Source: an uncultured Candidatus Binatia bacterium
GTDB taxonomy: Bacteria > Desulfobacterota > Binatia > UBA9968 > JAJDTQ01
Assembly: GCA_965242525.1 (NCBI GenBank)
Contig: OZ251459.1
Coordinates: 1,408,001 to 1,472,000 of the forward strand
Length of the DNA stretch: 64,000 nucleotides
Reading direction: 5' to 3'
Shown: positions 1 to 64,000 of the stretch, piece after piece
How positions within the stretch are numbered: the first letter of the stretch is position 1
Layout of the letters: every line of letters begins with the position of its first letter
Notes under the pieces: generated by a model
The model's database searches: none
Told to the model about the DNA's origin: nothing
The model's input: only the letters and a program-made list of their open reading frames with translations
Translations under genes and position numbers: made by a program

Positions 1-1020
1 CGCCTTCCGCAGCGCGAATTCGTCCCCTGCCCCGTCGAGCTCGAACGCCACGGTGATGGAGCCGCTGGGGTGCTCGACCTCCACCCGCTGCGAGAGAGCG
101 TCCGTGACCTCCGCGACGCCCTCGGCCACGGTCCCGGACGCCAGCGCGGCGCTGCCGACGCAGATGGCGCCGGAAACCGCATGGGCGGCGTGGCAGTCCG
201 CGGGCGTGAAGTAGCGGGAGGTCACCGCCCCGCCCCGCCGGGGCCGGGAGAGGATGCCGAACTTGGGGATGACCTGCCCTCGCACGTCGCCCAGGCCCAT
301 GCGCTCGCCGGCCACGAGCCGGACGGCTTCCAGCTTGTCCAGCAGCGCCCGGTTGGCGTCCAGTTCCCCCTTGCCCTCGTCGCCGCGCACGCCCATGCCC
401 TCCGCCGCGGCCAGGACCATGGGCATGGCCGCGTCCACGCAACTCACCTCGACCCCCAGGATGCGCTCCCGGCGGCTGCCGGTGGGGAACAGCGCCCCGG
501 TCTTGGAGCCCACCACTTCCATGAAGTTGAGCAGGATCGGCGCGGCGCTGCCGGGGACCCCGTCGATGACCGCGTCGCCGTCGTACTCCACGCGCCCGCC
601 GGGGGTCTCCACCACCGCCTCGATGAGCGAGTCGGTGTTGACGTTGCGGATGTGCACCACGGTCCTGGGGTCGTCCGCGGCCACCAACCCCCGGTCGATG
701 GCGAAGGGACCCACGCCGGCGAGCATGTTGCCGCAGGTGGGGCCGTAGTCCACGAACGCCCGGTCCACCGAGACCTGGCCGAAGAGATAGTCCACCTGCG
801 CCCAGTCATGGGCGGAGGGCGACACGATGGCGACCTTGCTGGTGAGGGTGGTGGCGCCGCCGATGCCGTCGATCTGCCGGTGGTCGGGGGACCCCATGGC
901 CGCCAACAGCACCCGGTCGCGTCCGAGTTCGTCCGCAGGCAACTCCCGGGCGAGGAAATACGGCCCCCGGGAAGTGCCGCCGCGCATCATGGTGCAGGGG
1001 ATCGCGGTCTGTCCGGCCAT
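1..1020 (-). CDS. PrpF-family isomerase (4-oxalomesaconate tautomerase-like), 3' end runs off the window
   Basis: Not in the ORF track. Manual minus-strand translation from ATG at 1020 gives MAGQTAIPCTMMRGGTSRGPYF...MGSPDHRQIDGIGGATTLTSKVAIVS...CGNMLAGVGPFAI, with the PrpF/GalD motifs MRGGTS(K/R)G, QIDGxGG, TSK and CGN. Confidence 0.9.
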   Translation of the reverse strand, partial: MAGQTAIPCTMMRGGTSRGPYFLARELPADELGRDRVLLAAMGSPDHRQIDGIGGATTLTSKVAIVSPSAHDWAQVDYLFGQVSVDRAFVDYGPTCGNMLAGVGPFAIDRGLVAADDPRTVVHIRNVNTDSLIEAVVETPGGRVEYDGDAVIDGVPGSAAPILLNFMEVVGSKTGALFPTGSRRERILGVEVSCVDAAMPMVLAAAEGMGVRGDEGKGELDANRALLDKLEAVRLVAGERMGLGDVRGQVIPKFGILSRPRRGGAVTSRYFTPADCHAAHAVSGAICVGSAALASGTVAEGVAEVTDALSQRVEVEHPSGSITVAFELDGAGDEFALRKA

Positions 1021-1191
1021 GTCCGTCTCCTGTGGTCCTCGTCCCCTCTACGGGAACGTCCTGACCATCGAGATATACACCATCGCCTCGGGATTGTCAG
1101 GGTTCCCGGTTCCGGCGGCGCAGGGTGGACACCTTCAAGGAAAAGCTGGTAGTGGGAAGGAGGGGGGATTCCAGGCAACCGGAGGGAACGC

Positions 1192-2253
1192 ATGCCGCTA
1201 CTCATCGACAACCGGATCGCGGAGCAGGCGCTCCGCATGGACGACGCCATCGAGGCCATGGAGAGCGCGCTGAGGCAGCTTTCCGAGGGCGACGCGGTCT
1301 ATCAACCCCGGACCGACCTCTGGTCCCCCACCGCCACCGTGGGCGACTACTTCCGCTGGGGCTCGCTGCTGGGCGCCATCAAGGACCCGCCCGTGCTCGC
1401 GTTCCGCTTCAAGCTGGACATCATGACCTGGCAGGAATACGACGGCGCGGTCACCGAGCACTGGTTCAACGTGGAGCCCGGCAAGTACTGCGGCATCATC
1501 CTGCTGGTGGATACGCGCACCGGCGAGCTGCTGTGCATCATGAACGACGGTTACCTCCAGAGCTACCGGGTGGGCGCCACCGCGGGGGTCGGGGTCAAGC
1601 ACCTGTCCCGGCCGGACTCCCGCGTCCTCGGCGTGCTCGGCTCCGGCGCCATGGCGCGCACCTACGCCATGGCCGCGTGCGCGGTTCGCCCCATCGAGCG
1701 CATCAAGGTCTTCAGCCCCACGCAGGCGAACCGGGAGGCCTACGCCAAACGCATGGCGGAGGCCCTGGGCCTGGAGGTGACCCCGGTGAACTCGGCCCGG
1801 GAGGCCATGAGCGGCGTGGACGTGGGGGCCACCTGCACGGACTCGCGCGTTCCGCTGTTCCGGTCCGACTGGCTCCAGACCGGCATGCACGTGGTGGACG
1901 TGCGCCCCGAAGAGCTGGAAGGGGACACCTACGACAAGGCCGACGTGGTCATCGGAACCTCCAACAACGCCGTCCTGAACTATGCCCTGGGGACCCCGGA
2001 AGAACGCGACCGGCGGCCCATCGACGACAACTACCGACGCCGCTACACGGACCGGAACCATACCACCCTGGCCCAGGTGCTCGCCGGGGAAAAGCCCGGC
2101 CGGGAGGACGACTCCCAGACCACGCTGCACCACAACTTCTCCGCCGGCATCCAGTTCGCCGCGGTGGGCCACCTGGTCTATCGCTACGCCAGGGAGCACG
2201 GCCTCGGGCGCCACCTGCCGCTGGAGTGGTTCCAGCAGGACATCCGAAACTAG
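1192..2253 (+). CDS. Ornithine cyclodeaminase/mu-crystallin family protein
   Basis: 353 aa; RVGATAGVG, Rossmann GVLGSGAMA, C-terminal GIQFAAVG; GGAGGG RBS upstream. Confidence 0.85.
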   Translation: MPLLIDNRIAEQALRMDDAIEAMESALRQLSEGDAVYQPRTDLWSPTATVGDYFRWGSLLGAIKDPPVLAFRFKLDIMTWQEYDGAVTEHWFNVEPGKYCGIILLVDTRTGELLCIMNDGYLQSYRVGATAGVGVKHLSRPDSRVLGVLGSGAMARTYAMAACAVRPIERIKVFSPTQANREAYAKRMAEALGLEVTPVNSAREAMSGVDVGATCTDSRVPLFRSDWLQTGMHVVDVRPEELEGDTYDKADVVIGTSNNAVLNYALGTPEERDRRPIDDNYRRRYTDRNHTTLAQVLAGEKPGREDDSQTTLHHNFSAGIQFAAVGHLVYRYAREHGLGRHLPLEWFQQDIRN

Positions 2254-2430
2254 CGGCCCGGGTTCCGAACCGGATCCGTCAGGCGCTCCAGGCTTTCGTG
2301 TGTGCAGGGTCCCACGGCGTAGAGCCCCCTCCTCCAGCGGGACGGACGGGTTGGGAGGCGGCGGCACGGCTGAGGGGACGGGCCCCCTGCACGGCACGGC
2401 CCGACCCGATTCGCCCCTCCCTCCCGCGCC

Positions 2431-3306
2431 ATGATCGAGCTGCTGCCCCAGGCCGTGGGCCTGTTCACCGCGTTGACCTACGCCGCCAGCATCATCTCTG
2501 CGCGCCGGGGCCTCCAGTACTCCAACGCCACCACGGTGACCTACCTTTCCCTCCTGTGCCAGACCGTGACCCTGTGGACCCTGGTGTTCCTCGTCACCGG
2601 CGTCCCGGTCGTGGACAGGACCTTTCTGCTGGCGGCCGTGCTCGTGGGTTTCCTCATGCCCATGGTCCGCCTGTTGACCTACACCGGCATCGCCAAGGTG
2701 GGAGCCGCCCGGGGCGCCGCGCTCCGGTCCACCCACCCGCTGTTCAGCGCCATGCTCGCCCTGACCTTCCTCGGGGAGACGGCCACCGCGCCGGGGCTCA
2801 CCGGGGTCTTCCTGGTGGTGGCGGGGATCGTCCTGATCTCCTGGCGGGAAGAAGGAAAGCGCGCCCCCGTCCCCTGGTGGCACAACCTGTACTCGGTCCT
2901 GGCCGCGGTCCTGGCCGCCCTGGTGCACAACCTCGTGCGTTTCTCGCTCCATTCGGCCGCCTACCCGGTGCTGTTCGCGGCCATCGTGGGCCTGGTTTCG
3001 CTGGCGACCTTCACCGGCTACCTGCTGGCGCGCCCGGGGTCCGACCGACCCCAGTGGAACCGCCGGGCCATGGCCCCTTTCCTGGCCACCGCGGCGCTGG
3101 AGAACCTGGGGTTCCTCCTGTTCAACGTGGCCCTCAGCATCGGGCCGGTGGTGCTGGTCACTCCCATGGTGGCCACCCAGCCCATGTGGGTGCTGCTCTT
3201 CACCGTGGTGTTCCTCCGCTCCATCGAGCTGGTGACGCCGCGGACGGTGGCGGGCAGCGTGGTGGTGGTGGCCGGCACCGTGGCCATCACTCTGGGCGGG
3301 TCCTGA
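2431..3306 (+). CDS. DMT/EamA family transporter
   Basis: 291 aa, about 10 hydrophobic segments in two repeats; PLFSAMLALTFLGE motif. Confidence 0.85.
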   Translation: MIELLPQAVGLFTALTYAASIISARRGLQYSNATTVTYLSLLCQTVTLWTLVFLVTGVPVVDRTFLLAAVLVGFLMPMVRLLTYTGIAKVGAARGAALRSTHPLFSAMLALTFLGETATAPGLTGVFLVVAGIVLISWREEGKRAPVPWWHNLYSVLAAVLAALVHNLVRFSLHSAAYPVLFAAIVGLVSLATFTGYLLARPGSDRPQWNRRAMAPFLATAALENLGFLLFNVALSIGPVVLVTPMVATQPMWVLLFTVVFLRSIELVTPRTVAGSVVVVAGTVAITLGGS

Positions 3307-3358
3307 CTCCGGCTCGCAACGCTCCGCCCTCCAACCCGGAAAGAAAGGCGTTCCCACC

Positions 3359-4594
3359 GTGTCCCTGCCCAACTGGCTCAACCCGCGCAACCCCGCGGTC
3401 CGCGATTTCCTCCTGCTGTACGGCAGCGCCCTCTTCTCCGGCGTCGGCTGGGGCATGGTGCTGCCCACCATCCCGGTGTTGACCGAGGCATTCGGGATCT
3501 CAGGAGGCATGGCCGCCCAGACGGTGACGGCGTGGGCCGCCGGCCGCCTGGCGGGCACCCCGGCCAGCGGTGTCATGCTCGACCGCACGGGGCCCCGGGC
3601 GATGATGGTGGGGGGCGCCGCGGTGACCGCGGCCGCGGCCCTGGCGGCCTCCGTGAGCCCGGCCTTCGCGGGCCTGCTGGCGGCGCTCTTCGTGGTCGGC
3701 GCCGCGGAATCCATCTGGGCCATGGGACGGGAGGTGGCCGGCATCGACTTGGCGCGCCAGAACCAGCGGGGGCGGGTCATGAGCGGGTTCCACGGGGTGC
3801 ACAACGCCGGGCTGACGCTGGGGCCGGTGCTCGGCGGCTTCCTGACCGTGGGCCTGGGCTTTCGCGCGGTGTTCGTGGCCCATGCCCTGTCCGGGGCGCT
3901 CGCGGCCCTGTGCGGACTCGGGGTGCGCGCGTCCGGCCGGCCCCGGCGTCCGGCGCCGCGGCCGGCTTCCGGGGGCATGGGTCCCCGTCACTGGGTGGGA
4001 AGGATGGTGGCGCTGTTCCGGGAGGTGGCGCCGCCGCTGCGAAGGACCTACGCGGTGCTGGTGTGCGCCACGTGCGTCAGCCTGATGTTCCGGCTGACCC
4101 TCCAGAGCATGCTGCCCCTCTACGCCGGGGTGCACCTGGGCTTCACGCCCGTGGAGGTGGGCCTGCTCTTCTCCATCTCCGGGACGCTGGTCTTCGCCAT
4201 GATCCTGCCCGCGGGGTTCGTGCTCGACAAGGTGGGCAGGAAATGGGCCACGGTGCCCAGCAACCTCATTCCCGCGGTGGTCTTCCTGATCATCCCGTTC
4301 GCCGACACCTTCGCCGGGCTTGCGGTGCTGGTGTCCCTCACCGGGGTCTCCAACGGCCTCTCCCTGGGCTGCCTGGCCACCTCCACTTACGACGTGGCGC
4401 CGCAACACGCCCGCGGCCGCCTGCAGGCCATGCGCCGGACCATCGCCGACCTGGTGGGTCTCGGCGCGCCCCTGGCCGGAGGATTCCTCGCCAACGCCTT
4501 CCACCCGGGAGTCCCCTTCCTGGCCCTCGCGCCGCTGCTGTGGCTCTCCACCCTGCTGCTGGCCTTCGGCACCAAGGAGACGCTGGAACGCTAG
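3359..4594 (+). CDS. MFS transporter
   Basis: 411 aa, about 12 TM; motif A-like GVMLDRTGPR and GFVLDKVGRK. Confidence 0.9.
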   Translation: MSLPNWLNPRNPAVRDFLLLYGSALFSGVGWGMVLPTIPVLTEAFGISGGMAAQTVTAWAAGRLAGTPASGVMLDRTGPRAMMVGGAAVTAAAALAASVSPAFAGLLAALFVVGAAESIWAMGREVAGIDLARQNQRGRVMSGFHGVHNAGLTLGPVLGGFLTVGLGFRAVFVAHALSGALAALCGLGVRASGRPRRPAPRPASGGMGPRHWVGRMVALFREVAPPLRRTYAVLVCATCVSLMFRLTLQSMLPLYAGVHLGFTPVEVGLLFSISGTLVFAMILPAGFVLDKVGRKWATVPSNLIPAVVFLIIPFADTFAGLAVLVSLTGVSNGLSLGCLATSTYDVAPQHARGRLQAMRRTIADLVGLGAPLAGGFLANAFHPGVPFLALAPLLWLSTLLLAFGTKETLER

Positions 4595-4637
4595 ATTGGT
4601 TCGAGTCCGTGGAGGCGATAGTCAGGGGCGTCGGGTC

Positions 4638-4676
4638 TCAACCGTATTGATGGCGAAGCAATTGGCTCCGTTTCAC
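4638..4676 (-). pseudogene. Truncated HicA-like toxin remnant (MKRSQLLRHQYG*)
   Basis: GTG start overlaps the hicB TGA (GTGA); 12 codons resemble HicA N-termini (MKRxxLxRHL) and then stop. Confidence 0.55.
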
Positions 4677-4888
4677 GAGAGAACAACTCGTTCTCGAATC
4701 GCCTCTGGGGAAGCACTACGCAATCCTTCCTCTCGACGATCCTCCAGGATGAGCGCGATGGCCTCCGCCAAACTCTCGCGGGCTTCCTCCCGGGTTCTGC
4801 CCTGACCATTCGAACCGGGAACCTCCGGGCAAAAGGCAATATACCAATCCCCGTCCCGCTCGATAATCGCCGTGAACTCGTTTCTCAT
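4673..4888 (-). CDS. hicB: HicB-family antitoxin
   Basis: MRNEFTAIIERDGDWYIAFCPEVPGSNGQGRTREEARESLAEAIALILE is a typical short HicB (partial RNase H fold); start moved to ATG 4888. Confidence 0.85.
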   Translation of the reverse strand: MRNEFTAIIERDGDWYIAFCPEVPGSNGQGRTREEARESLAEAIALILEDRREEGLRSASPEAIRERVVLS

Positions 4889-4972
4889 CGCTTCCGTCCT
4901 TTTGATGGCGACCGGCCGTCGCCGTCGCACGGCATCGAGGGGAACCTCGACGAATCGAGCTTCCCAAGCCCT

Positions 4973-5746
4973 CTACTCCGCGGGGTCCTTGGACCCCGGG
5001 GCCTGGGCCTCTTGCGGGTCGGACGATTCCAGGCGGTCGCGGAACCGTTCCGTGGCGGCCCAGGCCGCCTCGTAGCGGCGCCGGTCCATGCGGCCCCGCA
5101 TCAGCTCCACCCGCAGGAACAGGAAATAGGTCTGGATGACGTCCTGGCGGCAGTACTCGTGGATCTCCGCCAGCCGCCCTTCTTCCCACACTCCCTGGAC
5201 CATGGAACCGTCCATGGTCCCCTTGCCGCGCAGGCCGATGAGTTTGCACAGGAGGTCGAAGCCGCCGCGGACCCGGTTGACCCCGTAGTTGCCGACGAAC
5301 TCGTACAGGTCGTAATGGCCGTCCTCCGAGTACCGGTGACGGTGCCCGAACCGCTCGTTGAAATAGCGCGGCGCCTGGCAGCCGTACTTCAGCGCTTGCA
5401 GTTCCAGGACCGGGAGGTCGAAGTTGCGGCCGTTGAACGAGACCAGGGCGCCGGGGAACCGCTCCACCCGGTCCCAGAAGTCGCGCACGATGGCCTCTTC
5501 GCCGTAGTCGTCCTCGCACAGGGTCTCCACCTTGGCGAGGATGCCCTCGCCGTTCACCGAGCCCACCGCAATGGAGACCGGCACGTGGAAGGAGAGGGGA
5601 AGGAAGTCGCTGCCGGTCTGGGTCAGCCGCTCGGCCCGCAGCCGTTCGTACGCGTCCTGGTCCGAGACGTCTTCCCGGGAAAAGAGGACCGACTTGATCA
5701 GTTCCTTGTCGATACGGGTCTCGATGTCGAAGATGGCGTAGTTCAT
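4973..5746 (-). CDS. PolB-like DEDD 3'-5' exonuclease (DNA_pol_B_exo2-type)
   Basis: FDIET, SFNGRNFDLP, HYDL and YCRQDV motifs; start could be 5746 or 5776. Confidence 0.85.
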   Translation of the reverse strand: MNYAIFDIETRIDKELIKSVLFSREDVSDQDAYERLRAERLTQTGSDFLPLSFHVPVSIAVGSVNGEGILAKVETLCEDDYGEEAIVRDFWDRVERFPGALVSFNGRNFDLPVLELQALKYGCQAPRYFNERFGHRHRYSEDGHYDLYEFVGNYGVNRVRGGFDLLCKLIGLRGKGTMDGSMVQGVWEEGRLAEIHEYCRQDVIQTYFLFLRVELMRGRMDRRRYEAAWAATERFRDRLESSDPQEAQAPGSKDPAE

Positions 5747-5785
5747 CGCGTCCCTCGAAACGTCGAAGGCCTCCACCCCGACGGC

Positions 5786-6832
5786 TCAGTCCGGGACCAC
5801 CCGGAGCACCCGGTCCGCGGGGAGCTCCAGCGGCAGCCGCCGCCAGGACCCTCCTTCGTCATCGGAGACCAGGATGTCGCCCCTGCCCTTCTGGCCCGGA
5901 TCGCTGGAGCGGCCGCGGGACACCGCCCCCAGCCCGGCATAGACCCGTCCCGGACGGTCTGGATGCAGGGTCAACGCCCACACCATCTGCCGCATCCGGT
6001 CGGGCAGCCCGCGGCCGACCCCCACCCGCTCCCAACTCGCGGCCAGGTCGCGGCTGCGGAAGACCGCCCCCTGGGCCCGCTCGGGCCGGTCCCAGAAGCC
6101 CGGGGACTTGTCCGCGGTGGCGACCAGCATCACCGGCGGCGCCCCGGGCAGGAAGACGAAGTCGTGGAAATAGTCGCGGGTCATGCCGTTCTCGGCGCGC
6201 TGCCATCCGGCGCCGGGTTCGTCGCTGCGGAAGAAACCCCGGGCCGTGGCCGTGAACATGGGGCCGGCGCATTCCGGCACCGCGTCGATGTGGTGGATGT
6301 CCAGGTAGTCGATGCCCCGGCTCACGTCCTCGAAGTTCGCCCCCCGGTCGAAGGTGCGCACGATGCCGCCGTGCTCCAGGCACAGGTAGATCTCCCGCGG
6401 GTCATCGGGCGAGACGAATATGTGCCGGACGTGCTCCCGGTGGGGCGGGCGCGGATAGGTCCACTGGGCGCGCACCTCCGACGGCAGTTCCAGCAGGGCC
6501 GACAACTCCTCCCAGCTCTCGCCCCGGTCCTCGCTCCGGTAGAGCCGGATGGGCTCCGTGCCCGCATAGACCACCTCCGGGTCGGAAGGGTCCACCGTCA
6601 CCGCGCGCACGTTCTGCCGCAGCACCACGCGCCAACGGCGTCCGCCGTCGTCGCTGCGGCAGAGCCCCTGGCCGGCCACGCCGGCATAGACGGTCTCCGG
6701 CCTTTGCCGCGGCCCGTCCAGGGCGTCCACCGTGCCCGGAGGCAGGGAGACGTCGAGTTCCTCCCAAGCGTCTCCGCGGCCGCGCCACGCCTGCAAGCCT
6801 TCCTGGGTTCCCGCCAGTATCCGTTCAGCCAT
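5786..6832 (-). CDS. BNR/Asp-box beta-propeller protein (WD40/YVTN-like)
   Basis: Repeated Asp boxes: RSDDGGRRW, RSEDRGESW, RTFDRGANF, SDDEGGSW. Confidence 0.85.
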   Translation of the reverse strand: MAERILAGTQEGLQAWRGRGDAWEELDVSLPPGTVDALDGPRQRPETVYAGVAGQGLCRSDDGGRRWRVVLRQNVRAVTVDPSDPEVVYAGTEPIRLYRSEDRGESWEELSALLELPSEVRAQWTYPRPPHREHVRHIFVSPDDPREIYLCLEHGGIVRTFDRGANFEDVSRGIDYLDIHHIDAVPECAGPMFTATARGFFRSDEPGAGWQRAENGMTRDYFHDFVFLPGAPPVMLVATADKSPGFWDRPERAQGAVFRSRDLAASWERVGVGRGLPDRMRQMVWALTLHPDRPGRVYAGLGAVSRGRSSDPGQKGRGDILVSDDEGGSWRRLPLELPADRVLRVVPD

Positions 6833-7292
6833 TGCCGCCCGCCAGTTCCTCCACCGCGGCCATGACCTCTTCATAGGTCCCGCAGCGGCAGATGTTGCCC
6901 GAGAGGTAGTCGCGCACCCGGGCTTCGTCCGGCCCGGGATGCTCGTTCAGGAGTCCCTTGACGGCCATGATCATGCCGGGGGTGCAGAACCCGCACTGGA
7001 ACGCCTGGTGGTCCAGGAACGCCTGCTGCACCGGGTCGAGCCGGCCGTCCCGGCCCAGCCCCTCGATGGTCAGCACCTCCCGGCCCTCCGCGTTGCTGGC
7101 CAGCATCAGGCACGAGCTCACCGGCTTGCCGTCCACCAGCACCGTGCACGAGCCGCACACGCCCACGCTGCAACCCTCACGGGTCCCCTTGAGCCGCAGG
7201 TCGTCTCGCAGCACCTCCAGCAGGGTCTGGTGGGACTTGACCGAAAGCTCCCGCTGGCGTCCGTTGACGGTGGCGGTGATGAGGTGTCTCAC
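6825..7292 (-). CDS. Xanthine dehydrogenase-family 2x[2Fe-2S] small subunit (CoxS-like)
   Basis: GCSVGVCGSCTV, QCGFCTPG and NICRC motifs. Confidence 0.95.
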   Translation of the reverse strand: MRHLITATVNGRQRELSVKSHQTLLEVLRDDLRLKGTREGCSVGVCGSCTVLVDGKPVSSCLMLASNAEGREVLTIEGLGRDGRLDPVQQAFLDHQAFQCGFCTPGMIMAVKGLLNEHPGPDEARVRDYLSGNICRCGTYEEVMAAVEELAGGNG

Positions 7293-9625
7293 GGGACCTC
7301 CTCCCCGGACGAGCCCCCTTCCCCGCGGGCCAGGGCCTCCACGATCCGTTCCGGGCGGAGCGGCAGCTCGTTCAGGCGGACGCCGCCCAGGGCGTTGGCC
7401 ACCGCGTTGCCGATGGCCGGCGCCACCGCGGGGATCACCGCCTCGCCCACCCCCTTGGCGCCGAACGGGCCGTCCGGGTGGGGCGTCTCCACCAGCAGCG
7501 ACCGGAACCCGTCAGGGTGGTCTTCCATGGAAGGGAGCATGTATTCCAGCAGGCTGCCGTTCACCGGCTGGCCCTGCTCGAACACCATCTCCTCGAAGAA
7601 CGCCGCGCCCAGGGCCTCCAGCATGGAGCCCTGGTTCTGAAGCCCGCACTGCACCGGGTTGATGGCCTTGCCCACGTCCACCGACGTGGCCACGTTGACC
7701 ACCCGCACCTTGCCCGTGTCCACGTCCACCTCCACCTCCGCGCCGCACGCAGCGAAGAACCAGAAGGCCGCGGCCTTGCCCTTGCCCGTGCGGGGGTCGA
7801 GGCCGCCCCGGACCTGGAAGTTGCAGCTCCCGAAGACGCTGCCCACCGAGTCGCCGTACTTGACCTTCAGCAGTTGCGGCACGGTCAGGCCCCGGTCCGG
7901 CACGCCCTTGACCCGCACGCCCCCGGCGTCGAGCTCCAGGTCCGCCTTGTCCACTTCCAACCCTTGGGCGCCCGCCTCCAGTAGTTGTTCCCGCACTTCT
8001 TCCGCGGCCCGGAGCGCGGCGTTGCCCATGTGGAAGGTGGTGCGGCTGGAGCTGGTGGACTTGTCGTAGGGCGTCACGTCGGTGTCCGGCGCGGACACGG
8101 TGACCCGCTCCACCGGCAGGCCCAACCGCTCCGCCACGATTTGCGCCAGGCAGGTGCGCACTCCCTGCCCCATCTCCGTGCTGCTGGTCATGAGCATGAC
8201 CGAGCCGTCGCCGTTGAGGCGCACGCTGGCCGCGGACGCGGTGGGCGTGGTGGTGCTCTTCATGATGACCGCAAGGCCCTTGCCCCGGCGCAGCGGCCCG
8301 GACGCGGGCGCCGCCTCCAACTCCTCCGGCCCGCGCCAGCCGACGGCCGAAGCCGCCTGGCGGAGACAGTCCGAGACGCCCACCGACACCAGGGACTCCC
8401 CGGTCACGAACAGGTCGCCTTCCTGCACCAGGTTCCTGAGCCGAAGCTCCAGGGGATCCATGCGCAGATGCCGGGCGATCCGGTCCATCTCGGACTCGTA
8501 CGCCCAGGCCACGTGCGGCACCCCCACCCCCCGGTAGGGACCCGCGGGCGGAAGGTTGGTATAGACCGCGTAGGTGGTCAACCTGCGGTTGGGAACCCGG
8601 TACGGCCCGCTGGCCACGTAGGACCCGGTCTTGGCGTTGGCTGGTCCGGAGAGCGCGTACGCCCCCAGGTCGTAGAACGCCTCCACTTCCCGGGCCACCA
8701 GGCGGCCGTCCCGCTTGAACCCGGTCCTGATCCTGACGAACCCGCCGTACCGGCGCCCGGTGAGGAACACTTCCTCACGGGTGAGCAGCCACCGGACCGG
8801 CCGTCCGGCCTTGCGCGCCAGCAGCGCGGCCACCGGCTCCAGGCGGGCATGGGTCTTGCCGCCGTAACCGCCGCCCACGAACGGGACCACCACCCGCACG
8901 CCGCTTTCGGGCAGGTCGAAGATGCGCGCCAACTGCTCCTGGAGCCCCACCGCGTTCTGGCACGGCGTATGCACCACCAGCCGGTTGGGAGACTCCCACA
9001 CCGCGGTGGCCACGTGGGGCTCGATGTGGCCGTGCTGCACCGGCGGCATGCGGTAGGCGCCTTCGAAGACCTCGTCGGACTCGCCGAAACCCGCGTCCAC
9101 GTCCCCGTCCGCGGCCCGGAACACGCTGCACACGTTGCCGCCGGCGTTGAGGTTGAGCTGTTCCCGGAAGACCGCGGCCTTGGTCTCGAAGCGCTCCTCG
9201 TGGATCACCGGCGCGCCGGGCCTGGCCGCCTCCACCACGTCGAAGACCGCGGGCAGGGGCTCGTACTCCGCCTCGATCAACTCCACCGCCTCCTCCGCGA
9301 TCTCCAACTCCTCAGCGGCCACCGCGGCCACCAAGTCGCCCACGCAGCGCACCCGGTCCATGGCCAGCACCGGCTGGTCCTCCACCACCGCGCCGTAGTA
9401 CGGGTTCAGGCCTTCCAGGTCGTCCCGGGTCACCACCGCGACCACCCCCGGCAAGGCCGCGGCCCGGCTCGCGTCCACCTTCAGCAACCGGGCGTGGGGA
9501 TGGGGACTGCGCAGGACCTTGGCGTGGAGCAGGCCCGGCAACTCCAGGTCCGCGGTGTACTGGGCAACGCCCGAGACCTTGGCGACGCCGTCCACCCGCG
9601 GCGTGTTGCCGCCCACCGCGCTCAT
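7289..9625 (-). CDS. Xanthine dehydrogenase-family molybdopterin-binding large subunit
   Basis: Likely start MSAVGGNTPRVDGVAKVSG (9625 or 9631); GGGYGGK, PYRGVG, EMGQG and GAKGVGE motifs. Confidence 0.93.
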   Translation of the reverse strand: MSAVGGNTPRVDGVAKVSGVAQYTADLELPGLLHAKVLRSPHPHARLLKVDASRAAALPGVVAVVTRDDLEGLNPYYGAVVEDQPVLAMDRVRCVGDLVAAVAAEELEIAEEAVELIEAEYEPLPAVFDVVEAARPGAPVIHEERFETKAAVFREQLNLNAGGNVCSVFRAADGDVDAGFGESDEVFEGAYRMPPVQHGHIEPHVATAVWESPNRLVVHTPCQNAVGLQEQLARIFDLPESGVRVVVPFVGGGYGGKTHARLEPVAALLARKAGRPVRWLLTREEVFLTGRRYGGFVRIRTGFKRDGRLVAREVEAFYDLGAYALSGPANAKTGSYVASGPYRVPNRRLTTYAVYTNLPPAGPYRGVGVPHVAWAYESEMDRIARHLRMDPLELRLRNLVQEGDLFVTGESLVSVGVSDCLRQAASAVGWRGPEELEAAPASGPLRRGKGLAVIMKSTTTPTASAASVRLNGDGSVMLMTSSTEMGQGVRTCLAQIVAERLGLPVERVTVSAPDTDVTPYDKSTSSSRTTFHMGNAALRAAEEVREQLLEAGAQGLEVDKADLELDAGGVRVKGVPDRGLTVPQLLKVKYGDSVGSVFGSCNFQVRGGLDPRTGKGKAAAFWFFAACGAEVEVDVDTGKVRVVNVATSVDVGKAINPVQCGLQNQGSMLEALGAAFFEEMVFEQGQPVNGSLLEYMLPSMEDHPDGFRSLLVETPHPDGPFGAKGVGEAVIPAVAPAIGNAVANALGGVRLNELPLRPERIVEALARGEGGSSGEEVP

Positions 9626-10464
9626 GGGCATGCCTCCTTCCACACCGAAGCGAGCACCCGCCGTCCGAGGACCCTCACCAGGCGCCTCTTGTAGGCCGCG
9701 GACCCCCGCAGGTCCGGGATGGGGTCGATCTCCTCCGCGGCCCGGTCGGCCATCTCCGCCAGCGCCGCCTCGGACGGGTCCGCCCGGCGCACCAGCAGCG
9801 GCCGGGCCGCCGCGGCTCCCACCGAAAGCCGCGCCTCCACCGGACGGTGGCCCGCCAGCCGCACCAGCGCGGTCACCCCCACGCAAGGCCGCTCCTCCGA
9901 CGAGCCGGTGGTGAACTTGAGGTAGTCTCCCACCAGCCGGCCTTCCACCGGCGGCGCGGTGACCGCGGTGACCATCTCGCCGTCCCCCAACGCAGTCTCG
10001 TAGCTGTCCACCAGGAAGTCCACGAGCTTCATGGTCCGCACGCCCCGGGCGCCCGTCAACTCCACCACGGCGTCCAGGGCCGCCAGCACCCCCGGCGGGT
10101 CCGACTGGTGGTCGCCGTGGGCCAGGTTGCCGCCCATGGTGGCTAGGTGGCGGATACGGACGTTGGCCACCTGGTGGCAGGCCTTGGCCAGCACCGGCAT
10201 ATGCTCGCGCACCACCGGCGAGGTCTCCACGTCGTGGATGGTGGCCATGGCCTCGATCCTGACCCCCGCGGCCGGGTCCCAGGTGATGGAGTCCGCGCCC
10301 TCCAGCTTCTTCAGGTTCACCAGGGTCCGGGGCCTCAGGAGACCCTGCTTGACGAGGATGAGCAGCGCGGTGCCGCCGCTCACGGGCCGCACGTCCGCGC
10401 CCGCGCCCAGCATCCGGCACGCTTCGGCAACCGTTCGAGGCTCCAGTAGGTCGAAACTGCGCAT
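9622..10464 (-). CDS. Xanthine dehydrogenase-family FAD-binding medium subunit (CoxM-like)
   Basis: SGGTAL, IRHLATMGGNL and DLRGSAAYKR motifs. Confidence 0.93.
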   Translation of the reverse strand: MRSFDLLEPRTVAEACRMLGAGADVRPVSGGTALLILVKQGLLRPRTLVNLKKLEGADSITWDPAAGVRIEAMATIHDVETSPVVREHMPVLAKACHQVANVRIRHLATMGGNLAHGDHQSDPPGVLAALDAVVELTGARGVRTMKLVDFLVDSYETALGDGEMVTAVTAPPVEGRLVGDYLKFTTGSSEERPCVGVTALVRLAGHRPVEARLSVGAAAARPLLVRRADPSEAALAEMADRAAEEIDPIPDLRGSAAYKRRLVRVLGRRVLASVWKEACP

Positions 10465-10632
10465 GAGGCGTGGAAGAAAAGCAACCGTCCGAACTCGTCA
10501 GGGACGTCCGCCGAGGATGGAGGCGCCCACCGGCGCTACCCTCCGGCCCGCGGTCACCTGTCGTCCCAGCGTGCATAACACCGGGTCAGGGGCATTGCAA
10601 CGCATCCACAGTCACAGGAAGGGTCACTGGGA

Positions 10633-10695
10633 GGCTTTCCCGGGAACGCGGGCGTCCCGCCCGCCTCCGAACACATCCGCGGCCACGGGAAAGCC
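10633..10695. repeat. Inverted repeat GGCTTTCCCG...CGGGAAAGCC enclosing a GC-rich palindrome-like core
   Basis: 10-bp perfect arms at 10633-10642 and 10686-10695, in the intergenic gap at the left edge of the island. Confidence 0.5.
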
Positions 10696-10731
10696 CGAGA
10701 CCCGAAGCGCCGACGGGCAGGACCCCGCGGG

Positions 10732-10986
10732 TCACTTGGAGCGTCGGTCCGCGGGCTCCGGGGGTTGGCCTCCCTGCCGTCGGAGCAACGCGCGGGCCGC
10801 CTCGACGTCGGCCGAGGCCCGGCGAGTGGCGAAGAACTCCGCGGTCTTCAAGGCGGAGACCTTTTCGGCCACCGCAGTGGCCACGAACTGGTTGATGCTC
10901 GTACCCTCTTCCCGGCTGATCTCGGCCACAGCAGCCTTCAATGAAGCGGGCAGACGCAAGGGGTAGGTTCCATTCTGCTTCTTCAT
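10732..10986 (-). CDS. Ribbon-helix-helix (HicB-C/CopG-like) antitoxin
   Basis: MKKQNGTYPLRLPASLKAAVAEISREEGTSINQFVATAVAEKVSAL; ATG overlaps the stop of the PIN gene. Confidence 0.85.
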   Translation of the reverse strand: MKKQNGTYPLRLPASLKAAVAEISREEGTSINQFVATAVAEKVSALKTAEFFATRRASADVEAARALLRRQGGQPPEPADRRSK

Positions 10987-11411
10987 GTCGATATCCTTTC
11001 CAATGCCCGTCGGGGCGTCAGCACCGCGAGATCGAAACGCCCGGACGCAGCGCCGAAGTCCCGTCGGTTGAAAGTCACCAACGCATCGGCACTGCCGTTG
11101 ACTGCGGTCTCGAACACCATCTCGTCCCCGGGGTCTCGAAGCTGTGGACGCCACAGAAAGCGGGGCTCCACCGGCTCGGCAACTGCGCAGAGCGCAGACA
11201 CGACCGTTTCCGCCTCCGCCTCGCTGAGGCCGGAGGCGCGTCGTTGCTGCGGAGCACAGCATACCGCTTCGTATTCCAAAGCCAACGCCACGGACAGCAA
11301 CAGCGTGAAAGTCCCGCTCAAGGCTCCGTCGAGCAGAGTGGCGGAGACTCCCGTCGGGCTACGCAAACCGGCCACGACAACGTTGGTGTCCAGGACGAAG
11401 CGCAGAAACAT
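10983..11411 (-). CDS. PIN-domain toxin (type II TA)
   Basis: VLDTNVVVAGLRS, LEYE, LRDPGDEMVFETA and LVTFNRRDF motifs. Confidence 0.9.
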   Translation of the reverse strand: MFLRFVLDTNVVVAGLRSPTGVSATLLDGALSGTFTLLLSVALALEYEAVCCAPQQRRASGLSEAEAETVVSALCAVAEPVEPRFLWRPQLRDPGDEMVFETAVNGSADALVTFNRRDFGAASGRFDLAVLTPRRALERIST

Positions 11412-11423
11412 GAAGAAATCATA

Positions 11424-14400
11424 TCATATAAGACGACCCTTAGCTACCGCAACCGTCCCTTCGACCACACCCCTTGCTTCCCGCTGTTCCTCTCGGTCCA
11501 GGATGTCCTTCAGCCTCTTGTCACCGGGCGGGGCGGGGGCGAGGAGGTTCGGGGGGTTGAACAGCGGGTTGCCCGGGGACCACAGTTCCACGCTCTCTGC
11601 GTTCTCCTCGTAATAGGCGGGGTCGGTGGTCACCCGGAGTCGTTGGGCCATGCCGGGGGCCAGCAGGCCGTATTCACGGCGGCCCAGGGGCTGCACGTCC
11701 GTGCCCGGGGGCATCAGGTCGGGGGAGGCGATGATCCGGTCCAGGTCGTCCAGGGTCACCGGCGACTGCGGCTGCGGGGGCACGGCCAGGGCGTCTTCCG
11801 TGACCGCGTCCATGTCGAACCCCCCTTCCCCGGCTTCACGGACCTGGCGGTGGATGGCCTCCACCAGGTCGGCCCGGCCCCGCTCGTCCCGGTCCGCGCC
11901 CGACAGCACCGCCTGCGAGATGGTCCGGGGCAGGCGGGCCAGGATCGGCTGCAGGCGGCCTACCACCGATTCGAACAGGCCAATGCGGTTTCGGAGCGCC
12001 CGGTGCACGTCGGTCTCCACCGTGCCTTCGTATTGCAGGTTGACGATGCGGATGGTCGGGTGCGCCTGCCCGAGACGATCGATGCGGCCGATGCGCTGCT
12101 CCACGCGCATGGGGTTCCAGGGCATGTCGTAGTTGACCAGGGCGCCGCAGAACTGGAAGTTCAGCCCCTCGGCCGCGGCGTCGGTGCACAGCAGCAGATC
12201 GACCTCGCCCTCGCGGAAACGCCGTTTGGCGTCGTCGCGGCCGATGCGCCGCCACCCGCCGTCCGCCCCGGGCAGCTCTCCGCCCCGCCCCGAAAAGCAC
12301 AGCAACCGCCAGTCCCCGCGCTCCCGCAGCGCCTCGCGCAGGAACTCCAGGGTGTCCACGTACTGGGTGAACACCATGGCCTGCCGGTAGTCCTGCTGAC
12401 GCAGGCCGGCCAGGACCTCGGTCAGGTGCGCCAGCTTGCCGTCCCGGGGCAGCGCCCGGACGCGTTCGAGCAGGCGTTCGATCTCCGTCCCTTCCTCCGC
12501 GGCCAGGGCCCGGCGCTCCAGGTCCGCCATCTCGTCCGCGTCGAGGATCTCGTCCACCGCCTCGTCGTCCGGCGCGTCCTCTTCGGTCCCGGCCGGCCGC
12601 CCTTCGCCGCCGTTCCGGATGGCGTCGAGGCGCCGTTCCAGCGTGACCCGGAGCGCCCGGAAGCTGCTCGCCAGCCGACGCCGGTAGATGGTCATCACGA
12701 ACCCCACCGCGGACCGCTCGGCCGCGGCGGCCCGGTCGTAGGTGCCGGAGATGTAGTCTTCCACCGCCCGGTAGAGATCCCTTTCCGCGGGGGTCATGGG
12801 GATGAACCGGTCCTCCACCTGCCGCCGGGCGATGGGGGTGGAGAGCAGGCCGGCCTCGAAGTAGCGGCGCAGCAGCTCCCGTGTGTGCCGGGACACCAGG
12901 CGCCGGATCGGGGTGTACGCGCGCATGACGCCCAGGGCCGCTTGGCGCTCCGCAGTCTCCAGTTGCCGGCGCGGGATGGTGGCCGCGCCCCGAAGCGCCC
13001 GGAGCACCTTGTCGGCCTTGAGCCGCGACAGTCCGGTGAGGCGCCGGACGTCCTCCCGGGCCGCCTTGCCGTAGTCGCGCTCCGCGGCCCGGAACAGCCG
13101 CGCCATGCGCTCGAACGCTTCCGGCGACGGGCTCGGGGCGTTGAGGTCGTCGAAGAACTCCAGGAAGGCCTCCGCGCTCCACTCCCGGGGCAGGCCCAGG
13201 AGGTGCAGCAGGTCCCAGACCTCCACCGGATGGACCTGCATGGGCGTGGCGGTGAGCAACAGCAGGCCCGGGGCGCGTTCCCCGAGCCGTTGCATCAGCC
13301 GGAGCAGCGCGTTGGGGCCGCCTTCGTTGGCGGCGCCGGGAGCGCGCCGGCGCGCGTGGTGGGCTTCGTCCAGCACCACCAGATCCCAGGGGCACCCGTC
13401 TTCCAGTAGCGCCTCGGCCCGTTCCCGCCGGCGCAGCAGATGGCTCGAAGCGATCACCGCGGGCTCTTCATGCCAACGCCGGGGCGCCGCCTCGCGCTCG
13501 TGGCCGCCCCGCAACGCCGGCGACGGATACCACGACAGCTTGTGGCCGTCGTAGATGGGCCAGTTCAGGTTGAACTTCTCCCGCAGCTCCGTCTGCCACT
13601 GCCCCAGCACCGCCTTGGGCGCCAGGACCAGTATGCGTTTCGCCTGCCCGGCCAGCCACGCCTGACGGAGCAGCAGCCCCGCCTGGATGGTCTTGCCGAG
13701 CCCCACCTCGTCCGCGATCAACAGCCTCGGAGGCCAGTGGTCGTAGAGGCGATGGAAGGCCCGCATCTGGTGCGGCCAGGGCGTCACCGCTGCGGTGGCC
13801 TCGCCCACTTGCGCGCCGCCGTCCGGCAGGGTGGGCGCGCGCCGGATGAAGCCCCATACCCTGCTTCGCAGGTCCGCGGGAGAGGCCGCGGGCGTCTCCG
13901 CGGACCGCTGAGACGAGGACCCCGGATCGGCCCACGGCGTCTCCCCGGTCTCCGGCGTCCCGGGCGTCTCATCCAGCACTCCCTTCAACCGCGCCGGCAA
14001 AGCGTCGTCCGCGGGCAGGAAACGCAGCAGGTCCCGCCGGGCCGCGTCCGGCACGTCGAGCACCATGAGCCGGGGGCTCCGCCCGGCCCAGATGCGCGCG
14101 AAGTTCTCGTCCTCCGCGGCCACCCGCTCCGGCTGCGGCCCCCAACTGGTGAACACGTTGATGCTCTCCCAGTTGGTGCGCCAGCCGGCCGGGGTCTCGT
14201 TCAGGCTGCCGTTCCAGGCGATGCGCTCGCCGGTGCGGTCTTCGACGACGCCGGCCTTCTCGTGGAATATGCCGTCGTCGCTCACCGGCGTTCCCTTGGC
14301 GTCGCAGGGCACCGCCACCTTCACGTCCAGGCAGCCACGGGCCACCATCCAGGCGAGCAACTCCAGGGCGCCGGAAGCCTCCGGGTCCGGCGGGGCCAGG

Positions 14401-14687
14401 GGAAGGCCGGCCAAGTGCGCCTCCACTTGCCGGCGCAACTCCTCTCCGCGCTCGATGGCCTCGACCTCGGGCCGGGCCAGGGTGCAGCCCACCAGCAGGC
14501 GCATGCGGCCGCGGTTGCGCACCAGCCCTTCGATGCCGCGCGCGGCCAGGGCAAGGGCGCCGGCGTGGAAATAGCCGGTCAGGCGGTCGTAGCGCTCGGC
14601 GTCTTCCAGCGCGGGGACGTAGAAGAGCCGCACCAGGTCGCCGTCGTCAGGCGTGTACTTGAGCTTCCATTCCCGGTCCCGAAGCAT
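11424..14687 (-). CDS. PLD-nuclease-SNF2 helicase fusion (RL-system component)
   Basis: N-terminal HKD motif FHEKAGVVED...GSLNET; SNF2 motifs ADEVGLGKT, LDEAHH, LTATP, TDAAAEGLNFQ, WNPMRVEQRIGRIDRLGQ. Confidence 0.92.
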   Translation of the reverse strand: MLRDREWKLKYTPDDGDLVRLFYVPALEDAERYDRLTGYFHAGALALAARGIEGLVRNRGRMRLLVGCTLARPEVEAIERGEELRRQVEAHLAGLPLAPPDPEASGALELLAWMVARGCLDVKVAVPCDAKGTPVSDDGIFHEKAGVVEDRTGERIAWNGSLNETPAGWRTNWESINVFTSWGPQPERVAAEDENFARIWAGRSPRLMVLDVPDAARRDLLRFLPADDALPARLKGVLDETPGTPETGETPWADPGSSSQRSAETPAASPADLRSRVWGFIRRAPTLPDGGAQVGEATAAVTPWPHQMRAFHRLYDHWPPRLLIADEVGLGKTIQAGLLLRQAWLAGQAKRILVLAPKAVLGQWQTELREKFNLNWPIYDGHKLSWYPSPALRGGHEREAAPRRWHEEPAVIASSHLLRRRERAEALLEDGCPWDLVVLDEAHHARRRAPGAANEGGPNALLRLMQRLGERAPGLLLLTATPMQVHPVEVWDLLHLLGLPREWSAEAFLEFFDDLNAPSPSPEAFERMARLFRAAERDYGKAAREDVRRLTGLSRLKADKVLRALRGAATIPRRQLETAERQAALGVMRAYTPIRRLVSRHTRELLRRYFEAGLLSTPIARRQVEDRFIPMTPAERDLYRAVEDYISGTYDRAAAAERSAVGFVMTIYRRRLASSFRALRVTLERRLDAIRNGGEGRPAGTEEDAPDDEAVDEILDADEMADLERRALAAEEGTEIERLLERVRALPRDGKLAHLTEVLAGLRQQDYRQAMVFTQYVDTLEFLREALRERGDWRLLCFSGRGGELPGADGGWRRIGRDDAKRRFREGEVDLLLCTDAAAEGLNFQFCGALVNYDMPWNPMRVEQRIGRIDRLGQAHPTIRIVNLQYEGTVETDVHRALRNRIGLFESVVGRLQPILARLPRTISQAVLSGADRDERGRADLVEAIHRQVREAGEGGFDMDAVTEDALAVPPQPQSPVTLDDLDRIIASPDLMPPGTDVQPLGRREYGLLAPGMAQRLRVTTDPAYYEENAESVELWSPGNPLFNPPNLLAPAPPGDKRLKDILDREEQREARGVVEGTVAVAKGRLI

Positions 14688-14690
14688 GGT

Positions 14691-17600
14691 TCAGCCGTCC
14701 TGGTCCTGCCACAGCCGCAACTGCTCGGGCTCGTCGATGCGGTCGCCGTAAGCGAGTCGGGATAGGTGGTAGAGGGTCTCGAAGTCGCTGCCCGAGGCCG
14801 CGGCCTCGCCCGGGAGGTCGATCCCGGTGAAGGCCCGTGAAACGGGAAGCACCTCCAACACCGCCTCCAGGGAAGCGAAGAAACGCGGGTCCCGGTCCAC
14901 TTGGGCCGCGGCCAGCATCCCGCGCGCCGCGTCCAGGGACCGGAGCCGGGCCAGGTTGGCGGCGTGGTGGATGGCGTCGATCATGCCGCGGGAGCCGTCC
15001 GCGGGACCCAGGGCGCCCTTGGCGGCCCGCCGGGCGCTGTCCCAGAGGCGGACCATGCTGCCCTTCTTCTCGGCGAGCCGGCCCACGACCTCCCCGTCCA
15101 GATCGACGCCCACCGCGCGGGCGAGCTTGAGCGCTTCGTCGTAGGAGAACGCGGGCGCACGGAAGGCGTGCCAGGACAGGACGAAGAAAGAGGTCGCGGG
15201 GTCGAGGTCGGCGTTGGCCTTGAGACGGGTCAGTCGTTCCAGGAGCCAGCGCTTGACCTCGCGCCGGGCTGCGTCCAGCGCGTCCTCCGGCGTTGCCGCG
15301 TAGGGGTCCCATTCCTCCTCGAACAACACCTGCTGGCGCCGACCCCGGCGCTCCGCGGGAAGCTCCCGCGGCGTGCCCCGCTTGAGGGGCCAGTGGCGCG
15401 AGAACTCCTCCAGCGCCGGCCCGAAGGAGGCCAGGTAGAGATCGACCCCGGTAATGCCCGCGTCCTGGAACTCGCCCACCCGCCGGCGCACCGCCTGCGC
15501 CACACGGGGCTCCACGTCCTCCCAGTACAGGTTCGGCTCGTCCCGCACCAGGAAGCTCTGGGTTCGTTCCACCGCCCGCGGACGGCAAACCAGGAAGATG
15601 GTGCTGTTGGCCGCGGCCTTGTCCTTGATGTGGAGGCTCCCCTCGGCCTCGGTGTTGACGGGCCACGAGGCGGTGATAGTGAAGCCCGACTCGATCAGCC
15701 CCTTGGTGAGCGCGTCCCAGGCCCCGGTGGCCTTGTGGGTGAACATGAGGGTCATGATCCCGTCCGGCTTCAGCACCCGGCGGCACTCCGCGAAAATAGC
15801 CGCCATCCGCTCCCGGTATTCCTGCCCGGCAAGCGCCCGCGCCCCCTTCTCTCCCCGGAACTTGGCCGGGTTGGCCACCGCCTCGTTCTCCTTGTCCGTG
15901 AGCTGCCGGCGGAACAGTTCGGGAAAGACGTGCCCCGCGGTGCGCTTGAGCCACACGTAGAAGAAGTCCGACAACTCCGCGTACATCACGTTGTCGTAGT
16001 AGGGCGGGTCCATGACCACCACGTCGATGGAGGCATCCATGAGATGGTCCAGGCTGTCGCCCGGCTTGCAGGTGATGGTGATCGGGGGTGGGTCGGAGGA
16101 GGGGGATCTGCTGTCGTCGTGGTCGATGAGGGCGGAGGGGCTGGTGTGGTGGCCGTGGCTGATGGGGGCGGAGGGGCTGGTACGGTGGCCGTGGCTGATG
16201 GGGGCGGGATGGCTGGTGCGGGCGGCGTGACTGGTGGAATCATTTTCTCTGGTGGGGTCAGGGCCGTCAATAGGGTTGGCGCGGCTGCTGCGAACGTCGC
16301 GGCCGGTAGAGTCGGGACGGCTGGCGCGGGCGGCGTAGCTAGTGGGGTTGCTGTGTTCGATGTGGTCGGCGTGATCGATGGGATCCGTGTGTTCGGTGCG
16401 CTTGGCGCTGGCTGCGCGGCCGGTGCTGTCGATGCCGTCGGTCTGGCCATTGTGCCCGGTCCGGCCGGTGTGGTTGATCCCGGCGAACAGATCGCCATCG
16501 CGGGCCGGGGCGTCGGGGCGGACGAGGGCGACGAGTTCGGCGATGCACTTGGCGGTCTGCCCGATGGCCCAGTCATAGCCGAGACCGGTGACCAAAGGGG
16601 CCATCTCGGCGTAGGACCACTTGAAGGAGAAGTCATGCCGGTCGAAGGTGTTGACCATGACCTCCCGATTCACGTGCCACCGGGTCATACGGGAGTTGTA
16701 ATCGCGTAGCTTGTCGAAGGACAGCGCGAGATACCCGTAAGCCGCCTTCTGGATCTCGCCCAACCGGCCCGCGGCCCGGTCGGCGTCGAGCATCTCCCGG
16801 AAGACCTCTACGCTCGTGCCGTGGCAGAGAAGCTGGCGAGGCGAGAACAGGTCGCGCCATTTCTTTACACCGTAGATTTTTGATCGGTCGCTATACATGT
16901 CGTCATAGTTTTCACTCGGCACGAAATCGAAGGCTTCCCACTCCGGCAGCCTCTCTTCGAGTCGCACTCGGACCTCGGCGCCGTTGTCGTCCTCGGGCCG
17001 CGGCGCCCGGTAGCCGCGGACCCACTTCTCGCGGATCCGCCCCGTCTTGGTCCTGACTTCGACCAGCTTCTTATAGACGACAGCGTAAAGCTGCTCTCCC
17101 ATCCTCCCGGCTTGCGCCTGTTCCTTGATCACGTCCCCGTCGATGATCCGCCCGCAATCCGGGTAGGGACAGTCGCCCGTCCCGTCCGAGACCGTGCCCG
17201 GCGATTGCTCCGCCACGGAATCCACCATGTCGAACGCGCACGTGCGGCTCTCCGATCCGGGACCGCCGCGGAGATGCGGCACGAGCCTGACCCCCGCGCC
17301 GCCCGGCGCCAGCCGCCAATTGGGAGAGAGCGGAACGAGCCCGTCGCAGTACGGGCAGGTGATGGTGCGCGCCCAGAGATAACCGTCCGGGCGGGTATGG
17401 TCCCCGGGCTCCTCCGGGAACACGCCGGCAAGACGTTCCCGGACCGTGCTCGTCAACCGGTTACCGAGTTCTTCCACGACGCTCTTCAGGGAAACGCCGA
17501 ATCCTGCAGGCCATTCGACCGTTGCGCGTTCGATCAAGGCAGCGACGGGATTCAGGTCGTTCGCCACGGTCTGCAACCCTGCCCGAACGGACTCGAACGG

Positions 17601-18008
17601 CACGCTCCCGCCGCCCGCCGTCGGATCGAGAACGACGGCATTGCTCACCGTGTTCTCGCGTAACCAATCCCTGTGATCATCGTCGGGTATGTAGCCGAAA
17701 GCCCGCGGGTAACCATACGCATCCGCACCCAGGCGTTCCCCCGTGCGGTTGGCCGCGGATATCCTCCTCTTCGCGGCCACAGGGTCGCCGTGAATCCCGA
17801 TCACGTGCAGGAACCGCTCCCGGTCCGCGTCCGCCGGCAGCAGGGACCCCAGCACCGCGGCCCGCGACGCCACCAGCGGACGCCGCGCCCACCAGACGTG
17901 CAGCCGGTTCGGCGCCGGGAACGGCGTCATCGGCGTCCGCTCGCGAATGCTCTCGATGCCAAGCGCCGCAATCGGCAACCACCGCTCGATCAGGCGGACG
18001 TCAGACAC
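14691..18008 (-). CDS. DUF1156 amino-methyltransferase (RL-system component) with in-frame repeat insertion
   Basis: Likely GTG start at 18008 (VSDVRLIERWLP...LHVWWARRPL); motif I DPTAGGGS, Zn-ribbon CPYC/CPYPDC, motif IV DPPYYDN. Confidence 0.9.
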   Translation of the reverse strand: MSDVRLIERWLPIAALGIESIRERTPMTPFPAPNRLHVWWARRPLVASRAAVLGSLLPADADRERFLHVIGIHGDPVAAKRRISAANRTGERLGADAYGYPRAFGYIPDDDHRDWLRENTVSNAVVLDPTAGGGSVPFESVRAGLQTVANDLNPVAALIERATVEWPAGFGVSLKSVVEELGNRLTSTVRERLAGVFPEEPGDHTRPDGYLWARTITCPYCDGLVPLSPNWRLAPGGAGVRLVPHLRGGPGSESRTCAFDMVDSVAEQSPGTVSDGTGDCPYPDCGRIIDGDVIKEQAQAGRMGEQLYAVVYKKLVEVRTKTGRIREKWVRGYRAPRPEDDNGAEVRVRLEERLPEWEAFDFVPSENYDDMYSDRSKIYGVKKWRDLFSPRQLLCHGTSVEVFREMLDADRAAGRLGEIQKAAYGYLALSFDKLRDYNSRMTRWHVNREVMVNTFDRHDFSFKWSYAEMAPLVTGLGYDWAIGQTAKCIAELVALVRPDAPARDGDLFAGINHTGRTGHNGQTDGIDSTGRAASAKRTEHTDPIDHADHIEHSNPTSYAARASRPDSTGRDVRSSRANPIDGPDPTRENDSTSHAARTSHPAPISHGHRTSPSAPISHGHHTSPSALIDHDDSRSPSSDPPPITITCKPGDSLDHLMDASIDVVVMDPPYYDNVMYAELSDFFYVWLKRTAGHVFPELFRRQLTDKENEAVANPAKFRGEKGARALAGQEYRERMAAIFAECRRVLKPDGIMTLMFTHKATGAWDALTKGLIESGFTITASWPVNTEAEGSLHIKDKAAANSTIFLVCRPRAVERTQSFLVRDEPNLYWEDVEPRVAQAVRRRVGEFQDAGITGVDLYLASFGPALEEFSRHWPLKRGTPRELPAERRGRRQQVLFEEEWDPYAATPEDALDAARREVKRWLLERLTRLKANADLDPATSFFVLSWHAFRAPAFSYDEALKLARAVGVDLDGEVVGRLAEKKGSMVRLWDSARRAAKGALGPADGSRGMIDAIHHAANLARLRSLDAARGMLAAAQVDRDPRFFASLEAVLEVLPVSRAFTGIDLPGEAAASGSDFETLYHLSRLAYGDRIDEPEQLRLWQDQDG
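16119..16478 (-). repeat. Degenerate 9-nt tandem array (~40 units) with a 36-nt higher-order repeat, inside the methyltransferase CDS
   Basis: Units such as gtggtcgat, ggggctggt, gtggctgat and gcggccggt; the 36-mer encodes PISHGH(R/H)TSPSA twice. Confidence 0.85.
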
Positions 18009-18012
18009 CGGC

Positions 18013-18750
18013 TCAAATCCATTCGCGGGGTTGTTGCGCCAGGACACCCTCGCCCAATACCCCGAAGTACGAGCGGGTGGCGGTGAAGAACCTGCGTAGA
18101 ACGCCGTCATGGTCCGGCAACAGGTTCCGGCGCGCCCACTGTTCCATCGCCGCGCCATGCGCGAAATCCCGCCAGCCTTCATCGAGCCGGCGTCTGTGTC
18201 TTTGCCGCGCCCTCTGCAATCGTTCGACGTTCAAGCCCAGGATCTCGATGGTTCGGCTTACCCGGCCCACCGCCACGCCGACTTGCCCGCAAGCCCTGTC
18301 GTCCGCCTCCATCCGGCCGTTGACGCGCACACGTATGAGCGACGGAAGCGCGGGAAGCGATCTGGGGTCGATGAAATCCGGATCCGTGTTGCCGCCCTTT
18401 GCCTGGCCGCAACTCCTGCCCGGGAATCGTTCGTCGTCGGCGCGGATCGACGCATCGTCCGACGATCCGCCCCGGCAGCAGGCGATCATGTTGGCGGCAT
18501 CGAAAGTGTGTTCGCGTCCGTATCGGGGATGGTTCCGGGGCACGACGTGTTCGACCTGCCGGTCAGCGCCCCGGATGTCGTTTTCGCAGTAGCCGCATAG
18601 CCCGTGTTGAAGGTTCACCAGGGTTTCGGCGAGCTGCCTGTAACGCTCCCCGCCGTGACGGTATCCCTGCCAGCTCGCATGGCCTTTGGCGCGGTCCAGG
18701 TATTCATCGAGACCGGGGACGGAGCCGGCGAATTCGCGGATGCGCTTCAC
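18013..18750 (-). CDS. ptuB: Septu/retron-type HNH endonuclease PtuB (copy 1)
   Basis: GTG start overlaps the ptuA stop; QHGLCGYCE, VEHVVP, NMIACC and SCGQAKG motifs. Confidence 0.8.
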   Translation of the reverse strand: MKRIREFAGSVPGLDEYLDRAKGHASWQGYRHGGERYRQLAETLVNLQHGLCGYCENDIRGADRQVEHVVPRNHPRYGREHTFDAANMIACCRGGSSDDASIRADDERFPGRSCGQAKGGNTDPDFIDPRSLPALPSLIRVRVNGRMEADDRACGQVGVAVGRVSRTIEILGLNVERLQRARQRHRRRLDEGWRDFAHGAAMEQWARRNLLPDHDGVLRRFFTATRSYFGVLGEGVLAQQPREWI

Positions 18751-20015
18751 CGGGACCCTGCCATTTCCTTCAGCAGCTTGCGGCGCTCGATCTCGATATC
18801 CGCCTCGTGAATCTCGGGCGCGTCCGGCGACAGCTCCACCAGGCGGGATCTGAGGGATGCGGCTTCCTCGCATTCGCCCCGTCCATCCTCCACCAGACGC
18901 ATATAGTCATCCAGCGTGGCCTTGAACTCGTTGTCCGGCCGTTCGTCCACCCGCATCACGGTAAAGAGCACGTCGCCGGCTTCCGCCCCGAACGTCGGTG
19001 CGGGCGGTCTTCCGGCAACGATGCGGCCGTCCTCGCGGCGCAATTCGACGATATGCCTAGGCTGAACCGTCGTCAGCACCTGTGGGCTGTGGGTGGAGAC
19101 GATGAATTGCGTGTTCGGGAAAGTCCGCCTCAGATCGACCAGGATCCGCTGCTGCCACGCAGGGTGCAGGTGCAGATCCACCTCGTCGATCAACACCACC
19201 GCTTCGGATTCGAGCGGGTCCTTGAGATGCGGGTTCCCTTGCGCCATGCGCCGAGCAAGGTCGGCCGCCAGCGCCAGGACGATCCGGTAACCGCCGCTCA
19301 ACTGGTCGAGCGCCAACTCTTCGAGCTTGCCTGTTTCCGATTCCAGGGACACAACAAACCGCAAAGGTCTGAGTTTGATCCGAGGCTCGGAGACGCCGGG
19401 TACCATGCCCTCGATCGCCTTGCGGACGGCGTTCAGGTCTTTCAACCGATGCTTGAAGTTCTGCCGTTCGTTCTTTTCCCGCAATTCTTCATTCTCCCGG
19501 TCATAGAACCACTTGAAGAACTCCCTGAAGTTAGTGCGCGGGGCGAGCGCTCCTTCCAATGCCGCGTAGCGCGGGAAATCTGTTTTGAAATTCCGGCGTC
19601 GATGCGGCGTATCGAAGACCGCACGGTCCGTGTCATAGAAGGCGATGATGGGAAGGTCGAGGGGTTCCGCTTCCTCCCGGTCCGCGGCGATGATCCCGTC
19701 CATCCTCTCCTTCAACATCCGGCGGCTGGATTTCCCCCGCGGCCCGAGCTTGCGCCGATCCCATTGGATCTCGTCGCAGGTCCGCAGCATCACCCGCAAA
19801 GGCCGCTGTCCGCGCAGGTCGGTGTTGCGGAACCCGACGCCGGAGACCTCCGGCAACAATATCGGAACGCTGCCGAGTCCCGCGGCGATGGCGCTCAGGA
19901 CACTCGTCTTGCCGTGCCCGTTGGCGCCGTAGAACACGGTCAGGTCACGGTCGAGCGGCAGGTCGAGCTTCTCGATGGCGCGGTAGTTCTCGATCTCCAC
20001 CCGTTCAAGCTTCAT
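18747..20015 (-). CDS. ptuA: Septu-type ABC/AAA ATPase PtuA (copy 1)
   Basis: Walker A GANGHGKTS, signature LSGG, Walker B LIDEVDLHLHPAWQQ, H-loop STHSP; followed by an HNH gene. Confidence 0.82.
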   Translation of the reverse strand: MKLERVEIENYRAIEKLDLPLDRDLTVFYGANGHGKTSVLSAIAAGLGSVPILLPEVSGVGFRNTDLRGQRPLRVMLRTCDEIQWDRRKLGPRGKSSRRMLKERMDGIIAADREEAEPLDLPIIAFYDTDRAVFDTPHRRRNFKTDFPRYAALEGALAPRTNFREFFKWFYDRENEELREKNERQNFKHRLKDLNAVRKAIEGMVPGVSEPRIKLRPLRFVVSLESETGKLEELALDQLSGGYRIVLALAADLARRMAQGNPHLKDPLESEAVVLIDEVDLHLHPAWQQRILVDLRRTFPNTQFIVSTHSPQVLTTVQPRHIVELRREDGRIVAGRPPAPTFGAEAGDVLFTVMRVDERPDNEFKATLDDYMRLVEDGRGECEEAASLRSRLVELSPDAPEIHEADIEIERRKLLKEMAGSR

Positions 20016-20163
20016 GGTCGGTCCCCCTTCTCCTCCGTGGCATGGTCCGCGGGCTTCGCAGGGCCGTCAGCGCCCGGCGCGGGTGTTTGCGGCGCATCGC
20101 CATGCCGAGCCGGCAGGCCGCCGCCTCGCGGCCCATGGCCTCAGCGCCTTCGGCCACTGCATG
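20005..20163 (-). pseudogene. Decayed fragment homologous to the 3' end of the RL small gene (28848-29000)
   Basis: AVAEGAEAMGREAAACRLGMAMRRKHPRRALTALR aligns with SVAEGIEAMGREEAAYWLGMAMHRKNPRRVLTALR; the nucleotide similarity is also visible. Confidence 0.85.
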
Positions 20164-20252
20164 GATCTTGCCGTTGCTCCGATTGGCAACCACCACTCCA
20201 TAAGTTGAGTATCATGGCTGCCTCCCCGCGGCTCTGGTCATCGCTGCACCGT

Positions 20253-21224
20253 TCACCGTTTGGTGAGCTTCGGGCCGGCGTACACGACGTAAACCGGCTT
20301 GCCGTGCTGGATGGGCATGGAAAAGTGCACGCGCAACGCGGGGTGGCGCACCTTTCCATGCCAAGTGCAAGATAGAGACTTCCCGGGTTCGTCTGGATGT
20401 GGAAACGTCAGCGCACGACGGAAGTGTCCTTTCTCGGACTCCGAGGAGTCGGAGAACAAGCCTTGATCGTCGATTCCGGTGAAGTAATCCTGATAGATCC
20501 GGTGGCCCTCGGAAGTCCGGGCACCGTTGGCGTCGAACGCGCACGCGAACCGGTCCAGGATGTCGAGCAGCACGAGGAGACGATCCGCTGCGCTCTTGAC
20601 GAACGGGGTCCCTTCGAGAGGATCGAAGCAATCGCCGGCAAACGTCAAATTTTTGAAGCGGCTCGTCGAGATCTTTCGCATGTCACTCCAGGATCGGATC
20701 GGAGGCGAGGCGTCCCGCAACCTCCTTTCCAGTTCCGTCGCGTCCCGCCAGTTTTCGAGAGCCACCGTCGGGTCGTCCGAGTCCATGTCGTCACGTCGCC
20801 ACGTCACTTCAACGGGCGAGAAGTCCCAACCCGACGGCGTAAAGCTGACCAAGGAGCATGCCATGTCGTGCAGCGTTCGATACGCCGCTTCGCCGACCGC
20901 GTGCTCCGTCACCACCTCACCGCGGCATTCCAGGTAGTCGTCGGCCTCGTGTCGGCGAAGGGCGTCGTCGTCCCAAAAGGGGCCGCTGTGCGTCAACCAA
21001 CGCATCACGGAGCGCCTCTCGTTCACGGAAAGCTGCTGAAGCGCCTGCTGCATGGGCATGCCCGGCATGGGTTCGGCCATCAGCAACTTGCGATTGCAGT
21101 ACACTTCCAGATCGAAACGCCGGGCCGCAGTACGCATGGAACTCATCCGTGCAAAGGCGTCACGAAACGCCCCCGTATCGCGGAACTGTCCGTGGATCGA
21201 CAGGTCGTTGGCGAGGAGATCCAA
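20253..21224 (-). CDS. Hypothetical protein, Menshen NsnC-position effector (putative RelE-like RNase C-terminus)
   Basis: 323 aa, abuts the DUF3696 ATPase; C-terminus WHGKVRHPALRVHFSMP...VYVVYAGPKLTK resembles RelE-fold ends. Confidence 0.6.
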   Translation of the reverse strand: MDLLANDLSIHGQFRDTGAFRDAFARMSSMRTAARRFDLEVYCNRKLLMAEPMPGMPMQQALQQLSVNERRSVMRWLTHSGPFWDDDALRRHEADDYLECRGEVVTEHAVGEAAYRTLHDMACSLVSFTPSGWDFSPVEVTWRRDDMDSDDPTVALENWRDATELERRLRDASPPIRSWSDMRKISTSRFKNLTFAGDCFDPLEGTPFVKSAADRLLVLLDILDRFACAFDANGARTSEGHRIYQDYFTGIDDQGLFSDSSESEKGHFRRALTFPHPDEPGKSLSCTWHGKVRHPALRVHFSMPIQHGKPVYVVYAGPKLTKR

Positions 21225-21225
21225 T

Positions 21226-22380
21226 TCAACACCAGCCGGCGAAGTAGTCCATGTCCTTGTCGAACTGGTCGAAGAAGCCTTCCGGCCACGTATCTACGTT
21301 GCCGTCCCGATCCATGACGAGGGTTTGGACCTGCGCGGCGCCATCTGATTCCTCGTCATGCTGCAAGCGGAAGAAGTGGAGAGCGACGTCTTCGGGAAGA
21401 AGAACGGCATCCTTTACCGCCCGCCGAATGCCGTTCAACACGTGGTCGCTGTGCGTCTCGAGGACGACCTGTACCCCGGCAGCCGCGACTTTGGCCAGGA
21501 ACGCGCCCATCGCGGCTTGCCCGGCCGGGTGGAGATGCACTTCCGGGTTTTCGATCAACAGCAGGTCGCCTTTGCTTGCCGACAAGGCCGCTACCACTAT
21601 CGGCAGTACCTGCGTCAATCCGAAGCCGCTATGGATCGGACGGTGGAAGTCCATGCCTTTGGACGTCCTTAGCCCCAAGGTCAGTGCGTTCGCTTGCGGG
21701 ACCTTCCCGACGGTCAACTCGCAGCCCGGGAAGAACCGGTTCATGCAGGCTTCGACCTGACGCAACCGCGTCGGCGGGGCATCCTCGATAATCAATCCGT
21801 CGAGAACCATCTCGTCACCGCCCGAATAGAGGACGCTGGCCGCATGTTCTCCTTCCGGGCCGACCACGGGTGCGTACCGGATATCCTCCAATGGATAGGT
21901 CTCGCGCGGTCCTACCCGTTCGGCAGTGAGGTAGGTGAGTCCGCATAGACGATCCACCAACGAACCGGCCCAGGTCTCTTCGCCTTGCGACAATGGCAAC
22001 AAGTGGTACAGTGACCCGGATTCGTCTTGCGCAACGTCATCGATGCGAATCTGTGCTACTTCCATGGACATCTCGGTGCGTCCGCCCACGAATTCCCATT
22101 GAAACTCGTGTTCGTCATCCAGCAGCGCAATCCCAATGGAGCGGCGCCCATGGGTCTGGTCGATGACGTCGGACACGGCGCCAAGGCGAACGGCGGCGCC
22201 ATTGAGCATCAGACGCCCCGCCCATTCATCCTCCCGCATGGACTGATGCAGGAGAGCCAGCGCCTGCATCACCGACGATTTCCCGGACGCATTGGCGCCG
22301 GAAAGCAGGGTCAGCGGGCAGAGCGGCAACTTCAACAACGTGAAACACTTGAAGTGCCGAAGATCAATTCGCCTGAGCAC
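21226..22380 (-). CDS. DUF3696-type ABC/AAA ATPase (Menshen NsnB-like)
   Basis: GANASGKSS, GFGLTQVLP, LIENPEVHLHP, ETHSDH; C-terminal WPEGFFDQ typical of DUF3696. Confidence 0.85.
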   Translation of the reverse strand: MLRRIDLRHFKCFTLLKLPLCPLTLLSGANASGKSSVMQALALLHQSMREDEWAGRLMLNGAAVRLGAVSDVIDQTHGRRSIGIALLDDEHEFQWEFVGGRTEMSMEVAQIRIDDVAQDESGSLYHLLPLSQGEETWAGSLVDRLCGLTYLTAERVGPRETYPLEDIRYAPVVGPEGEHAASVLYSGGDEMVLDGLIIEDAPPTRLRQVEACMNRFFPGCELTVGKVPQANALTLGLRTSKGMDFHRPIHSGFGLTQVLPIVVAALSASKGDLLLIENPEVHLHPAGQAAMGAFLAKVAAAGVQVVLETHSDHVLNGIRRAVKDAVLLPEDVALHFFRLQHDEESDGAAQVQTLVMDRDGNVDTWPEGFFDQFDKDMDYFAGWC

Positions 22381-23455
22381 CCAGTATCTCCTCGAATTTC
22401 TGCCGGGTCATCTGGAACCGGCAGCGTACCTTCTTGGGGTCGTTCGGTCCGTAGGTAATCGAGATGTTGAAATCTTCGTCACCGAGAAGCCGGTACACGG
22501 ATTCGCGAAGAGGATGGGCGCACGCCCTGATCCGTTCCTCGCCGTAGCGGGACAAGCCGGTGCACATGACGTCCCAGAACGACGCATTGAGGACGCCGCG
22601 CCGGTCTTGCCCGGGGGCATGTTTCCTGAATGCATGCTGATCGAACAGCATGAAATTGTTGGCGAGGCCTCTCCGAAATTCTCCTGACAACGACGCCAAC
22701 TCGCCATCCGCCATTCCATTCATCTTGCGCAGACATTCCGCGAGAAAAACGTCCATGTCGCCGCGATATTCTGTGAGATCGAGGATTTGGAAGGCACAGA
22801 AGCGGTTGACGAACTCCCGGTCCCTCATCTTCTTCGCGTCCAGGCTGCCGCCAGTGGCGTTCAGGAAAACCTCCGACTTCGATTCGTCCTTGAGAAAACG
22901 AGTAGCCTTTCCCATGAACAGGCTGTTGCGCATCTGTTGCCGAGTCAGAGGCTCACCACTGTTCACCCTCTCGAAGATGTCGAGCCGGGCGCGCTCCGGC
23001 GCCTTCGAGTCGATGATGTAGAAGATGAGGTTGCAATCTTCGACGCGATTTTGAAGCTTGGACAAGAGATCCGTAAACCCTTTGCCGTGAAGTTCCTTTC
23101 GATCGGGAAGATCAAGGCGCAATTCGTTTTTCACGAACCGCTGAAAGGTGGACAGGCGCTGCAAGCCGTCCACCACGACCATCCTGCCTTTGTCGTCCTC
23201 CGCCAGGTAGAATACCGGCAGGGGGATGCGCATGATCACGGATTCGATAAGCTTGCTCTGCTTGTCCTCCGGCCAGATGAAATCGCGCTGGAAGTCAGGA
23301 TCCATGACGTAATTGTTCTGGTCGATTCGTCGAATGACGTCGTGGATGGTTCGGTTCTCGTGTCGAATCAGCAGGTCGTCGATAGGGTACTCGCCCCACG
23401 ACCCACTGTCGTAATCCAGACCTTCGGGTTCTTCGACTTGAAACTCATTGCCCAT
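22364..23455 (-). CDS. DUF262 (ParB-like) protein (Menshen NsnA-like)
   Basis: PDFQRDFIW, SKLIES, VVDGLQRLST and IFERVNSG motifs; start ATG 23455. Confidence 0.88.
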   Translation of the reverse strand: MGNEFQVEEPEGLDYDSGSWGEYPIDDLLIRHENRTIHDVIRRIDQNNYVMDPDFQRDFIWPEDKQSKLIESVIMRIPLPVFYLAEDDKGRMVVVDGLQRLSTFQRFVKNELRLDLPDRKELHGKGFTDLLSKLQNRVEDCNLIFYIIDSKAPERARLDIFERVNSGEPLTRQQMRNSLFMGKATRFLKDESKSEVFLNATGGSLDAKKMRDREFVNRFCAFQILDLTEYRGDMDVFLAECLRKMNGMADGELASLSGEFRRGLANNFMLFDQHAFRKHAPGQDRRGVLNASFWDVMCTGLSRYGEERIRACAHPLRESVYRLLGDEDFNISITYGPNDPKKVRCRFQMTRQKFEEILGAQAN

Positions 23456-23459
23456 GGTT

Positions 23460-24995
23460 TCAGTTACCTCCGGACGCAGCCTTCCTGTTGCCACGCACGC
23501 CCTCGATGCCAAAGGCTCGATCTTCTCTCAGCTTCGCCAGATTCTGCCGGACGTCCCGGGCGACTTCTTCGACCTCCCGCGCAACCCTGGTCTCAACTCC
23601 GAGCTCCCGTTCCAGCGCCGTCGTAAGGGGCAACAGAAAGCCCGCCGCGGGTGAAGCCTGGATCAGTTCCCGCATCCGCGCCGGCCCCAGGTCAATGCTG
23701 AACTCCATCAAGGCGACCAGGCATTCCCTTGAGGGCGAACTGATCTTGGGCAGGACTTCAAGCATTGCCTCGACGTCCTGCTCACAAGCAAGCGAAGTCC
23801 CGCTTGCGCCGACGTTCCTCATCTCAGGCGGCGAGTAGTACGACGCCATGAAGCGGATCAGGGTTTCGATCAGGCGATCCGGCCTACGTTTGTACCGCAA
23901 CAGGTAGTAGATATTGTACAGGCGCTCGGTCAGGTAGTACTGCTTGCGCCGGGCGGTACCGCCCGCCACCTGAACGACGCCCCGCTCGATGAGGCGGGCG
24001 AGGTGAGCGCTGCACTTGCTCGTCTCCACCCGGGACCTGTCCGCGATTTCCTTTGTGGTTGCCGGCCTCCATAGCTCTGCGAGCGCGAGATAGACCCGCC
24101 GTTCCTGGGCTGGGAGCGAGTCGATGTGGCTCTTGAAGTACTCCGTGTGGTCGTCCACCAAGTCGAGCAGGGCGTCCATGAGCTTGCGAAAAGACAACTC
24201 CCCACCGAAGCGGGCCACGATGGCGAGCAGGCGCGGGCTGCCGCCGGTGAGGATTTCCAGCGAACGAATCGTGTCGTGCGGACGGGGCTGGCCGGACACT
24301 TTTTCCCACAGGACGGCGCATTCGTCCGTATCGAGAGGGCGCAGGGTGAGGATCCGAAAGAGGTCGTACAGGGCGCGGTCCGGACGGTCTATCTCGTCGA
24401 AGCGGCTGGTGGCGCTGGCCAGCAGGATGATCCGGGGCTCGGTCTGGAGGGTCTTGCGCAGCCGCCATCCCGCTTCGGAGTCCGCCATATCCCCGAACAT
24501 CATGTTCAGGTTCTCCACGATCAGCACAAGCCGCTTGCCCTCTCGATCCGAGAAGTCCAGCAAGGAACCGAGGCAGCGCTCGGCAAGGATCTGGTCGTCA
24601 TGAATGGTGCGGAAATCTTCGAAGGTGCGGTGCAGGTCGGGACCATCCTCTTGGCGAGGCGCCTCGTCTGCCAGATGGGACAGGCATTCCAACCAGAACT
24701 CCCCCGCGGTGGCTACCTCGTAGCTTTCCTCTGCAAAGACGATGGGGAAGAAGCCAGACGACAGCGCAGCGTCCCGGCGCACCTCCGCGGCCACCCGCAG
24801 GAGCAGGCTGGTCTTGCCGCTCCCGCGCGGGCCGATCACGATCTGATGCGGGTTCGAGCTTCCGGTGCACTCGCGCAGCGTCTCGACCATGGAGTCGAAC
24901 TCGGCCGTCCGCACGCAGAAGGAAGCTACCAACTCGTCATCGCTGAAGAACCCCGGGTTGTACTTCCGTACCTTCGGGGGGGCGGTCACAGTCAT
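23460..24995 (-). CDS. Uncharacterised P-loop ATPase with winged-helix domain
   Basis: Walker A GPRGSGKTS, degenerate Walker B LIVENLN, LTGGSPR, wHTH-like ATTKEIADRSRVETSKCSAHLARLIERGVV; ATG overlaps the upstream stop. Confidence 0.75.
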   Translation of the reverse strand: MTVTAPPKVRKYNPGFFSDDELVASFCVRTAEFDSMVETLRECTGSSNPHQIVIGPRGSGKTSLLLRVAAEVRRDAALSSGFFPIVFAEESYEVATAGEFWLECLSHLADEAPRQEDGPDLHRTFEDFRTIHDDQILAERCLGSLLDFSDREGKRLVLIVENLNMMFGDMADSEAGWRLRKTLQTEPRIILLASATSRFDEIDRPDRALYDLFRILTLRPLDTDECAVLWEKVSGQPRPHDTIRSLEILTGGSPRLLAIVARFGGELSFRKLMDALLDLVDDHTEYFKSHIDSLPAQERRVYLALAELWRPATTKEIADRSRVETSKCSAHLARLIERGVVQVAGGTARRKQYYLTERLYNIYYLLRYKRRPDRLIETLIRFMASYYSPPEMRNVGASGTSLACEQDVEAMLEVLPKISSPSRECLVALMEFSIDLGPARMRELIQASPAAGFLLPLTTALERELGVETRVAREVEEVARDVRQNLAKLREDRAFGIEGVRGNRKAASGGN

Positions 24996-26353
24996 CGTTT
25001 GGCGCTCCGGGCAGATCCAGCCCCGGGCGAGGCGGAAGAAGCGCCGGATCGGCCGTACCGGACGCGCCACCAGTCTTCGAGTAGCCCCGACACGAAGCGG
25101 TAGCCGTCACCTTGCTTGGCCAGATACCCGTCGTGCTCCAGCACGTGGAGCACGTCTTCGATCAAGGGCGGGTCGGCCATGGTCTCGCCTGCAAGAGACT
25201 CGCTCTGCCTGACTTCACGGTCCAGGCCGCGGCGAACCTCACGTCGAACCCTGGCCTCGTCCGCAAGAGATTCGCCATACCGTCGGATGGCGTCGCTTGG
25301 CAGCCGACCGCGGTTGTTTGCAGCCTCGGTCAACATCTCCAGGGCGACCCGATACCCATCAACCCCGAGGACCATCCTCAATCGATCCTCGTAGTGCGGC
25401 AGGTCCGTCTGTCCCCGGATACCGAGCATCTCCCGGTCATAGACGCGCCCTACGTCTTCAAGGGAGGCGGCGCGCCGACCGGCCCGGCGCAGGTCCTCGT
25501 GAAGGACATCGAAGAACCTCTGCACGTGGTGGGGAACCTGACACCGAAGTCGCCGGCACATCTCCTGGCGGACGTCGAGGGGGAGGTCGATACGGTAGGT
25601 CTCCCCCAGAGCGCCGAGGCAGGCCATGGCGGTCTCCCTGTCCCAGGGCTTCAGGTCGAAAGGGGTGAAGATGTTCGCGTGGGCGCTGAGTCCGGCCTGT
25701 TGCAGGATGGGTTCGAGGCTCACGCTGCCGGAGAGGATCATGCAGACCCGGCCCTGATGCGCCTGGCCGTTCTTGCGAAGCCAACTCAGGAACTCATCCG
25801 CGGCCCGCCGACGCTCCGGCGTGATGCGGTAGTCGTCCCCCTTGAGCAACCGGTTGACGAGGATCGGCAGTTCGTCGATGGCGAGCGTCACCGGCCTTTC
25901 GTTCCCCGCCAGAGCCGCGAAGACCTCGTCGCCCTTCTGCCGCCAGTTGCCGGCATCGACCCCGGCGCGCAGCTTCATCCGCAAGTCTGCGCCAGCCAGT
26001 ACAGGAACTTGGCCGCCGACTTCGACCTCTGCCGGAAGGACATTGGCGAACAGGTCCCTGATCCGCTTCCAGGCGCCTTGCATCGTCCTCGACTGGAACC
26101 CGATCTCGGTGATGGCGTCTGCGGGGGTGGAGGCCCCCTCCAGATCAACGAAGACTGACTCGAAACTCCCCTCTTCCTTCAGCCGGCGCAACAGTTCCCG
26201 AACGAGGCTCGTCTTGCCCATGCGCCGTTGCGCAGTCAGCAGGGTATGGGCTCCGTCCCGAACCCGCTCCACAAGAGCCTCGATCTCGGCCTCTCGGTCG
26301 AAGAAGCGATCCCCTTCGACCCAGTTGCCGCCCGCCTTCCTGAGCGCCGCCAT
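24992..26353 (-). CDS. Uncharacterised AAA/STAND-like ATPase
   Basis: GNWVEGDRFFDRE, Walker A AQRRMGKTS, Walker B LAIDELP, ILSGS; C-terminal wHTH-like LEHDGYL...LLEDWW. Confidence 0.8.
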   Translation of the reverse strand: MAALRKAGGNWVEGDRFFDREAEIEALVERVRDGAHTLLTAQRRMGKTSLVRELLRRLKEEGSFESVFVDLEGASTPADAITEIGFQSRTMQGAWKRIRDLFANVLPAEVEVGGQVPVLAGADLRMKLRAGVDAGNWRQKGDEVFAALAGNERPVTLAIDELPILVNRLLKGDDYRITPERRRAADEFLSWLRKNGQAHQGRVCMILSGSVSLEPILQQAGLSAHANIFTPFDLKPWDRETAMACLGALGETYRIDLPLDVRQEMCRRLRCQVPHHVQRFFDVLHEDLRRAGRRAASLEDVGRVYDREMLGIRGQTDLPHYEDRLRMVLGVDGYRVALEMLTEAANNRGRLPSDAIRRYGESLADEARVRREVRRGLDREVRQSESLAGETMADPPLIEDVLHVLEHDGYLAKQGDGYRFVSGLLEDWWRVRYGRSGASSASPGAGSARSAKR

Positions 26354-26371
26354 GGTATTCCCATCAACCTC

Positions 26372-26409
26372 GTTGGCAATCGCACTGTTGGCAACGATAT
26401 TGTTGGCAA
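26372..26409. promoter_or_regulatory. Three GTTGGCAA boxes at exact 15-bp spacing upstream of the ATPase pair (putative operator)
   Basis: Boxes start at 26372, 26387 and 26402; the middle one is the palindrome GTTG-G-CAAC. Confidence 0.55.
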
Positions 26410-26471
26410 ACAATCCGGGCGATGTCAACCACCCCGGAAGACCAACTCGGTCAACGACTGTCCGACGCCAC

Positions 26472-27230
26472 TCAGATCCATGCCTGGGGACGTTCCTCGA
26501 GGACGCGCTCGCTTGCGGAGCCGAAGTAGCTTCGGTTCGTGGTAAAGAACCTGGGCAAACGTCCGTTCTTCGGCAGAAGCTCCCCACGAGCCGCCTCTTC
26601 CATCACGGTAAGGTCCTCGGCGAAATCCTCCCACCCATCGCTGAGCGCTCTCCAGTGTCTTTCCCGGGCGTCTCGCAAACGTCTGACGTTCAACCCCAGG
26701 AATTCGATGGTGCGTTGCACACGATAGGCGGACACGCCGACAGCTTCACACGCCGGTACATCGGCTTCCATCCTCCCATTGACAATGACTCGGGTAAGTG
26801 AAGGGAGCGCGGGCAGGGTTCGGGGGTCGATGAGGTCATCGTTCACCTGACCGCCCTTCTTCTGGCCGCAACTCTGATGGCGTCGCACCGGTTCACGATA
26901 CCGAGTTTCATCGGCCAACCGGTTGCTGCCATATGCGCCTTCCGTCCCGCCCTTGCAGCAGGCGATCATGTTGGTGACGTCCAGCGCCCTCAGTGCCCCC
27001 ACCGGGTCGCTTCGGGGAACCCAATGCTCGACCTGACGATCCAACTCGGTGAGGTCGATCTCACAGTACCCGCAAAGACCGTGCTGAAGGTCGGTCAGTC
27101 CGTCCAGCAGCTCTTTATGGGAACCCCCTGCATCGTGGGAACGGAATTCCCCCCATTCCGGGTCGCGCACATGATCGAGGTAATCCCTGAGCCCCGGAGC
27201 AGGCTCATGCAAGGCTCGGATGCGTTTCAT
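26472..27230 (-). CDS. ptuB: Septu/retron-type HNH endonuclease PtuB (copy 2)
   Basis: QHGLCGYCE, VEHWVP, NMIACC and SCGQKKG motifs; clear paralog of 18013-18750. Confidence 0.8.
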   Translation of the reverse strand: MKRIRALHEPAPGLRDYLDHVRDPEWGEFRSHDAGGSHKELLDGLTDLQHGLCGYCEIDLTELDRQVEHWVPRSDPVGALRALDVTNMIACCKGGTEGAYGSNRLADETRYREPVRRHQSCGQKKGGQVNDDLIDPRTLPALPSLTRVIVNGRMEADVPACEAVGVSAYRVQRTIEFLGLNVRRLRDARERHWRALSDGWEDFAEDLTVMEEAARGELLPKNGRLPRFFTTNRSYFGSASERVLEERPQAWI

Positions 27231-28504
27231 CTCGATTTTCCCATGCGGGCCAGCAATGAACGCCGTCTTATTTCGACGTCCGCCCGGTCGAGGGCATGGT
27301 CGCGGGGCGAAAGGTTCTCCAACTCCCTCCTGAGCGTCAGGGCTTCTTCCGATTCGCCTTCGTCGTCGCTGACGAGCCGCATGTACCGTTCCAGGGTTTT
27401 CGTGAATTCGTTGCCGGACGGACGCTGGTCCGTCCCCATCACCGAGGAGAGGACCACGCCCGCTTCTGCGCCATAGGTTGCCGAGGCAGGGGAACCGGCG
27501 ACGACACGGCCATCCTCTTCACGGACCAGCTCCACGATACGTTCCGGCTTGACCGTGGTCAGTACCTGCGGGCTGTGGGTGGAGACGATGAACTGTGCGT
27601 TCGGGAACGTCCGGGTGAGGTCGTCCAGTATCCGCTGCTGCCAGGAAGGATGCAGGTGCAGATCGACTTCGTCGATGAGAACCACCGCCTCGGATTCGAG
27701 AGGGTTGTCGAGATGTGGATTCCCTTGCGCCATCCGCCAAGCCAGGTCGGCCGCGAGGGCAAGCACCGCGCGATAGCCTCCGCTCAACTGGTCGAGAGCC
27801 AGTTTCTCGCTCTTCCGTCCCGTTCTCACGGACACCACGAACCGAGGCGGGTCCATCTCTATATGGGGTTCAGATACGTCGTCGAGCATGGAGGAGATCG
27901 CACGACGGAGGTTGGACAACTCGTCGAGCTGGTAACCGAAGTCACGCCGCTCCCTCTGTTCTCTCAACTCCTCGTTTTCCTTGAAATAGAACCACTCGAA
28001 CAACCCCTGGAAGTTCGTGCGTGACGAAAGCGCCCCCTTGAAGGCGTCGTATCGGTTCAGGTCCTTCCTGAAATCGGACCACCGCTCCGTCTGATCGAAG
28101 ATGACACGGTCGGTGTCGTAGAAGGCAACGATGGGAAACTCGACCCGCCGCCCAGCCTCGTGATCGCTGACGATTTCATCCGTTCTGTCTTTCAAGGCGC
28201 TGGTGTATTCTCGTTGCGCCGGTTGTCCTTTGGCTACGGTTCCGGACCAGGAAATACCTTCGACCGTGGTGAGGGCGACGTGTAAATCCGACGCGCCCAC
28301 ACGCAAATCGGTATCGAGAAGACCTCTCTCGGAGACGTTGGCAAACAGGTGGGGAATGGCGCCGAGCCCGGCTGCGACCGCGCCCAGAACGCTCGTCTTC
28401 CCGTGTGCGTTGGCGCCATGCAGAACCGTGAGCCGCGGGTCGAGCGTCAAGGCGAGCTTATCGACCGCACGGAAGTTCTCGATCTCCACCGATGCCAGCT
28501 TCAT
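27227..28504 (-). CDS. ptuA: Septu-type ATPase PtuA (copy 2)
   Basis: GANAHGKTS, LSGG, LIDEVDLHLHPSWQQ, STHSP; paralog of 18747-20015. Confidence 0.82.
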   Translation of the reverse strand: MKLASVEIENFRAVDKLALTLDPRLTVLHGANAHGKTSVLGAVAAGLGAIPHLFANVSERGLLDTDLRVGASDLHVALTTVEGISWSGTVAKGQPAQREYTSALKDRTDEIVSDHEAGRRVEFPIVAFYDTDRVIFDQTERWSDFRKDLNRYDAFKGALSSRTNFQGLFEWFYFKENEELREQRERRDFGYQLDELSNLRRAISSMLDDVSEPHIEMDPPRFVVSVRTGRKSEKLALDQLSGGYRAVLALAADLAWRMAQGNPHLDNPLESEAVVLIDEVDLHLHPSWQQRILDDLTRTFPNAQFIVSTHSPQVLTTVKPERIVELVREEDGRVVAGSPASATYGAEAGVVLSSVMGTDQRPSGNEFTKTLERYMRLVSDDEGESEEALTLRRELENLSPRDHALDRADVEIRRRSLLARMGKSR

Positions 28505-28531
28505 GGTCCCGACCCTTTCCCCTGGCCGAGT

Positions 28532-28726
28532 TCACTTTCCGAGACGACCGAGTTTGTTCAGGAGATGGTAGGACATGTCCTGGACCGTCACGTGGCAGGG
28601 ATTGAACGACCTGTCGCCGCAGCCCTCGGACTTGGCGGATACCGATGCCACGTTCTGGAAGGCGATGACGCAAAGCGCCAGCGCGATGACCGTCAACACG
28701 ACCTTGCTGTAGAGATCCAGTTTCAT
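28532..28726 (-). CDS. Small single-TM/secreted hypothetical protein (64 aa)
   Basis: GGAGG RBS; MKLDLYSKVVLTVIALALCVIAFQN hydrophobic helix; Cys pair CGDRSFNPC. Confidence 0.65.
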   Translation of the reverse strand: MKLDLYSKVVLTVIALALCVIAFQNVASVSAKSEGCGDRSFNPCHVTVQDMSYHLLNKLGRLGK

Positions 28727-28847
28727 GGTTGCCTCCTCCATATGGGGTTTCTCCTGTTCATAAGGAGAAATTCACGGGAATGACGGGAGTGGGTCGGAAC
28801 GACAGAAGAAGAGGACCATCGGTGGAACCACCGGGATCGACGCACCT

Positions 28848-29342
28848 TCATGCGAAGCCCCCCCTCCTCCGCGGCTCCGTCAGCAGGAAGCGCAGCGCGG
28901 TGAGCACCCGGCGGGGGTTCTTGCGGTGCATGGCCATGCCGAGCCAGTAGGCGGCCTCTTCGCGTCCCATGGCTTCGATGCCTTCGGCCACCGACCGCAT
29001 GTTGTCGCGGCTTCGCATGGGAGCAAGCGTGCGGAACAGCAACCCCAGCGTCAACGCCAGATCCTCGTCCAGGGCGTAGCCCCGTTTCCGGGCGTCCGCA
29101 TCCAGGCCGAGCCTGACGCCGGACTGCGCCAGCCGTTTCAGCAACCGGTGCTCCACCAGTTCGAGGTTGCGGCCCCGAAGCCCGGCCACGCGCGCCGCGG
29201 AGGTCACCTGCGGCGTGGCGGCCGCGGGCATCCGCCAGACCTCGTATTCCGCGTCCGCGGGACCGTGGCGGCGCACCCGCAACTCGTACCGGGGGGCCGA
29301 TTCCGGCGTGTCGATCTGGGCGATCCTCTCCAACCGCGCCAT
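28848..29342 (-). CDS. Small RL-system protein in the DUF3780-equivalent position
   Basis: 164 aa; ATG directly abuts the DUF499 stop; C-terminal helix MGREEAAYWLGMAM...RVLTALR; family name inferred from position. Confidence 0.7.
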   Translation of the reverse strand: MARLERIAQIDTPESAPRYELRVRRHGPADAEYEVWRMPAAATPQVTSAARVAGLRGRNLELVEHRLLKRLAQSGVRLGLDADARKRGYALDEDLALTLGLLFRTLAPMRSRDNMRSVAEGIEAMGREEAAYWLGMAMHRKNPRRVLTALRFLLTEPRRRGGFA

Positions 29343-32300
29343 CTATGCCTTCGCTTCCGCGGTGGCCGACACGTAGGCGGCGCCGCTGGCGAACCGCGCC
29401 AACCGCTGGGTCATCTTCTCCGGGGCGTCGCCCTGCATGGGCAGTCCCTCGGCGAAGGTCAACTCGAAACCCACTTCCATGGTCTGGGAGGCGGCGTCGC
29501 GAAGCTGGGCTTCGAGGAACTCCCGCACCGGCTGGGCGTCCGACACCGGCCCCCGGAACTCCAACTGGAACGAGCCGCGGTCACGGGTTTCGTACCCGCC
29601 GACGAGGGTCACCAGCTTGTCCGCGCCGGAAACGGCGCCCACCGCTCCCATCAGCCGAAAGGCGTCCCCGGCCTCGAACAGACGGATGGCGAGGACCGCG
29701 ACCTTCTCGATCTTCCGGGCGCGGGCCTGTTCCCAGAGCTTGGCCAAGGCTTCCTCGAGCAGGCCTTCGGCCGACAGGACGCCGGGAGGCGGTTCTTCCA
29801 CCCTGCCAGCGCCGTCCCCCGGAAGAGTCACATACGTTGTTTCCCTTTCCCGGTCCGTGTCCTTTCCGGCAGGGTCGGCGGCAGGCCGGCGGGGCGTCTC
29901 CGGTTCCGGCCGCGGCCAGATCCCCTTCTCCACCGCATAAGCCATGGTGAAGACCATGGACTGCTCATCCACGGCGATGGTGGGCAACGGGTCGCCGGGA
30001 CCGCACAGCAGGTCGCCGCGCTGATAGACGTATTCCCCCCGCTCGATGCCGCGCAGGATGCCGCGGATGAAGATATCGTCGCCCACCAGGATGGGCAGCG
30101 CCGGGTCCCGGCGGAACTCGTCGCGCAACGCGAGGGTCGTGATCTGCCCCTTGCGGAGCGGCGTGCGGTCGCGCACGTACGCGGGAGAGTCCGGCTCGTC
30201 CTCGGCAAGGCGGAGTTTCGACAGGTCCCGGAGGGCGCGCACGACTTGCCGTTGTCCCGAGCCGGGGCGGTCCGAGGTCGATTGCACGTCGATGGCCGAG
30301 TGCGCCAGATCGACGTTGCTCGCGCCGATGCGGTTCCGCGACGGGTAGAAGACGTGGCGGTAGCACTGCTGGACGGCCAGGGCCAACTCCTGCTCGGAAC
30401 GGGCTTCCAGTTCGCGGATCTTGTCCTGCTGGTACTCCGCGAGGTCCACCAGCCGCTCGGGCTTCTTCAGGTCCTGCAACGCCAGCCGCCGCTGGGACTT
30501 GCGCCGCATCTCCTCCTTGCGGGCGTCGTCCGCGGCCAGGAACACCAGGTTGTTGCGCAGCGTCCGCAGCGCAGAGCCTTCCGAACCCTTGCGGGAGTGG
30601 ATGCGTTCGATCAACTCGGGAACGCTCTCCACCGCGCTGCCGATGGCCACGCCGTCGTAGGCGAGCACCACCAGCCTGGGGCGGCCGTCGCCCACCTCGT
30701 CGGGGGCGTCGAAGGGGCCGCCCGGGAACGTTACGGCCTCGAAGGCGCCGCCCGCGCCGCCGCCGAAGATGCCGCGGATGCAGTCGTCCAGGTGGGCGCG
30801 GGTCTCGCCGGCGTCCACGTGCTGTTCCTGGCGCCGGATGATCTGGCTCAGGTTGGCTTCGGCGAGGAAGCGCATGGGCGCGCCGGGCCGGTCGTCGAGG
30901 TAGGCGGATTCCGCGACGAACTTCCGGCGCGCCTCCTCCACGAAGCTCAGGTCCAGGCCCGGGGCCAGCATGGAGTAGCGCAACTGGTGGGGAGACAGGC
31001 CCTTGAGGGGGTCGTTGAACGCGAGGGTGTGCATGAAGATCGTGCGCGCCACGTATGCGGCGTAGGGCGGCAGGCCCCGGTGGTGCTCGACGTCCATCTC
31101 CTCGGCCAGCGCCCTCTTGTCCGCGCCCGCCACGTCGTTGGCCATGGCCGGCAGGTATGCGGTCTGGCCGAGACGGGTGACGATCTCTTGCCGGATGGGC
31201 TCGTGGCCCGGGTCCATGTGGTGGAGATGGATCGCCGCGGCGTCCGCGGGCCGCTGCCGCCACAGGTGGGCGATGGTGCGGGCCAGCAGCCGCAGCATCC
31301 CGCGCACGCGCTGGAAGTTGCCCAGGGTTGCGGTCTTGGCCGTCAGGGTTCCCAGCACCTCGGGATGCAGCGGGTAGCTCCAGCGGAACGCCTCGGTGGT
31401 CTCGGGGCGCCCGGCGTCGCCGGACAGCGCCTCGCCGCCGGCGCTCCAAATCTCGCGGTACGCTGCGACGACCGAAGCGGCCCGGGAATCGTCGATGGCT
31501 TCGAACAGGCGCCGGCGCAGCACCTGCGCGGTCTCGTCCTCTTCCGTGGGGTTGAGCAGCGTGGCCTTGCGCGCGGAGACGCTCTCGGCTTCGGCCAGGC
31601 GGTCGGCGATGAACTGGTTCTCCGCACCGTAGGCATCCCCGGCGCGTCCGTCCTTGCCGATGGCCAGGGTATAGACGAGAGTCGCGTTGGGCGCTCCCTC
31701 CACCGCCTTGAACAGCGAGGTCAGGAACGCGGTCAACTGGTCGTGGGCGCCGTCGAACCGGCGCACCTTGCGCAGATACACCGAGAGCTCGTCGAGCAGG
31801 ACCAGGGTGGGTTCGCCCCCGAAGAGCTCCCGCAGGGTTTCGGCGCCCGGCGCCGCCCGATGCTCGTCGCTGGCGCGGACCCGTTCGTACCCTTCCCGCC
31901 CGGCGAGGGCGTAAGCGATCTCTCCCCAGGGCGTGCACGCCAGCACGCCATCGCCCATGGCCCGCCCGTTGGCGGGGTCCGCGTTCTCGCCGTCGAAGGC
32001 GGCGACCCGGACCGGGGCTTGCGGCAGCAGCGCAGGATCCACGAACTCGCCCGCGTCGGCCACGCCGGCCATGCCCCGGGCGGCATGGGTCAAGGCGATG
32101 AGGCCGTGGGTCTTGCCGCCGCCGTACGATGTGTCGAGCCGGAAGATCGCGGCGGCCTCGCCGCCCTTGCCGGTCAACCGCCGGCACACGTTGGCGAGCA
32201 GGTTCCTGATCCCCCTGGTGGGGTAGGTGTTGGCGAAGAAGCGGACCGGGTCCCGGTATTCGGCACTACCCTTCCCCACCACCACCTGGGCCAAGTCCGC

Positions 32301-32381
32301 GGCGAAGTCGGCTTCGGCAACGGTGCCGGTGAGGACGTCCTCCCGCGGGCGGCAGGTATCGAATATGGTCGGGACCGTCAT
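29343..32381 (-). CDS. DUF499 AAA+ ATPase (RL-system component)
   Basis: PREDVL...FAADL, FFANTYPT, Walker A TSYGGGKTH, Walker B LVLLDEL, YPLHP, FQRVRGMLRLLA. Confidence 0.92.
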   Translation of the reverse strand: MTVPTIFDTCRPREDVLTGTVAEADFAADLAQVVVGKGSAEYRDPVRFFANTYPTRGIRNLLANVCRRLTGKGGEAAAIFRLDTSYGGGKTHGLIALTHAARGMAGVADAGEFVDPALLPQAPVRVAAFDGENADPANGRAMGDGVLACTPWGEIAYALAGREGYERVRASDEHRAAPGAETLRELFGGEPTLVLLDELSVYLRKVRRFDGAHDQLTAFLTSLFKAVEGAPNATLVYTLAIGKDGRAGDAYGAENQFIADRLAEAESVSARKATLLNPTEEDETAQVLRRRLFEAIDDSRAASVVAAYREIWSAGGEALSGDAGRPETTEAFRWSYPLHPEVLGTLTAKTATLGNFQRVRGMLRLLARTIAHLWRQRPADAAAIHLHHMDPGHEPIRQEIVTRLGQTAYLPAMANDVAGADKRALAEEMDVEHHRGLPPYAAYVARTIFMHTLAFNDPLKGLSPHQLRYSMLAPGLDLSFVEEARRKFVAESAYLDDRPGAPMRFLAEANLSQIIRRQEQHVDAGETRAHLDDCIRGIFGGGAGGAFEAVTFPGGPFDAPDEVGDGRPRLVVLAYDGVAIGSAVESVPELIERIHSRKGSEGSALRTLRNNLVFLAADDARKEEMRRKSQRRLALQDLKKPERLVDLAEYQQDKIRELEARSEQELALAVQQCYRHVFYPSRNRIGASNVDLAHSAIDVQSTSDRPGSGQRQVVRALRDLSKLRLAEDEPDSPAYVRDRTPLRKGQITTLALRDEFRRDPALPILVGDDIFIRGILRGIERGEYVYQRGDLLCGPGDPLPTIAVDEQSMVFTMAYAVEKGIWPRPEPETPRRPAADPAGKDTDRERETTYVTLPGDGAGRVEEPPPGVLSAEGLLEEALAKLWEQARARKIEKVAVLAIRLFEAGDAFRLMGAVGAVSGADKLVTLVGGYETRDRGSFQLEFRGPVSDAQPVREFLEAQLRDAASQTMEVGFELTFAEGLPMQGDAPEKMTQRLARFASGAAYVSATAEAKA

Positions 32382-32433
32382 GGGGCGCTCTGCGCTTTTC
32401 TCCGGGAACGTCTGGATAATGCCAGATTTCCCT

Positions 32434-32476
32434 TGGGAAAGCGCGTCCTTCGACTTCGCTTCGCTACGCTCAGGAC
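32434..32476 (-). repeat. REP-like dispersed repeat, copy 1
   Basis: GCGCGTCCTTCGACTTCGCTTCGCTACGCTCAGGAC. Confidence 0.85.
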
Positions 32477-32589
32477 AAGCGGTTGGGGGCTCCGTCCTTC
32501 CATCCCTGTCCCTCTTCTCCCCGCAAAGGAGGCGAGGTCCCTGCGCCGCGGCCGAAAACCCGCTAAGACCCTGCGCCGAGTTGGACGCT

Positions 32590-33969
32590 TCAGCGGGTCA
32601 AGGCCGCCATCACGTCGTCGGCGCCGATGAGGTGGTCGATGCGTCCGGTGGTTCGGGCGGTCCCGCCCAGCCAGCAACTCGTGACGATGCGCCGGCCCCG
32701 GGCCAGGGGCATCCGTTCCGCCTTCCGGCGCAACCCTCGGTCGATGGCGTCGAGGTCGAGCCGCCGCTTCCGGTCGGACCACTTGCACTCGCCCAGCAGC
32801 AGCGACTTCCGATCGAGGGAAAGCGCCGCCACGTCCACCTCGGCCTGCCGGCCGTTCTCCCACCAGGACGACGCTGCGCCCCAGGGCTCGGTGAGACCGT
32901 GCATCCACGGCGCCGCGGCGCGGCACAAATCCTCCCAACAGCCGGCGAAGAAACCCTGCCGACCCTGCCGCCAACCGTGGACGGCTTCACGCACGACCCC
33001 CTGGGCCAAGGACGATTCATGCGGCAGCACGAACCTGAAGTAGAAACGCAGGAAGGGGTCGTCCAGGCGATAGAGCGCACGGCGCGTCTTCCTGCGGTCC
33101 TCGCCGAAAGGCACGTGGCGGCGAACGTACCCCAGTTCGCAGAGTTGGGACAGGGGCCGCGCCAGACTGGAAGTCGGCTTGGCCAGTCGTGACGCGATCT
33201 CCGACGGGCGGTGGCAGCCGGCGCCGATGAGGGAGAGGATCGAGTACGGTTGCGCCGCGCTGCGCAGGTCGTCGAGGAGCAACCGGCTCGGCTCGCCGTG
33301 CAGGACGCCGTGGGGATTCCACACCAGGTCTTCCAGCGCTTCTTCCTGGTTGGGGTACTCCGACGCCAGCTCCCAGTAACGAGGCACGCCGCCCCAGGTC
33401 GCGAAGGCTTCCACCGCGTCGGCGGAACCGAGCGCCAGCGCGGGCATCAACCAGCCGGCGGCCAGCGGCTCGACCCTGATGATCTCCCGCGCCCGCCCAT
33501 AGAGGGGCGCAGTCCGGTCCACGGCCATGCCCTGCATCATGCGCTGCGACGACCCGCACAGGACCCACGCGACCCTTCCGCCGGGACGGTCGAGGTAACG
33601 CTGCAAGACGCTCGACAGGGCGGGGTCGGCATGCGCAAGGTACGGGAACTCGTCCAGGCAGACGTGGACGAGCCGGTCGGCGCGGGCGTACAGCGACGCC
33701 AGCAACTCATCCCACGTGCGGTACGCCGCCTTGTCGAAATCGGGCAGCCGGCGGGCCAGGACCGCAGCCAGCGACGCCAGTTGCAGCGGTGTTTCGCGCT
33801 GGTCCGCCTGGAAGTAAACGTGCTCCGGGCCGAGCACCCGTTGGAGCAACGTGGACTTCCCGCACCGACGGCGCCCATAGACCACCGCCAATCCGCCGTT
33901 TCGGTTCGCCAGGAACCGGCCGAGCCTGCGGGTCTCGTCGTCCCGGTCGTAAAAGGTCTTCGTCATCAA
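32590..33969 (-). CDS. Archaeal-type ATPase with wHTH and C-terminal PD-(D/E)xK (DUF234) domain
   Basis: FYDR, YGRRRCGKS, CLDEFPYL, LCGSS, GGVPRY, DDPFLRFYFRF, EVDVAA...GECKW. Confidence 0.88.
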   Translation of the reverse strand: MMTKTFYDRDDETRRLGRFLANRNGGLAVVYGRRRCGKSTLLQRVLGPEHVYFQADQRETPLQLASLAAVLARRLPDFDKAAYRTWDELLASLYARADRLVHVCLDEFPYLAHADPALSSVLQRYLDRPGGRVAWVLCGSSQRMMQGMAVDRTAPLYGRAREIIRVEPLAAGWLMPALALGSADAVEAFATWGGVPRYWELASEYPNQEEALEDLVWNPHGVLHGEPSRLLLDDLRSAAQPYSILSLIGAGCHRPSEIASRLAKPTSSLARPLSQLCELGYVRRHVPFGEDRRKTRRALYRLDDPFLRFYFRFVLPHESSLAQGVVREAVHGWRQGRQGFFAGCWEDLCRAAAPWMHGLTEPWGAASSWWENGRQAEVDVAALSLDRKSLLLGECKWSDRKRRLDLDAIDRGLRRKAERMPLARGRRIVTSCWLGGTARTTGRIDHLIGADDVMAALTR

Positions 33970-33976
33970 TGATGTC

Positions 33977-33997
33977 TCTCATACAGTATGTATGAGA
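33977..33997. promoter_or_regulatory. Palindromic operator candidate TCTCATAC-N5-GTATGAGA
   Basis: Perfect 8-bp inverted repeat in an AT-rich patch 8 bp upstream of the ATPase start. Confidence 0.55.
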
Positions 33998-34141
33998 AGC
34001 ATATCTATGGACCCGACCGCGGTCAACCCGCGAGCCAACATGGACCCTGCCCATGGCGCTCTCCGGGCGACCGTCCGCAACCGAAACGTTGGCAACGGAC
34101 TCGTTGTCGGAACCTCTGAACGATCGGGACAGGGGGCATGA

Positions 34142-34185
34142 GCGCGTCCTTCGACTCCGCTTCGCTACGCTCAGGACGAACGGGG
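34142..34185 (-). repeat. REP-like dispersed repeat, copy 2
   Basis: GCGCGTCCTTCGACTCCGCTTCGCTACGCTCAGGACGAACGGGG. Confidence 0.85.
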
Positions 34186-34252
34186 ATAGGGGTCAGGGTG
34201 AAGGAATCGGGAATCCATCCCGGATTTCTCGATTGTTCAGAGGTTCCCGTCG

Positions 34253-35419
34253 TCACTGCGCCGCGGTGCGCCGGCCTCGGAACAGGGCCGAGACGCTGCC
34301 GCCGATGGCGAGGGAGACCAGGGCCAGGGCCACGAAACCCCAGTGGAAACCCAGGTCGGCCACCAGCACCCCGGCGAGCAGGGGACCGAACATGCGCCCG
34401 AAGGAGGTTGCGGCGCGGATCAGTCCGAGGGCCACGCCCTTGCTGTCGTCGTCCGCGAGTTGCAGGGCCAGGGTGGTGGAGCCCACGTTGGAGAGTCCGA
34501 ACCCCGCGGTCATCAGGCAGAGGGGCAGCAGCAACGCGGCGTAGCTCCGGCCCAGGACCTGCAGGACGAAGGCCGGGACCGTCAGGAACACCCCCGTGAG
34601 GATCACCCGGCGGCTCCCCATGCGGTCGCAGAGCCGCCCCCCCACCAGCCTTCCCGCGGTGTCGGTGAGGCGGGAAACGCTCACCATGGCGCCGATGACG
34701 TCCAGGGTCAGGCCCCGGCGCACCGCCAGGAACGGAAACGCGATCCGGGTCACCCCGATCAGGCACAGGAACGACTGGAAGATGGCCAGGGCCGCGCCCA
34801 GGAAGGCGGCTTGGGCCAGGAGTCCCTTCCCCACCTTCCACAGGGGCGTGGAGCCGCGCTCCACCGGCTTCTCCGTGCGGTGGCCCCTGGCCATCAGGAC
34901 GAAGGCCAACCCGACGGTCTGGGGCACGGCCACCACCAGGAACAGCTTGTCCACGCCCCACCACTCGCCCACCAACCCGCCCATGGTCGGGCCCAGGGCA
35001 AAGCCCAGCCCCAGGGCCGCGGCCACCTGTCCCTGGGCCTTGCCCTGCTGCTCCGGCGTCGATTGCACGAACACGATCCGCCGGATGGCGAGACTGAACA
35101 TGGCCTCGGTGAGACCGAGTACGGCGAACGCGGCCAGGAACACCGCCAGGCTCTCCTGGAAGGCGAACCCCAGGAGGCTGGCGGCCACCGCGACCAGCAT
35201 GGACGCGAGCAGGAGGAAGCTCGAGCGGAAGTAGGAGGCCAGGGCGCCGGACACCACGTCCGAGCAGAGCGCGCCCACGCCGTTGAGCACCAGGGGGACG
35301 CCCACCACGGACACGGGGAACCCCTTGGCGTCCATGTAGAACGGCGCCAGCAAGGCGCTGCCGATGGCGCCGGAGGCCATGCAGACCGCGGCCAGCGAAT
35401 AGAGCAGGTTGGAGGACAT
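34253..35419 (-). CDS. MFS transporter
   Basis: 388 aa, about 12 TM; GRLCDRMGSR motif. Confidence 0.88.
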   Translation of the reverse strand: MSSNLLYSLAAVCMASGAIGSALLAPFYMDAKGFPVSVVGVPLVLNGVGALCSDVVSGALASYFRSSFLLLASMLVAVAASLLGFAFQESLAVFLAAFAVLGLTEAMFSLAIRRIVFVQSTPEQQGKAQGQVAAALGLGFALGPTMGGLVGEWWGVDKLFLVVAVPQTVGLAFVLMARGHRTEKPVERGSTPLWKVGKGLLAQAAFLGAALAIFQSFLCLIGVTRIAFPFLAVRRGLTLDVIGAMVSVSRLTDTAGRLVGGRLCDRMGSRRVILTGVFLTVPAFVLQVLGRSYAALLLPLCLMTAGFGLSNVGSTTLALQLADDDSKGVALGLIRAATSFGRMFGPLLAGVLVADLGFHWGFVALALVSLAIGGSVSALFRGRRTAAQ

Positions 35420-35518
35420 GGGGACCCGTGCTCCGCAACGTGCGATTCCGCGAAGCGGCTCGCGCCAACCGCGTATCCGGCGCGCGGCGAGGGGAGGGAG
35501 TCTGCACGGACGGTTCCG

Positions 35519-36370
35519 TCAGTCTTCCTGGACCACCCCCTTGATCACGTAGTCGCCCGACTTCTCGTCCGCCTCCAGGTCGAGCAGCCGCAAGGCCTGG
35601 GCTTCCTCCAGCAGCTTGCCGAAGGAGCGGAAGCCGTGGTAGCGCTCGTTGAAACCGGGCTTGCGCCGTTTCAACGCCTGCTTCACCATGGACCCCCACA
35701 GGGTGTCCTTCTCGCCGCGCTCGTCGAACAGGTGGGTCACGGTCTCCACCACCAGGTCGAAGGCCTCCTTTTTCTCCTCCTTCTTCTCCTTCTCATCTAC
35801 GGGAGCCGCGGCCGTCTTGCGCGGCGTCCGCGCCGCGGACTTCTCCCGCTTGGCGCCGCCGCCTCGGCGCTTGGAGTCGCGCACCAGGTCGTCGTAGTAG
35901 ATGAACTCGTCGCAGTTGGCGATGAGCAGGTCCGAGGTGGAGTTCTTCACGCCGACGCCGATGACCACCTTGTTGTTCTCCCGGAGCTTGCTGACCAGCG
36001 CGGAGAAGTCGGAATCGCCGCTGATGATGACGAAGGTGTCCACGTGGGACTTGGTGTAACAGAGGTCCAGTGCGTCCACGACCATGCGGATGTCCGCGGA
36101 GTTCTTGCCCGACTGGCGCACGTGGGGGATCTCGATCAACTCGAAGGAGGCCTCGTGCATGGCGGGCTTGAACTCCCGGTAGCGCTCCCAGTCGGAGTAT
36201 GCCTTCTTGACCACGATCTTGCCCTTCACCAGCAGCCGGTCGAGGACTTTGCGCATGTCGAAGTCGGCGTAGCGGGCGTCGCGGACGCCGATGGCGATGT
36301 TCTCGAAGTCGCAGTAGAGGGCCAGGTTCTCGGTCTGCGCCATGTTCTCGGTCTGTGCTCTGTCGTTCAC
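35519..36370 (-). CDS. NYN (LabA/DUF88) domain protein with C-terminal OST-HTH/LOTUS
   Basis: CDFENI, GKNSADIRMVVDALD, ISGDSDFS, FNERYHGFRSFGKLLEEA; alternative start 36343. Confidence 0.9.
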   Translation of the reverse strand: MNDRAQTENMAQTENLALYCDFENIAIGVRDARYADFDMRKVLDRLLVKGKIVVKKAYSDWERYREFKPAMHEASFELIEIPHVRQSGKNSADIRMVVDALDLCYTKSHVDTFVIISGDSDFSALVSKLRENNKVVIGVGVKNSTSDLLIANCDEFIYYDDLVRDSKRRGGGAKREKSAARTPRKTAAAPVDEKEKKEEKKEAFDLVVETVTHLFDERGEKDTLWGSMVKQALKRRKPGFNERYHGFRSFGKLLEEAQALRLLDLEADEKSGDYVIKGVVQED

Positions 36371-37350
36371 TGTTTGGCTTCCGTTCCTGCCCGACCGTTG
36401 ACGACGTTCACAGGGGAGCCGTCCAGGTAGCCCCGGACGGCCGCCAGGTAGCCGTCGAAGTAGGCGCCGTAGTTGGCCTCTTCCACGTAGCCCAGGTGCG
36501 GCGTGACGACGGTGTTGTCACAGCGCCGAAGCGGGTGGTCCGGAGGAAGCGGCTCGGTGTCGAAGACGTCCAGGCCCGCGCCGGCGATGACCCCGCGCTG
36601 CAGCGCGTCCACCAGCGCGGCCTCTTCGACGATGGGCCCCCGGGACGTGTTGATGAGCACCGCGGTGGGTTTCATCATGGCGAGATCCGGGGCGCCCAGG
36701 AGTCCCCGGGTGCGGTCGCTCAGCACCAGGTGGATGGTGAGCACGTCCGAGCGGGACAACAACTCTTCCCTGGCGACCAGGGTGACCCCGACCTCGCGGC
36801 AGCGTTCCTCGGTCAGGTTCCGGCTCCACGCGACCACTTCCATGTCGAACGCAAGCCCCACCCGGGCCACCCGGGCGCCCAGTTTCCCCAACCCGGCCAC
36901 GCCCAAGGTCTTGCCCTGGAGACCCACCCCCATCGTCTCCTGCCAACCGCGGTCCCGGGTGGCCCGGTCTTCCCGCGGGATGCGCCGGAGCAGCCCGATG
37001 ATGAGGCCCCAGGTCAACTCCGCGGTGGGCGCGCCCACGCTGGGCGTGCCGCAGACCGTCACCCCCCGCTGCCGGGCCGCGGCCATGTCGATGGAGGCGT
37101 TCCTCATGCCGCTGGTCACCAGCAGCCGGAGGTCGGGCAGGCGCTCCAGGAGGCTGCGGCGAAACGGCGTGCGCTCCCGCATGACGCAGACGACCTCGAA
37201 CCCGCGCAACCGCTCGGCCATCGCGTCCTCGTGGTCCAGGTGGTCGTGGAAGACCGTGAATTCCAGGTTGTCCGGGACTTCCCTCGACGCCAGCAGGGAG
37301 CGGGCGACGTTCTGGTAGTCGTCCAGGATGGCGGCCTGCACCTTGCTCAT
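36367..37350 (-). CDS. D-2-hydroxyacid dehydrogenase family protein
   Basis: AILDDYQ, MRERTP, GLGKLG, INTSRGPIV, LDVFDTEP, TPHLGY. Confidence 0.92.
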   Translation of the reverse strand: MSKVQAAILDDYQNVARSLLASREVPDNLEFTVFHDHLDHEDAMAERLRGFEVVCVMRERTPFRRSLLERLPDLRLLVTSGMRNASIDMAAARQRGVTVCGTPSVGAPTAELTWGLIIGLLRRIPREDRATRDRGWQETMGVGLQGKTLGVAGLGKLGARVARVGLAFDMEVVAWSRNLTEERCREVGVTLVAREELLSRSDVLTIHLVLSDRTRGLLGAPDLAMMKPTAVLINTSRGPIVEEAALVDALQRGVIAGAGLDVFDTEPLPPDHPLRRCDNTVVTPHLGYVEEANYGAYFDGYLAAVRGYLDGSPVNVVNGRAGTEAKQ

Positions 37351-37376
37351 GACGTGGTGGGTACGGGAGGGGCGCG

Positions 37377-38255
37377 CTACAGGTCCCGGCAGAGTTCGGA
37401 CTGGGGCACCTCGGCGCAGAACTCCGCCAGCCTTTCCCGCTGCTCCGTTCCGTCTCCCGTCCTTCCTCTCCGGTCCCTGCCGCCCGCCGGTCCCTGCCTT
37501 GCCGCGTTGTTCACGGGCCGCGGCGCGCCGTCCCGCCATTGGTCCAGGCGCGCGGCCACCTCGGCGTAGCGCTGCCGGGTGGCCTCCTTGTTCTCCCGCA
37601 AGGCCAGGAACAGTTCCTCCCAGCGTTTGTCGTCCCGCTGGCGGCGCCGGGTCCATTCCTGCTCGCGTCGGTCGCCGGCTTCGACCACCTCAGCCAAGCG
37701 TTCCTCCAGGCCGGTCAGGGCCGCCTGCTGCGCCTCCGTCCCGCCGGACGGCCCGGAGAGGCCGCGTTCCAGCTTCCGCAGTTGCGCCGCCAGGCTCTTC
37801 CGGTTCTCTTGCACGAGCTCGGTCAACGTCTCCCAGCGCTTTTCATCGGCCCCGGTGTCGCGGCGGTCCAGCTCCTGTTTCCACGCCTTCTGCACCGCGG
37901 CCCAGCCCTTCTCCCTCCGGTCCGTCAACTCCCGGACCCATTTCTCCAGTTCCTGCTGCAGGACTTCCCGCTGGGCCCCGGTCAGCGCCGCGGTGAGTTT
38001 CCCTGCCAGCGCGCCGGCGTCCGTACCCTGTCCGGCTTCCTGCGCGCCCGCGCCCCGGAGCAGGTCCACCGTCTCCCGGACCCTGGCGAGCTGTCCTTCG
38101 GTGCGGGCCAGGGAGATCATCATCTCCGTCAGGTCCGCCTCGTTGCCCTCGTTCATCCGTTCGAGGGCCGCCCTGAGGTTGCGGGTCTCCCACGCGGAGT
38201 ACCCCGCCGCCGCCAGGACCGCCACGAGAGCCAGCGCTGCGAATGCCCTACCCAT
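37377..38255 (-). CDS. Membrane-anchored coiled-coil hypothetical protein
   Basis: N-terminal hydrophobic helix followed by a long E/Q/R/L-rich helical region. Confidence 0.6.
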   Translation of the reverse strand: MGRAFAALALVAVLAAAGYSAWETRNLRAALERMNEGNEADLTEMMISLARTEGQLARVRETVDLLRGAGAQEAGQGTDAGALAGKLTAALTGAQREVLQQELEKWVRELTDRREKGWAAVQKAWKQELDRRDTGADEKRWETLTELVQENRKSLAAQLRKLERGLSGPSGGTEAQQAALTGLEERLAEVVEAGDRREQEWTRRRQRDDKRWEELFLALRENKEATRQRYAEVAARLDQWRDGAPRPVNNAARQGPAGGRDRRGRTGDGTEQRERLAEFCAEVPQSELCRDL

Positions 38256-38309
38256 CCCCGACCCCGTCGAAATGCGTGCCGTCCCTGCCTCCGGTCCTTC
38301 CGCCGCCGG

Positions 38310-39071
38310 TCACGCGCTCGCAGCTTCGAGTCCGCGCACGCTCTCCGGCCCGAGACCGGGGCGGACGAACGCCTGGTAGATGGACTCGTTCTGCAACCAC
38401 ATGACGTCCACGCGCGTCCTCACCGCGGCCCGCATCTCCTCCTGGAGGCCGCCATCCATGACGTGCTCCTTGATCACGTCCACGATGAAGTTGCCGTGCC
38501 CCTCGTCATGATACTCGTGGGCGCGAAAGAAGGCCAGTGAATCGGAGGGTATCCACGGGTAGCGGGTCTCCAGCGCCTCCCTCTCCTCCCCCATGCGCCG
38601 AGGCCCCTCTCCCTCGAAGACCAGCCCGGTGCCGATGGCCACGGCCCAGTGGCTCTGCCGGACCAGTTGCACGTACATCTCCAGGGCGGCCCGGATCCCC
38701 GGCAGCGGCTCGTAGCCGTGCATCTCTTCACGCGGGATCCCCAGGCCCTCCCCGAAGCGGGTCCACAACTCGGCGTGGCTGGGGTACTTCCCGCCGAACA
38801 GGTCCTCGCCCTCCTCCTCCACCATGTTCTCCAGCAGCATCCGCCGCAGCGCCTGGACCGGGCACTTCTGGTAGCGGATGCCGAAGAAGCGATGGATGTT
38901 GCGGAACTCGTGGAACTGGTTCTTGGCCCAGCCCTGCAACTGCTCTTGGCTGAGCCGGCCCTCCAGCAGCAGCCTCCGCAGCGGGTGCACCGGGTAGCGG
39001 CCCCGCAGCACCCGGCGCAGGTCGTCGATCAGGGCTTCCGGCCCGAGGACCTCCATGCGCGCCTCCCCCAT
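38310..39071 (-). CDS. TenA/PqqC-like (heme-oxygenase-like diiron) enzyme
   Basis: HPL...G.LS.EQL..WAKN, ENMVEEEG...SHAELW, FFRAHEYHDEGH. Confidence 0.8.
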   Translation of the reverse strand: MGEARMEVLGPEALIDDLRRVLRGRYPVHPLRRLLLEGRLSQEQLQGWAKNQFHEFRNIHRFFGIRYQKCPVQALRRMLLENMVEEEGEDLFGGKYPSHAELWTRFGEGLGIPREEMHGYEPLPGIRAALEMYVQLVRQSHWAVAIGTGLVFEGEGPRRMGEEREALETRYPWIPSDSLAFFRAHEYHDEGHGNFIVDVIKEHVMDGGLQEEMRAAVRTRVDVMWLQNESIYQAFVRPGLGPESVRGLEAASA

Positions 39072-39075
39072 CCCG

Positions 39076-40749
39076 CTACTGGCCGGGCATGAAGAGCTCC
39101 TGCCGCCGCACCTGGCCCGGGAACACGTCCCTGCACTCGCCGTCTTGCAGCACGACCTTGCCGTTCACCACCACCGCGCCGATGCCCGGCGGATGGCGGT
39201 GTATCTCCTCATCGTCGAGCTTGGCCGGCATGCGCTTGCTGGCCAGGTCGTCGATCTTGTCCGGGTCGAACACGGTGACGTCGGCCGGCAGGCCGGTCTT
39301 GAGCAGCCCCCGGTTCATCCGGAGCTTGGCCGCGGGATGGCCGGTCATCTTGTGCACCGCTTCCTCCAGGTTGAACAGCTTCCTGTCCCGGCGCCAGTAA
39401 CCCAGCACGCGGGTGGGAGCGCCGTGCCAGAAGAACCTGTCCAGGTGCGCGCCCGCGTCCGTGCCGATGAGCCCCTCGGTGGTCTTGATCATCTCGGCCA
39501 GGAGGTCCATGTGTCCGTTGGCGAAACCCTGGTAGTAGAGCTTCGACGCCAAGCCGTCATCGAGCCAAGTGTCGAAGAAGGCGTCCGCCTCGGACTTGCC
39601 CGTGTCCCCGGCGATCTCCGAGACGTTCCGGCCTTCACGGGACTTGAGGTCTTCCCGCTGCATCACGTCGAAATAGACGCCGCCCCACCCCAGCCATTCG
39701 GGATACGCCGGCGCGCCCGCGTTCTCGCGCCTCTGCTCGTCCAGCTTCCGTCGGACCTCGGGGTCCCGGAGCTTGCGCGGCAGCTCGTCCCGGTCCTGCT
39801 TGATATCCTCCCACAGGGGCAGGCCGTCCAGGATGAAACAGTCGTCCAGGTGGAAGCGCCGGATGTGCGAATAGGGAATGACCACGCCGTAGATGTCCTT
39901 GCCCCGTTCCCGGGCCTCCTTCATGAGCTCGATGGCCCGCAGGCCGTCTTCCTTCTCGCCCGGCCGCACGCGGAACTCGTTGCCGATCATCGGCACGTGG
40001 ATCTTCTCCACCAGCTCGGGAAAGCCGCTCTCCGGCTTCAGCAGGTTGCCGAAGCCGTTGAACTGGAAGCAGCCGCCGTACTCGCCGGCCACGTTGGCCA
40101 GCGTCGCCATCTCTTCCTGGCTCGCCAGCGTGCTGGGGGTGCCGGCGTGGATCGCCGGACCGCCCCGGGGACTGGAGGAGAAGCCGATGCCGCCGGCTTC
40201 CATCCCTTCCCGGACCATCCGCTTCATGCTCTCCAGCTCGTCGGGGGTGGCTTCCCGCCGGCAGGCCGCCTCCCCCATGACCGTGAGCCGCACCGGCGAG
40301 TGGGGCACCAGCGCGGCCACGTTCACCCCGACCCTGCCTTCGAGATAGTCCAGGTATTCGGGGAAGGTGGTCCAGTTCCAGTCCTCGTCCTCCACGTAGT
40401 CGTCGAGCACCCGGCGCAAGTAGGTGATGAGCACGTCCCGGGGCTCGCCCTTGGGCGGCACCGGGGCGATGGACGCGCCGCAGTCGCCGATGACGATGGA
40501 GGTGACCCCGTAGTTGACCACGGGGTTGCCGTGGGGGTACTGCACGATGAAGAGGTCCATGTGGGTGTGGGAGTCGATGAAGCCCGGGGCCACCACCTGC
40601 CCCCGGGCGTCGATCTCGGTGCGGCCCGAGCCCAGGTCCTTCCCGATGGCGGCGATGGTCCCCCCGTCGATGCCCACGTCCGCCTCGAAGCCGGGGCTGC
40701 CGGTGCCGTCCACCACAAGGCCGTTCCTCACAACCAAGTCATGCGCCAT
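39076..40749 (-). CDS. N-acyl-D-amino-acid deacylase family amidohydrolase
   Basis: VVDGTG, PGFIDSHTHMD, GTDAGAH, ADVTVFDP. Confidence 0.88.
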   Translation of the reverse strand: MAHDLVVRNGLVVDGTGSPGFEADVGIDGGTIAAIGKDLGSGRTEIDARGQVVAPGFIDSHTHMDLFIVQYPHGNPVVNYGVTSIVIGDCGASIAPVPPKGEPRDVLITYLRRVLDDYVEDEDWNWTTFPEYLDYLEGRVGVNVAALVPHSPVRLTVMGEAACRREATPDELESMKRMVREGMEAGGIGFSSSPRGGPAIHAGTPSTLASQEEMATLANVAGEYGGCFQFNGFGNLLKPESGFPELVEKIHVPMIGNEFRVRPGEKEDGLRAIELMKEARERGKDIYGVVIPYSHIRRFHLDDCFILDGLPLWEDIKQDRDELPRKLRDPEVRRKLDEQRRENAGAPAYPEWLGWGGVYFDVMQREDLKSREGRNVSEIAGDTGKSEADAFFDTWLDDGLASKLYYQGFANGHMDLLAEMIKTTEGLIGTDAGAHLDRFFWHGAPTRVLGYWRRDRKLFNLEEAVHKMTGHPAAKLRMNRGLLKTGLPADVTVFDPDKIDDLASKRMPAKLDDEEIHRHPPGIGAVVVNGKVVLQDGECRDVFPGQVRRQELFMPGQ

Positions 40750-40860
40750 GTTCCTTCTCCCTTCCGCCGTTTCCGGAAAGCTCGACCGCGGTTCGATGCC
40801 CCTATCCTGAAAACTCGAAGCCCCGAAACGCGAAGCCTCGCCATTCTTCGAAATACTCCG

Positions 40861-41060
40861 GGAAACTCCGAACGATTACCCCGTTCCCTGAACGATTACC
40901 CGTTCGTCCCGAGCCTCTGAACCATGGCCCCGTTCATCGAACGATGGCCCATTCATCCTGAACGTCTGAGCGACCACCCCATTCATCCCGAGCGTCTGGA
41001 CAATTACCCCGTTCGTCCTGAGCGTAGCGAAGCGAAGTCGAAGGACGCGCTTTCCCACAG
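40861..41060 (+). repeat. Tandem degenerate copies (~20-30 nt) of the REP left arm, ending in full REP-like copy 3
   Basis: Six (CT)GAACGATxxCCCCGTTC-like units followed by GTCCTGAGCGTAGCGAAGCGAAGTCGAAGGACGCGC at about 41015-41050. Confidence 0.8.
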
Positions 41061-41187
41061 GAGGCGGGAATCCGAGCCGGAATCGACCAGCCATTGCCCT
41101 AGTTAATAAACCCAAAGGTTCAACCCCGTCAAGGATGGGACCGGCCCCGCGTTGGACGCCCCACACGCTTTGGGCTAGACTTCCGCG

Positions 41188-42867
41188 GTGACCCATCTGT
41201 CGGCAGACGTCCTGGTGGTGGGAGCCGGCGGCGCCGGCATGTACGCGGCCATTGCCGCGGCCCGGCGGGGCGCGTCGGTGCTGTTGCTGGACAAATCCCT
41301 GGTGGGACGCGGCGGCGCCACCATCATGGCGCAGATGACCGTGGCCGCGGCCATCGGCCACGAGGAGCCCGACCACTGGACCCACCACCTCCGGGACACG
41401 CTGACGGCCGGCCGGGGTCTCTGCGACCCGGGCCTGGCCCGGCTGCTCTGCGAGAACGGCCCCGAGAGGATCTTCGAGATGGACGGCTGGGGAGCCCACT
41501 GGGCGCGCAGCGCCGAGGGGCGCATCCGCCAAGTCAAGGCGCCGGGACACGACCGGGCCCGCTGCTGCTACGTGGACTTCCTCAACACCGGCCCCGGAGT
41601 GGCCGGCGCCTTGCGGCGCCAGGTAAGCGCCATGGCTCCGGTGCGCCGCGTGAGCAACGTCGCGGTCACCGACGTCGTGGTGCGCGACGGCCGGGCGGTG
41701 GGCGCGGTGGGGCTGGAGGTGGCCGCGGGCGAAATCGCCACGTTCGCCGCCAAGGCCGTGGTCCTGGCCGCGGGCGGCCTCACCAAGCTCTACCGCCGCA
41801 ACAGCGCGTCCACTAACATGGGGGGAGAAGCCTACGCCCTGGCCCTGTGGGCCGGGGCGGAGTTGATCGACATGGAGTTCGTGCAGTTCTTCCCCATCGC
41901 CCACCTGGCGCCGCGGCTGGTGGGCATGGACCCCATCATGTGGGACCCCTTCCGCTACAAGCTCGGCGGGCGGCTGCGCAACGGCGACTTCGAGGAGTTC
42001 ATGCACCGGTACGGGAACCGGGACGACGGCGCCTACACCGCCGTGCGCGACCAGGCCTCCTACGCCATACTCAAGGAGGTGGAAGCGGGCCGGGGCTCGC
42101 CGCACGGGGGCGTCTATCTGGACTTCCGACACGTTCCCGACGACGACCTGCGGGCCGCCTTCGGGCCGGTCATCGACCGGTTGGCGCACAACGGCATCGA
42201 CCTCACCCGGACGCCGGTGGAGGTGGCGCCCACCGCGCACTACCACATGGGAGGCATCCGCGTGGACGAGCGCATGCGGACGCGGGTGCCCGGGCTCTAT
42301 GCCGCGGGCGAGGCGGTGGGCGGCGCCAACGGCGCCAACCGACTGTCCGGCAACGCCATCACCGAGGCCCTCGTGTTCGGGGAACGGGCCGGGAGCGAGG
42401 CCGGCCGAGACGCCCTCGCCGGGGCCGGCGGCTGGAGCGCGCGAGCCGCGGCCGGCGCGGTGGAGCGCATCCGGAGCGCCCTGGACGCCTCCCCGGAGCA
42501 CGGCGCGCCGGCCAACGCGCTCCAACGGGAGCTGCAGGACCTCATGTGGGAGCGCGCCGGGCCCTTCCGCACCGGAGAGGGTCTCCGCATGGCCCTGGAC
42601 GGCATCCGCGAACTCCGGAAGGCGCCGGTGGCGGTCCGTTCCCCCCAGGGCTTCGACCTGGACGTCCAGGACCGGCTGGAGTGGCGCGCCATGCTGGCCA
42701 CCGCGGAGGCCGTCACGCGCGCCGCCCTGGGCCGCACCGAGAGCCGCGGCGCGCACCAGCGCCTGGACTTCCCCGACGGGAACCCGCGATGGGCCGGCAA
42801 CCAGGTGCTGGCCATGGAAGGGGAACGGATGGAGACGAGCTGGTCCGACGGGGCCGGGGTCTCGTAG
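41188..42867 (+). CDS. Succinate dehydrogenase/fumarate reductase/L-aspartate oxidase-family flavoprotein
   Basis: VVGAGGAG, HYHMGG, GLYAAGE, GANRLSGNA, RTESRGAH. Confidence 0.88.
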   Translation: MTHLSADVLVVGAGGAGMYAAIAAARRGASVLLLDKSLVGRGGATIMAQMTVAAAIGHEEPDHWTHHLRDTLTAGRGLCDPGLARLLCENGPERIFEMDGWGAHWARSAEGRIRQVKAPGHDRARCCYVDFLNTGPGVAGALRRQVSAMAPVRRVSNVAVTDVVVRDGRAVGAVGLEVAAGEIATFAAKAVVLAAGGLTKLYRRNSASTNMGGEAYALALWAGAELIDMEFVQFFPIAHLAPRLVGMDPIMWDPFRYKLGGRLRNGDFEEFMHRYGNRDDGAYTAVRDQASYAILKEVEAGRGSPHGGVYLDFRHVPDDDLRAAFGPVIDRLAHNGIDLTRTPVEVAPTAHYHMGGIRVDERMRTRVPGLYAAGEAVGGANGANRLSGNAITEALVFGERAGSEAGRDALAGAGGWSARAAAGAVERIRSALDASPEHGAPANALQRELQDLMWERAGPFRTGEGLRMALDGIRELRKAPVAVRSPQGFDLDVQDRLEWRAMLATAEAVTRAALGRTESRGAHQRLDFPDGNPRWAGNQVLAMEGERMETSWSDGAGVS

Positions 42868-42876
42868 AGGTTTCGC

Positions 42877-43257
42877 ATGTCCGATGCCACTGGCAGGAGC
42901 CGCGGGCCAACCATAACCACGGAGATCCGGGTACGGCGGGGCGGTCCTTCGGACCAACGCCGCTACGAAACCTATCCGGTGCCTTACGAGGAGGGCATGT
43001 CCGTGCTCGACGCGCTGGTGTGGGTCCGCGCCCACGCGGACTCCAGCCTGGCCTTTCGCTACGGCTGCGTGAACGCCAACGCCTGCAAGACCTGCATGGC
43101 CCTGGTGGACGGCCGGGTGGCCTACCTGTGCACCGCCCGCCTGACGCCGGCCGGAAGCCGGGTGGAGCCGCTGCCCAAACGGCCCCTGGTCCGCGACCTC
43201 GTGACCGACACCGTGCCGGACGACGAGAAACTGGCGCCGCCTCCGCAGCGGGACTGA
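42877..43257 (+). CDS. Stand-alone SdhB-N-like [2Fe-2S] protein
   Basis: SVLDAL, FRYGCVNANACKTC...LC, EPLP...VRDLVTD and then ends. Confidence 0.85.
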   Translation: MSDATGRSRGPTITTEIRVRRGGPSDQRRYETYPVPYEEGMSVLDALVWVRAHADSSLAFRYGCVNANACKTCMALVDGRVAYLCTARLTPAGSRVEPLPKRPLVRDLVTDTVPDDEKLAPPPQRD

Positions 43258-43261
43258 ACCC

Positions 43262-44656
43262 ATGGAGCCGCAGACCTTCGACTTGGTGGTCATCGGCAGC
43301 GGACCCGCGGGCCAGAAAGGCGCCATCGCGGCCGCCAAGATGGGCAAGCGCGTGGCCGTCATCGACAAGTCCCACATGATCGGCGGCGTGTGCCTGCACT
43401 CCGGCACCATCCCCAGCAAGACCCTGCGGCTGGCGGTGCTCTATCTCACGGGCTTCCGGCAGAAGTCGTTCTACGGGGCAGCCTATGCGCCCAAGGAGGA
43501 CCCCAGGGTGGAGGACCTGATGTTCCGGGTGCGCACCGTGGTCGAACGGGAACAGGCCCAGGTGACGGACCAGCTCCGGCGCAACCGCGTGACCCTGGTG
43601 GACGGCTGGGCCCGTTTCGCGGACGCCCACACCCTCGTGACCGACGACGGCCGGCAGGTCCGGGGCGAGCGCATACTCATCGCCTGCGGCACGCGCTCGG
43701 CGCGCAACCCGGAGATCCCCTACGACGGACGCAGGGTCATGGTGGCCGAAGACCTCGGACGCGGGGACGGCGGGGAGATCCCCCGGAGCATGATCGTGGT
43801 GGGCGCGGGGGTCATTGGCCTCGAATACGCCTCGATGCTGTCGGCGCTGGGGGTGCGCGTCACCGTGGTCGAACGGCGCCCCGTCATGCTGGACTTCGTG
43901 GACCGGGAGGTCATCGAGGCGCTCCGCTACCACATGCGCCGGCGCGGCGCCATCTTCCGCCTGGGAGAAACCGTCACCGGAGTGCGGGTGCAGGAGAACG
44001 GCAGGGTCCGGGCCGATCTGGAGAGCGGCAAGAGGGTCACCGGCGACGCCCTGCTCTACACCGTGGGACGGCAGTCCAACGCCGACCGGCTCGGCCTGGA
44101 CGCGGTCGGCATCGACACCGACGCCCGGGGCCGCATCGCGGTCAACGGGAGTTTCCAGACCGCCCGGCCGCACATCTACGCGGTGGGCGACTGCATCGGC
44201 TTCCCGGCCCTGGCCTCCACCTCCATGGAGCAGGGACGCCTGGCCAGCACCCACATGTTCGACGGTCCGGCCCTCCAGCCCGCGGCCTTCTTCCCCTACG
44301 GCATCTACACGGTCCCGGAGATCTCCATGGCCGGTCCCACCGAGCAGCAGCTCACCGCGGAGCGCGTGCCCTACGAAGTGGGCAAGGCGCTCTACGACGA
44401 CGTCGCCAAGGCGCAGATGGTGGGCGACCCCGCGGGCATGCTGAAGATCCTCTTCGACCCGAACACCCTGAAGCTGCTCGGGGTCCACGCCATGGGCGAG
44501 GACGCCACAGAGATCATCCACATCGGCCACGCGGTCATCGCCCTCGGCGGCGCCATCGACTACTTCCGCGACAACGTCTTCAACTACCCGACCTTCGCCG
44601 AAGCCTACAAGGTCGCCGCGTACGACGGCTTCAACAAGGTCGCCGAGTTGCGGTAG
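43262..44656 (+). CDS. sthA: Soluble pyridine nucleotide transhydrogenase
   Basis: GSGPAGQ, GGVCLHSGTIPSKTLR, GAGVIGLEYAS, FPALASTSMEQGR, FNYPTFAEAYKVAA. Confidence 0.92.
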   Translation: MEPQTFDLVVIGSGPAGQKGAIAAAKMGKRVAVIDKSHMIGGVCLHSGTIPSKTLRLAVLYLTGFRQKSFYGAAYAPKEDPRVEDLMFRVRTVVEREQAQVTDQLRRNRVTLVDGWARFADAHTLVTDDGRQVRGERILIACGTRSARNPEIPYDGRRVMVAEDLGRGDGGEIPRSMIVVGAGVIGLEYASMLSALGVRVTVVERRPVMLDFVDREVIEALRYHMRRRGAIFRLGETVTGVRVQENGRVRADLESGKRVTGDALLYTVGRQSNADRLGLDAVGIDTDARGRIAVNGSFQTARPHIYAVGDCIGFPALASTSMEQGRLASTHMFDGPALQPAAFFPYGIYTVPEISMAGPTEQQLTAERVPYEVGKALYDDVAKAQMVGDPAGMLKILFDPNTLKLLGVHAMGEDATEIIHIGHAVIALGGAIDYFRDNVFNYPTFAEAYKVAAYDGFNKVAELR

Positions 44657-44695
44657 GGATTGTATCCGGCGAGGTCATCCGTTACAATTTTCCTC

Positions 44696-45157
44696 GTGAG
44701 CGAAGCCATTGCATTCGACACCCATCAGTTCGTCAAGCATCTGACCGCCAGCGGCTTCACGGAGCAACAAGCCGAGGCACTGGCCCGTGAGCAGGTCAAC
44801 CTCCTCAACAGCAACTTGGCGACAAAGGCCGACATCGAAGCTCTGCGCCTGGCGACAAAGAGCGACATCGAAGCTCTACGACAGGAAACCCAGGCCGGCA
44901 TCGAAACGCTACGCTTGGCCACCAAGGCCGACATCGAAACCCTGCGACAGGAAACCAAGGCCGGTCTCGAAACTCTGCGACAGGAAACCAAGGCCGGTCT
45001 CGAAGCTCTGCGTCAGGAAACCAAGGCTGACATCGAAACTCTGCGCTTGGCCACCAAGGCCGACATCGAATCCGTCAAGGCGGATCTGTTGAAGTGGATG
45101 TTCGGCGCCATGATTGCCCAGGGCAGCCTGGTAGTCGCGTTGGTGAAGCTGTTGTAG
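44696..45157 (+). CDS. DUF1640/CCDC90-like coiled-coil protein with C-terminal membrane anchor
   Basis: FDTHQFVKHLTASGFTEQQAEAL head, ATKADI repeats, DLLKWMFGAMIAQGSLVVALVKLL tail. Confidence 0.85.
   Translation: MSEAIAFDTHQFVKHLTASGFTEQQAEALAREQVNLLNSNLATKADIEALRLATKSDIEALRQETQAGIETLRLATKADIETLRQETKAGLETLRQETKAGLEALRQETKADIETLRLATKADIESVKADLLKWMFGAMIAQGSLVVALVKLL
44816..45079 (+). repeat. Eight 33-bp (11-aa) in-frame tandem repeats
   Basis: LATKADIEALR / LATKSDIEALR / QETQAGIETLR / LATKADIETLR / QETKAGLETLR / QETKAGLEALR / QETKADIETLR / LATKADIESVK. Confidence 0.9.
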
Positions 45158-45178
45158 GATAGCCCTCCCGCCCGCTCA

Positions 45179-46102
45179 TCACGAAAGGCATCGCGGAACC
45201 ACCTCCGTGCCCAACCTCTCGATCTGCTCGTGGAGGGCCTCGGGCGGACAAGCCGGGCGGGCGACGAACTTCGACGCGCCCGCATCCATGTAGCGCCGGA
45301 CCATGGCGGTGATGTCGTCGGCGCTTCCGAGCGCCGACGTTTCGACGAAGTCCACCTCCGGACGGTTCCGAAGCGCATGGGGCCGGGCGAGCCTGGCCCC
45401 TGCCGCGGGATCCCTCGCGAAACAGAAGTTGAACAGCACGCCGAAGTGGTCTTGGTCGATGGCGCGGCCGTATTCCGCGGCATGGCCGCGGATGCGGGTG
45501 ATGGCGGACCCCACTTCGTCGGGGGTCATCTGCGAGCCCAGCCAGCCGTCCGCAAGGCGCGCAGCCCGTCGAAACGCGGCTCCGCTGCGTCCGCCGACCC
45601 AGATGGGAGGAGCGGTCCGTGCCGGCCTGGGTTGGATCGATACCTTGTCGAGTTGGTAGAACCGCCCCTGGAAGCTCACCTCGTTGCCGGACCACAGGGC
45701 GCGCAACAGGTGGACGGCTTCCTCCGTGCGTCCCGCCCGCTCCGAACGGGCAATGCCGCAGGCCCGCGGCTCGGACTCCTCGTCGCGTCCCAGACCCACC
45801 GCAAGCAGCAGGCGCCCGCCCGAGAGGAAGTCCAGGGTGGCCAACTCCTTGGCCAGCACGGTGGGGTTTCGGAGCGGGAGCGCCAGCACGCTGGTGCCGA
45901 ACTTCATCTTCCGGGTGCGCGCGGCCACCCAGGACAGGGCCACCACCGGCTCCAGGCTCAAGGCCTCGGACACCACCCGGTCGCTCAGCCACAGGGAGTC
46001 GATGTCCAGGGACTCCGCCAAGTCGATGGCGCGCCGGAACGCTTCGGGGTTGGCGTCGCCGAAGGGCCAGCCGCTGAATCCGATGCCGATGCCGATGGCC
46101 AT
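45179..46102 (-). CDS. LLM-class flavin-dependent oxidoreductase
   Basis: DSLWLSDR, FGTSVLALPLRNPTVLAKELATLDFLSGGRL, PPIWVGG. Confidence 0.9.
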   Translation of the reverse strand: MAIGIGIGFSGWPFGDANPEAFRRAIDLAESLDIDSLWLSDRVVSEALSLEPVVALSWVAARTRKMKFGTSVLALPLRNPTVLAKELATLDFLSGGRLLLAVGLGRDEESEPRACGIARSERAGRTEEAVHLLRALWSGNEVSFQGRFYQLDKVSIQPRPARTAPPIWVGGRSGAAFRRAARLADGWLGSQMTPDEVGSAITRIRGHAAEYGRAIDQDHFGVLFNFCFARDPAAGARLARPHALRNRPEVDFVETSALGSADDITAMVRRYMDAGASKFVARPACPPEALHEQIERLGTEVVPRCLS

Positions 46103-46437
46103 GTGGTCCGTTCTACCAGATCGGGCCGGGGATCCTCCAACGGTTCGCGCGCCCGGGGCGGCCCGCGCCCGAACGCCCTTCCGGGACTCGCCTCCCCCGA
46201 GGCGATTGACGGACGGCGCGGATGGTACTATGGAAAGAGCCTCCGGGCGGCTCCCGATCCACCAGACCACAGCCGGAAAGACGCACCCCTTATGGCGCCC
46301 ATCACGCGGCCGACATCCACCATCGTCCCCGGGGTCCTTCGAGGACCCTGCGGCCGGGAAGAACCCCGGCCGGCGATTCCCGGAACACGCAGGCGCACCG
46401 GGGCCCGACCGGGACGAGGCTTGCGCCCGGGACTCCC

Positions 46438-47376
46438 ATGATCCATCTGCAACTGGCGGTCGGCACCGTGCTGCTCCTGGCCGGAGCCGAGTTCGTGTTG
46501 CGCGGCGCGGTGCAGCTTGCCTCGCGCCTCGGGGTCTCGCCCTTGATCATCGGGCTCACCGTGGTGGCCTGGTGCACCACCATGCCCGAGCTGGTGGTCA
46601 GCCTGGAGGCGGCCGTCCGCGGCGCGCCCGGCATCGCCATCGGGAACATCATCGGCAGCAACCTCTGCAACCTGCTCCTGATCCTCGGGGCGGCCGCATG
46701 CGTCTGTCCGATGGCGGTGGAGCCGCGCGTGGTCCGGTTCGAGGGCGGCACGGCCATCGGCGTCACCGCGCTGTTCTTCGTCCTGGCGATGGTCGGCAGC
46801 CTGAGCCGCTTCGACGGCGTGCTGCTGCTGGCCTGCCTCGTCTCGTTCACTGCGGCCTCCTACCTGCGAGCCCGCTACGGCGACCCCCAGGCTCCAGCGG
46901 AAGAGCAGGCGCCGGGCCAGCGCCTCTGGATGGTGGTGGGCAAGCTCGCCCTGGGCCTCGGCGGCGTCATCGCAGGCTCCCACCTGCTGGTGGAGGGCGC
47001 CATCGGCCTTGCGCGCCTGCTCGGGGTGTCGGAGGCGGTCATCGGCGTGACGGTGGTGGCCATCGGCACCTCGTTGCCGGAGCTTGCCACCGCGGTCGTC
47101 TCCGCCTACCGCCGCCATCCCGAGGTGGCGGTGGGCAACGTGCTCGGCGCCAACATCTTCAACCTGCTGGGCATCGGCGGCTTGGTGGCGACCGTCCATC
47201 CCCTGGACGTCCCGGCGCACCTCCGCGACCTCGCCCTCGGGACCATGGGGGCGGTGACGGTCCTGCTGGTCTCGTGGCTGATGTTCCGGGGGCGGCTCGG
47301 ACGCCCCACGGGCGTCCTCTGCCTGACCGCCTACGCCGTCTATATCTACGTCGAGTACGGACCGCTCACCGGATAG
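46438..47376 (+). CDS. Calcium/sodium antiporter (CaCA/YrbG family)
   Basis: Two alpha-repeats: TTMPELVVS...GNIIGSNLCN and GTSLPELAT...GNVLGANIFN. Confidence 0.9.
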   Translation: MIHLQLAVGTVLLLAGAEFVLRGAVQLASRLGVSPLIIGLTVVAWCTTMPELVVSLEAAVRGAPGIAIGNIIGSNLCNLLLILGAAACVCPMAVEPRVVRFEGGTAIGVTALFFVLAMVGSLSRFDGVLLLACLVSFTAASYLRARYGDPQAPAEEQAPGQRLWMVVGKLALGLGGVIAGSHLLVEGAIGLARLLGVSEAVIGVTVVAIGTSLPELATAVVSAYRRHPEVAVGNVLGANIFNLLGIGGLVATVHPLDVPAHLRDLALGTMGAVTVLLVSWLMFRGRLGRPTGVLCLTAYAVYIYVEYGPLTG

Positions 47377-47413
47377 GCGCAAGAGGGGCGGCTCGCCCCT
47401 TCATCGCGCCCCT

Positions 47414-47761
47414 TCACGGGTCCATGGACGAGCCCCGGTACTTGTCCTTCAACTCGTCGATGACCGTGCCCCGCCAGAACTTCACCCCCACCTGGTACCC
47501 GGCCCGGCCGATCATGTGCGCGGACACCGGCGCGGTGAGGAAGACGAACAGGGTGATGGCCAGCACCCGGACGGTGACGCCCAAGTCCGGGAAGTAGAGC
47601 GCCACCGACGCCATCAGGAAGAAGACCCCCAGGGTGGGGGGCTTGGTGGCGGTCTGCATTCGGGTCAGCAGGTCCGGCATCCGCAGGATTCCCAGGCACC
47701 CCAGGAACATGAAGGCGGTGCCGACGACCATGAAAACGCCGCAAACGATGTCAGTCACCAT
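47414..47761 (-). CDS. mrpG: Mrp Na+/H+ antiporter subunit G
   Basis: RMPDLLTRMQTATKPPTLG, LTAPVSAHMIGRA. Confidence 0.92.
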   Translation of the reverse strand: MVTDIVCGVFMVVGTAFMFLGCLGILRMPDLLTRMQTATKPPTLGVFFLMASVALYFPDLGVTVRVLAITLFVFLTAPVSAHMIGRAGYQVGVKFWRGTVIDELKDKYRGSSMDP

Positions 47762-48020
47762 GATGCGCCCATTTCTCGATGTAGCGGGCGAAGGTCACCG
47801 TGCCCAGGAACGCCACCAGGGCGAGCACGATGGCCACGTCCAGATAGACCCGCTGGTCGAACGCCACCGCGTAGAGGGCGGCGATGCCCACGCCCACGGT
47901 GGTCAACAGGTCCAGGGCCACCAGCCTGTCGGGTATGTTGGGGCCGCGGACCAGGCGGATGAAGGCCAGCACGATGCCGAGGCTGAGGACGGCCAGCAGA
48001 ACGAAAGCCAGTTGGGTCAT
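47751..48020 (-). CDS. mrpF: Mrp subunit F
   Basis: RLVRGPNIPDRLVALD...FLGTVTFARY. Confidence 0.92.
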   Translation of the reverse strand: MTQLAFVLLAVLSLGIVLAFIRLVRGPNIPDRLVALDLLTTVGVGIAALYAVAFDQRVYLDVAIVLALVAFLGTVTFARYIEKWAHHGD

Positions 48021-48490
48021 CGCAGCAACTCCATGACGCGCTTCTCGAACCCGTCCTTGATGGACCGGCGCAACTCGTCCGCGTCGTCCACGTACATGGC
48101 GTGTATGTAGAGCACCCGACGGTCGTCCGACACGTCGAGGCTCAGGGTGCCGGGGGTCAGGGTGATGAGGTTGGCCAGCAGCGTGATCTCGGCGTCCGTC
48201 TCCACGTCCAGCGGGATCGCCACCACCCCGGGCTTCATGTTGTGCGACGGCGTCGCCACCTCGTAGGCGATGCGCAGGTTCGCCAGCAGCAGTTCCCAGG
48301 CGAACAGAGAGCCCAGCCGGAGACCCTGCCACAGCTTCTCGTAGTACCGCGACGGCCGCAGCAGCCGCCGCACCGAGTACAGGATCACGAAGCCCAGCAC
48401 GAAGCCCGCGGCGAGGTTCAGGGCGGTCACCTCCCCGGTCAACGCGGCCCAGCTCAGGGCGAGCATGATGTTCCACAACAGGGCGGTCAC
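48017..48490 (-). CDS. mrpE: Mrp subunit E
   Basis: [18 protein letters not shown]...LYIHAM. Confidence 0.92.
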
Positions 48491-49986
48491 GGTCCTCCCC
48501 TCACCCGGAGCACCGCGCGGATGTACGGCTCCGGGTCCATCAACTCATGGCCCGCCTGGAGGGCCAAGTCGAAGAACGGCCCCGCGACCACCCCCAGCGC
48601 CACCGCCAGCACCGCCAGGGTCACGATGGGGCCGAACAGGAGGGCCGCGCCGCGGCCCGTCGGGTTCACCGGGGTGTCCGCGGGCAGCGGTTTCCAGAAC
48701 GCCTCGGCCCAGATCTTGGTCATGGAGAAGAGCGTCAGCAGGCTCACCCCCAGGGCCGCGGCCACCAGCGCGAACTGCCCGATGTCGAGCCCCGCCTTGA
48801 CCAGCACCAGCTTGCCGAAGAAGCCGGAGAGCGGCGGTGCCCCCGCGAGGGAGAAGGCGGACACCGCGAACAGCAGGGAGAGCCAGGGATGGCTCCGGTA
48901 CAGGCCCCCCAGCTTCTTCAAGTCGTAGGTGCCGTGCAGGCGGTACGAGACCCCGCTCACCAGGAAGAGGTTGGTCTTGACGAAGATGTTGTGCACGATG
49001 AAGAACACGGCGCCGGCCAGGGCCAGGGGGGTGAAGAACCCGAGCCCCATGACCATGTAGCCGATCTGGCTCACGATGTGGAAGGAGAGCAGCCGGCGGA
49101 ACTCGTACTGGGCCACCGCGCCCAGCACCCCGGTCACCATGGTGACGCCGCCGGCGGCCAGGATCAGGGTGTGGGTATAGTCCACGTTGTCCAGGAACAG
49201 CAGGGTGAAGACCCGGATCAGGGCGTACACCCCCACCTTGGTCAACAGCCCGCCGAACAGGGCCGAGACCGCCACCGGCGGCGTGTGGTAGGACGCGGGG
49301 AGCCAGAAGAACAACGGGAAGATGGCTCCCTTGATGCCGAAGGCCACCAGGAACAGGATGGCCAGCGTGGTGACCACGCCCGGATGGCCTGCGCCCGCGA
49401 GGCGCTGGGACAGGTCCGCCATGTTGAGGGACCCGGCCATGGCGTAGAGGACCCCCACCGCGGCCAGGAAGAACGCCGACGCCACCAGGTTGAGGGTGAC
49501 GTACTTGATGGCGCCCTCCAGTTGCGCGCGTTCGCCGCCCAGGGCGAGCAGGACGAACGACGAGATCAACAGCACTTCGAACCACACGAAGAGGTTGAAG
49601 ATGTCGCCCGTCAGGAAGGCGCCGGAAACCCCCATGACCAGGATGTTGAGCAGCGGATAGTAGCCGTAGGCCTCGCGCCCCCGGTCCACGGTCGCCAGGG
49701 AATAGACCACGATCACCAGCACCACCACGCCGGTGGCGGCGATCATGATGGCGCTGAAGGTGTCGGCCACCAGGGTGATGCCGAAGGGCGCGGCCCAGTC
49801 GCCCTTCTGCACCGCCTGTATCCCCTCCCCGGCCACCCGGCCCAGGAGCACCATGGAGACCGCGAAATAGGCGATGCTGCCGGCCAGGGTGAGGATCCGC
49901 TGGGCCGTGGGGCGGCGCCAGACCACCACGCAGCTCGCCCCCACCAGCAGGGGGAGCAGGATGGGCAGTGCGATGAGCGAGTTCAC
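48487..49986 (-). CDS. mrpD: Mrp subunit D
   Basis: [44 protein letters not shown]. Confidence 0.93.
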
Positions 49987-50327
49987 GTGTCCGTGGCCTT
50001 CATGTCGTCGAGGTCGTCGGTGCCCACGGTCTGGTACGCCCGGTAGGCCAGCACCATGGCGAAGGCCTGCACGCCGAAGCTGATGACGATGGCGGTGAGG
50101 ATCAACGCCTGGGGCAGCGGGTCCGCCGCCTCGGTGATGGCCTTGGCCCCCTGGGGGATCACCGGGGGGACCGCGCGGGTGAGGCCCGCGGCGGTGAACA
50201 CCAGCAGGCTCGCGCCGTGGGCCAGCAACCCGAGCCCGATGATCAGCTTCACGATGCTCCGGCGCATGAGCATGTAGATGCCGGAGGCGTAGAGTCCGCC
50301 GATGACCACCGCGAGCAGGGCTTCCAC
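49983..50327 (-). CDS. mrpC: Mrp subunit C
   Basis: [17 protein letters not shown]; GTG start at 50327. Confidence 0.92.
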
Positions 50328-50749
50328 TAGTCTTCCTCCGCTTCCTCCGCCAGGCTGATGATGACGAGGATCACCACCCCCACCACCACCAGATAGACGC
50401 CCATGTCGAAGAGCAGCGGCGTGCCCAGGTGGAGGTCGAGGCCCAGGACGTACAGGTGCGCCCACTGGCCGGTCATGAACGGCTGTCCCTCGAACAGGGG
50501 CCACACGCCGCTCAGGGCCGCGGTCAGCAGCCCCCAGGCGATGATGGTCTGGGCGCGGCAGGGCAGGAACCGGCGCATGGAGCGCACGTCGTAGGCGATG
50601 GCGTAGAGGGTCAGGGCCGCGGCCAGCACCAGGCCGCCCACGAACCCGCCCCCGGGGTCGTTGTGCCCGCGGAGCAGCAGGAAGACCGAGAACTGGAACA
50701 GCAGGATCAGGAGGAACCGGCTTGCGGTCCTGAGGATCAGCGAGTTCAA
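50327..50749 (-). CDS. mrpB: Mrp subunit B
   Basis: [26 protein letters not shown]; TTG start overlapping the mrpA stop. Confidence 0.9.
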
Positions 50750-53034
50750 GCGTCCCCTCCCTTCCCCGACCGGAGCCGGACCAGGGAATACACGCCGATG
50801 CCCGCAACCGCCAGCACGGTGATCTCGCCCAGGGTGTCGAAGCCCCGGAAGTCCACCAGGATCACGTTCACGATGTTGCGGCCGTGGCCCAGCAGGAGCG
50901 AGTTCTCGGAGAAGTAGGTGGAGATGGTGGGATGCCACTGGACCGAGGTGGCCACCAGCACCAGCAACGTGAAGAGCGCGCCCACCGAGGTCCCGATGAC
51001 CGCATGGCGCAGCATGGCCCCGCGGGTCGAGAACCGCTTGAACGGGGGCATGTAGTAGAACACGAACACGAACAGGATGAGCGACAGGGTCTCGATGAGG
51101 AACTGGGTCATGGCCAGGTCGGGAGCGCCGAACAGGACGAAGAGCAGCGCCACGCTGTAGCCCACCACACCCAGGGCCATGACCGCGCGCAGGAAGGTCT
51201 GGGCCCGCACCGTGGCCACCGCGCCCACCAGCGCCACCAGGGCCACCACCCCTTCGTGCACGCCCACGTCGCCCCAGTCCACCTCCACCACGCCCAGGTC
51301 GGCCTGGGCGAGGAAGGTCGTCCAGGCCAGCACCGCGGTGACGGTCATGACCGTGGCCAGGTACAACCGCAGGTACCCGTTCTGGAGCCAACGGGTCTGG
51401 GTCACCGCGGACCAGTTCAGGGAGCGGAGCCACAGGGCGTACCAGTGGGACGGGCCGCGGCGGGCCGCGGGAAGCGCGAACTCCGCGGCCCGCAGCAGCT
51501 CGGCGCGCTTCCGGTAGAGCAGCGCGCCCGCGGCGAAAGTGGCCAGGCTCAGCAGCAGCACCGGACTGAACCCATGCCACAGGGCCAGGTGGAAGTCCAC
51601 GGGTCGGGCCAGCACCGAGCCCGCGGCCGCGGACAGCAGTCCCTCGGCAAGCGCGGGCATCGAGCCGAAGACCACGCTCAGGCATCCCAGGAAGACGGGG
51701 CCCATCCACATGCTCCAGGGCGGGTCGTGGGGATGCTTCGGGGTATGGGTCTCGGCGCCGGTGAAGGGCCGGACGCCGGCCAGCCAAGCCACCGCCAGGA
51801 GCAGCATGCTGGCGAGCGCTCCCACCGCGGTCACCAGCATGTTCTCATGGGTCAAGGCTTCGTAGAGCTGCTCCTTGCCCACGAAGCCGAAGAACGGGGG
51901 CAGGCCGGCCATGGACAGGGCCCCCACCGCGGCGCCGGCGCAGACCAGGGGCATGGTCTTGCGGAGTCCCCCCAGGAGCCGCACGTCCCGGGTGCCGGTC
52001 TCGTGGTCGATGGCCCCGGCCACCAGGAACAGGGCCGCCTTGTAGAGGACGTGGGCCAGGAGGAAGACCATGGCCGCCTGGACGGCCAGGGCGCTGCCCA
52101 GGCCCATGAGCATGGTCAGGGCGCCCAGGACGCTCACCGTGGAATAGGCCAGGAGCTTCTTCAGGTCGGTCTGGTGGAGGGCCTGCCAGGCGCTGGCCAG
52201 CATGGTCGCCGCGCCGAAGCCGGTGACCGCGTAGAACCAGAGGTCGCTGCCCCCCAACGCCGGGCTGAGCCGGGCCAGCAGATAGACGCCCGCCTTCACC
52301 ATGGTGGCGGAGTGGAGGTAGGCGCTCACCGGCGTGGGCGCCTCCATGGCCGAGGGCAGCCAGAAGTGGAACGGGACCTGGGCCGACTTGGTGAACGCGC
52401 CGGCGAGGACCAGGGCCAGGGCCAGGGGATAGAGGCGGTGGCCCTGCAGGGCGTCCGGGTCCAGGGACGAGATCTCGAAGCTGCCGCCCATCTGGGCCAT
52501 GAGCAGGACCCCGGCCATGAGCGCCAACCCGCCCGCGCCCGTGACCAGGAGCGCCTGCAGCGCGGCCGCCCGCGCGGTGTCCCGGTCGTGCTCGAACCCG
52601 ATGAGGAAATAGGAAGTGAGGCTGGTGAGCTCCCAGAACACGAACATCGCGATGAGGTTGTCGGACAGGACCAACCCCAGCATGGACGCCATGAACATGA
52701 GGAGGAAGAGGTAGAAACGGGGCAGCGAGGGATGGCCTTCGAGGTAGCTGCCGGCGTAGGCCATGACGATGGTCCCCACCACCGTGATGGCCAGCGCGAA
52801 CAGGAGGCCGAGACCGTCTAGGTGGAACGACAGCTCCAGCCCCATGGCCGGGACCCAGGGATAGGCCTCGCGCACCCCTTCGCCCGCCACCACGCCGGCC
52901 GCGTGGCTCAGGAAGTAGAGGGCGAGGGCCGCGGGGAACGCGGCGAAGAGGCGTCCCGCCCACCGGACGCTCACGCGGCAGAGGGACGGGGCCAGCAGGG
53001 CTGCGGCGAAACCGGAAAGGACGGCGACGATCAT
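50746..53034 (-). CDS. mrpA: Mrp subunit A
   Basis: [59 protein letters not shown]. Confidence 0.95.
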
Positions 53035-53058
53035 CGGGACTGTCCGCGGCGAAAGGGG

Positions 53059-53814
53059 CTACGACGTCCACACCCCGTGGGGGTCATACTTCCTCACGGC
53101 CCGGAGCTCGTCCCGGGACGGCGCCGCGGTCTCGGCGAGGTCCGGGGACGCCTCGAGCGGCCAGTCCGTCTCTCCCCGGACGTCTTCCAGGGTCACCCCG
53201 GGATGGCAGGACTCCACCTGCATCTCCCGGGTACCGGGGTCGAAGGAGAAGATGCCGAGACTGGTGATGGTGCGGCTCGGCCCGCCTCCGGCCAAGCCCC
53301 GGCGCTCGCGCCAGCCGGGGCCGTCGCCGTAGCCTGGTGAGGTGACGTAACGGACCCGGGGCACGAAACGCCGCCGTTCGTGCTGCATGATGATGACGCA
53401 CCGACCGGCCAGTGTGGCGATGTCCGCGGCCCCGCCGCTGCCCGGAAGCCGCACCCGCCGCCCCTCGTCCCCCACCCAGTGGGTGTTGAGGTTGCCGTAA
53501 CGATCGACCTCGGCGCCGCCGATGAACCCCATCTCCACCCGGCCGCTCTGGAGCAGGCTCATGACCTCGATCAGGCCGCAGCAGAAGAGCGCCCCCGCCA
53601 CGTTGGGAGGGTCGCTCATGGTGAAGATCGGCTCCAGGGCCGGCCAGTCCCGCACCACTCCGCTCTCGAATATGCCGACCGCGTTGGGCGCGTGGAGCTC
53701 CTTGGCCACCGCGAACCCCAGCAGCGGCAACCGCATGCCCACGAACACGCGCTCGCCGTCGCGGATCTCGCGCGCCGCGGCAATGACCATGAGCTCTCGC
53801 CGTGTGTACTCCAT
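53059..53814 (-). CDS. Family I CoA-transferase beta subunit (glutaconate CoA-transferase-like)
   Basis: AAAREIRDGE, FESG, GAEVDRYGNLN, LPGSGGAAD. Confidence 0.88.
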   Translation of the reverse strand: MEYTRRELMVIAAAREIRDGERVFVGMRLPLLGFAVAKELHAPNAVGIFESGVVRDWPALEPIFTMSDPPNVAGALFCCGLIEVMSLLQSGRVEMGFIGGAEVDRYGNLNTHWVGDEGRRVRLPGSGGAADIATLAGRCVIIMQHERRRFVPRVRYVTSPGYGDGPGWRERRGLAGGGPSRTITSLGIFSFDPGTREMQVESCHPGVTLEDVRGETDWPLEASPDLAETAAPSRDELRAVRKYDPHGVWTS

Positions 53815-53942
53815 GAGGTCGGCAACGGAAGGACCGGGACTCCTCGCCGCGGTCTCCCCTCCTGACGGTCCCATTCCCGGTAGCATCCCCGGCCAATGGA
53901 TTCAAGGAGACCCCGGACAACCGGACAGGGAGGGGGGCATGG

Positions 53943-54192
53943 GCGCGTCCTTCGACTCCGCTTCGCTACGCTCAGGACGAACGGGGAGAAGATGGTCGGG
54001 ACGGGGGAATCCATCCTCCGTGTTCAGCCGTTCCTCGATGGCCGGGACCTCCGGGCTTCCGGCGGCGCCGCGGCAGCCAGAGCCAACATCCATAGGAAAC
54101 TCTGAACGATCACCCCCGTTCGTCCTGAGCGTAGCGTAGCGAAGTCGAAGGACGCGCTTTCCCACAGGGAAGTGGGGTTCGAACCGGAATCG
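53943..54192. repeat. Inverted pair of REP-like repeats (copies 4 and 5) between the CoA-transferase genes
   Basis: Copy 4 at 53943-53986 (minus) and copy 5 core at about 54114-54157 (plus) are near-perfect reverse complements. Confidence 0.85.
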
Positions 54193-54237
54193 TCCAGGGT
54201 TTTCCATAGCTCATCCGCGGCGTCGCGAGCAGCCCCG

Positions 54238-55149
54238 CTAATACCCATAACTCACCGGCGCCGCCATGCGGTCGCGGTCCGGCCGGAGCCGCTGGACCCT
54301 CTCGCTGCCGAGCCGCTCCAGGTAACCGTCGTGCCCTTCGACTCCCAGCACCCAATGGTCCAGCCAAGCGCGGAACCCGTCCCGGTCCCGGGACTCGGCG
54401 TGGTAGTCGAAATAGAAGGCGTCGTCCCTGCGCGCGTACCCCTGGGTGGGCGACGGGTGGGAGCCCAACGGCACGCAGGCCACGGCCGCCACCAGGAAGC
54501 CGGGCGCCAGGGTGCGGTTGGGGTCGCTCAGGATCACGTCGTGGGAGACGATCTCCTCGCAGGTGAGCACCACCTTGCCCGCGGCCATGGCGGCGTCCTG
54601 GGTGACTCCCAGGTTGCCCCAGACGTGGGCGTTGCCGTCGGCGTCCGCCCGCTGCACGTGCAGGATGGCCACGTCGGGCTTCACCGCGCGCACCGCCAGC
54701 AGGTCCGCGCCGGTGAAGGGACAGGCCACCTCCGCGAACGACCCCTCGGCGCGGAAGTCGCTGCCCATGAGGGTGCGCGTGGGCAGGTACGGCACGCCCA
54801 TGGCCGCGGCCTTGAGGGCCAGGGCCATGGAGAAGTTGGAATGGTTCTCCACCTCCAGGGGCGCGGGTTCCCGCCGCTCCACCGCGCGCCGGTAGTTGTG
54901 CCCGAGGCCCGCGGCCACGTTGCCCACCCAGGCGCCGCTGACCTTGCGGACGCAGCCCGCGCCGATGAGCTGGTCGAACTGCATGTCCGAGATGGTGGTC
55001 AGCAGGTCCAGGTCCCGTTTCCGCTGGCGCATGATCTCGTAACCCGCGGCGAACGGGACGAGGGACTCCAGGGCGGCCCCCATGAAGACGGACATGCCGT
55101 CCTCGACCTCCTCGGCCACCGCGTCTCGAAGGCTGCGGAGCTTCGGCAT
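54238..55149 (-). CDS. Family I CoA-transferase alpha subunit
   Basis: DQLIGAGCV, AAAMGVPYLP, PDVAILHVQRADADGNA, GSHPS. Confidence 0.88.
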   Translation of the reverse strand: MPKLRSLRDAVAEEVEDGMSVFMGAALESLVPFAAGYEIMRQRKRDLDLLTTISDMQFDQLIGAGCVRKVSGAWVGNVAAGLGHNYRRAVERREPAPLEVENHSNFSMALALKAAAMGVPYLPTRTLMGSDFRAEGSFAEVACPFTGADLLAVRAVKPDVAILHVQRADADGNAHVWGNLGVTQDAAMAAGKVVLTCEEIVSHDVILSDPNRTLAPGFLVAAVACVPLGSHPSPTQGYARRDDAFYFDYHAESRDRDGFRAWLDHWVLGVEGHDGYLERLGSERVQRLRPDRDRMAAPVSYGY

Positions 55150-55350
55150 GGCGGAACGTTCTAACCGCTCGCCCCGCTCGAAGCAAGCGGCCTCGGAGCC
55201 CCGGGGGGCGCCGGCTCCCCCCGGCCGGAAGGCCCCCGCCGTGCCAGGGACCTCCCGGTAGCAGGCGTTGATCCCGGGGGACGCCGGTCCCCCGCGCCCG
55301 GAAGGCCCGGGACGAACCGCGGCCGGCGCGGTCCGCGCTCCCCGGACGGT

Positions 55351-55380
55351 TTGACGGCCGGGAGTCCCGCCCGATATAGA
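55351..55380 (+). promoter_or_regulatory. Possible sigma70 promoter TTGACG-N18-TATAGA
   Basis: Hexamers at 55351 and 55375, upstream of the Mo-oxidoreductase operon. Confidence 0.35.
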
Positions 55381-55392
55381 TAGCCGCCAGAA

Positions 55393-55510
55393 GGAAACTC
55401 CGAACGACGAACCCCGTTCGTCCCGAGCGCGGCGAAGCGTAGCCGAGGGAAGCGCAGCGCAGCGGAGTCGAACGACGCGCTTCCCCATGGGGAGGGGCAG
55501 CTCGAACCGG
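55393..55510 (+). repeat. REP-like repeat copy 6 (degenerate, internally expanded)
   Basis: GGAAACTCCGAACGACGAACCCCGTTCGTCCCGAGCG...GCGGAGTCGAACGACGCGCTTCCCCA. Confidence 0.75.
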
Positions 55511-55553
55511 GATGGGCCGGGGGTTCCGCAAACGGACAGCCGCCGGGGGATTC

Positions 55554-57089
55554 ATGCGTTACGGATTCGTCATCGACCAGAACCGCTGCATCGGTTGCCA
55601 CGCCTGCACCGTGGCCTGCAAGGACGAGCACGACGTGCCCGTGGGAGTCAACCGGACCTGGGTCAAGTACATCGAGAAAGGCGCCTTCCCGGCCACCAGC
55701 CGCCATTTCGCGGTGCTCCGGTGCAACCATTGCGACGACGCGCCGTGCATCGAGATCTGCCCCACGGTGGCGCTCTACCGGAGCTCCAACGGCATCGTCG
55801 ATTTCGACGGCGACCGCTGCATCGGTTGCAAGTCGTGCATGCAGGCGTGCCCCTACGACGCCCTCTACATCGACCCCGACCACAACACCGCGGCCAAGTG
55901 CAACTTCTGCGCGCACCGGGTGGAGCTCGGGCTGCAACCCGCCTGCGAGGTGGTGTGCCCGACCCAGGCCATACTGTCCGGCGACCTGGACGACCCCGAC
56001 AGCCCCGTCAGCCGCACGGTGGCCACCCGGAAGGTCTCCCTCCGAAAACCCCACAAGGGCACCCACCCCAAGCTCTTCTACGTGGGCGTGGAGGAAGACG
56101 CGCTCCAGCCGGGCATGACCGAGACCGGGGCCACCCACTTCTGGGCCGACAAGCACCCGGGGGAGGACCTGCTGGCGCTCTCCCCGTCCCGGCGCGGGAA
56201 CCCGCCTCCCGGGAGCGCCCGGGAGGTCTATGACGCGCCCCACCCGCGGCCCTGGGGGTCGAAGATCGCCGCCTACCTCTGGACCAAGTCCATCGGCTCC
56301 GGGGTGCTGCTGGTGGCGGCGTTGCTCATGCTCTTGGGACGGAGCCCGGAGGGGCCGCTGCTGAACACCGTGAGCCCGCTCCTCGCGCTGGCGTTCACCG
56401 GTCTCACCACCGGCCTGCTGGTCTTCGACCTCAAGCGGCCCGACCGCTTCTACTACCTGCTGACCAAGCCCAACCTCCGCTCGTGGCTGGTGCTGGGAGG
56501 GTACATCCTCATGGCCTACTCCCTGGCGAGCGTCCTCTGGCTGGCGTACGGGGCCGGCGCCGGCAGCGTGCCGGCGTGGGTGGCGGCCGTCTGCGGCGTC
56601 CTCGGGGTCGGCTCCGCGGGCTATTCCGCGTTCCTGTTCGCCCAGGCCAAGGGCCGCGACCTGTGGCAGAGTCCCCTCTTCCTCTGGCACCTGCTGGCCC
56701 AGGCCGTCACCGCGGGGGCCGCGGCCCTCATCCTGGCGGGCCTCGCCACCGGCCTGCAAGGCCAGGCCATGGCCGCGGTGGGGACCGTCCTGCTGGCGTC
56801 GCTGGTGCTCACCGCGGCCCTGCTGCTGGGGGAGATGACGCTCACGCCCGTCACCGAAGACGTGCGCCGGGCCATCGACCTGCTCATCCGGGGCGCCCTC
56901 CGGGAGCGGTTCTGGGGGCTGGCGGTGGCGGTGGGCATCGTCCTGCCGGTGGCCTTCCTCATCTGGGCCGGCGCCCAGGAGCCGGCGTCCTGGTTCCTGC
57001 ACTCCCTTGCCGCGGTGCTGGCCCTGGCGGGACTCTGGGCGTTCGAGAGGCTGTGGGTGGAGGCCGGGCAAGCCGTGCCGCTCAGTTGA
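55554..57089 (+). CDS. Fused 4x[4Fe-4S] ferredoxin + NrfD/PsrC-type membrane anchor
   Basis: CIGCHACTVAC, CNHCDDAPCIEICP, CIGCKSCMQACPY and KCNFC motifs, then about 8 TM with DLKRPDRF...SWL. Confidence 0.9.
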   Translation: MRYGFVIDQNRCIGCHACTVACKDEHDVPVGVNRTWVKYIEKGAFPATSRHFAVLRCNHCDDAPCIEICPTVALYRSSNGIVDFDGDRCIGCKSCMQACPYDALYIDPDHNTAAKCNFCAHRVELGLQPACEVVCPTQAILSGDLDDPDSPVSRTVATRKVSLRKPHKGTHPKLFYVGVEEDALQPGMTETGATHFWADKHPGEDLLALSPSRRGNPPPGSAREVYDAPHPRPWGSKIAAYLWTKSIGSGVLLVAALLMLLGRSPEGPLLNTVSPLLALAFTGLTTGLLVFDLKRPDRFYYLLTKPNLRSWLVLGGYILMAYSLASVLWLAYGAGAGSVPAWVAAVCGVLGVGSAGYSAFLFAQAKGRDLWQSPLFLWHLLAQAVTAGAAALILAGLATGLQGQAMAAVGTVLLASLVLTAALLLGEMTLTPVTEDVRRAIDLLIRGALRERFWGLAVAVGIVLPVAFLIWAGAQEPASWFLHSLAAVLALAGLWAFERLWVEAGQAVPLS

Positions 57090-57104
57090 CGAGAGGAACC
57101 CCTG

Positions 57105-59936
57105 ATGAAGGACGAGATGCAACCCCTGAGCCCCGACGCCGCCAACCTGGAGCCGCCTGCGGGAGGACTCCGCAGCTTCCCGCCCCGGGAACGCTGGTCG
57201 GACTGGACCGAGTACGACGCGGCCGCGTGGCCCAAACGGGTGGAACGGCGCTACGACCTGGTCCCCACCATCTGCTTCAACTGCGAGGCCGCGTGCGGCC
57301 TGCTGGCCTACGTGGACAAGGAAACCCTGAAGGTGCGCAAGTTCGAGGGCAACCCGGAGCACCCCGGCAGCCGGGGCCGGAACTGCGCCAAGGGCCCGGC
57401 CACCATCAACCAGGTCCACGACCCCGAGCGCATACTCTACCCCATGAAGCGCGTGGGGCCCCGGGGCGGCGGCCGGTGGGAGCGGGTGAGCTGGGACGAA
57501 GCGCTGGACGACATGGCCGGAAGGATCCGCAAGGCATTGGAGGAAGGCCGGCGCAACGAGGTCATGTACCACGTGGGGCGGCCCGGCCACGAGTTGCTCT
57601 ACCACCAGCGCATCATGCACGCCTGGGGCATCGACGCCCACAACAGCCACACCAACGTCTGCTCCGCGGGGGCCCGCACCGGCTACGCGTTCTGGTGCGG
57701 CATCGACCGCCCCTCCCCCGACCACGCCAACGCCCGCTTCATGCTGCTGCTGAGCTCCCACCTGGAGACCGGCCACTACTTCAACCCCCACGCCCAGCGC
57801 ATCATCGAGGCCAAGGAACGGGGCGCCAAGGTCTGCGTCATCGACACGCGCCTGTCCAACACCGCGTCCAAGGCCGACTACTGGATGGCCACCTGGCCCG
57901 GCACCGAGGCCGCGGTGCTGCTGGCCATGTGCAACGTGCTGCTCCAGGAGGGCCTCCACGACCGCGAGTTCGTGAGGAAGTGGGTCAACTGGGAGCAGTT
58001 CCTGCGGCAGGAGCACCCGGACGAGCCGCAGACCTTCGAGCGGTTCGAGGAGATCCTCAAGACCCTCTACGGGCAGTACACGCCGGAGTTCGCCGCGGCC
58101 GAGTCCGGGGTGGACCCGGCCATGATCGTGGAGGTGGCCCATGAGGCGGCCCGGGCCGGCTCCGCCCTGGCCACCCACGTGTGGCGCAACGCCGCGGCCG
58201 GCAACCTGGGAGGCTGGGAGGTGGCCCGGGCGCTGGAGTTCCTGGTGGTGCTGTTGGGCGCGGTGGGAACCCCCGGCGGCACCGCGCCCAACGCCTGGAA
58301 CAAGTTCGTGCCCGCCCCGCCCATGATGCCGCCGCCGGCCAAGGCGTGGAACGAGCTCATGTATCCTCCGGAATACCCGCTGGCGTTCTTCGAGATGAGC
58401 TTCCTGCTGCCGCACCTGGTCAAGGAAGGACGGGGCAAGCTGGCCATGTACTTCACCCGGGTCTACAACCCCGTGTGGACCAACCCCGACGGCATGAGCT
58501 GGATCGAGATGCTGGGCGACGAGGCCAAGGTGGAGCGCCACGCGTGCCTCACGCCCACCTGGAGCGAGACCGCCTGGTTCGCGGACTACGTGCTGCCCAT
58601 GGGCCTAGCGTCCGAGCGCCACGACCTCATGAGCCAGGAGACCCATTCGGCGCGCTGGATCGGCTTTCGCCAGCCGGTGCTGCGGGTGGCCCTGGAACGG
58701 CGGGGCAAGACCTTCGCCAGCACCTGGGATGCGCACCGGGAGGCCGGCCTCGGGGAGGTGTGGGAAGAGGACGAGTTCTGGATCGAGTTGTCCTGGCGCA
58801 TCGACCCGGACGGCGCCCTGGGCATCCGCAAGTACTTCGAGTCCCCCTACCGGCCGGGCGAGAAGCTCACCGTAGCCGATTACTACCGCTGGATCTTCGA
58901 GAACAGCGTGCCGGGACTGCCGGAGGCGGCCGCGAAGGAGGATATCTCGCCGCTGGAATACATGCGCCGGTACGGAGCCTTCCTGGTGGCCGAGGACATC
59001 TACGAGAGCCACGCCGCGGAGCTCAAGCCCGAGGACATGGAGGACGCCGCGGTGGACCCGGTGACGAAGGTCATCGCCCGGAACGGGGCCGCGGTCGGCG
59101 TGGAGGTGGACGGCAAGGCCCGCGTGGGCTTTCCCACGCCCTCGCGCAAGCTCGAATTCTATTCCGAGACCCTCAAGGACTGGAAGTGGCCCGAGCACCG
59201 GTTCCCGGGATACATCAAGAGCCACGTGCACCCGTCCCACATCGACGGGGCCAAGGGAGAGATGCTGCTCCTGCCGACGTTCCGGCTGCCCACCCTCATC
59301 CACAGCCGTTCGGCCAACGCCAAGTGGCTCTACGAGATCTCGCACAAGAACCCCCTGTGGCTGCATCCGCAGGACGCCCGGCGGCTGGAGGCGTCCACCG
59401 GGGACCTGCTCAAGGTCCACACCGAGATCGGGTACTTCGTGGACCGGGTGTGGGTCACCGAGGGGATCCGGCCCGGGGTGGTGGCGTGCTCGCACCACCT
59501 GGGGCGCTGGCGCCTGGAGGAGGAGACCGGCGGCGGCCGCTTCGCCACCGCCCTGGTGAAACTGGAGCAGGTGGAGCCCGGGCAATGGATGATGCGCCAA
59601 GTCCACGGCGTCCGGCCGTTCGAGAGCGCGGACAAGGACTCCGGGCGGGTGTGGTGGCAGGAAGCCGGCGTCCACCAGAACCTCACCTTTCCGGTGCAGC
59701 CCGACAACATCAGCGGACAGCACTGCTGGCACCAGAAGGTCCGGGTGGTGAGGCCCGGCCCGGACGACCGCTACGGCGACGTCTTCGTGGACACGAACAA
59801 GTCCCACGAGGTCTATAAAAGGTGGCTCAAGCTGACGCGGCCCGCGCCGGGGCCGGGCAACCTGCGCCGCCCGCTGTGGCTCCTGCGCGCCTACAAGCCG
59901 GCGCCGGAAGCCTACCGGTTCGAGCCCAAGGAGTGA
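57105..59936 (+). CDS. DMSO-reductase-superfamily molybdopterin oxidoreductase catalytic subunit
   Basis: TICFNCEAACGL...NCAKG [4Fe-4S], RILYPMKR, WERVSWDEAL, HTNVCS, ADYVLP; no twin-arginine signal. Confidence 0.9.
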   Translation: MKDEMQPLSPDAANLEPPAGGLRSFPPRERWSDWTEYDAAAWPKRVERRYDLVPTICFNCEAACGLLAYVDKETLKVRKFEGNPEHPGSRGRNCAKGPATINQVHDPERILYPMKRVGPRGGGRWERVSWDEALDDMAGRIRKALEEGRRNEVMYHVGRPGHELLYHQRIMHAWGIDAHNSHTNVCSAGARTGYAFWCGIDRPSPDHANARFMLLLSSHLETGHYFNPHAQRIIEAKERGAKVCVIDTRLSNTASKADYWMATWPGTEAAVLLAMCNVLLQEGLHDREFVRKWVNWEQFLRQEHPDEPQTFERFEEILKTLYGQYTPEFAAAESGVDPAMIVEVAHEAARAGSALATHVWRNAAAGNLGGWEVARALEFLVVLLGAVGTPGGTAPNAWNKFVPAPPMMPPPAKAWNELMYPPEYPLAFFEMSFLLPHLVKEGRGKLAMYFTRVYNPVWTNPDGMSWIEMLGDEAKVERHACLTPTWSETAWFADYVLPMGLASERHDLMSQETHSARWIGFRQPVLRVALERRGKTFASTWDAHREAGLGEVWEEDEFWIELSWRIDPDGALGIRKYFESPYRPGEKLTVADYYRWIFENSVPGLPEAAAKEDISPLEYMRRYGAFLVAEDIYESHAAELKPEDMEDAAVDPVTKVIARNGAAVGVEVDGKARVGFPTPSRKLEFYSETLKDWKWPEHRFPGYIKSHVHPSHIDGAKGEMLLLPTFRLPTLIHSRSANAKWLYEISHKNPLWLHPQDARRLEASTGDLLKVHTEIGYFVDRVWVTEGIRPGVVACSHHLGRWRLEEETGGGRFATALVKLEQVEPGQWMMRQVHGVRPFESADKDSGRVWWQEAGVHQNLTFPVQPDNISGQHCWHQKVRVVRPGPDDRYGDVFVDTNKSHEVYKRWLKLTRPAPGPGNLRRPLWLLRAYKPAPEAYRFEPKE

Positions 59937-60060
59937 CGCGCCGGCGGACGGCGCGGACGCCCTCTCCCTTGATACGGCCATGCCGCATATAGTAGAGAGA
60001 CGGTTCCCGCGCGCGGGGAAGGATCGGGCAGGGGTCCGACACCCGGAAAGGATGGATGCA

Positions 60061-60675
60061 ATGGGAGATGTCTTCCGCGCCTGCGTCTTCGGTCTCGCGG
60101 CGATGGCGCTCCTTGCGTCGCAAGCCCCCGCCCAGGACCTGGAACAGGGGCCGTACGCCATCGTCGGCGGTTCCCTCGTCATACCGAAGGACGTGAGCGG
60201 CCACGGCGACGAGCTGCGGTTCGACAACGGCTTCGGCATCAACGTCTCGGGCGGCTACGTGTTCGAGAACTTCGTGTTGGACCTGGAAGTGGGGTACCGG
60301 AGCGCCGAAGCGGATGAATTGGTGGTGGACGGAGCCAAGACGCCTCTCTCGGACCTCTCCATCGACCTCACCTCATGGTCGTTCATGACCAACACCTACT
60401 TCGCCCTGCCCGTGGGCGGGGGCCTGATCGCGTACGTGGGGGGAGGCCTGGGCCTCGGCCTCGTCGAGATCCAAGCGTCGAGGGCCGTGCCGGGCCTCCA
60501 GCTTGCCGGCTCCAAGGCCGACGCCTCGTTCGCCTACCAGTTCATGGCGGGCGCCGCTTACGCCTTCACCCAAGGAATGGAGTTGTTCGCCGGATACCGC
60601 TTCACGGGTTCCACCTACGAGTCCGCAGACGTCCACACGCACGACGTCGAAGGAGGACTGCGGTTCGTGTTCTGA
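60061..60675 (+). CDS. Outer-membrane beta-barrel protein (OmpA-TM/Opa-like, 8-strand)
   Basis: Signal peptide; YVGGGLG, FAYQFMAG, GYRF; terminal GLRFVF. Confidence 0.85.
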   Translation: MGDVFRACVFGLAAMALLASQAPAQDLEQGPYAIVGGSLVIPKDVSGHGDELRFDNGFGINVSGGYVFENFVLDLEVGYRSAEADELVVDGAKTPLSDLSIDLTSWSFMTNTYFALPVGGGLIAYVGGGLGLGLVEIQASRAVPGLQLAGSKADASFAYQFMAGAAYAFTQGMELFAGYRFTGSTYESADVHTHDVEGGLRFVF

Positions 60676-60778
60676 GCGGCACCGGACTTTCCGCAAGGCG
60701 GGCGGGGCCGGGGCGCTGCCGCGGACCGGGGCACGGCCCCCGGCAGCGTGACCATGCATCGGTGACAGGAGTTACGAC

Positions 60779-62263
60779 GTGTTCGAAGCAATGGCCGACG
60801 GGCTTACCGCGCTCCTGAGCGTGGAACGGTTTCTGTTCATGACCTTCGGGGTGCTGGTGGGCATGGCGCTGGGGGCCATCCCCGGTCTCGGCGGCGTGGT
60901 GGGCCTCGCCCTGCTGCTGCCGTTCACCTTCGACATGGACCCCACCGCGGCCATCGCCATGCTGGTGGCCCTGTCCTCGGTCCCGGTCACCACCGACACC
61001 ATCCCCTCGGTGCTCTTCGCGGTGCCGGGCACCGTGGGCTCCCAGGCCACCATCCTGGACGGCCACCCCATGGCCCGCAAGGGCGAGGCGGGACGCGCCT
61101 TCGGCGCCGCCTATTTCTCGTCCCTGTTGGGGGGCATCGTCGGCGCCGTGATCCTCGGCATGCTCATCCCCGTGCTCAAACCGCTGGTGCTGCTGTTCGC
61201 CGCACCGGAGCTCTTCTCGCTGGGCATCATGGGCATCTCCATGGTGGCCATCCTGAGCGGCCGGGTGCCCCTCAAGGGCATCGTGGCCGGCGGCATGGGG
61301 CTGCTGCTCTCGATGATCGGCATCGACAAGCAGGAAGGGCTGCTGCGCTGGACCTTCGATTCCCTCTACCTGTTCGACGGCCTGAACATCATCGTGGTGA
61401 GCCTGGGGCTGTTCGCGCTGCCCGAGCTGGCCGACATGGTGATCGAGGGCAAGCAGATCAGCAGCGTGCCCAAGCAGGCCATGAAAGGGGTGGGGCACGG
61501 CATACGCGACGTGTTCGTGAACTGGTGGCTGATGCTGCGCTGCGCCTTCCTGGGGACCTGGATCGGCATCATCCCCGGCCTGGGGTCCGCGGTGGTGGAC
61601 TGGCTGGCCTACGGACACGCCAAGTCCACCTGCCGGGACGCGGCCGGCAGCTTCGGCAGCGGGGACGTGCGCGGGGTCATCGCCCCCGAGAGCGCCAACA
61701 ACGCCAAGCAGGGAGGCGCGCTGGTGCCCACCCTGGCCTTCGGCATCCCCGGCAGCGCCTCCATGGCGCTGCTCATCGGCGCCTTCATGATCCACGGCCT
61801 CCAGCCCGGTCCGGCCATGCTGAACCAGCACCTGGACATCACCTACTCCATCGTGTGGAGCACCGCCATCGCCAACGTCATGGCCACGGCCATCGCCCTG
61901 GGGTTCACCAACCAGTTGGCCAAGCTCTCCTCGGTGCGCATCAACATCCTGGCGCCGCTGGTGACGGTGGTGGTGTTCCTCGCCGCCTACCAGGCCACCG
62001 CCAGCATCTTCGACCTGGTGACGGTGCTGGTCTTCGGACTGCTGGGATGGGTCATGAAACGGTGCGGCTGGCCCCGGCCGCCGCTGCTGCTGGGTTTCCT
62101 GCTGGGCGGGCTCATCGAGCGGTACCTCTTCATTTCCGTCCGCGCCTACGGCGCCGCGTTCCTGGTGAGGCCCCTGGTGCTGGTGGTCCTGGCGGTCACC
62201 ATCGCGACCATCTATTACAGCGTGGTGCAGGAACGCAAGGTGCGGAAACTCGCGGGAGAATGA
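60779..62263 (+). CDS. tctA: Tripartite tricarboxylate transporter large permease
   Basis: GAIPGLG, PGT, LDGHPMARKGEAGRA, GVIAPESANNA, PTLAFGIPGS. Confidence 0.92.
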   Translation: MFEAMADGLTALLSVERFLFMTFGVLVGMALGAIPGLGGVVGLALLLPFTFDMDPTAAIAMLVALSSVPVTTDTIPSVLFAVPGTVGSQATILDGHPMARKGEAGRAFGAAYFSSLLGGIVGAVILGMLIPVLKPLVLLFAAPELFSLGIMGISMVAILSGRVPLKGIVAGGMGLLLSMIGIDKQEGLLRWTFDSLYLFDGLNIIVVSLGLFALPELADMVIEGKQISSVPKQAMKGVGHGIRDVFVNWWLMLRCAFLGTWIGIIPGLGSAVVDWLAYGHAKSTCRDAAGSFGSGDVRGVIAPESANNAKQGGALVPTLAFGIPGSASMALLIGAFMIHGLQPGPAMLNQHLDITYSIVWSTAIANVMATAIALGFTNQLAKLSSVRINILAPLVTVVVFLAAYQATASIFDLVTVLVFGLLGWVMKRCGWPRPPLLLGFLLGGLIERYLFISVRAYGAAFLVRPLVLVVLAVTIATIYYSVVQERKVRKLAGE

Positions 62264-62781
62264 CCATGCGCGTCACCCCTTCGCTGCTGTTCACGCTGTT
62301 CGTGGCCGTGGTGGCCGCGGGCTGCGTCTATACCGCCAGGGACTGGCCCCTGGGCACCGGCCTGTTCCCCCGGTTCGTGGGCATCCCCGTGCTGGTGATG
62401 TCGTTGCTGCAGCTCGTCATGGACGGCTACCGCTCCGTGCGGTCGTCCGGCGCGGGCGTCCGGGACACTGGCGACCTGCAGGTGGACTGGACCATGTCCG
62501 CGGCCGAAGTGGCGGCCCGGGGCCTCGTCTTCGCCGCCTGGCTCCTGGGCATGTTCTTCGGCATCCTGCTGTTCGGCTTCTTCATCACCGTGCCGGTCTT
62601 CACGCTGCTGTACCTGAAGTACCAGGCCAAGGAGAGGTGGCCGTTGACCCTGTGGCTCACCGCGGGGATGCTGGTGTTCTTCGTGGGCGTGTTCGACCAG
62701 ATCCTGCACATCCACTGGCTGGCGCCGGTCATCGCCGGTCCCGAGCTCTTCCTCAAGGGGATCATGCCCTGGCTGGGCTGA
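62260..62781 (+). CDS. tctB: Tripartite tricarboxylate transporter small permease
   Basis: ATGA overlap with tctA; 4-5 TM; LFPRFVG; FDQILHIHW. Confidence 0.8.
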   Translation: MTMRVTPSLLFTLFVAVVAAGCVYTARDWPLGTGLFPRFVGIPVLVMSLLQLVMDGYRSVRSSGAGVRDTGDLQVDWTMSAAEVAARGLVFAAWLLGMFFGILLFGFFITVPVFTLLYLKYQAKERWPLTLWLTAGMLVFFVGVFDQILHIHWLAPVIAGPELFLKGIMPWLG

Positions 62782-62827
62782 CCCCGGCCTTTCCGATTTT
62801 CGCCCGCGCCCGGCCCGGAAAAAAACC

Positions 62828-62866
62828 GGGGGCGCCGGAGAACGGAAGTCTCCGGCGCCCCCTTTT
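62828..62866. terminator. Intrinsic terminator between convergent tctB and tctC, probably bidirectional
   Basis: 14-bp stem GGGGGCGCCGGAGA/TCTCCGGCGCCCCC with a 7-nt loop, TTTT on the right and an A-run on the left. Confidence 0.85.
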
Positions 62867-62892
62867 CGAGCGCCCGACGGTGTCGGCCCGCG

Positions 62893-63924
62893 CTATTTCT
62901 TGGGCGCGAAGATCTGCTTCACGATGGCCTTGTCCTCGGGCGCGGCCCCGAGGGAATCCTTCCACATCTTCTGGAGGTTCGCGCCGGTGGTGGGGTTGAC
63001 GGGCCGCTTGAGCTTCTTCGCTTCCGCCAGGAACTTCGGGTCCTTCACGGTGTCGTCGAAGGCCTTGCGCATGAGCGCCACCCGGTCCGCGGGGACTCCC
63101 GGCGGCATGGCGTAGGGACGCCCGTAGCGCGAGAGCAGGAACGTGGCCCGCACCAGGTTCTTCTGCTTCGGGGTCGTGGCGAGGGACTCCAGCAGCGGGG
63201 CGTCGGGGAACTCCGGACTCTTCTTCCCCTCCACCGTGCCGGTCTGGGCCAGCATGACGATGTCGCCCGCCTTCCACATGTCCCCGAGCTGGTCCAGGAA
63301 CGAGGAGGTCACGTTGCCCGACACGTCCACCTCGCCCTGCCGGAAGGCCAGGCTGTACTGGCGCGCGCCCGGATAGCCGAACACGTACTCGAACAGCTTC
63401 TCGCCCCGCAGCTTCTCCAGGATGTTCCCCAGCACGAACCCGCTGGACTGGTTTCCGCTGATGCCGACCCGGGCCAGCTTGCCCGACTGCTTGATGTCGT
63501 CCAGCGACTGGAACCGATCCTTGCGGCTGTAGATCAGGCCGTTCTCGATGACGATGACGCCGATGGCGTTCATCTTGTCGAAGTCGAAGCCGGCCCGGGG
63601 ATCCCCCACCACCTGCCAGTTCCACACCCCCCAGTTGATCTGCTCCATCACCGTGCCGTCGCGCCGCGCCTTGTTGTAGAGGTAGCTGGCCGCCCGGAGG
63701 CCCCCCGCCCCCGGCATGTTCTGCACGATGATCGAGGGGTTGCCCGGGATGTGCCTCCCGATATGGCGCGCGAGCAGCCGCGAGTAGGTGTCGTTGCCGC
63801 CGCCGGGTGACGACGACACGATCAGCCGGACCTTCTTGCCCTCGTAGAAATCGTCGGCCGCCCCTGCCGCACCTGCTCCGAGCAGGAAGAGCGCGAGCGC
63901 CGCAAGACCCAATACAGACTGCAT
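62893..63924 (-). CDS. tctC: Tripartite tricarboxylate transporter substrate-binding protein (Bug/TctC family)
   Basis: Signal peptide; FYEGKKVRLIV...PGGGNDTYSRLLARH...IPGNPSIIVQNMPGAGG. Confidence 0.9.
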   Translation of the reverse strand: MQSVLGLAALALFLLGAGAAGAADDFYEGKKVRLIVSSSPGGGNDTYSRLLARHIGRHIPGNPSIIVQNMPGAGGLRAASYLYNKARRDGTVMEQINWGVWNWQVVGDPRAGFDFDKMNAIGVIVIENGLIYSRKDRFQSLDDIKQSGKLARVGISGNQSSGFVLGNILEKLRGEKLFEYVFGYPGARQYSLAFRQGEVDVSGNVTSSFLDQLGDMWKAGDIVMLAQTGTVEGKKSPEFPDAPLLESLATTPKQKNLVRATFLLSRYGRPYAMPPGVPADRVALMRKAFDDTVKDPKFLAEAKKLKRPVNPTTGANLQKMWKDSLGAAPEDKAIVKQIFAPKK

Positions 63925-64000
63925 CGTGTTACCTCCCAGGTTGTTGCCCATGTCCCGGACCACGGGACCGCGGTCCGACTTCACGACCTGCTCCTACTTC

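What the first reader, a model, noticed from the sequence alone, without database searches (positions are those of the whole stretch)
11424..32381. Restriction-like (DUF499/DUF1156/SNF2) operon acting as a cargo hotspot, with ~10.8 kb of other defence modules stacked inside it
Seen: the four backbone genes are split 2+2. Between the small gene (ends 28848) and the methyltransferase (starts 18008) lie ten co-oriented genes plus a gene fragment, mostly joined by overlaps or gaps of 5 bp or less. The last cargo gene ends 4 bp before the methyltransferase start, and no integrase, transposase or att site is visible. Known: DUF499 + DUF3780 + DUF1156 + PLD/SNF2 is the Gao et al. restriction-like system; PtuAB is Septu; DUF262 + DUF3696 ATPase + effector is the Menshen architecture. 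Inference: the gene2-gene3 junction is a variable slot that collects defence cassettes under one transcription unit. Conserved flanks like these could be used to mine new defence systems.
Basis: partly seen in the sequence, partly recalled or inferred. Interest (0 to 1): 0.85.

Follow-up and report, generated by a model that had tools for sequence, protein, structure and literature searches.

The report
Defence operon stuffed with extra defences
A four-gene anti-phage operon (Hma type) carries about 10.8 kb of other defence modules between its second and third genes; this cargo slot is real and highly variable, but it has already been described in print, so this is a large example of a known thing.

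Summary
On the minus strand, DUF499 ATPase and a small gene (29343-32381, 28848-29342) are separated from the DUF1156 methylase and PLD/SNF2 helicase (14691-18008, 11424-14687) by Septu-1, a pair of STAND-like ATPases, Menshen (NsnABC) and Septu-2, plus one small ORF and a gene remnant. One correction: the small gene is DUF7680, not DUF3780.

The slot is hypervariable. In 55 related loci with both flanks held, it measures 14 bp to 9.9 kb, with 36 gene orders. The other two backbone junctions have median gaps of 4 and 6 bp. Same-genus genomes all differ in this slot.

The idea is not new. Payne et al. 2024 (bioRxiv 10.1101/2024.01.29.577857) and Liu et al. 2024 (PMC11232893) describe Hma as an embedding hotspot and mine it for new defences. 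This scan has also met it before on other DNA.

What this locus adds:
- A scar at 20005-20215, where a methylase 5' remnant is joined to a DUF7680 3' remnant. It indicates the stack grew by recombination between two Hma operons, not through an integrase.
- A decayed STAND gene that has lost its TPR array.
- Two recurrent cargo cassettes in relatives that no defence library names.

Co-transcription was not testable.

The parts
29343..32381 (-). Backbone gene 1: DUF499 AAA+ ATPase (HmaC-like)
   Evidence: PF04465 E 5e-34. PADLOC HmaC E 2.6e-99. NCBIfam DUF499_antiphage scores 201 bits, below its 1200 cut-off.
28848..29342 (-). Backbone gene 2: small DUF7680 protein; its 3' end is the left edge of the slot
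   Evidence: PF24728 E 1e-44. 3058 homologues, many 78-99% identical. No DUF3780 hit, and hhalign to DUF3780 gives probability 0.9%.
28532..28726 (-). Small ORF (64 aa, hydrophobic N-terminal stretch) in the 344-nt spacer
   Evidence: GGAGGAGG lies before the ATG. 85% aa identity in G023. No family hit. Function unknown.
27227..28504 (-). Septu-1 PtuA (ABC ATPase)
   Evidence: PADLOC PtuA E 7e-115. 59% identical to PtuA2.
26472..27230 (-). Septu-1 PtuB (HNH nuclease)
   Evidence: PADLOC PtuB E 2e-55. 4-nt overlap with PtuA1.
24992..26353 (-). ATPa: P-loop ATPase, first gene of a STAND-like pair; the start is uncertain because the ORF is open up to 26587
   Evidence: AAA_22/AAA_16/ATPase_2 hits. 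No PADLOC family beyond a weak mad8 hit. Homologues align from residue 54-81 onward.
23460..24995 (-). ATPb: STAND-type NTPase with a winged helix, and an in-frame loss of about 545 aa (the TPR array)
   Evidence: AAA_16 and TrmB wHTH hits. Aligns to residues 17-420 and 967-1076 of the 1077-aa L006 homologue, whose middle part is TPR repeats. ATGA overlap with ATPa.
22364..23455 (-). Menshen NsnA (DUF262/GmrSD_N)
   Evidence: PADLOC NsnA E 1e-109 and PF03235. The ATG lies 4 nt after the ATPb stop.
21226..22380 (-). Menshen NsnB (ABC ATPase with DUF3696)
   Evidence: PADLOC NsnB E 1.6e-102 and PF12476.
20253..21224 (-). Menshen NsnC
   Evidence: PADLOC NsnC E 1e-108.
20180..20215 (-). Scar, part 1: degenerate remnant of a methylase 5' end (about codons 1-13)
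   Evidence: Local alignment to methylase nt 7-40 of L066 scores 18. Shuffles average 11.0 (sd 1.7), and 1 of 300 reaches 18. G023 has a clean methylase start at the same place after NsnC.
20005..20179 (-). Scar, part 2: 3' remnant of a second DUF7680 gene (about codons 108-164), ending in the usual ATGA overlap with PtuA
   Evidence: 66% aa identity, E 8e-19. 74% nt identity over 163 nt. The join to the methylase remnant lies at a CCAATCG/CCCATGCG microhomology.
18747..20015 (-). Septu-2 PtuA
   Evidence: PADLOC PtuA E 2e-121.
18013..18750 (-). Septu-2 PtuB
   Evidence: PADLOC PtuB E 3e-53. The alignment with PtuB1 starts at the GTG at 18750.
14691..18008 (-). Backbone gene 3: DUF1156 N6-adenine methylase (HmaB-like); its 5' end is the right edge of the slot
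   Evidence: PF06634 E 5e-15. PADLOC HmaB E 1e-68. The GTG start lies 4 nt after the PtuB2 stop.
11424..14687 (-). Backbone gene 4: PLD-like nuclease fused to an SNF2 helicase (HmaA / PLD_Helicase-like)
   Evidence: SNF2-rel_dom and Helicase_C hits. PLDc_2 scores 24.5 bits, below its 27 cut-off. PADLOC gives BrxH 8e-82, PLD_Helicase 3e-64 and HmaA 8e-57.

Best explanation
This is an Hma-type (DUF499-centred, BREX-related) restriction-modification-like operon. Its DUF7680|methylase junction serves as the cargo slot already described for Hma systems.

The slot holds four independent defence modules in the operon's orientation: Septu-1, a STAND-like ATPase pair whose sensor gene has lost its TPR array, Menshen, and Septu-2.

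The cargo has no mobility genes. Cassettes abut the conserved 3' end of DUF7680 and the conserved 5' end of the methylase, often with overlapping stop and start codons. They are exchanged by recombination between Hma operons that carry different cargo.

In this locus, a left part and a right part were joined at a short microhomology:
- Left: DUF499-DUF7680-small ORF-Septu-1-STAND pair-Menshen-methylase start.
- Right: DUF7680 end-Septu-2-methylase-helicase.
The join left a methylase-5'/DUF7680-3' scar. The most economical route is one homologous crossover in the left flank plus one illegitimate join. A deletion between two tandem operons would give the same product.

What is shown: the gene content, the slot's variability, the scar, and the lack of mobility genes.
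What is inferred: the defence activity of each module, co-transcription from the DUF499 promoter, and the recombination route.
For: Gene families.

Slot variability:
- 80 loci were kept of 308 confirmed relatives.
- 55 hold both flanks.
- The slot is 31 bp or less in 6, 153-156 bp in 2, 439-836 bp in 3, and 1.4-9.9 kb in 44.
- There are 36 ORF-level gene orders.

Specificity:
- DUF499->DUF7680 has a median gap of 4 bp (n=78, 4 above 100 bp).
- Methylase->helicase has a median gap of 6 bp (n=39, 8 above 100 bp).

Same genus:
- 10 of 27 other genomes have the gene.
- The six fetched all carry different cargo.
- The closest, G023 (DUF7680 94% identical), lacks Septu-1 and carries an IetAS-like pair.

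Cargo elsewhere includes Septu, Menshen, HEC-01, PDC-M38/M68/M03/S01, IetAS and type II RM with Vsr.

Junctions are seamless, with PtuA's ATG overlapping the DUF7680 stop, and the methylase 5' DNA is conserved.

The scar.

Similar remnants in other loci (91 sequences examined):
- DUF7680 3' remnants at E<=1e-3 in the window and L011, L014, L027, L032, L044, L094, L096, L101.
- Methylase 5' remnants at E<=1e-3 in L021, L027, L028, L032, L058.
- In L027, L028 and L032 the remnant sits 14 nt after PtuB.
- In L021, L032 and L096 it sits just upstream of a DUF499 gene.

Mobility and assembly:
- No integrase, tRNA or att repeat.
- The two Septu copies share at most 79% nt identity over 299 nt.
- Contigs from two other studies bridge NsnC-scar-PtuA2: X4 record 17 with 0 differences and X6 record 26.
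Against: - No expression data exist, so one transcription unit is only an inference. Gaps of 118 and 237 nt and one promoter-like site at 26428-26399 allow internal promoters.
- The 80 loci are the closest relatives of one small gene. Many are MAGs, not an unbiased sample.
- The count of 36 gene orders is inflated by noisy ORF calling in high-GC DNA.
- The window's methylase remnant is short and degenerate, and tblastn did not find it. G023's scar differs, so it may be an independent event or a secondary deletion.
- Remnants in other loci are joined to varied partners (NsnA or NsnB 5' ends, a ParE-like gene). No single route explains all of them.
- IS110 transposase is present in one slot (L012), so mobile elements contribute sometimes.
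- ATPb is truncated, so not every module is likely to work.
Confidence: 0.85

Rival explanations
1. Functional super-operon. The embedded modules are not passive cargo. They would be wired to Hma as back-up effectors or sensors that fire when Hma is inhibited, as PrrC does inside a type I RM locus. Selection would then act on the combination.
For: - All cargo genes are co-oriented. PtuB2 ends 4 nt before the methylase start, and ATPb ends 4 nt before NsnA.
- Septu is the commonest known partner here, in 13 of 55 slots.
- Payne et al. raise this possibility in their Discussion.
Against: - Each module occurs alone, in other orders or not at all in close relatives.
- 8 of 55 loci have an empty slot.
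- One module here is decayed.
- Nothing was tested for protein contacts.
Confidence: 0.25
2. Insertion by a mobile element. The 10.8 kb would have arrived as an integrative element or transposon that targets this site.
For: - Cargo G+C is lower than the flanks.
- One related slot holds an IS110 transposase (L012).
- Payne et al. report 3.1% mobility genes among embedded genes.
Against: - The window's cargo has no integrase, transposase or relaxase family.
- There is no tRNA.
- The only direct repeats are the paralogous gene segments.
- The borders fall inside coding sequence, with start and stop overlaps.
Confidence: 0.05
3. Assembly artefact. The contig would be a chimera joined across the two ptuAB copies or across two strains' Hma loci.
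For: - The sequence comes from a metagenome-derived genome.
- Several related Hma variants co-exist in the same runs: many contigs at 90-99% likeness.
Against: - PtuA copies are 59% and PtuB copies 52% identical in protein. The best nt repeat is 79% over 299 nt.
- Short contigs bridge NsnC-scar-PtuA2 in runs of two other studies. Others bridge the DUF7680-spacer-PtuA1, PtuA1-PtuB1-ATPa and NsnA-NsnB junctions.
- G023 has the same ATPb-NsnABC-PtuA order.
Confidence: 0.03

Closest known systems
Hma systems with embedded defences (Payne et al. 2021; Payne, Hughes, Fineran, Jackson 2024, bioRxiv 10.1101/2024.01.29.577857; outline, Hma passages and Discussion read)
   Same: - A helicase/methylase/ATPase operon with other defences nested between its genes.
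- Septu is the commonest guest.
- Cargo is co-oriented.
- Few mobility genes are present.
- The flanks are used to discover new systems.
   Different: This slot holds ten ORFs in four modules.
- They do not address how embedding arises beyond a 'genomic sink'. Here scars point to recombination between Hma operons.
- The small DUF7680 gene is not part of their three-gene definition.
Halomonas meridiana Hma insertion hotspot (Liu et al. 2024, PMC11232893; passages read)
   Same: - Septu, PARIS, Ppl and unknown pairs are inserted within hmaABC.
- About 66.5% of hma loci have insertions.
- The region is called a defence insertion hotspot.
   Different: - That clade has a helicase with a PD-(D/E)XK nuclease, and its insertions lie between hmaA and hmaB and between hmaB and hmaC.
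- The helicase here is PLD-fused.
- Here the slot is specifically DUF7680|methylase.
Type-2 DUF499-centred BREX-related systems (NAR 2026, PMC12839542; passages read)
   Same: The layout matches: DUF499 ATPase, a small standalone gene, a DUF1156 N6-methylase, and an HKD/PLD-helicase fusion.
   Different: - Their small gene is DUF3780, present in 98% of taxa. Here it is DUF7680, with no detectable homology (hhalign probability 0.9%) and a different order of strands and helices in the models.
- The same genome holds a separate true DUF3780 system.
Integrons and other cassette platforms (recalled, as an analogy only)
   Same: Conserved flanks, a single orientation, and stacked promoter-less cassettes that vary between close relatives.
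   Different: - There is no integrase and no attC/attI.
- The borders lie inside coding sequence.
- Exchange appears to use ordinary homologous and illegitimate recombination.

Membership tests
Hma / DUF499-centred BREX-related system | DUF499 AAA+ ATPase | tested here: met
   PF04465 E 5e-34. PADLOC HmaC E 2.6e-99.
Hma / DUF499-centred BREX-related system | DUF1156-type N6 methylase | tested here: met
   PF06634 E 5e-15. PADLOC HmaB E 1e-68.
Hma / DUF499-centred BREX-related system | Helicase fused to a nuclease domain | tested here: met
   SNF2 and Helicase_C hits, with PADLOC HmaA 8e-57 and PLD_Helicase 3e-64. The PLD domain itself scores 24.5 bits, below Pfam's 27 cut-off.
Hma / DUF499-centred BREX-related system | Anti-phage activity | not testable with these tools
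   Needs a phage challenge.
Type-2 BREX-related system (PMC12839542) | Standalone DUF3780 gene in the core locus | tested here: not met
   No PF12635 hit in the window. DUF7680 occupies the position. hhalign probability is 0.9%.
Gao-type DUF499/DUF1156/PLD system (NCBIfam NF042962-NF042964 equivalogs) | Scores above the curated equivalog cut-offs | tested here: not met
   201, 215 and 353 bits against cut-offs of 1200, 1000 and 1100. It is a relative, not an equivalog.
Septu (PtuAB) | Adjacent PtuA ABC ATPase and PtuB HNH nuclease | tested here: met
   Two pairs, with PADLOC E values of 7e-115/2e-55 and 2e-121/3e-53 and 4-nt overlaps.
Menshen (NsnABC) | DUF262 protein, DUF3696 ABC ATPase and NsnC in a row | tested here: met
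   PADLOC E values of 1e-109, 1.6e-102 and 1e-108.
STAND / Avs-like NTPase defence | NTPase with a C-terminal repeat sensor, plus an effector | tested here: not met
   The window's ATPb lacks the TPR array that its 1077-1234-aa homologues have. No effector domain was found. There is no PADLOC or NCBIfam family.
Integron or integrative element | Recombinase gene and repeated attachment sites at cassette borders | tested here: not met
   None found.

The most novel reading that the evidence does not exclude
Hma operons may act as recombinase-free cassette platforms. The conserved last ~200 nt of DUF7680 and first ~200 nt of the methylase would serve as handles, letting whole defence cassettes be swapped between Hma loci of unrelated bacteria. 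The backbone is 65-86% identical in MAGs titled as different phyla.

When one end joins illegitimately instead of by homology, the incoming cassette is added rather than exchanged. Stacks would then grow stepwise and keep dated scars.

Breakpoints seen here are confined to DUF7680 codons 95-164 and methylase codons 1-65.

If this holds, the scars give a readable history of cassette gain. The two unnamed recurrent cassettes would then be strong new defence candidates: the STAND ATPase pair with a TPR sensor, and a three-gene set ending in an MBL-fold protein.
Probability: 0.4. Interest if true: 0.6.

Novelty: new member of a known kind. Interest (0 to 1): 0.35.

Why it matters
The general point is already established and in use: defence genes nest inside Hma, and the flanks can be used to find new ones.

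This locus adds three things:
- Stacks can reach four modules and about 11 kb, beyond the limits of the published search. Wider windows would recover more cargo.
- The locus and its relatives carry physical scars that say how embedding happens, a question the published work leaves open.
- The related slots nominate two recurrent cassettes for testing that no defence library names.

Tried and rejected
- **RNA evidence.** No RNA holder is listed, so co-transcription stays open.
- **Joints in laid contigs.** The 'joints' have sides of 30 nt or less at 90% likeness. The tool warns that such joints often come from other organisms, so I did not use them as evidence of cassette loss.
- **Promoter and terminator scan.** It found 9 terminator-like sites against 13.0 expected, and 4 promoter-like sites against 1.5 expected. 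This is not informative.
- **ATPb tail as a third gene.** I first read the separate hit to ATPb residues 422-535 in other loci as a third gene fused by deletion. ORF lists and Pfam show one long STAND protein instead, so the window copy has an internal in-frame loss.
- **DUF7680 fold.** The model has pLDDT 63. Foldseek against PDB gave nothing at E<=0.001; the best hints were short Whirly/Pur-alpha-like sheets. No function is drawn from this.
- **Dropped remnant hits.** L024 and L038 were weak (E>0.03). L044 15154-15342 lies in an NsnB P-loop region. Methylase hits cut by locus ends are real genes, not remnants (L002, L029, L033, L038, L050, L076).
- **PtuA 5' trace.** A possible trace after the full DUF7680 stop (ATGAAG at about 28850) is too short to count.
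- **Not run.** No complex prediction was run.

Full report
**Observation**

All relevant genes lie on the minus strand.

- Pfam and PADLOC identify DUF499/HmaC (29343-32381) and a 164-aa DUF7680 protein (28848-29342).
- After 10.8 kb come a DUF1156 methylase/HmaB (14691-18008) and a PLD-like/SNF2 helicase (11424-14687).
- The interval holds, in order:
  - PtuA1/PtuB1 (Septu)
  - two P-loop ATPases, which I call ATPa and ATPb
  - NsnA/B/C (Menshen)
  - PtuA2/PtuB2 (a second Septu)
- All score at PADLOC E-values of 1e-53 to 1e-121, except the ATPase pair, which matches no defence family.
- A 64-aa ORF with a strong ribosome-binding site sits in the 344-nt spacer after DUF7680. It is 85% conserved in the closest genome.
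- The methylase GTG lies 4 nt after PtuB2's stop.
- Best starts give overlaps or gaps of 0-4 nt inside modules, and 121, 27, 118, 4, 237 and 4 nt between modules.
- The cargo has no integrase or transposase family, no tRNA and no att-like repeat.
- Cargo G+C is 0.58-0.66 against about 0.70 outside. GC3 is 0.68-0.82 in cargo against 0.89-0.90 in the backbone.

The small gene is DUF7680, not DUF3780.

**Is the junction a variable slot?**

- I aligned 27 DUF7680 proteins and scanned one genome per species.
- Of 569 pattern matches, 308 encode a relative, and the best 80 loci were kept with 10 kb on each side.
- tblastn with the window's proteins gave these outcomes:
  - 55 loci have a full DUF7680 and a methylase start downstream.
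  - 8 run off a contig end.
  - 17 show no methylase start within 10 kb. Four of these have methylase-helicase upstream on the other strand.
- Among the 55, the slot length is:
  - 14-31 bp in 6
  - 153-156 bp in 2
  - 439-836 bp in 3
  - 1.4-9.9 kb in 44
- ORF-level gene orders number 36. This count is inflated by ORF calling in high-GC DNA.
- Module counts among the 55:
  - Septu in 13
  - Menshen (at least NsnA+B) in 9
  - the ATPase pair or ATPb in 7
  - a three-gene cassette ending in an MBL-fold protein in 14
- PADLOC on 50 representatives of the remaining ORFs found HEC-01, PDC-M38, PDC-M68, PDC-M03, PDC-S01, IetAS, a type II methylase with Vsr, and capP-like and TIR-like proteins.
- Pfam added TIR, SLOG, Hsp70-like and MORC-like proteins, and one IS110 transposase.
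- The other backbone junctions are tight:
  - DUF499->DUF7680 has a median gap of 4 bp (n=78; 4 above 100 bp).
  - Methylase->helicase has a median gap of 6 bp (n=39; 8 above 100 bp, maximum 1.8 kb).
- In the window's own genus, 10 of 27 other genomes have a match. The six I fetched all differ.
- The closest, G023 (DUF7680 94% identical, DUF499 91%, helicase 89%), carries:
  - the small ORF
  - an ATPa remnant
  - the same short ATPb
  - NsnABC
  - a 73%-identical PtuA
  - an S8-protease/AAA pair on the other strand
- G023 has no Septu-1.

**Assembly**

- The two Septu copies are 59% and 52% identical in protein. The best nucleotide repeat between them is 79% over 299 nt.
- Eleven public runs hold part of the stretch, and none is RNA.
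- Laid contigs from runs of two other studies bridge NsnC-scar-PtuA2: X4 record 17 (20061-20566, no differences) and X6 record 26 (19950-20907).
- Other contigs bridge DUF7680-spacer-PtuA1, ATPa-PtuB1-PtuA1 and NsnB-NsnA.
- X1-X3 may be the source and are not independent.

A chimera is unlikely.

**How the cargo got there**

- Cassette borders are seamless. In many loci PtuA's ATG overlaps the DUF7680 stop (ATGA), and the methylase 5' DNA is nearly the same across loci.
- In the window, NsnC's stop is followed by:
  - a 37-nt spacer shared with G023
  - then 36 nt that align to methylase nt 7-40, scoring 18 against 11.0 (sd 1.7) in shuffles, with 1 of 300 reaching 18
  - then DUF7680 codons ~108-164
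  - then PtuA2
- The join lies at CCAATCG/CCCATGCG.
- G023 has a clean methylase start at the same place.
- The locus therefore reads as two Hma operons fused:
  - one carrying small ORF-Septu-1-ATPase pair-Menshen
  - one carrying Septu-2
- A survey of 91 sequences found DUF7680 3' remnants at E<=1e-3 in eight further loci: L011, L014, L027, L032, L044, L094, L096, L101.
  - Seven of the nine remnants, counting the window's own, start at codons 95-112.
  - L032's remnant is an internally deleted gene.
- The survey found methylase 5' remnants at E<=1e-3 in L021, L027, L028, L032 and L058, with weaker ones in L003 and L096.
  - In L027, L028 and L032 the remnant sits 14 nt after PtuB.
  - In L021, L032 and L096 it sits just upstream of a DUF499 gene.
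- L096 looks like an unfused tandem: remnant-Septu-ATPase pair-methylase remnant, then a complete Hma with Menshen.
- Partners at the joins vary, so these are several illegitimate events, not one site-specific reaction.
- My reading is that cassettes move by homologous exchange in the conserved flanks, and stacks form when one end joins illegitimately. This is inference.

**The ATPase pair**

- Full-length relatives of ATPb are 1077-1234 aa: AAA_16 NTPase, a winged helix, then a long TPR array.
- The window's ATPb aligns to residues 17-420 and 967-1076 of the L006 protein.
- About 545 aa, the whole TPR array, are missing in frame. G023 shares this loss. The module is probably decayed.
- Neither protein matches PADLOC v2 or NCBIfam above noise.

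**Comparison with what is known**

- Payne et al. 2024 report embedded genes in 931 of 1485 Hma systems, with Septu the usual guest. They used 'guilt-by-embedding' to validate seven systems.
  - They allowed at most three embedded genes per junction.
  - They offer only the 'genomic sink' idea for origin.
- Liu et al. 2024 call the Halomonas hma region an insertion hotspot.
- A 2026 NAR paper renames these DUF499-centred BREX-related systems. Its Type-2 has an HKD-helicase and a standalone DUF3780.
- Here DUF3780 is not met:
  - The window has no PF12635 hit.
  - The same genome has a true DUF3780 system elsewhere, with a PIN cargo gene in the analogous slot.
  - hhalign between the two small-gene families gives probability 0.9%.
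  - The models differ in element order.
- NCBIfam equivalogs of the Gao-type proteins score far below their cut-offs.
- Earlier notes of this scan had already filed Hma cargo slots as known.
- None of the passages I read describes the scars or a recombination route. Payne's supplements were not visible to me.

**Verdict**

The locus is real and the slot is a genuine hotspot, but the concept is published. This is a large, well-preserved example.

It adds mechanistic traces and points to two unnamed recurrent cassettes in relatives.

Co-transcription and defence activity remain untested.

Noticed in passing
L112 11186-19812 and L113 2331-4778 (G000:C1:2583001-2618000): The same genome holds a second, distant DUF499 system (26-30% identity). 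Its order is DUF499 with Fn3-like domains, a true DUF3780, a PIN+DUF3775 gene in the analogous slot, a DUF1156 methylase, about 2.5 kb more, then the SNF2 helicase.
   Followed up: partly
e.g. L051 10493-12893; L001 10705-13203; L042 10484-12896: The commonest cargo in this Hma clade is a three-gene cassette of about 2.4 kb, seen in 14 of 55 slots. Two of its proteins match no family in Pfam, PADLOC or NCBIfam. The third is an MBL-fold protein with weak LmuA/Avs1a-like hits. It is a candidate unnamed defence system.
   Followed up: partly
L006 13112-17559; L095 11066-15836: The full-length form of the window's ATPase pair is a ~420-aa P-loop ATPase plus a 1077-1234-aa NTPase-wHTH-TPR protein. 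In every occupied slot seen it is the cassette next to the methylase. No defence library used here holds it.
   Followed up: partly
window 32434-32476: A short element in the DUF234-DUF499 intergenic region shows very high summed contig depth in all four laid runs, with many loose ends at its borders. It is probably a dispersed repeat.
   Followed up: no
window 10732-11411: A PIN-domain gene with a possible HicB-like partner lies directly downstream of the helicase. A PIN gene (87% identical) also follows the helicase in G023.
   Followed up: no
window 26399-26428: The best promoter-like site of the region (TTGACA, 18 nt, AACAAT) lies in the 118-nt gap between PtuB1 and ATPa. It is a possible internal promoter.
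   Followed up: no
L057, L062, L063, L079: In four loci the methylase-helicase pair lies upstream of DUF499 on the opposite strand. The operon can therefore also be split into two divergent units.
   Followed up: no
L024, L025, L052, L061, L065, L066 (methylase-helicase junction): There is a minor second slot. Between 0.5 and 1.8 kb is inserted between methylase and helicase in some loci (8 of 39 have a gap above 100 bp).
   Followed up: no
L001-L080 record titles: DUF7680 is 65-86% identical in MAGs titled as Binatia, Vicinamibacterales, Latescibacterota, Alpha- and Gammaproteobacteria, Entotheonella and others. This fits recent transfer of the backbone across phyla. A laid sponge-metagenome run (X6) holds pieces at about 97-98% identity.
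   Followed up: partly
L092 17841-19937 and L093 395-1477 (G023): The closest relative's slot ends with an S8 protease and an AAA ATPase on the opposite strand (IetAS-like), where the window has PtuB2. The methylase N-half is only 70% identical while its C-half is 92% identical, which looks like a recombination tract.
   Followed up: partly

Follow-up and report, generated by a model that had tools for sequence, protein, structure and literature searches.

The paired ATPase genes g1 and g2 described here form, on comparative sequence evidence, an autonomous, horizontally spread two-gene cassette that is inherited as one unit. The pair was found in a 64,000-nucleotide stretch of DNA (the window) from an uncultured Candidatus Binatia bacterium (GCA_965242525.1 OZ251459.1:1408001-1472000). 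The explanation favored here, for which the case is about evenly balanced, is that the cassette encodes an NLR-like (STAND-type) sensor pair with an autoregulated promoter, and that in the window it is one of four cargoes of an Hma system. A role for the cassette in defense is plausible, given this embedding, the NLR-like build of the pair and its variable sensor.

The locus and its genomic setting

The g1 gene (24992-26353, minus strand, 453 aa) begins with an ATG at 26353, a start shared by most homologs, and ends with the TGA at 24992-24994. The g2 gene (23460-24995, minus strand, 511 aa) runs from the ATG at 24995-24993 to the TGA at 23460-23462, and re-reading of the two ORFs showed that its start codon overlaps the g1 stop codon as ATGA, in agreement with the translational coupling proposed in an earlier reading of the sequence alone (the sequence-only reading). 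The Septu and Menshen flanks named in that reading were recovered with PADLOC, and both are neighbors outside the cassette. Upstream, ptuA (27227-28504) and ptuB (26472-27230) make up a Septu block (26472-28504, minus strand), and downstream a Menshen block (20253-23455, minus strand) contains nsnA (22364-23455), nsnB (21226-22380) and nsnC (20253-21224), with E-values of 1.7e-109, 1.6e-102 and 9.8e-109 for NsnA, NsnB and NsnC, respectively. The 4-bp gap reported before the downstream gene is also correct, as the g2 stop lies at 23460 and the nsnA ATG at 23455. Both the g2/nsnA and the PtuB/g1 junctions are bridged by exact contigs of two public sequencing runs, which may be the window's own source; these contigs bear on the junctions alone, and no RNA data set was listed as containing the locus.

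The whole block is enclosed by an Hma host system (11424-32381, minus strand), consisting of HmaC (29343-32381), HmaB (14691-18182) and HmaA (11424-14687) by PADLOC, an enclosure that does not appear in the sequence-only reading. Between HmaC and HmaB lie four cargoes, namely Septu, g1-g2, Menshen, and a second Septu (18013-20015, PADLOC), so that the annotation of the window now tells apart four independent cargo systems inside one Hma system. An ATPase_2-DUF234 protein (32590-33969) corresponds to the PADLOC candidate PDC-S27.

A conserved two-gene unit

In 79 of 80 related loci g1 is immediately followed by a g2 homolog. These loci include members of the Gamma- and Alphaproteobacteria, Binatia, Latescibacterota, Gemmatimonadota, Acidobacteriota, Chloroflexota, Nitrospirales, Desulfobacterota, Planctomycetota, Chlorobium and Bacteroidota, and the 4-nt stop/start overlap recurs in 24 of 78 g1-g2 pairs. 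There is no third conserved gene, in that no other gene cluster is common to more than 11 of the 80 loci, once a cluster of antisense ORF-caller artefacts lying over g1 in 8 loci is excluded from the neighbor counts. Of the two options left by the sequence-only reading, a stand-alone pair or part of a larger unit, this co-inheritance favors the first. At E <= 1e-30 the family amounts to 695 clusters. Many of the cassette flanks are housekeeping genes; no replication genes are conserved near the pair among the neighbor clusters of the 80 loci, and neither these clusters nor the flanks contain a conserved regulated neighbor or regulon. Plasmids yielded three distant matches, and the two that were inspected both have the same two-gene layout, while no match to the cassette was found in 50,697 phage records; with no phage match and only these three distant plasmid matches, cultured model hosts for the cassette are lacking.

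Predicted structure of g1 and g2

Both Walker motifs that had been assigned to g1 are present in its translation, with AQRRMGKTS at residues 41-49 (26207-26233, minus strand) and LAIDE at residues 157-161 (25871-25885, minus strand), and D160 and E161 of the Walker B motif are invariant in an alignment of 34 sequences. The predicted structure (mean pLDDT 87) has its best fold matches in 2qen, 2fna and archaeal Orc1/Cdc6, and on this model g1 is an ORC/Cdc6-like (archaeal-ATPase type) AAA+ ATPase with a C-terminal winged-helix-like domain. The closest relatives by fold are the archaeal-type ATPases of PF01637/COG1672 (2qen and 2fna), which share the ATPase plus winged-helix build and gave the only matches, both weak, in a PDB sequence-profile search. 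Unlike these proteins and the PDC-S27 protein, g1 scores below the Pfam cut-off for PF01637 (ATPase_2; 25.0 bits against 33.2), lacks DUF234, and always occurs with g2. A search for longer or fused forms of g1 returned one 1061-aa protein that covers 28% of g1 and carries g2-type domains and no effector, and that is probably a read-through product; the absence of further longer forms counts as weak evidence.

The motifs ascribed to g2 were likewise found in the translation, as a Walker A GPRGSGKTS at residues 55-63 (24807-24833, minus strand) and LIVEN at residues 158-162 (24510-24524, minus strand), and the winged helix corresponds to a Pfam TrmB match at residues 297-353 (E 7.8e-7; 23937-24107, minus strand). 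The claim that the Walker B motif is degenerate did not hold, because E161 and N162 are invariant in 44 of 44 aligned members, which makes the EN pair a trait of the family and not a sign of decay. Alignment and model also delimit a conserved helical C-terminal domain (residues 402-511; 23463-23792, minus strand) that matched no Pfam family. The g2 model (mean pLDDT 83) retrieved CED-4, Apaf-1, NRC3/NRC4 and Orc1 in Foldseek at E-values of 4e-8 to 5e-6, and Pfam AAA_16 was matched above its cut-off (E 1.1e-9), with PF01637 at 23.7 bits against the cut-off of 33.2. A PDB sequence-profile search with g2 returned TPR proteins and a weak match to ORC4. As modeled, g2 is a STAND/ORC-like NBD-HD-WHD ATPase.

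The Orc1/Cdc6 structures 2qby, 1fnn, 2v1u and 1w5t are among the top fold matches of both models. Archaeal Orc1/Cdc6, which binds origin DNA as a heterodimer (2qby, 2v1u), shares with g1 and g2 the AAA+ base, the lid and the C-terminal winged helix, as well as the combination of two paralogous ATPases with repeated DNA boxes beside their own gene. The differences are equally clear, as sequence identity is only 11-17%, the boxes of the cassette lie in a promoter instead of flanking an unwinding element, the cassette is bacterial, mobile and devoid of replication genes, and the g2 family carries TPRs.

The sequence-only reading had pictured the pair as an active/degenerate heteromer of STAND or ORC/Cdc6 type. 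The folds stand, as does the contrast between DE in g1 and EN in g2, the degeneracy does not, and modeling hints that the two proteins may form a heteromer. The predicted g1-g2 complex gave an ipSAE of 0.56, as against 0.27 for the best control, a mark reached by 116 of 157 solved complexes and 2 of 215 mismatched pairs, with only 18 of those solved complexes, and both of the passing mismatches, at 0.60 or below. Contact agreement between runs was at least 64%, and partner pLDDT at least 79. This pass may reflect likeness, because ORC-like heteromers have already been solved.

Most g2 homologs differ from the window copy in one striking respect, a hypervariable TPR array that separates the ATPase module from the conserved C-terminal domain. 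In 51 measured homologs the insert near residue 397 is 63-1003 aa long and contains many TPR families. Over 1176 pairs the ATPase modules share a median pairwise identity of 73%; the corresponding medians are 50% for the C-terminal domain and 34% for the middle. In 43 of 49 genes the middle is poorer in G+C than the ATPase part. In the window, residue 397 of g2 runs straight into the C-terminal domain, and the array is missing.

Promoter and putative operator

As the sequence-only reading had noted, the pair has repeat boxes of its own upstream, in the form of three exact copies of GTTGGCAA 5' of g1. A promoter-like site on the minus strand (26399-26428), with TTGACA, an 18-nt spacer and AACAAT, is the best sigma-70-like match (10/12) in the 8.7 kb scanned. 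Between its -35 hexamer and the g1 start lies a putative operator array (26372-26409, minus strand) of three TTGCCAAC boxes at 26372-26379, 26387-26394 and 26402-26409, spaced by 15 bp; position 26409, where the sequence-only reading had ended the module, is thus the outer edge of the repeat array and has no start codon. The TTGCCAAC box is the core of the palindrome TGTTGSCAACA, of which 2-5 copies at a 15-bp period overlap the promoter across loci. Upstream of g1, 46 of 60 loci have a pair of boxes 14-16 bp apart, as against none of 60 control stretches, and in 22 of 60 loci the first box is preceded within 30 nt by a TTGAC.

The tandem operator of the cassette is the only such copy in the 4.2-Mb genome, and the single GTTGSCAAC at 34088 in the window is compatible with chance, two matches being reached by 5 of 100 shuffles. 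An orphan g2 paralog, for which a g1-like partner was searched for and none found, also has an upstream GTTGnCAAC array with a 15-bp period. The location of the operator in the promoter of the cassette, in 46 of 60 loci, suggests autoregulation, and the cassette is probably autoregulated with g2 as the protein that binds the operator. Because the operator is conserved, regulation is directly testable.

Naming and defense context

The pair could not be matched to a named system in the sequence-only reading, and none was matched for g1 or g2 in PADLOC 2.0.0 or NCBIfam 20.0. The PADLOC matches were to mad8, at 3e-4 and 1.1e-3 over 30-60 residues (the P-loop), and to winged helices only, and the NCBIfam anti-phage models DS8 and DS41_1 scored 10.9 and 16.3 bits, far under their cut-offs; the ESM Atlas gave generic 'ATP-binding protein' clusters only, and searches of the literature turned up no account of the pair. 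The reported lack of a nuclease or other effector domain also held for g1 and g2 in Pfam, PADLOC and NCBIfam, and no effector fusions are found in the Pfam lists of the best 120 relatives of g2 and the best 120 of g1.

Cassettes embedded in Hma have been described that often defend (Payne et al.), which speaks for a defensive role; the Hma genes of the g1-g2 loci embedded in this way are 70-85% identical, and these cases may therefore descend from few events. Elsewhere, systems directly adjacent to the pair include AbiE, Wadjet, type III RM, Dsr2/Avs3, a Lamassu-like gene, TmtA, SoFic and PDC-S01, and 45 of 78 loci have no PADLOC match within three genes. Enrichment near defense genes, a check named in the sequence-only reading, was not observed, since 70 of 407 neighbors (17%) have a credible PADLOC match as compared to 11 of 71 control ORFs (15%), the control being a small one made up of the ORFs of six arbitrary 20-kb stretches from the window's own, very defense-rich genome. 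PADLOC was run on 325 cluster representatives, which stand for the 407 neighbor genes, and 43 had matches at E <= 1e-15, of which six were set aside as generic (a radical-SAM 'pVip', an SspA/DndA-like desulfurase, three ankyrin proteins and a Lon-like BrxL). Neighbor counts were dropped as evidence of defense enrichment because the control was equally high. This is a caution for guilt-by-association more generally, as neighborhood counts alone do not discriminate in defense-rich genomes where 11 of 71 arbitrary ORFs match PADLOC.

Proposed mode of action and alternative explanations

If the cassette does encode a sensor pair, g2 would bind ATP as a switch and not as a motor, and its winged helix would bind the operator and repress the operon. 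Recognition of a foreign (phage) protein would fall to the TPR array of long alleles, ligand binding would lead to assembly of g2 with g1, and the assembly would act on DNA or consume ATP to stop infection. The assembly itself is proposed as the output because no enzymatic effector is encoded. The TPR-less allele of the window, which is without the presumed sensor and to that extent speaks against the scheme, could be a ligand-independent or regulatory variant, or could sense through the C-terminal domain. A more specific version can be offered tentatively, namely an effector-less NLR-like module, exchanged among at least 10 phyla at 40-80% protein identity, in which g2 with its swappable TPR sensor and a hydrolyzing g1 form a DNA-bound heteromer that is held repressed on its own operator with the 15-bp period and, on meeting a phage protein, acts directly on DNA or transcription and not by way of a nuclease, protease or NADase. 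Should the cassette prove defensive, it would add a two-protein, effector-less design to bacterial NLR-like immunity, with an ATPase assembly as the output.

The nearest immune counterparts are the antiviral STAND NTPases (Avs, NLR-like; PMC13581612, in the text available), whose NBD-HD-WHD switch g2 shares by fold. As in Avs, most g2 homologs, the window g2 not among them, carry TPR-type repeats that are far more variable than the ATPase part, and the pair spreads horizontally and adjoins defense systems in many loci. Unlike Avs, g1-g2 has no fused effector and an obligatory second, ORC-like ATPase gene, the g2 repeats are followed by a conserved domain, the Walker B of g2 is an invariant EN, and the pair has a conserved, putatively autoregulatory operator. 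No sequence match of g1 or g2 to the PADLOC Avs models was found, although g2 may belong to one of the 589 STAND clades of PMC13581612.

STAND transcription regulators of the MalT/LAL and AfsR type combine an ATPase switch with TPR-like repeats and with DNA binding at repeated promoter sites. The strongest of the alternatives, though itself doubtful, sees in the pair a STAND-type transcription switch without immune function, or a selfish maintenance module, which binds its own promoter and maybe other targets and spreads by transfer without protecting against phage. Consistent with such a switch are the conserved operator in the pair's own promoter, the TrmB/MarR-type winged helix in the absence of an effector, and a density of defense genes no higher than in the control. 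Furthermore, many STAND clades are non-defense and include regulators, and transcription regulators with no immune role are also found among the TPR-bearing STAND ATPases, according to the available text of PMC13581612. However, there is no conserved regulated neighbor or regulon, and the operator is unique in the genome. Unlike the MalT/LAL and AfsR-type regulators, the cassette has no LuxR or SARP DNA-binding output domain in Pfam, no conserved target operon, and a required partner ATPase. The hypervariable, lower-G+C TPR array, the nesting in Hma and the many adjacent defense systems are, moreover, typical of immune sensors.

It is rather unlikely that the window copy is a decaying remnant, with g2 inactivated by loss of its TPRs and the two genes kept as a promoter-bearing leader for Menshen. 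In its favor, 70 of 75 complete g2 homologs exceed 600 aa or are split into two ORFs, and sister loci differ by loss of the array, with a g2 of 508 aa in L073 as against about 710 aa in L070 and L072. On the other hand, the g1 and g2 frames are both intact, the deletion is in frame and leaves the C-terminal domain in place, all 50 invariant columns of a 44-sequence alignment are retained in the window g2, and both structure models are confident. Short forms with the C-terminal domain are found in five other loci too, and proteins of 497-527 aa at 95-100% coverage make up 10 of the 119 non-self clusters among the matches listed, one with 24 member sequences. The possibility raised in the sequence-only reading, that the second gene is an inactive deletion derivative of a longer protein, is thus half right, in that g2 is a TPR-less form of a usually longer protein, but one that keeps every invariant residue and whose short form recurs. 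If the cassette is defensive, its alleles, which range from TPR-less to about 1000 residues of TPRs, would be a natural series in which to study how specificity depends on the sensor array.

A third alternative, that the pair serves Hma as an accessory sensor or regulator, for example by controlling or targeting HmaB/HmaA, must be considered very unlikely. Hma genes are found at most 10 kb from the pair in 13 of 80 loci, HmaB is the first neighbor after g2 in seven of these 13 (L008, L009, L010, L016, L019, L040 and L051), and HmaC also matches an ORC-like ATPase family. Against an accessory role, Hma genes are lacking within that distance at 67 of the 80 loci, the pair sits outside the HmaC-HmaB gap in L023 and L028, and the tandem operator occurs nowhere else in the genome and thus on no Hma promoter; neither g1 nor g2 matched an Hma model in PADLOC. 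Hma is also known to hold unrelated cargo (Payne et al., bioRxiv 10.1101/2024.01.29.577857, in the text available). The candidates HEC-01 to HEC-09 and the PDC candidates show the same nesting between hma genes as g1-g2, which also occurs outside Hma, as the accessible part of that report expects of independent systems. HEC ATPases are there described as ABC-type with nuclease partners, whereas g1-g2 match no HEC or PDC model.

The sequence-only reading had also suggested that the pair feeds the downstream DUF262-DUF3696-RNase triad as a five-gene unit. That g1-g2 is an upstream sensor or regulator of Menshen in a unit g1-g2-nsnABC is scarcely credible and is contradicted by the comparative sequence data, for all that only 4 nt separate the g2 stop from the nsnA start and that the only strong promoter-like site in 20000-28700 precedes g1: just three of the 80 loci (L023, L028 and L052) have Menshen up to 10 kb away from the pair, which occurs without it in the other 77, in none of the three is Menshen directly 3' of g2 as in the window, and the PADLOC definition of Menshen comprises NsnA, NsnB and NsnC alone. 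The Menshen genes would instead have inserted 4 nt downstream of an autonomous cassette. With no promoter-like site between g2 and nsnA, co-transcription is likely in the window, and the cassette promoter probably drives nsnABC here too.

A stand-alone pair of ATPase genes

The two ATPase genes lie on the minus strand of the window, with g1 (453 aa) running from an ATG at 26353 to a TGA at 24994-24992 and g2 (511 aa) from an ATG at 24995 to a TGA at 23462-23460, the junction being a shared ATGA. The translations contain AQRRMGKTS and LAIDE in g1 and GPRGSGKTS and LIVEN in g2, and the Menshen gene nsnA, preceded by GGAGGT, starts at 23455, 4 nt past the g2 stop. The coupled pair, its motifs, the upstream repeat boxes and the 4-nt gap described in a sequence-only reading were all confirmed; the outer limit of 26409 in that reading is the edge of the box array, and 26353 is the start position in most homologs.

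The same reading allowed for either a stand-alone pair or a five-gene unit with the Menshen triad. Relatives of g1 and g2 number in the thousands, with 70-90% identity in many cases (a g1 profile run against 1.84 billion representatives gave 695 clusters at E <= 1e-30), and a scan of species-representative genomes found 80 loci. Their hosts, taken from record titles, are Gamma- and Alphaproteobacteria, Binatia, Latescibacterota, Gemmatimonadota, Vicinamibacterales, Terriglobia, Chloroflexota/Dehalococcoidia, Nitrospirales, several Desulfobacterota, Planctomycetota, Chlorobium and Paludibacter. A g2 homolog directly follows g1 in 79 of the 80 loci, the sole exception (L047) lacking g2 and having its g1 split in two; a 4-nt overlap joins the genes in 24/78 pairs, and nearly all pairs are at most 27 nt apart. 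Clustering of the 1,092 called ORFs revealed no third conserved gene, with no other cluster common to more than 11 loci. Within 10 kb of the pair, Menshen genes occur in 3/80 loci (L023, L028 and L052), Septu in 10/80 and Hma in 13/80, and many other neighbors are ordinary metabolic or transport genes. Because the pair is conserved alone and Menshen is near it so rarely, the five-gene unit finds no support and the stand-alone pair is upheld. The 4-nt g2/nsnA junction is a local outcome of cargo shuffling, and Menshen may well be transcribed from the g1 promoter in the window.

Three distant plasmid matches (21-23% identity) were found, and the two inspected both repeat the arrangement of the pair, their genes bearing no annotation beyond 'ATP-binding protein' and 'tetratricopeptide repeat protein'; phage records gave no match to the pair. 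A second, diverged g1-g2 pair lies beside the first, tandem or inverted, in L007 (14943-16790), L045 (18474-21023) and L061 (13691-16122), with ~36-57% (g1) and ~43-47% (g2) identity to the window's genes, the matches in L007 being partial. In L006 and L011 a second g2 alone is adjacent, at 35-46% identity (partial in L006). Such second copies resemble clusters of paralogous receptors. Contigs of runs X1, X3, X4 and X6 at 85-95% likeness are denser on g1-g2 (23612-26320) than on its flanks, which suggests close relatives in several organisms of those samples; the depths are sums over many organisms.

Family matches and predicted folds

No match to a named defense system had been recognized from the sequence, and database searches agree: neither protein matched a HEC or PDC model in PADLOC-DB 2.0.0, where the sole matches were confined to the P-loop (mad8, E 3e-4 and 1.1e-3) or the winged helix, and neither scored near any cut-off in NCBIfam 20.0. 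In Pfam, g1 matches general ATPase families only, while g2 has AAA_16 above cut-off, a TrmB-type winged helix at residues 297-353 and an ORC-CDC6-like match just under cut-off. No effector domain was found in either protein (Pfam, PADLOC), nor any effector fusion among the 120 best relatives of each or in the single longer g1 match.

The g1 model (34-sequence alignment; mean pLDDT 87, pTM 0.85) matches the archaeal Walker-type ATPases 2qen and 2fna, followed by archaeal and eukaryotic Orc1/Cdc6. The g2 model (44-sequence alignment; mean pLDDT 83) matches Orc1, CED-4, Apaf-1 and plant NRC receptors, the matched module being the NBD-HD-WHD of STAND/NLR proteins. The fold class and the pairing of a canonical with a non-canonical Walker B proposed earlier are borne out by motifs and fold matches. 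The label 'degenerate' for the g2 motif is not, since E161-N162 is invariant in 44/44 sequences, down to 37% identity, and is thus a family trait; the Walker B DE of g1 is invariant in its 34-sequence alignment. We infer that g2 acts as a nucleotide-binding switch and hydrolyzes little, and that g1 is hydrolysis-capable.

Co-folding of g1 and g2 tentatively favors a heteromer, with an ipSAE of 0.56 vs 0.27 for the best control, at least 64% contact agreement between runs and partner pLDDT of at least 79. The ipSAE mark was reached by 116/157 solved complexes and 2/215 mismatches; values of 0.60 or below are rare in true pairs (18/157), and both false passes fall in that range. Solved ORC-like heteromers may be the cause of the pass.

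A TPR array missing from the window's g2

Relatives of g2 align with residues 1-397 of the window's protein, continue through a variable stretch, and resume with 397-495 in the same frame. This middle stretch consists of TPRs and spans 63-1003 aa in the 51 genes measured, and most of the 75 complete homologs are 700-1,500 aa long. Median pairwise identity (1,176 pairs, 49 genes) drops from 73% in the ATPase module to 34% in the middle, by a measure that penalizes length differences, and is 50% for the C-terminal domain. Even pairs at least 80% identical in the ATPase module can fall to ~30% in the middle. The G+C content of the middle is below that of the ATPase part in 43/49 genes (median difference -3 points). 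Array length varies even between sister loci that share their flanks (a g2 of 508 aa in L073 vs ~710 aa in L070 and L072), and in three of the complete homologs (L033, L044 and L055) g2 is split into two ORFs.

Compared with these homologs, the window's g2 is the zero-TPR extreme of the family. The possibility raised earlier, that g2 is a deletion derivative without activity, is right in that the protein is a TPR-less short form; decay is argued against by the intact frame, the retention of 50/50 invariant alignment columns and the recurrence of short relatives. Short forms with the C-terminal domain in frame make up 5 of the 75 homologs (L031, L037, L050, L053 and L073), and among the matches listed 10/119 non-self clusters are 497-527 aa long at 95-100% coverage, one of them with 24 member sequences.

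An operator array upstream of g1

Three exact 8-mers TTGCCAAC (coding strand), spaced at 15 bp, occupy 26372-26409 on the minus strand and overlap the promoter-like site TTGACA-18-AACAAT (26428-26399, minus), the top match in the 8.7 kb scanned. Allowing at most one mismatch at loci with a clear ATG start, pairs of TTG(C/G)CAAC boxes 14-16 bp apart were found upstream of g1 in 46/60 loci vs 0/60 control stretches taken inside g1, and 65/81 neighboring pairs are spaced at exactly 15 bp. The control stretches contained 38 single boxes, many of them probably due to a conserved run of Phe-Ala-Asn codons. The boxes share the palindromic consensus TGTTGSCAACA, and their position over the promoter suggests autorepression. 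In L022, five tandem 15-bp units (AAATTCGTTGGAAAC/G) form an expanded array ~110 to 25 nt upstream of g1.

Within the window's genome the tandem form was found only upstream of g1. An orphan g2 paralog of the short form (44% identity, AAA_16 and wHTH; L093:6664-8319, equal to G000:C1:3156664-3158319 on the genome's own contig), for which no g1 partner was found, has GTTGnCAAC-like boxes with a 15-bp period just upstream. Since boxes also occur at this paralog and the TrmB/MarR-like recognition helix of g2 is invariant, g2 is the likelier candidate for the operator binder. A REP-like palindrome lies just before the paralog's boxes.

Defense context and the Hma island

By PADLOC, all on the minus strand, HmaC (29343-32381), HmaB (14691-18182) and HmaA (11424-14687) flank PtuA/PtuB (Septu, 26472-28504), g1-g2, NsnA, NsnB and NsnC (Menshen, 20253-23455) and a second PtuA/PtuB (18013-20015), in that order within 11424-32381, which makes g1-g2 one of four cargo modules embedded in Hma. 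In the data of Payne et al. (bioRxiv 10.1101/2024.01.29.577857), who describe such nesting, 931 of 1,485 Hma systems carry embedded genes, often Septu, and such embedding served to predict new defense systems.

Nesting in Hma, an NLR-like build, a fast-evolving repeat array and wide transfer as a self-contained cassette speak for a defense role. In various loci the pair directly adjoins AbiE, Wadjet, type III RM, Dsr2 with Avs3, a Lamassu-like gene, TmtA, SoFic, PDC-S01 and others; a credible PADLOC match lies within three genes in 33/78 loci and next door in 25/78, and 21/78 have a match outside Hma, Septu and Menshen. The enrichment near defense genes that the sequence-only reading would require did not appear over the very high background (70/407 neighbor genes vs 11/71 control ORFs by PADLOC). 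The control is small and comes from one genome, that of the window, sampled as six arbitrary stretches of 20 kb, 5/6 with matches. Also against a defense role stand the absence of any effector domain or fusion among the proteins searched and the many STAND clades that are not immune, according to a STAND census (PMC13581612) that may list this clade; no paper was found that names the pair. We regard g1-g2 as an NLR-like cassette of two ATPases that regulates itself and spreads horizontally, with an immune function that is unproven but plausible, and the window's copy is best read as an allele without TPRs, nested in Hma.

Defense-type genes are unusually frequent in the window's genome, the 11/71 control ORFs (L085-L090) matching PADLOC at E <= 1e-15 and including type I and IIG RM, a second DUF1156 methylase with a PLD-helicase, HEC-01B, PDC-S01 twice, PDC-S19 and PDC-M24B. 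Just upstream of HmaC, at the island edge, a 459-aa ATPase_2 and DUF234 protein with a winged helix (32590-33969, minus) is another ORC-like ATPase, matching the PADLOC candidate PDC-S27 (E 1e-29). Septu is present as two diverged paralogs, PtuA1 and PtuA2 matching the same genes of related loci at ~56-60% vs 72-85% identity (tblastn). Residues ~560-700 of HmaB form a low-complexity insert rich in His/Ser/Pro/Thr repeats (e.g. SHGHRTSPSAPISHGHHTSPSA) between two methylase-matching parts, and homologs align in two pieces around it.
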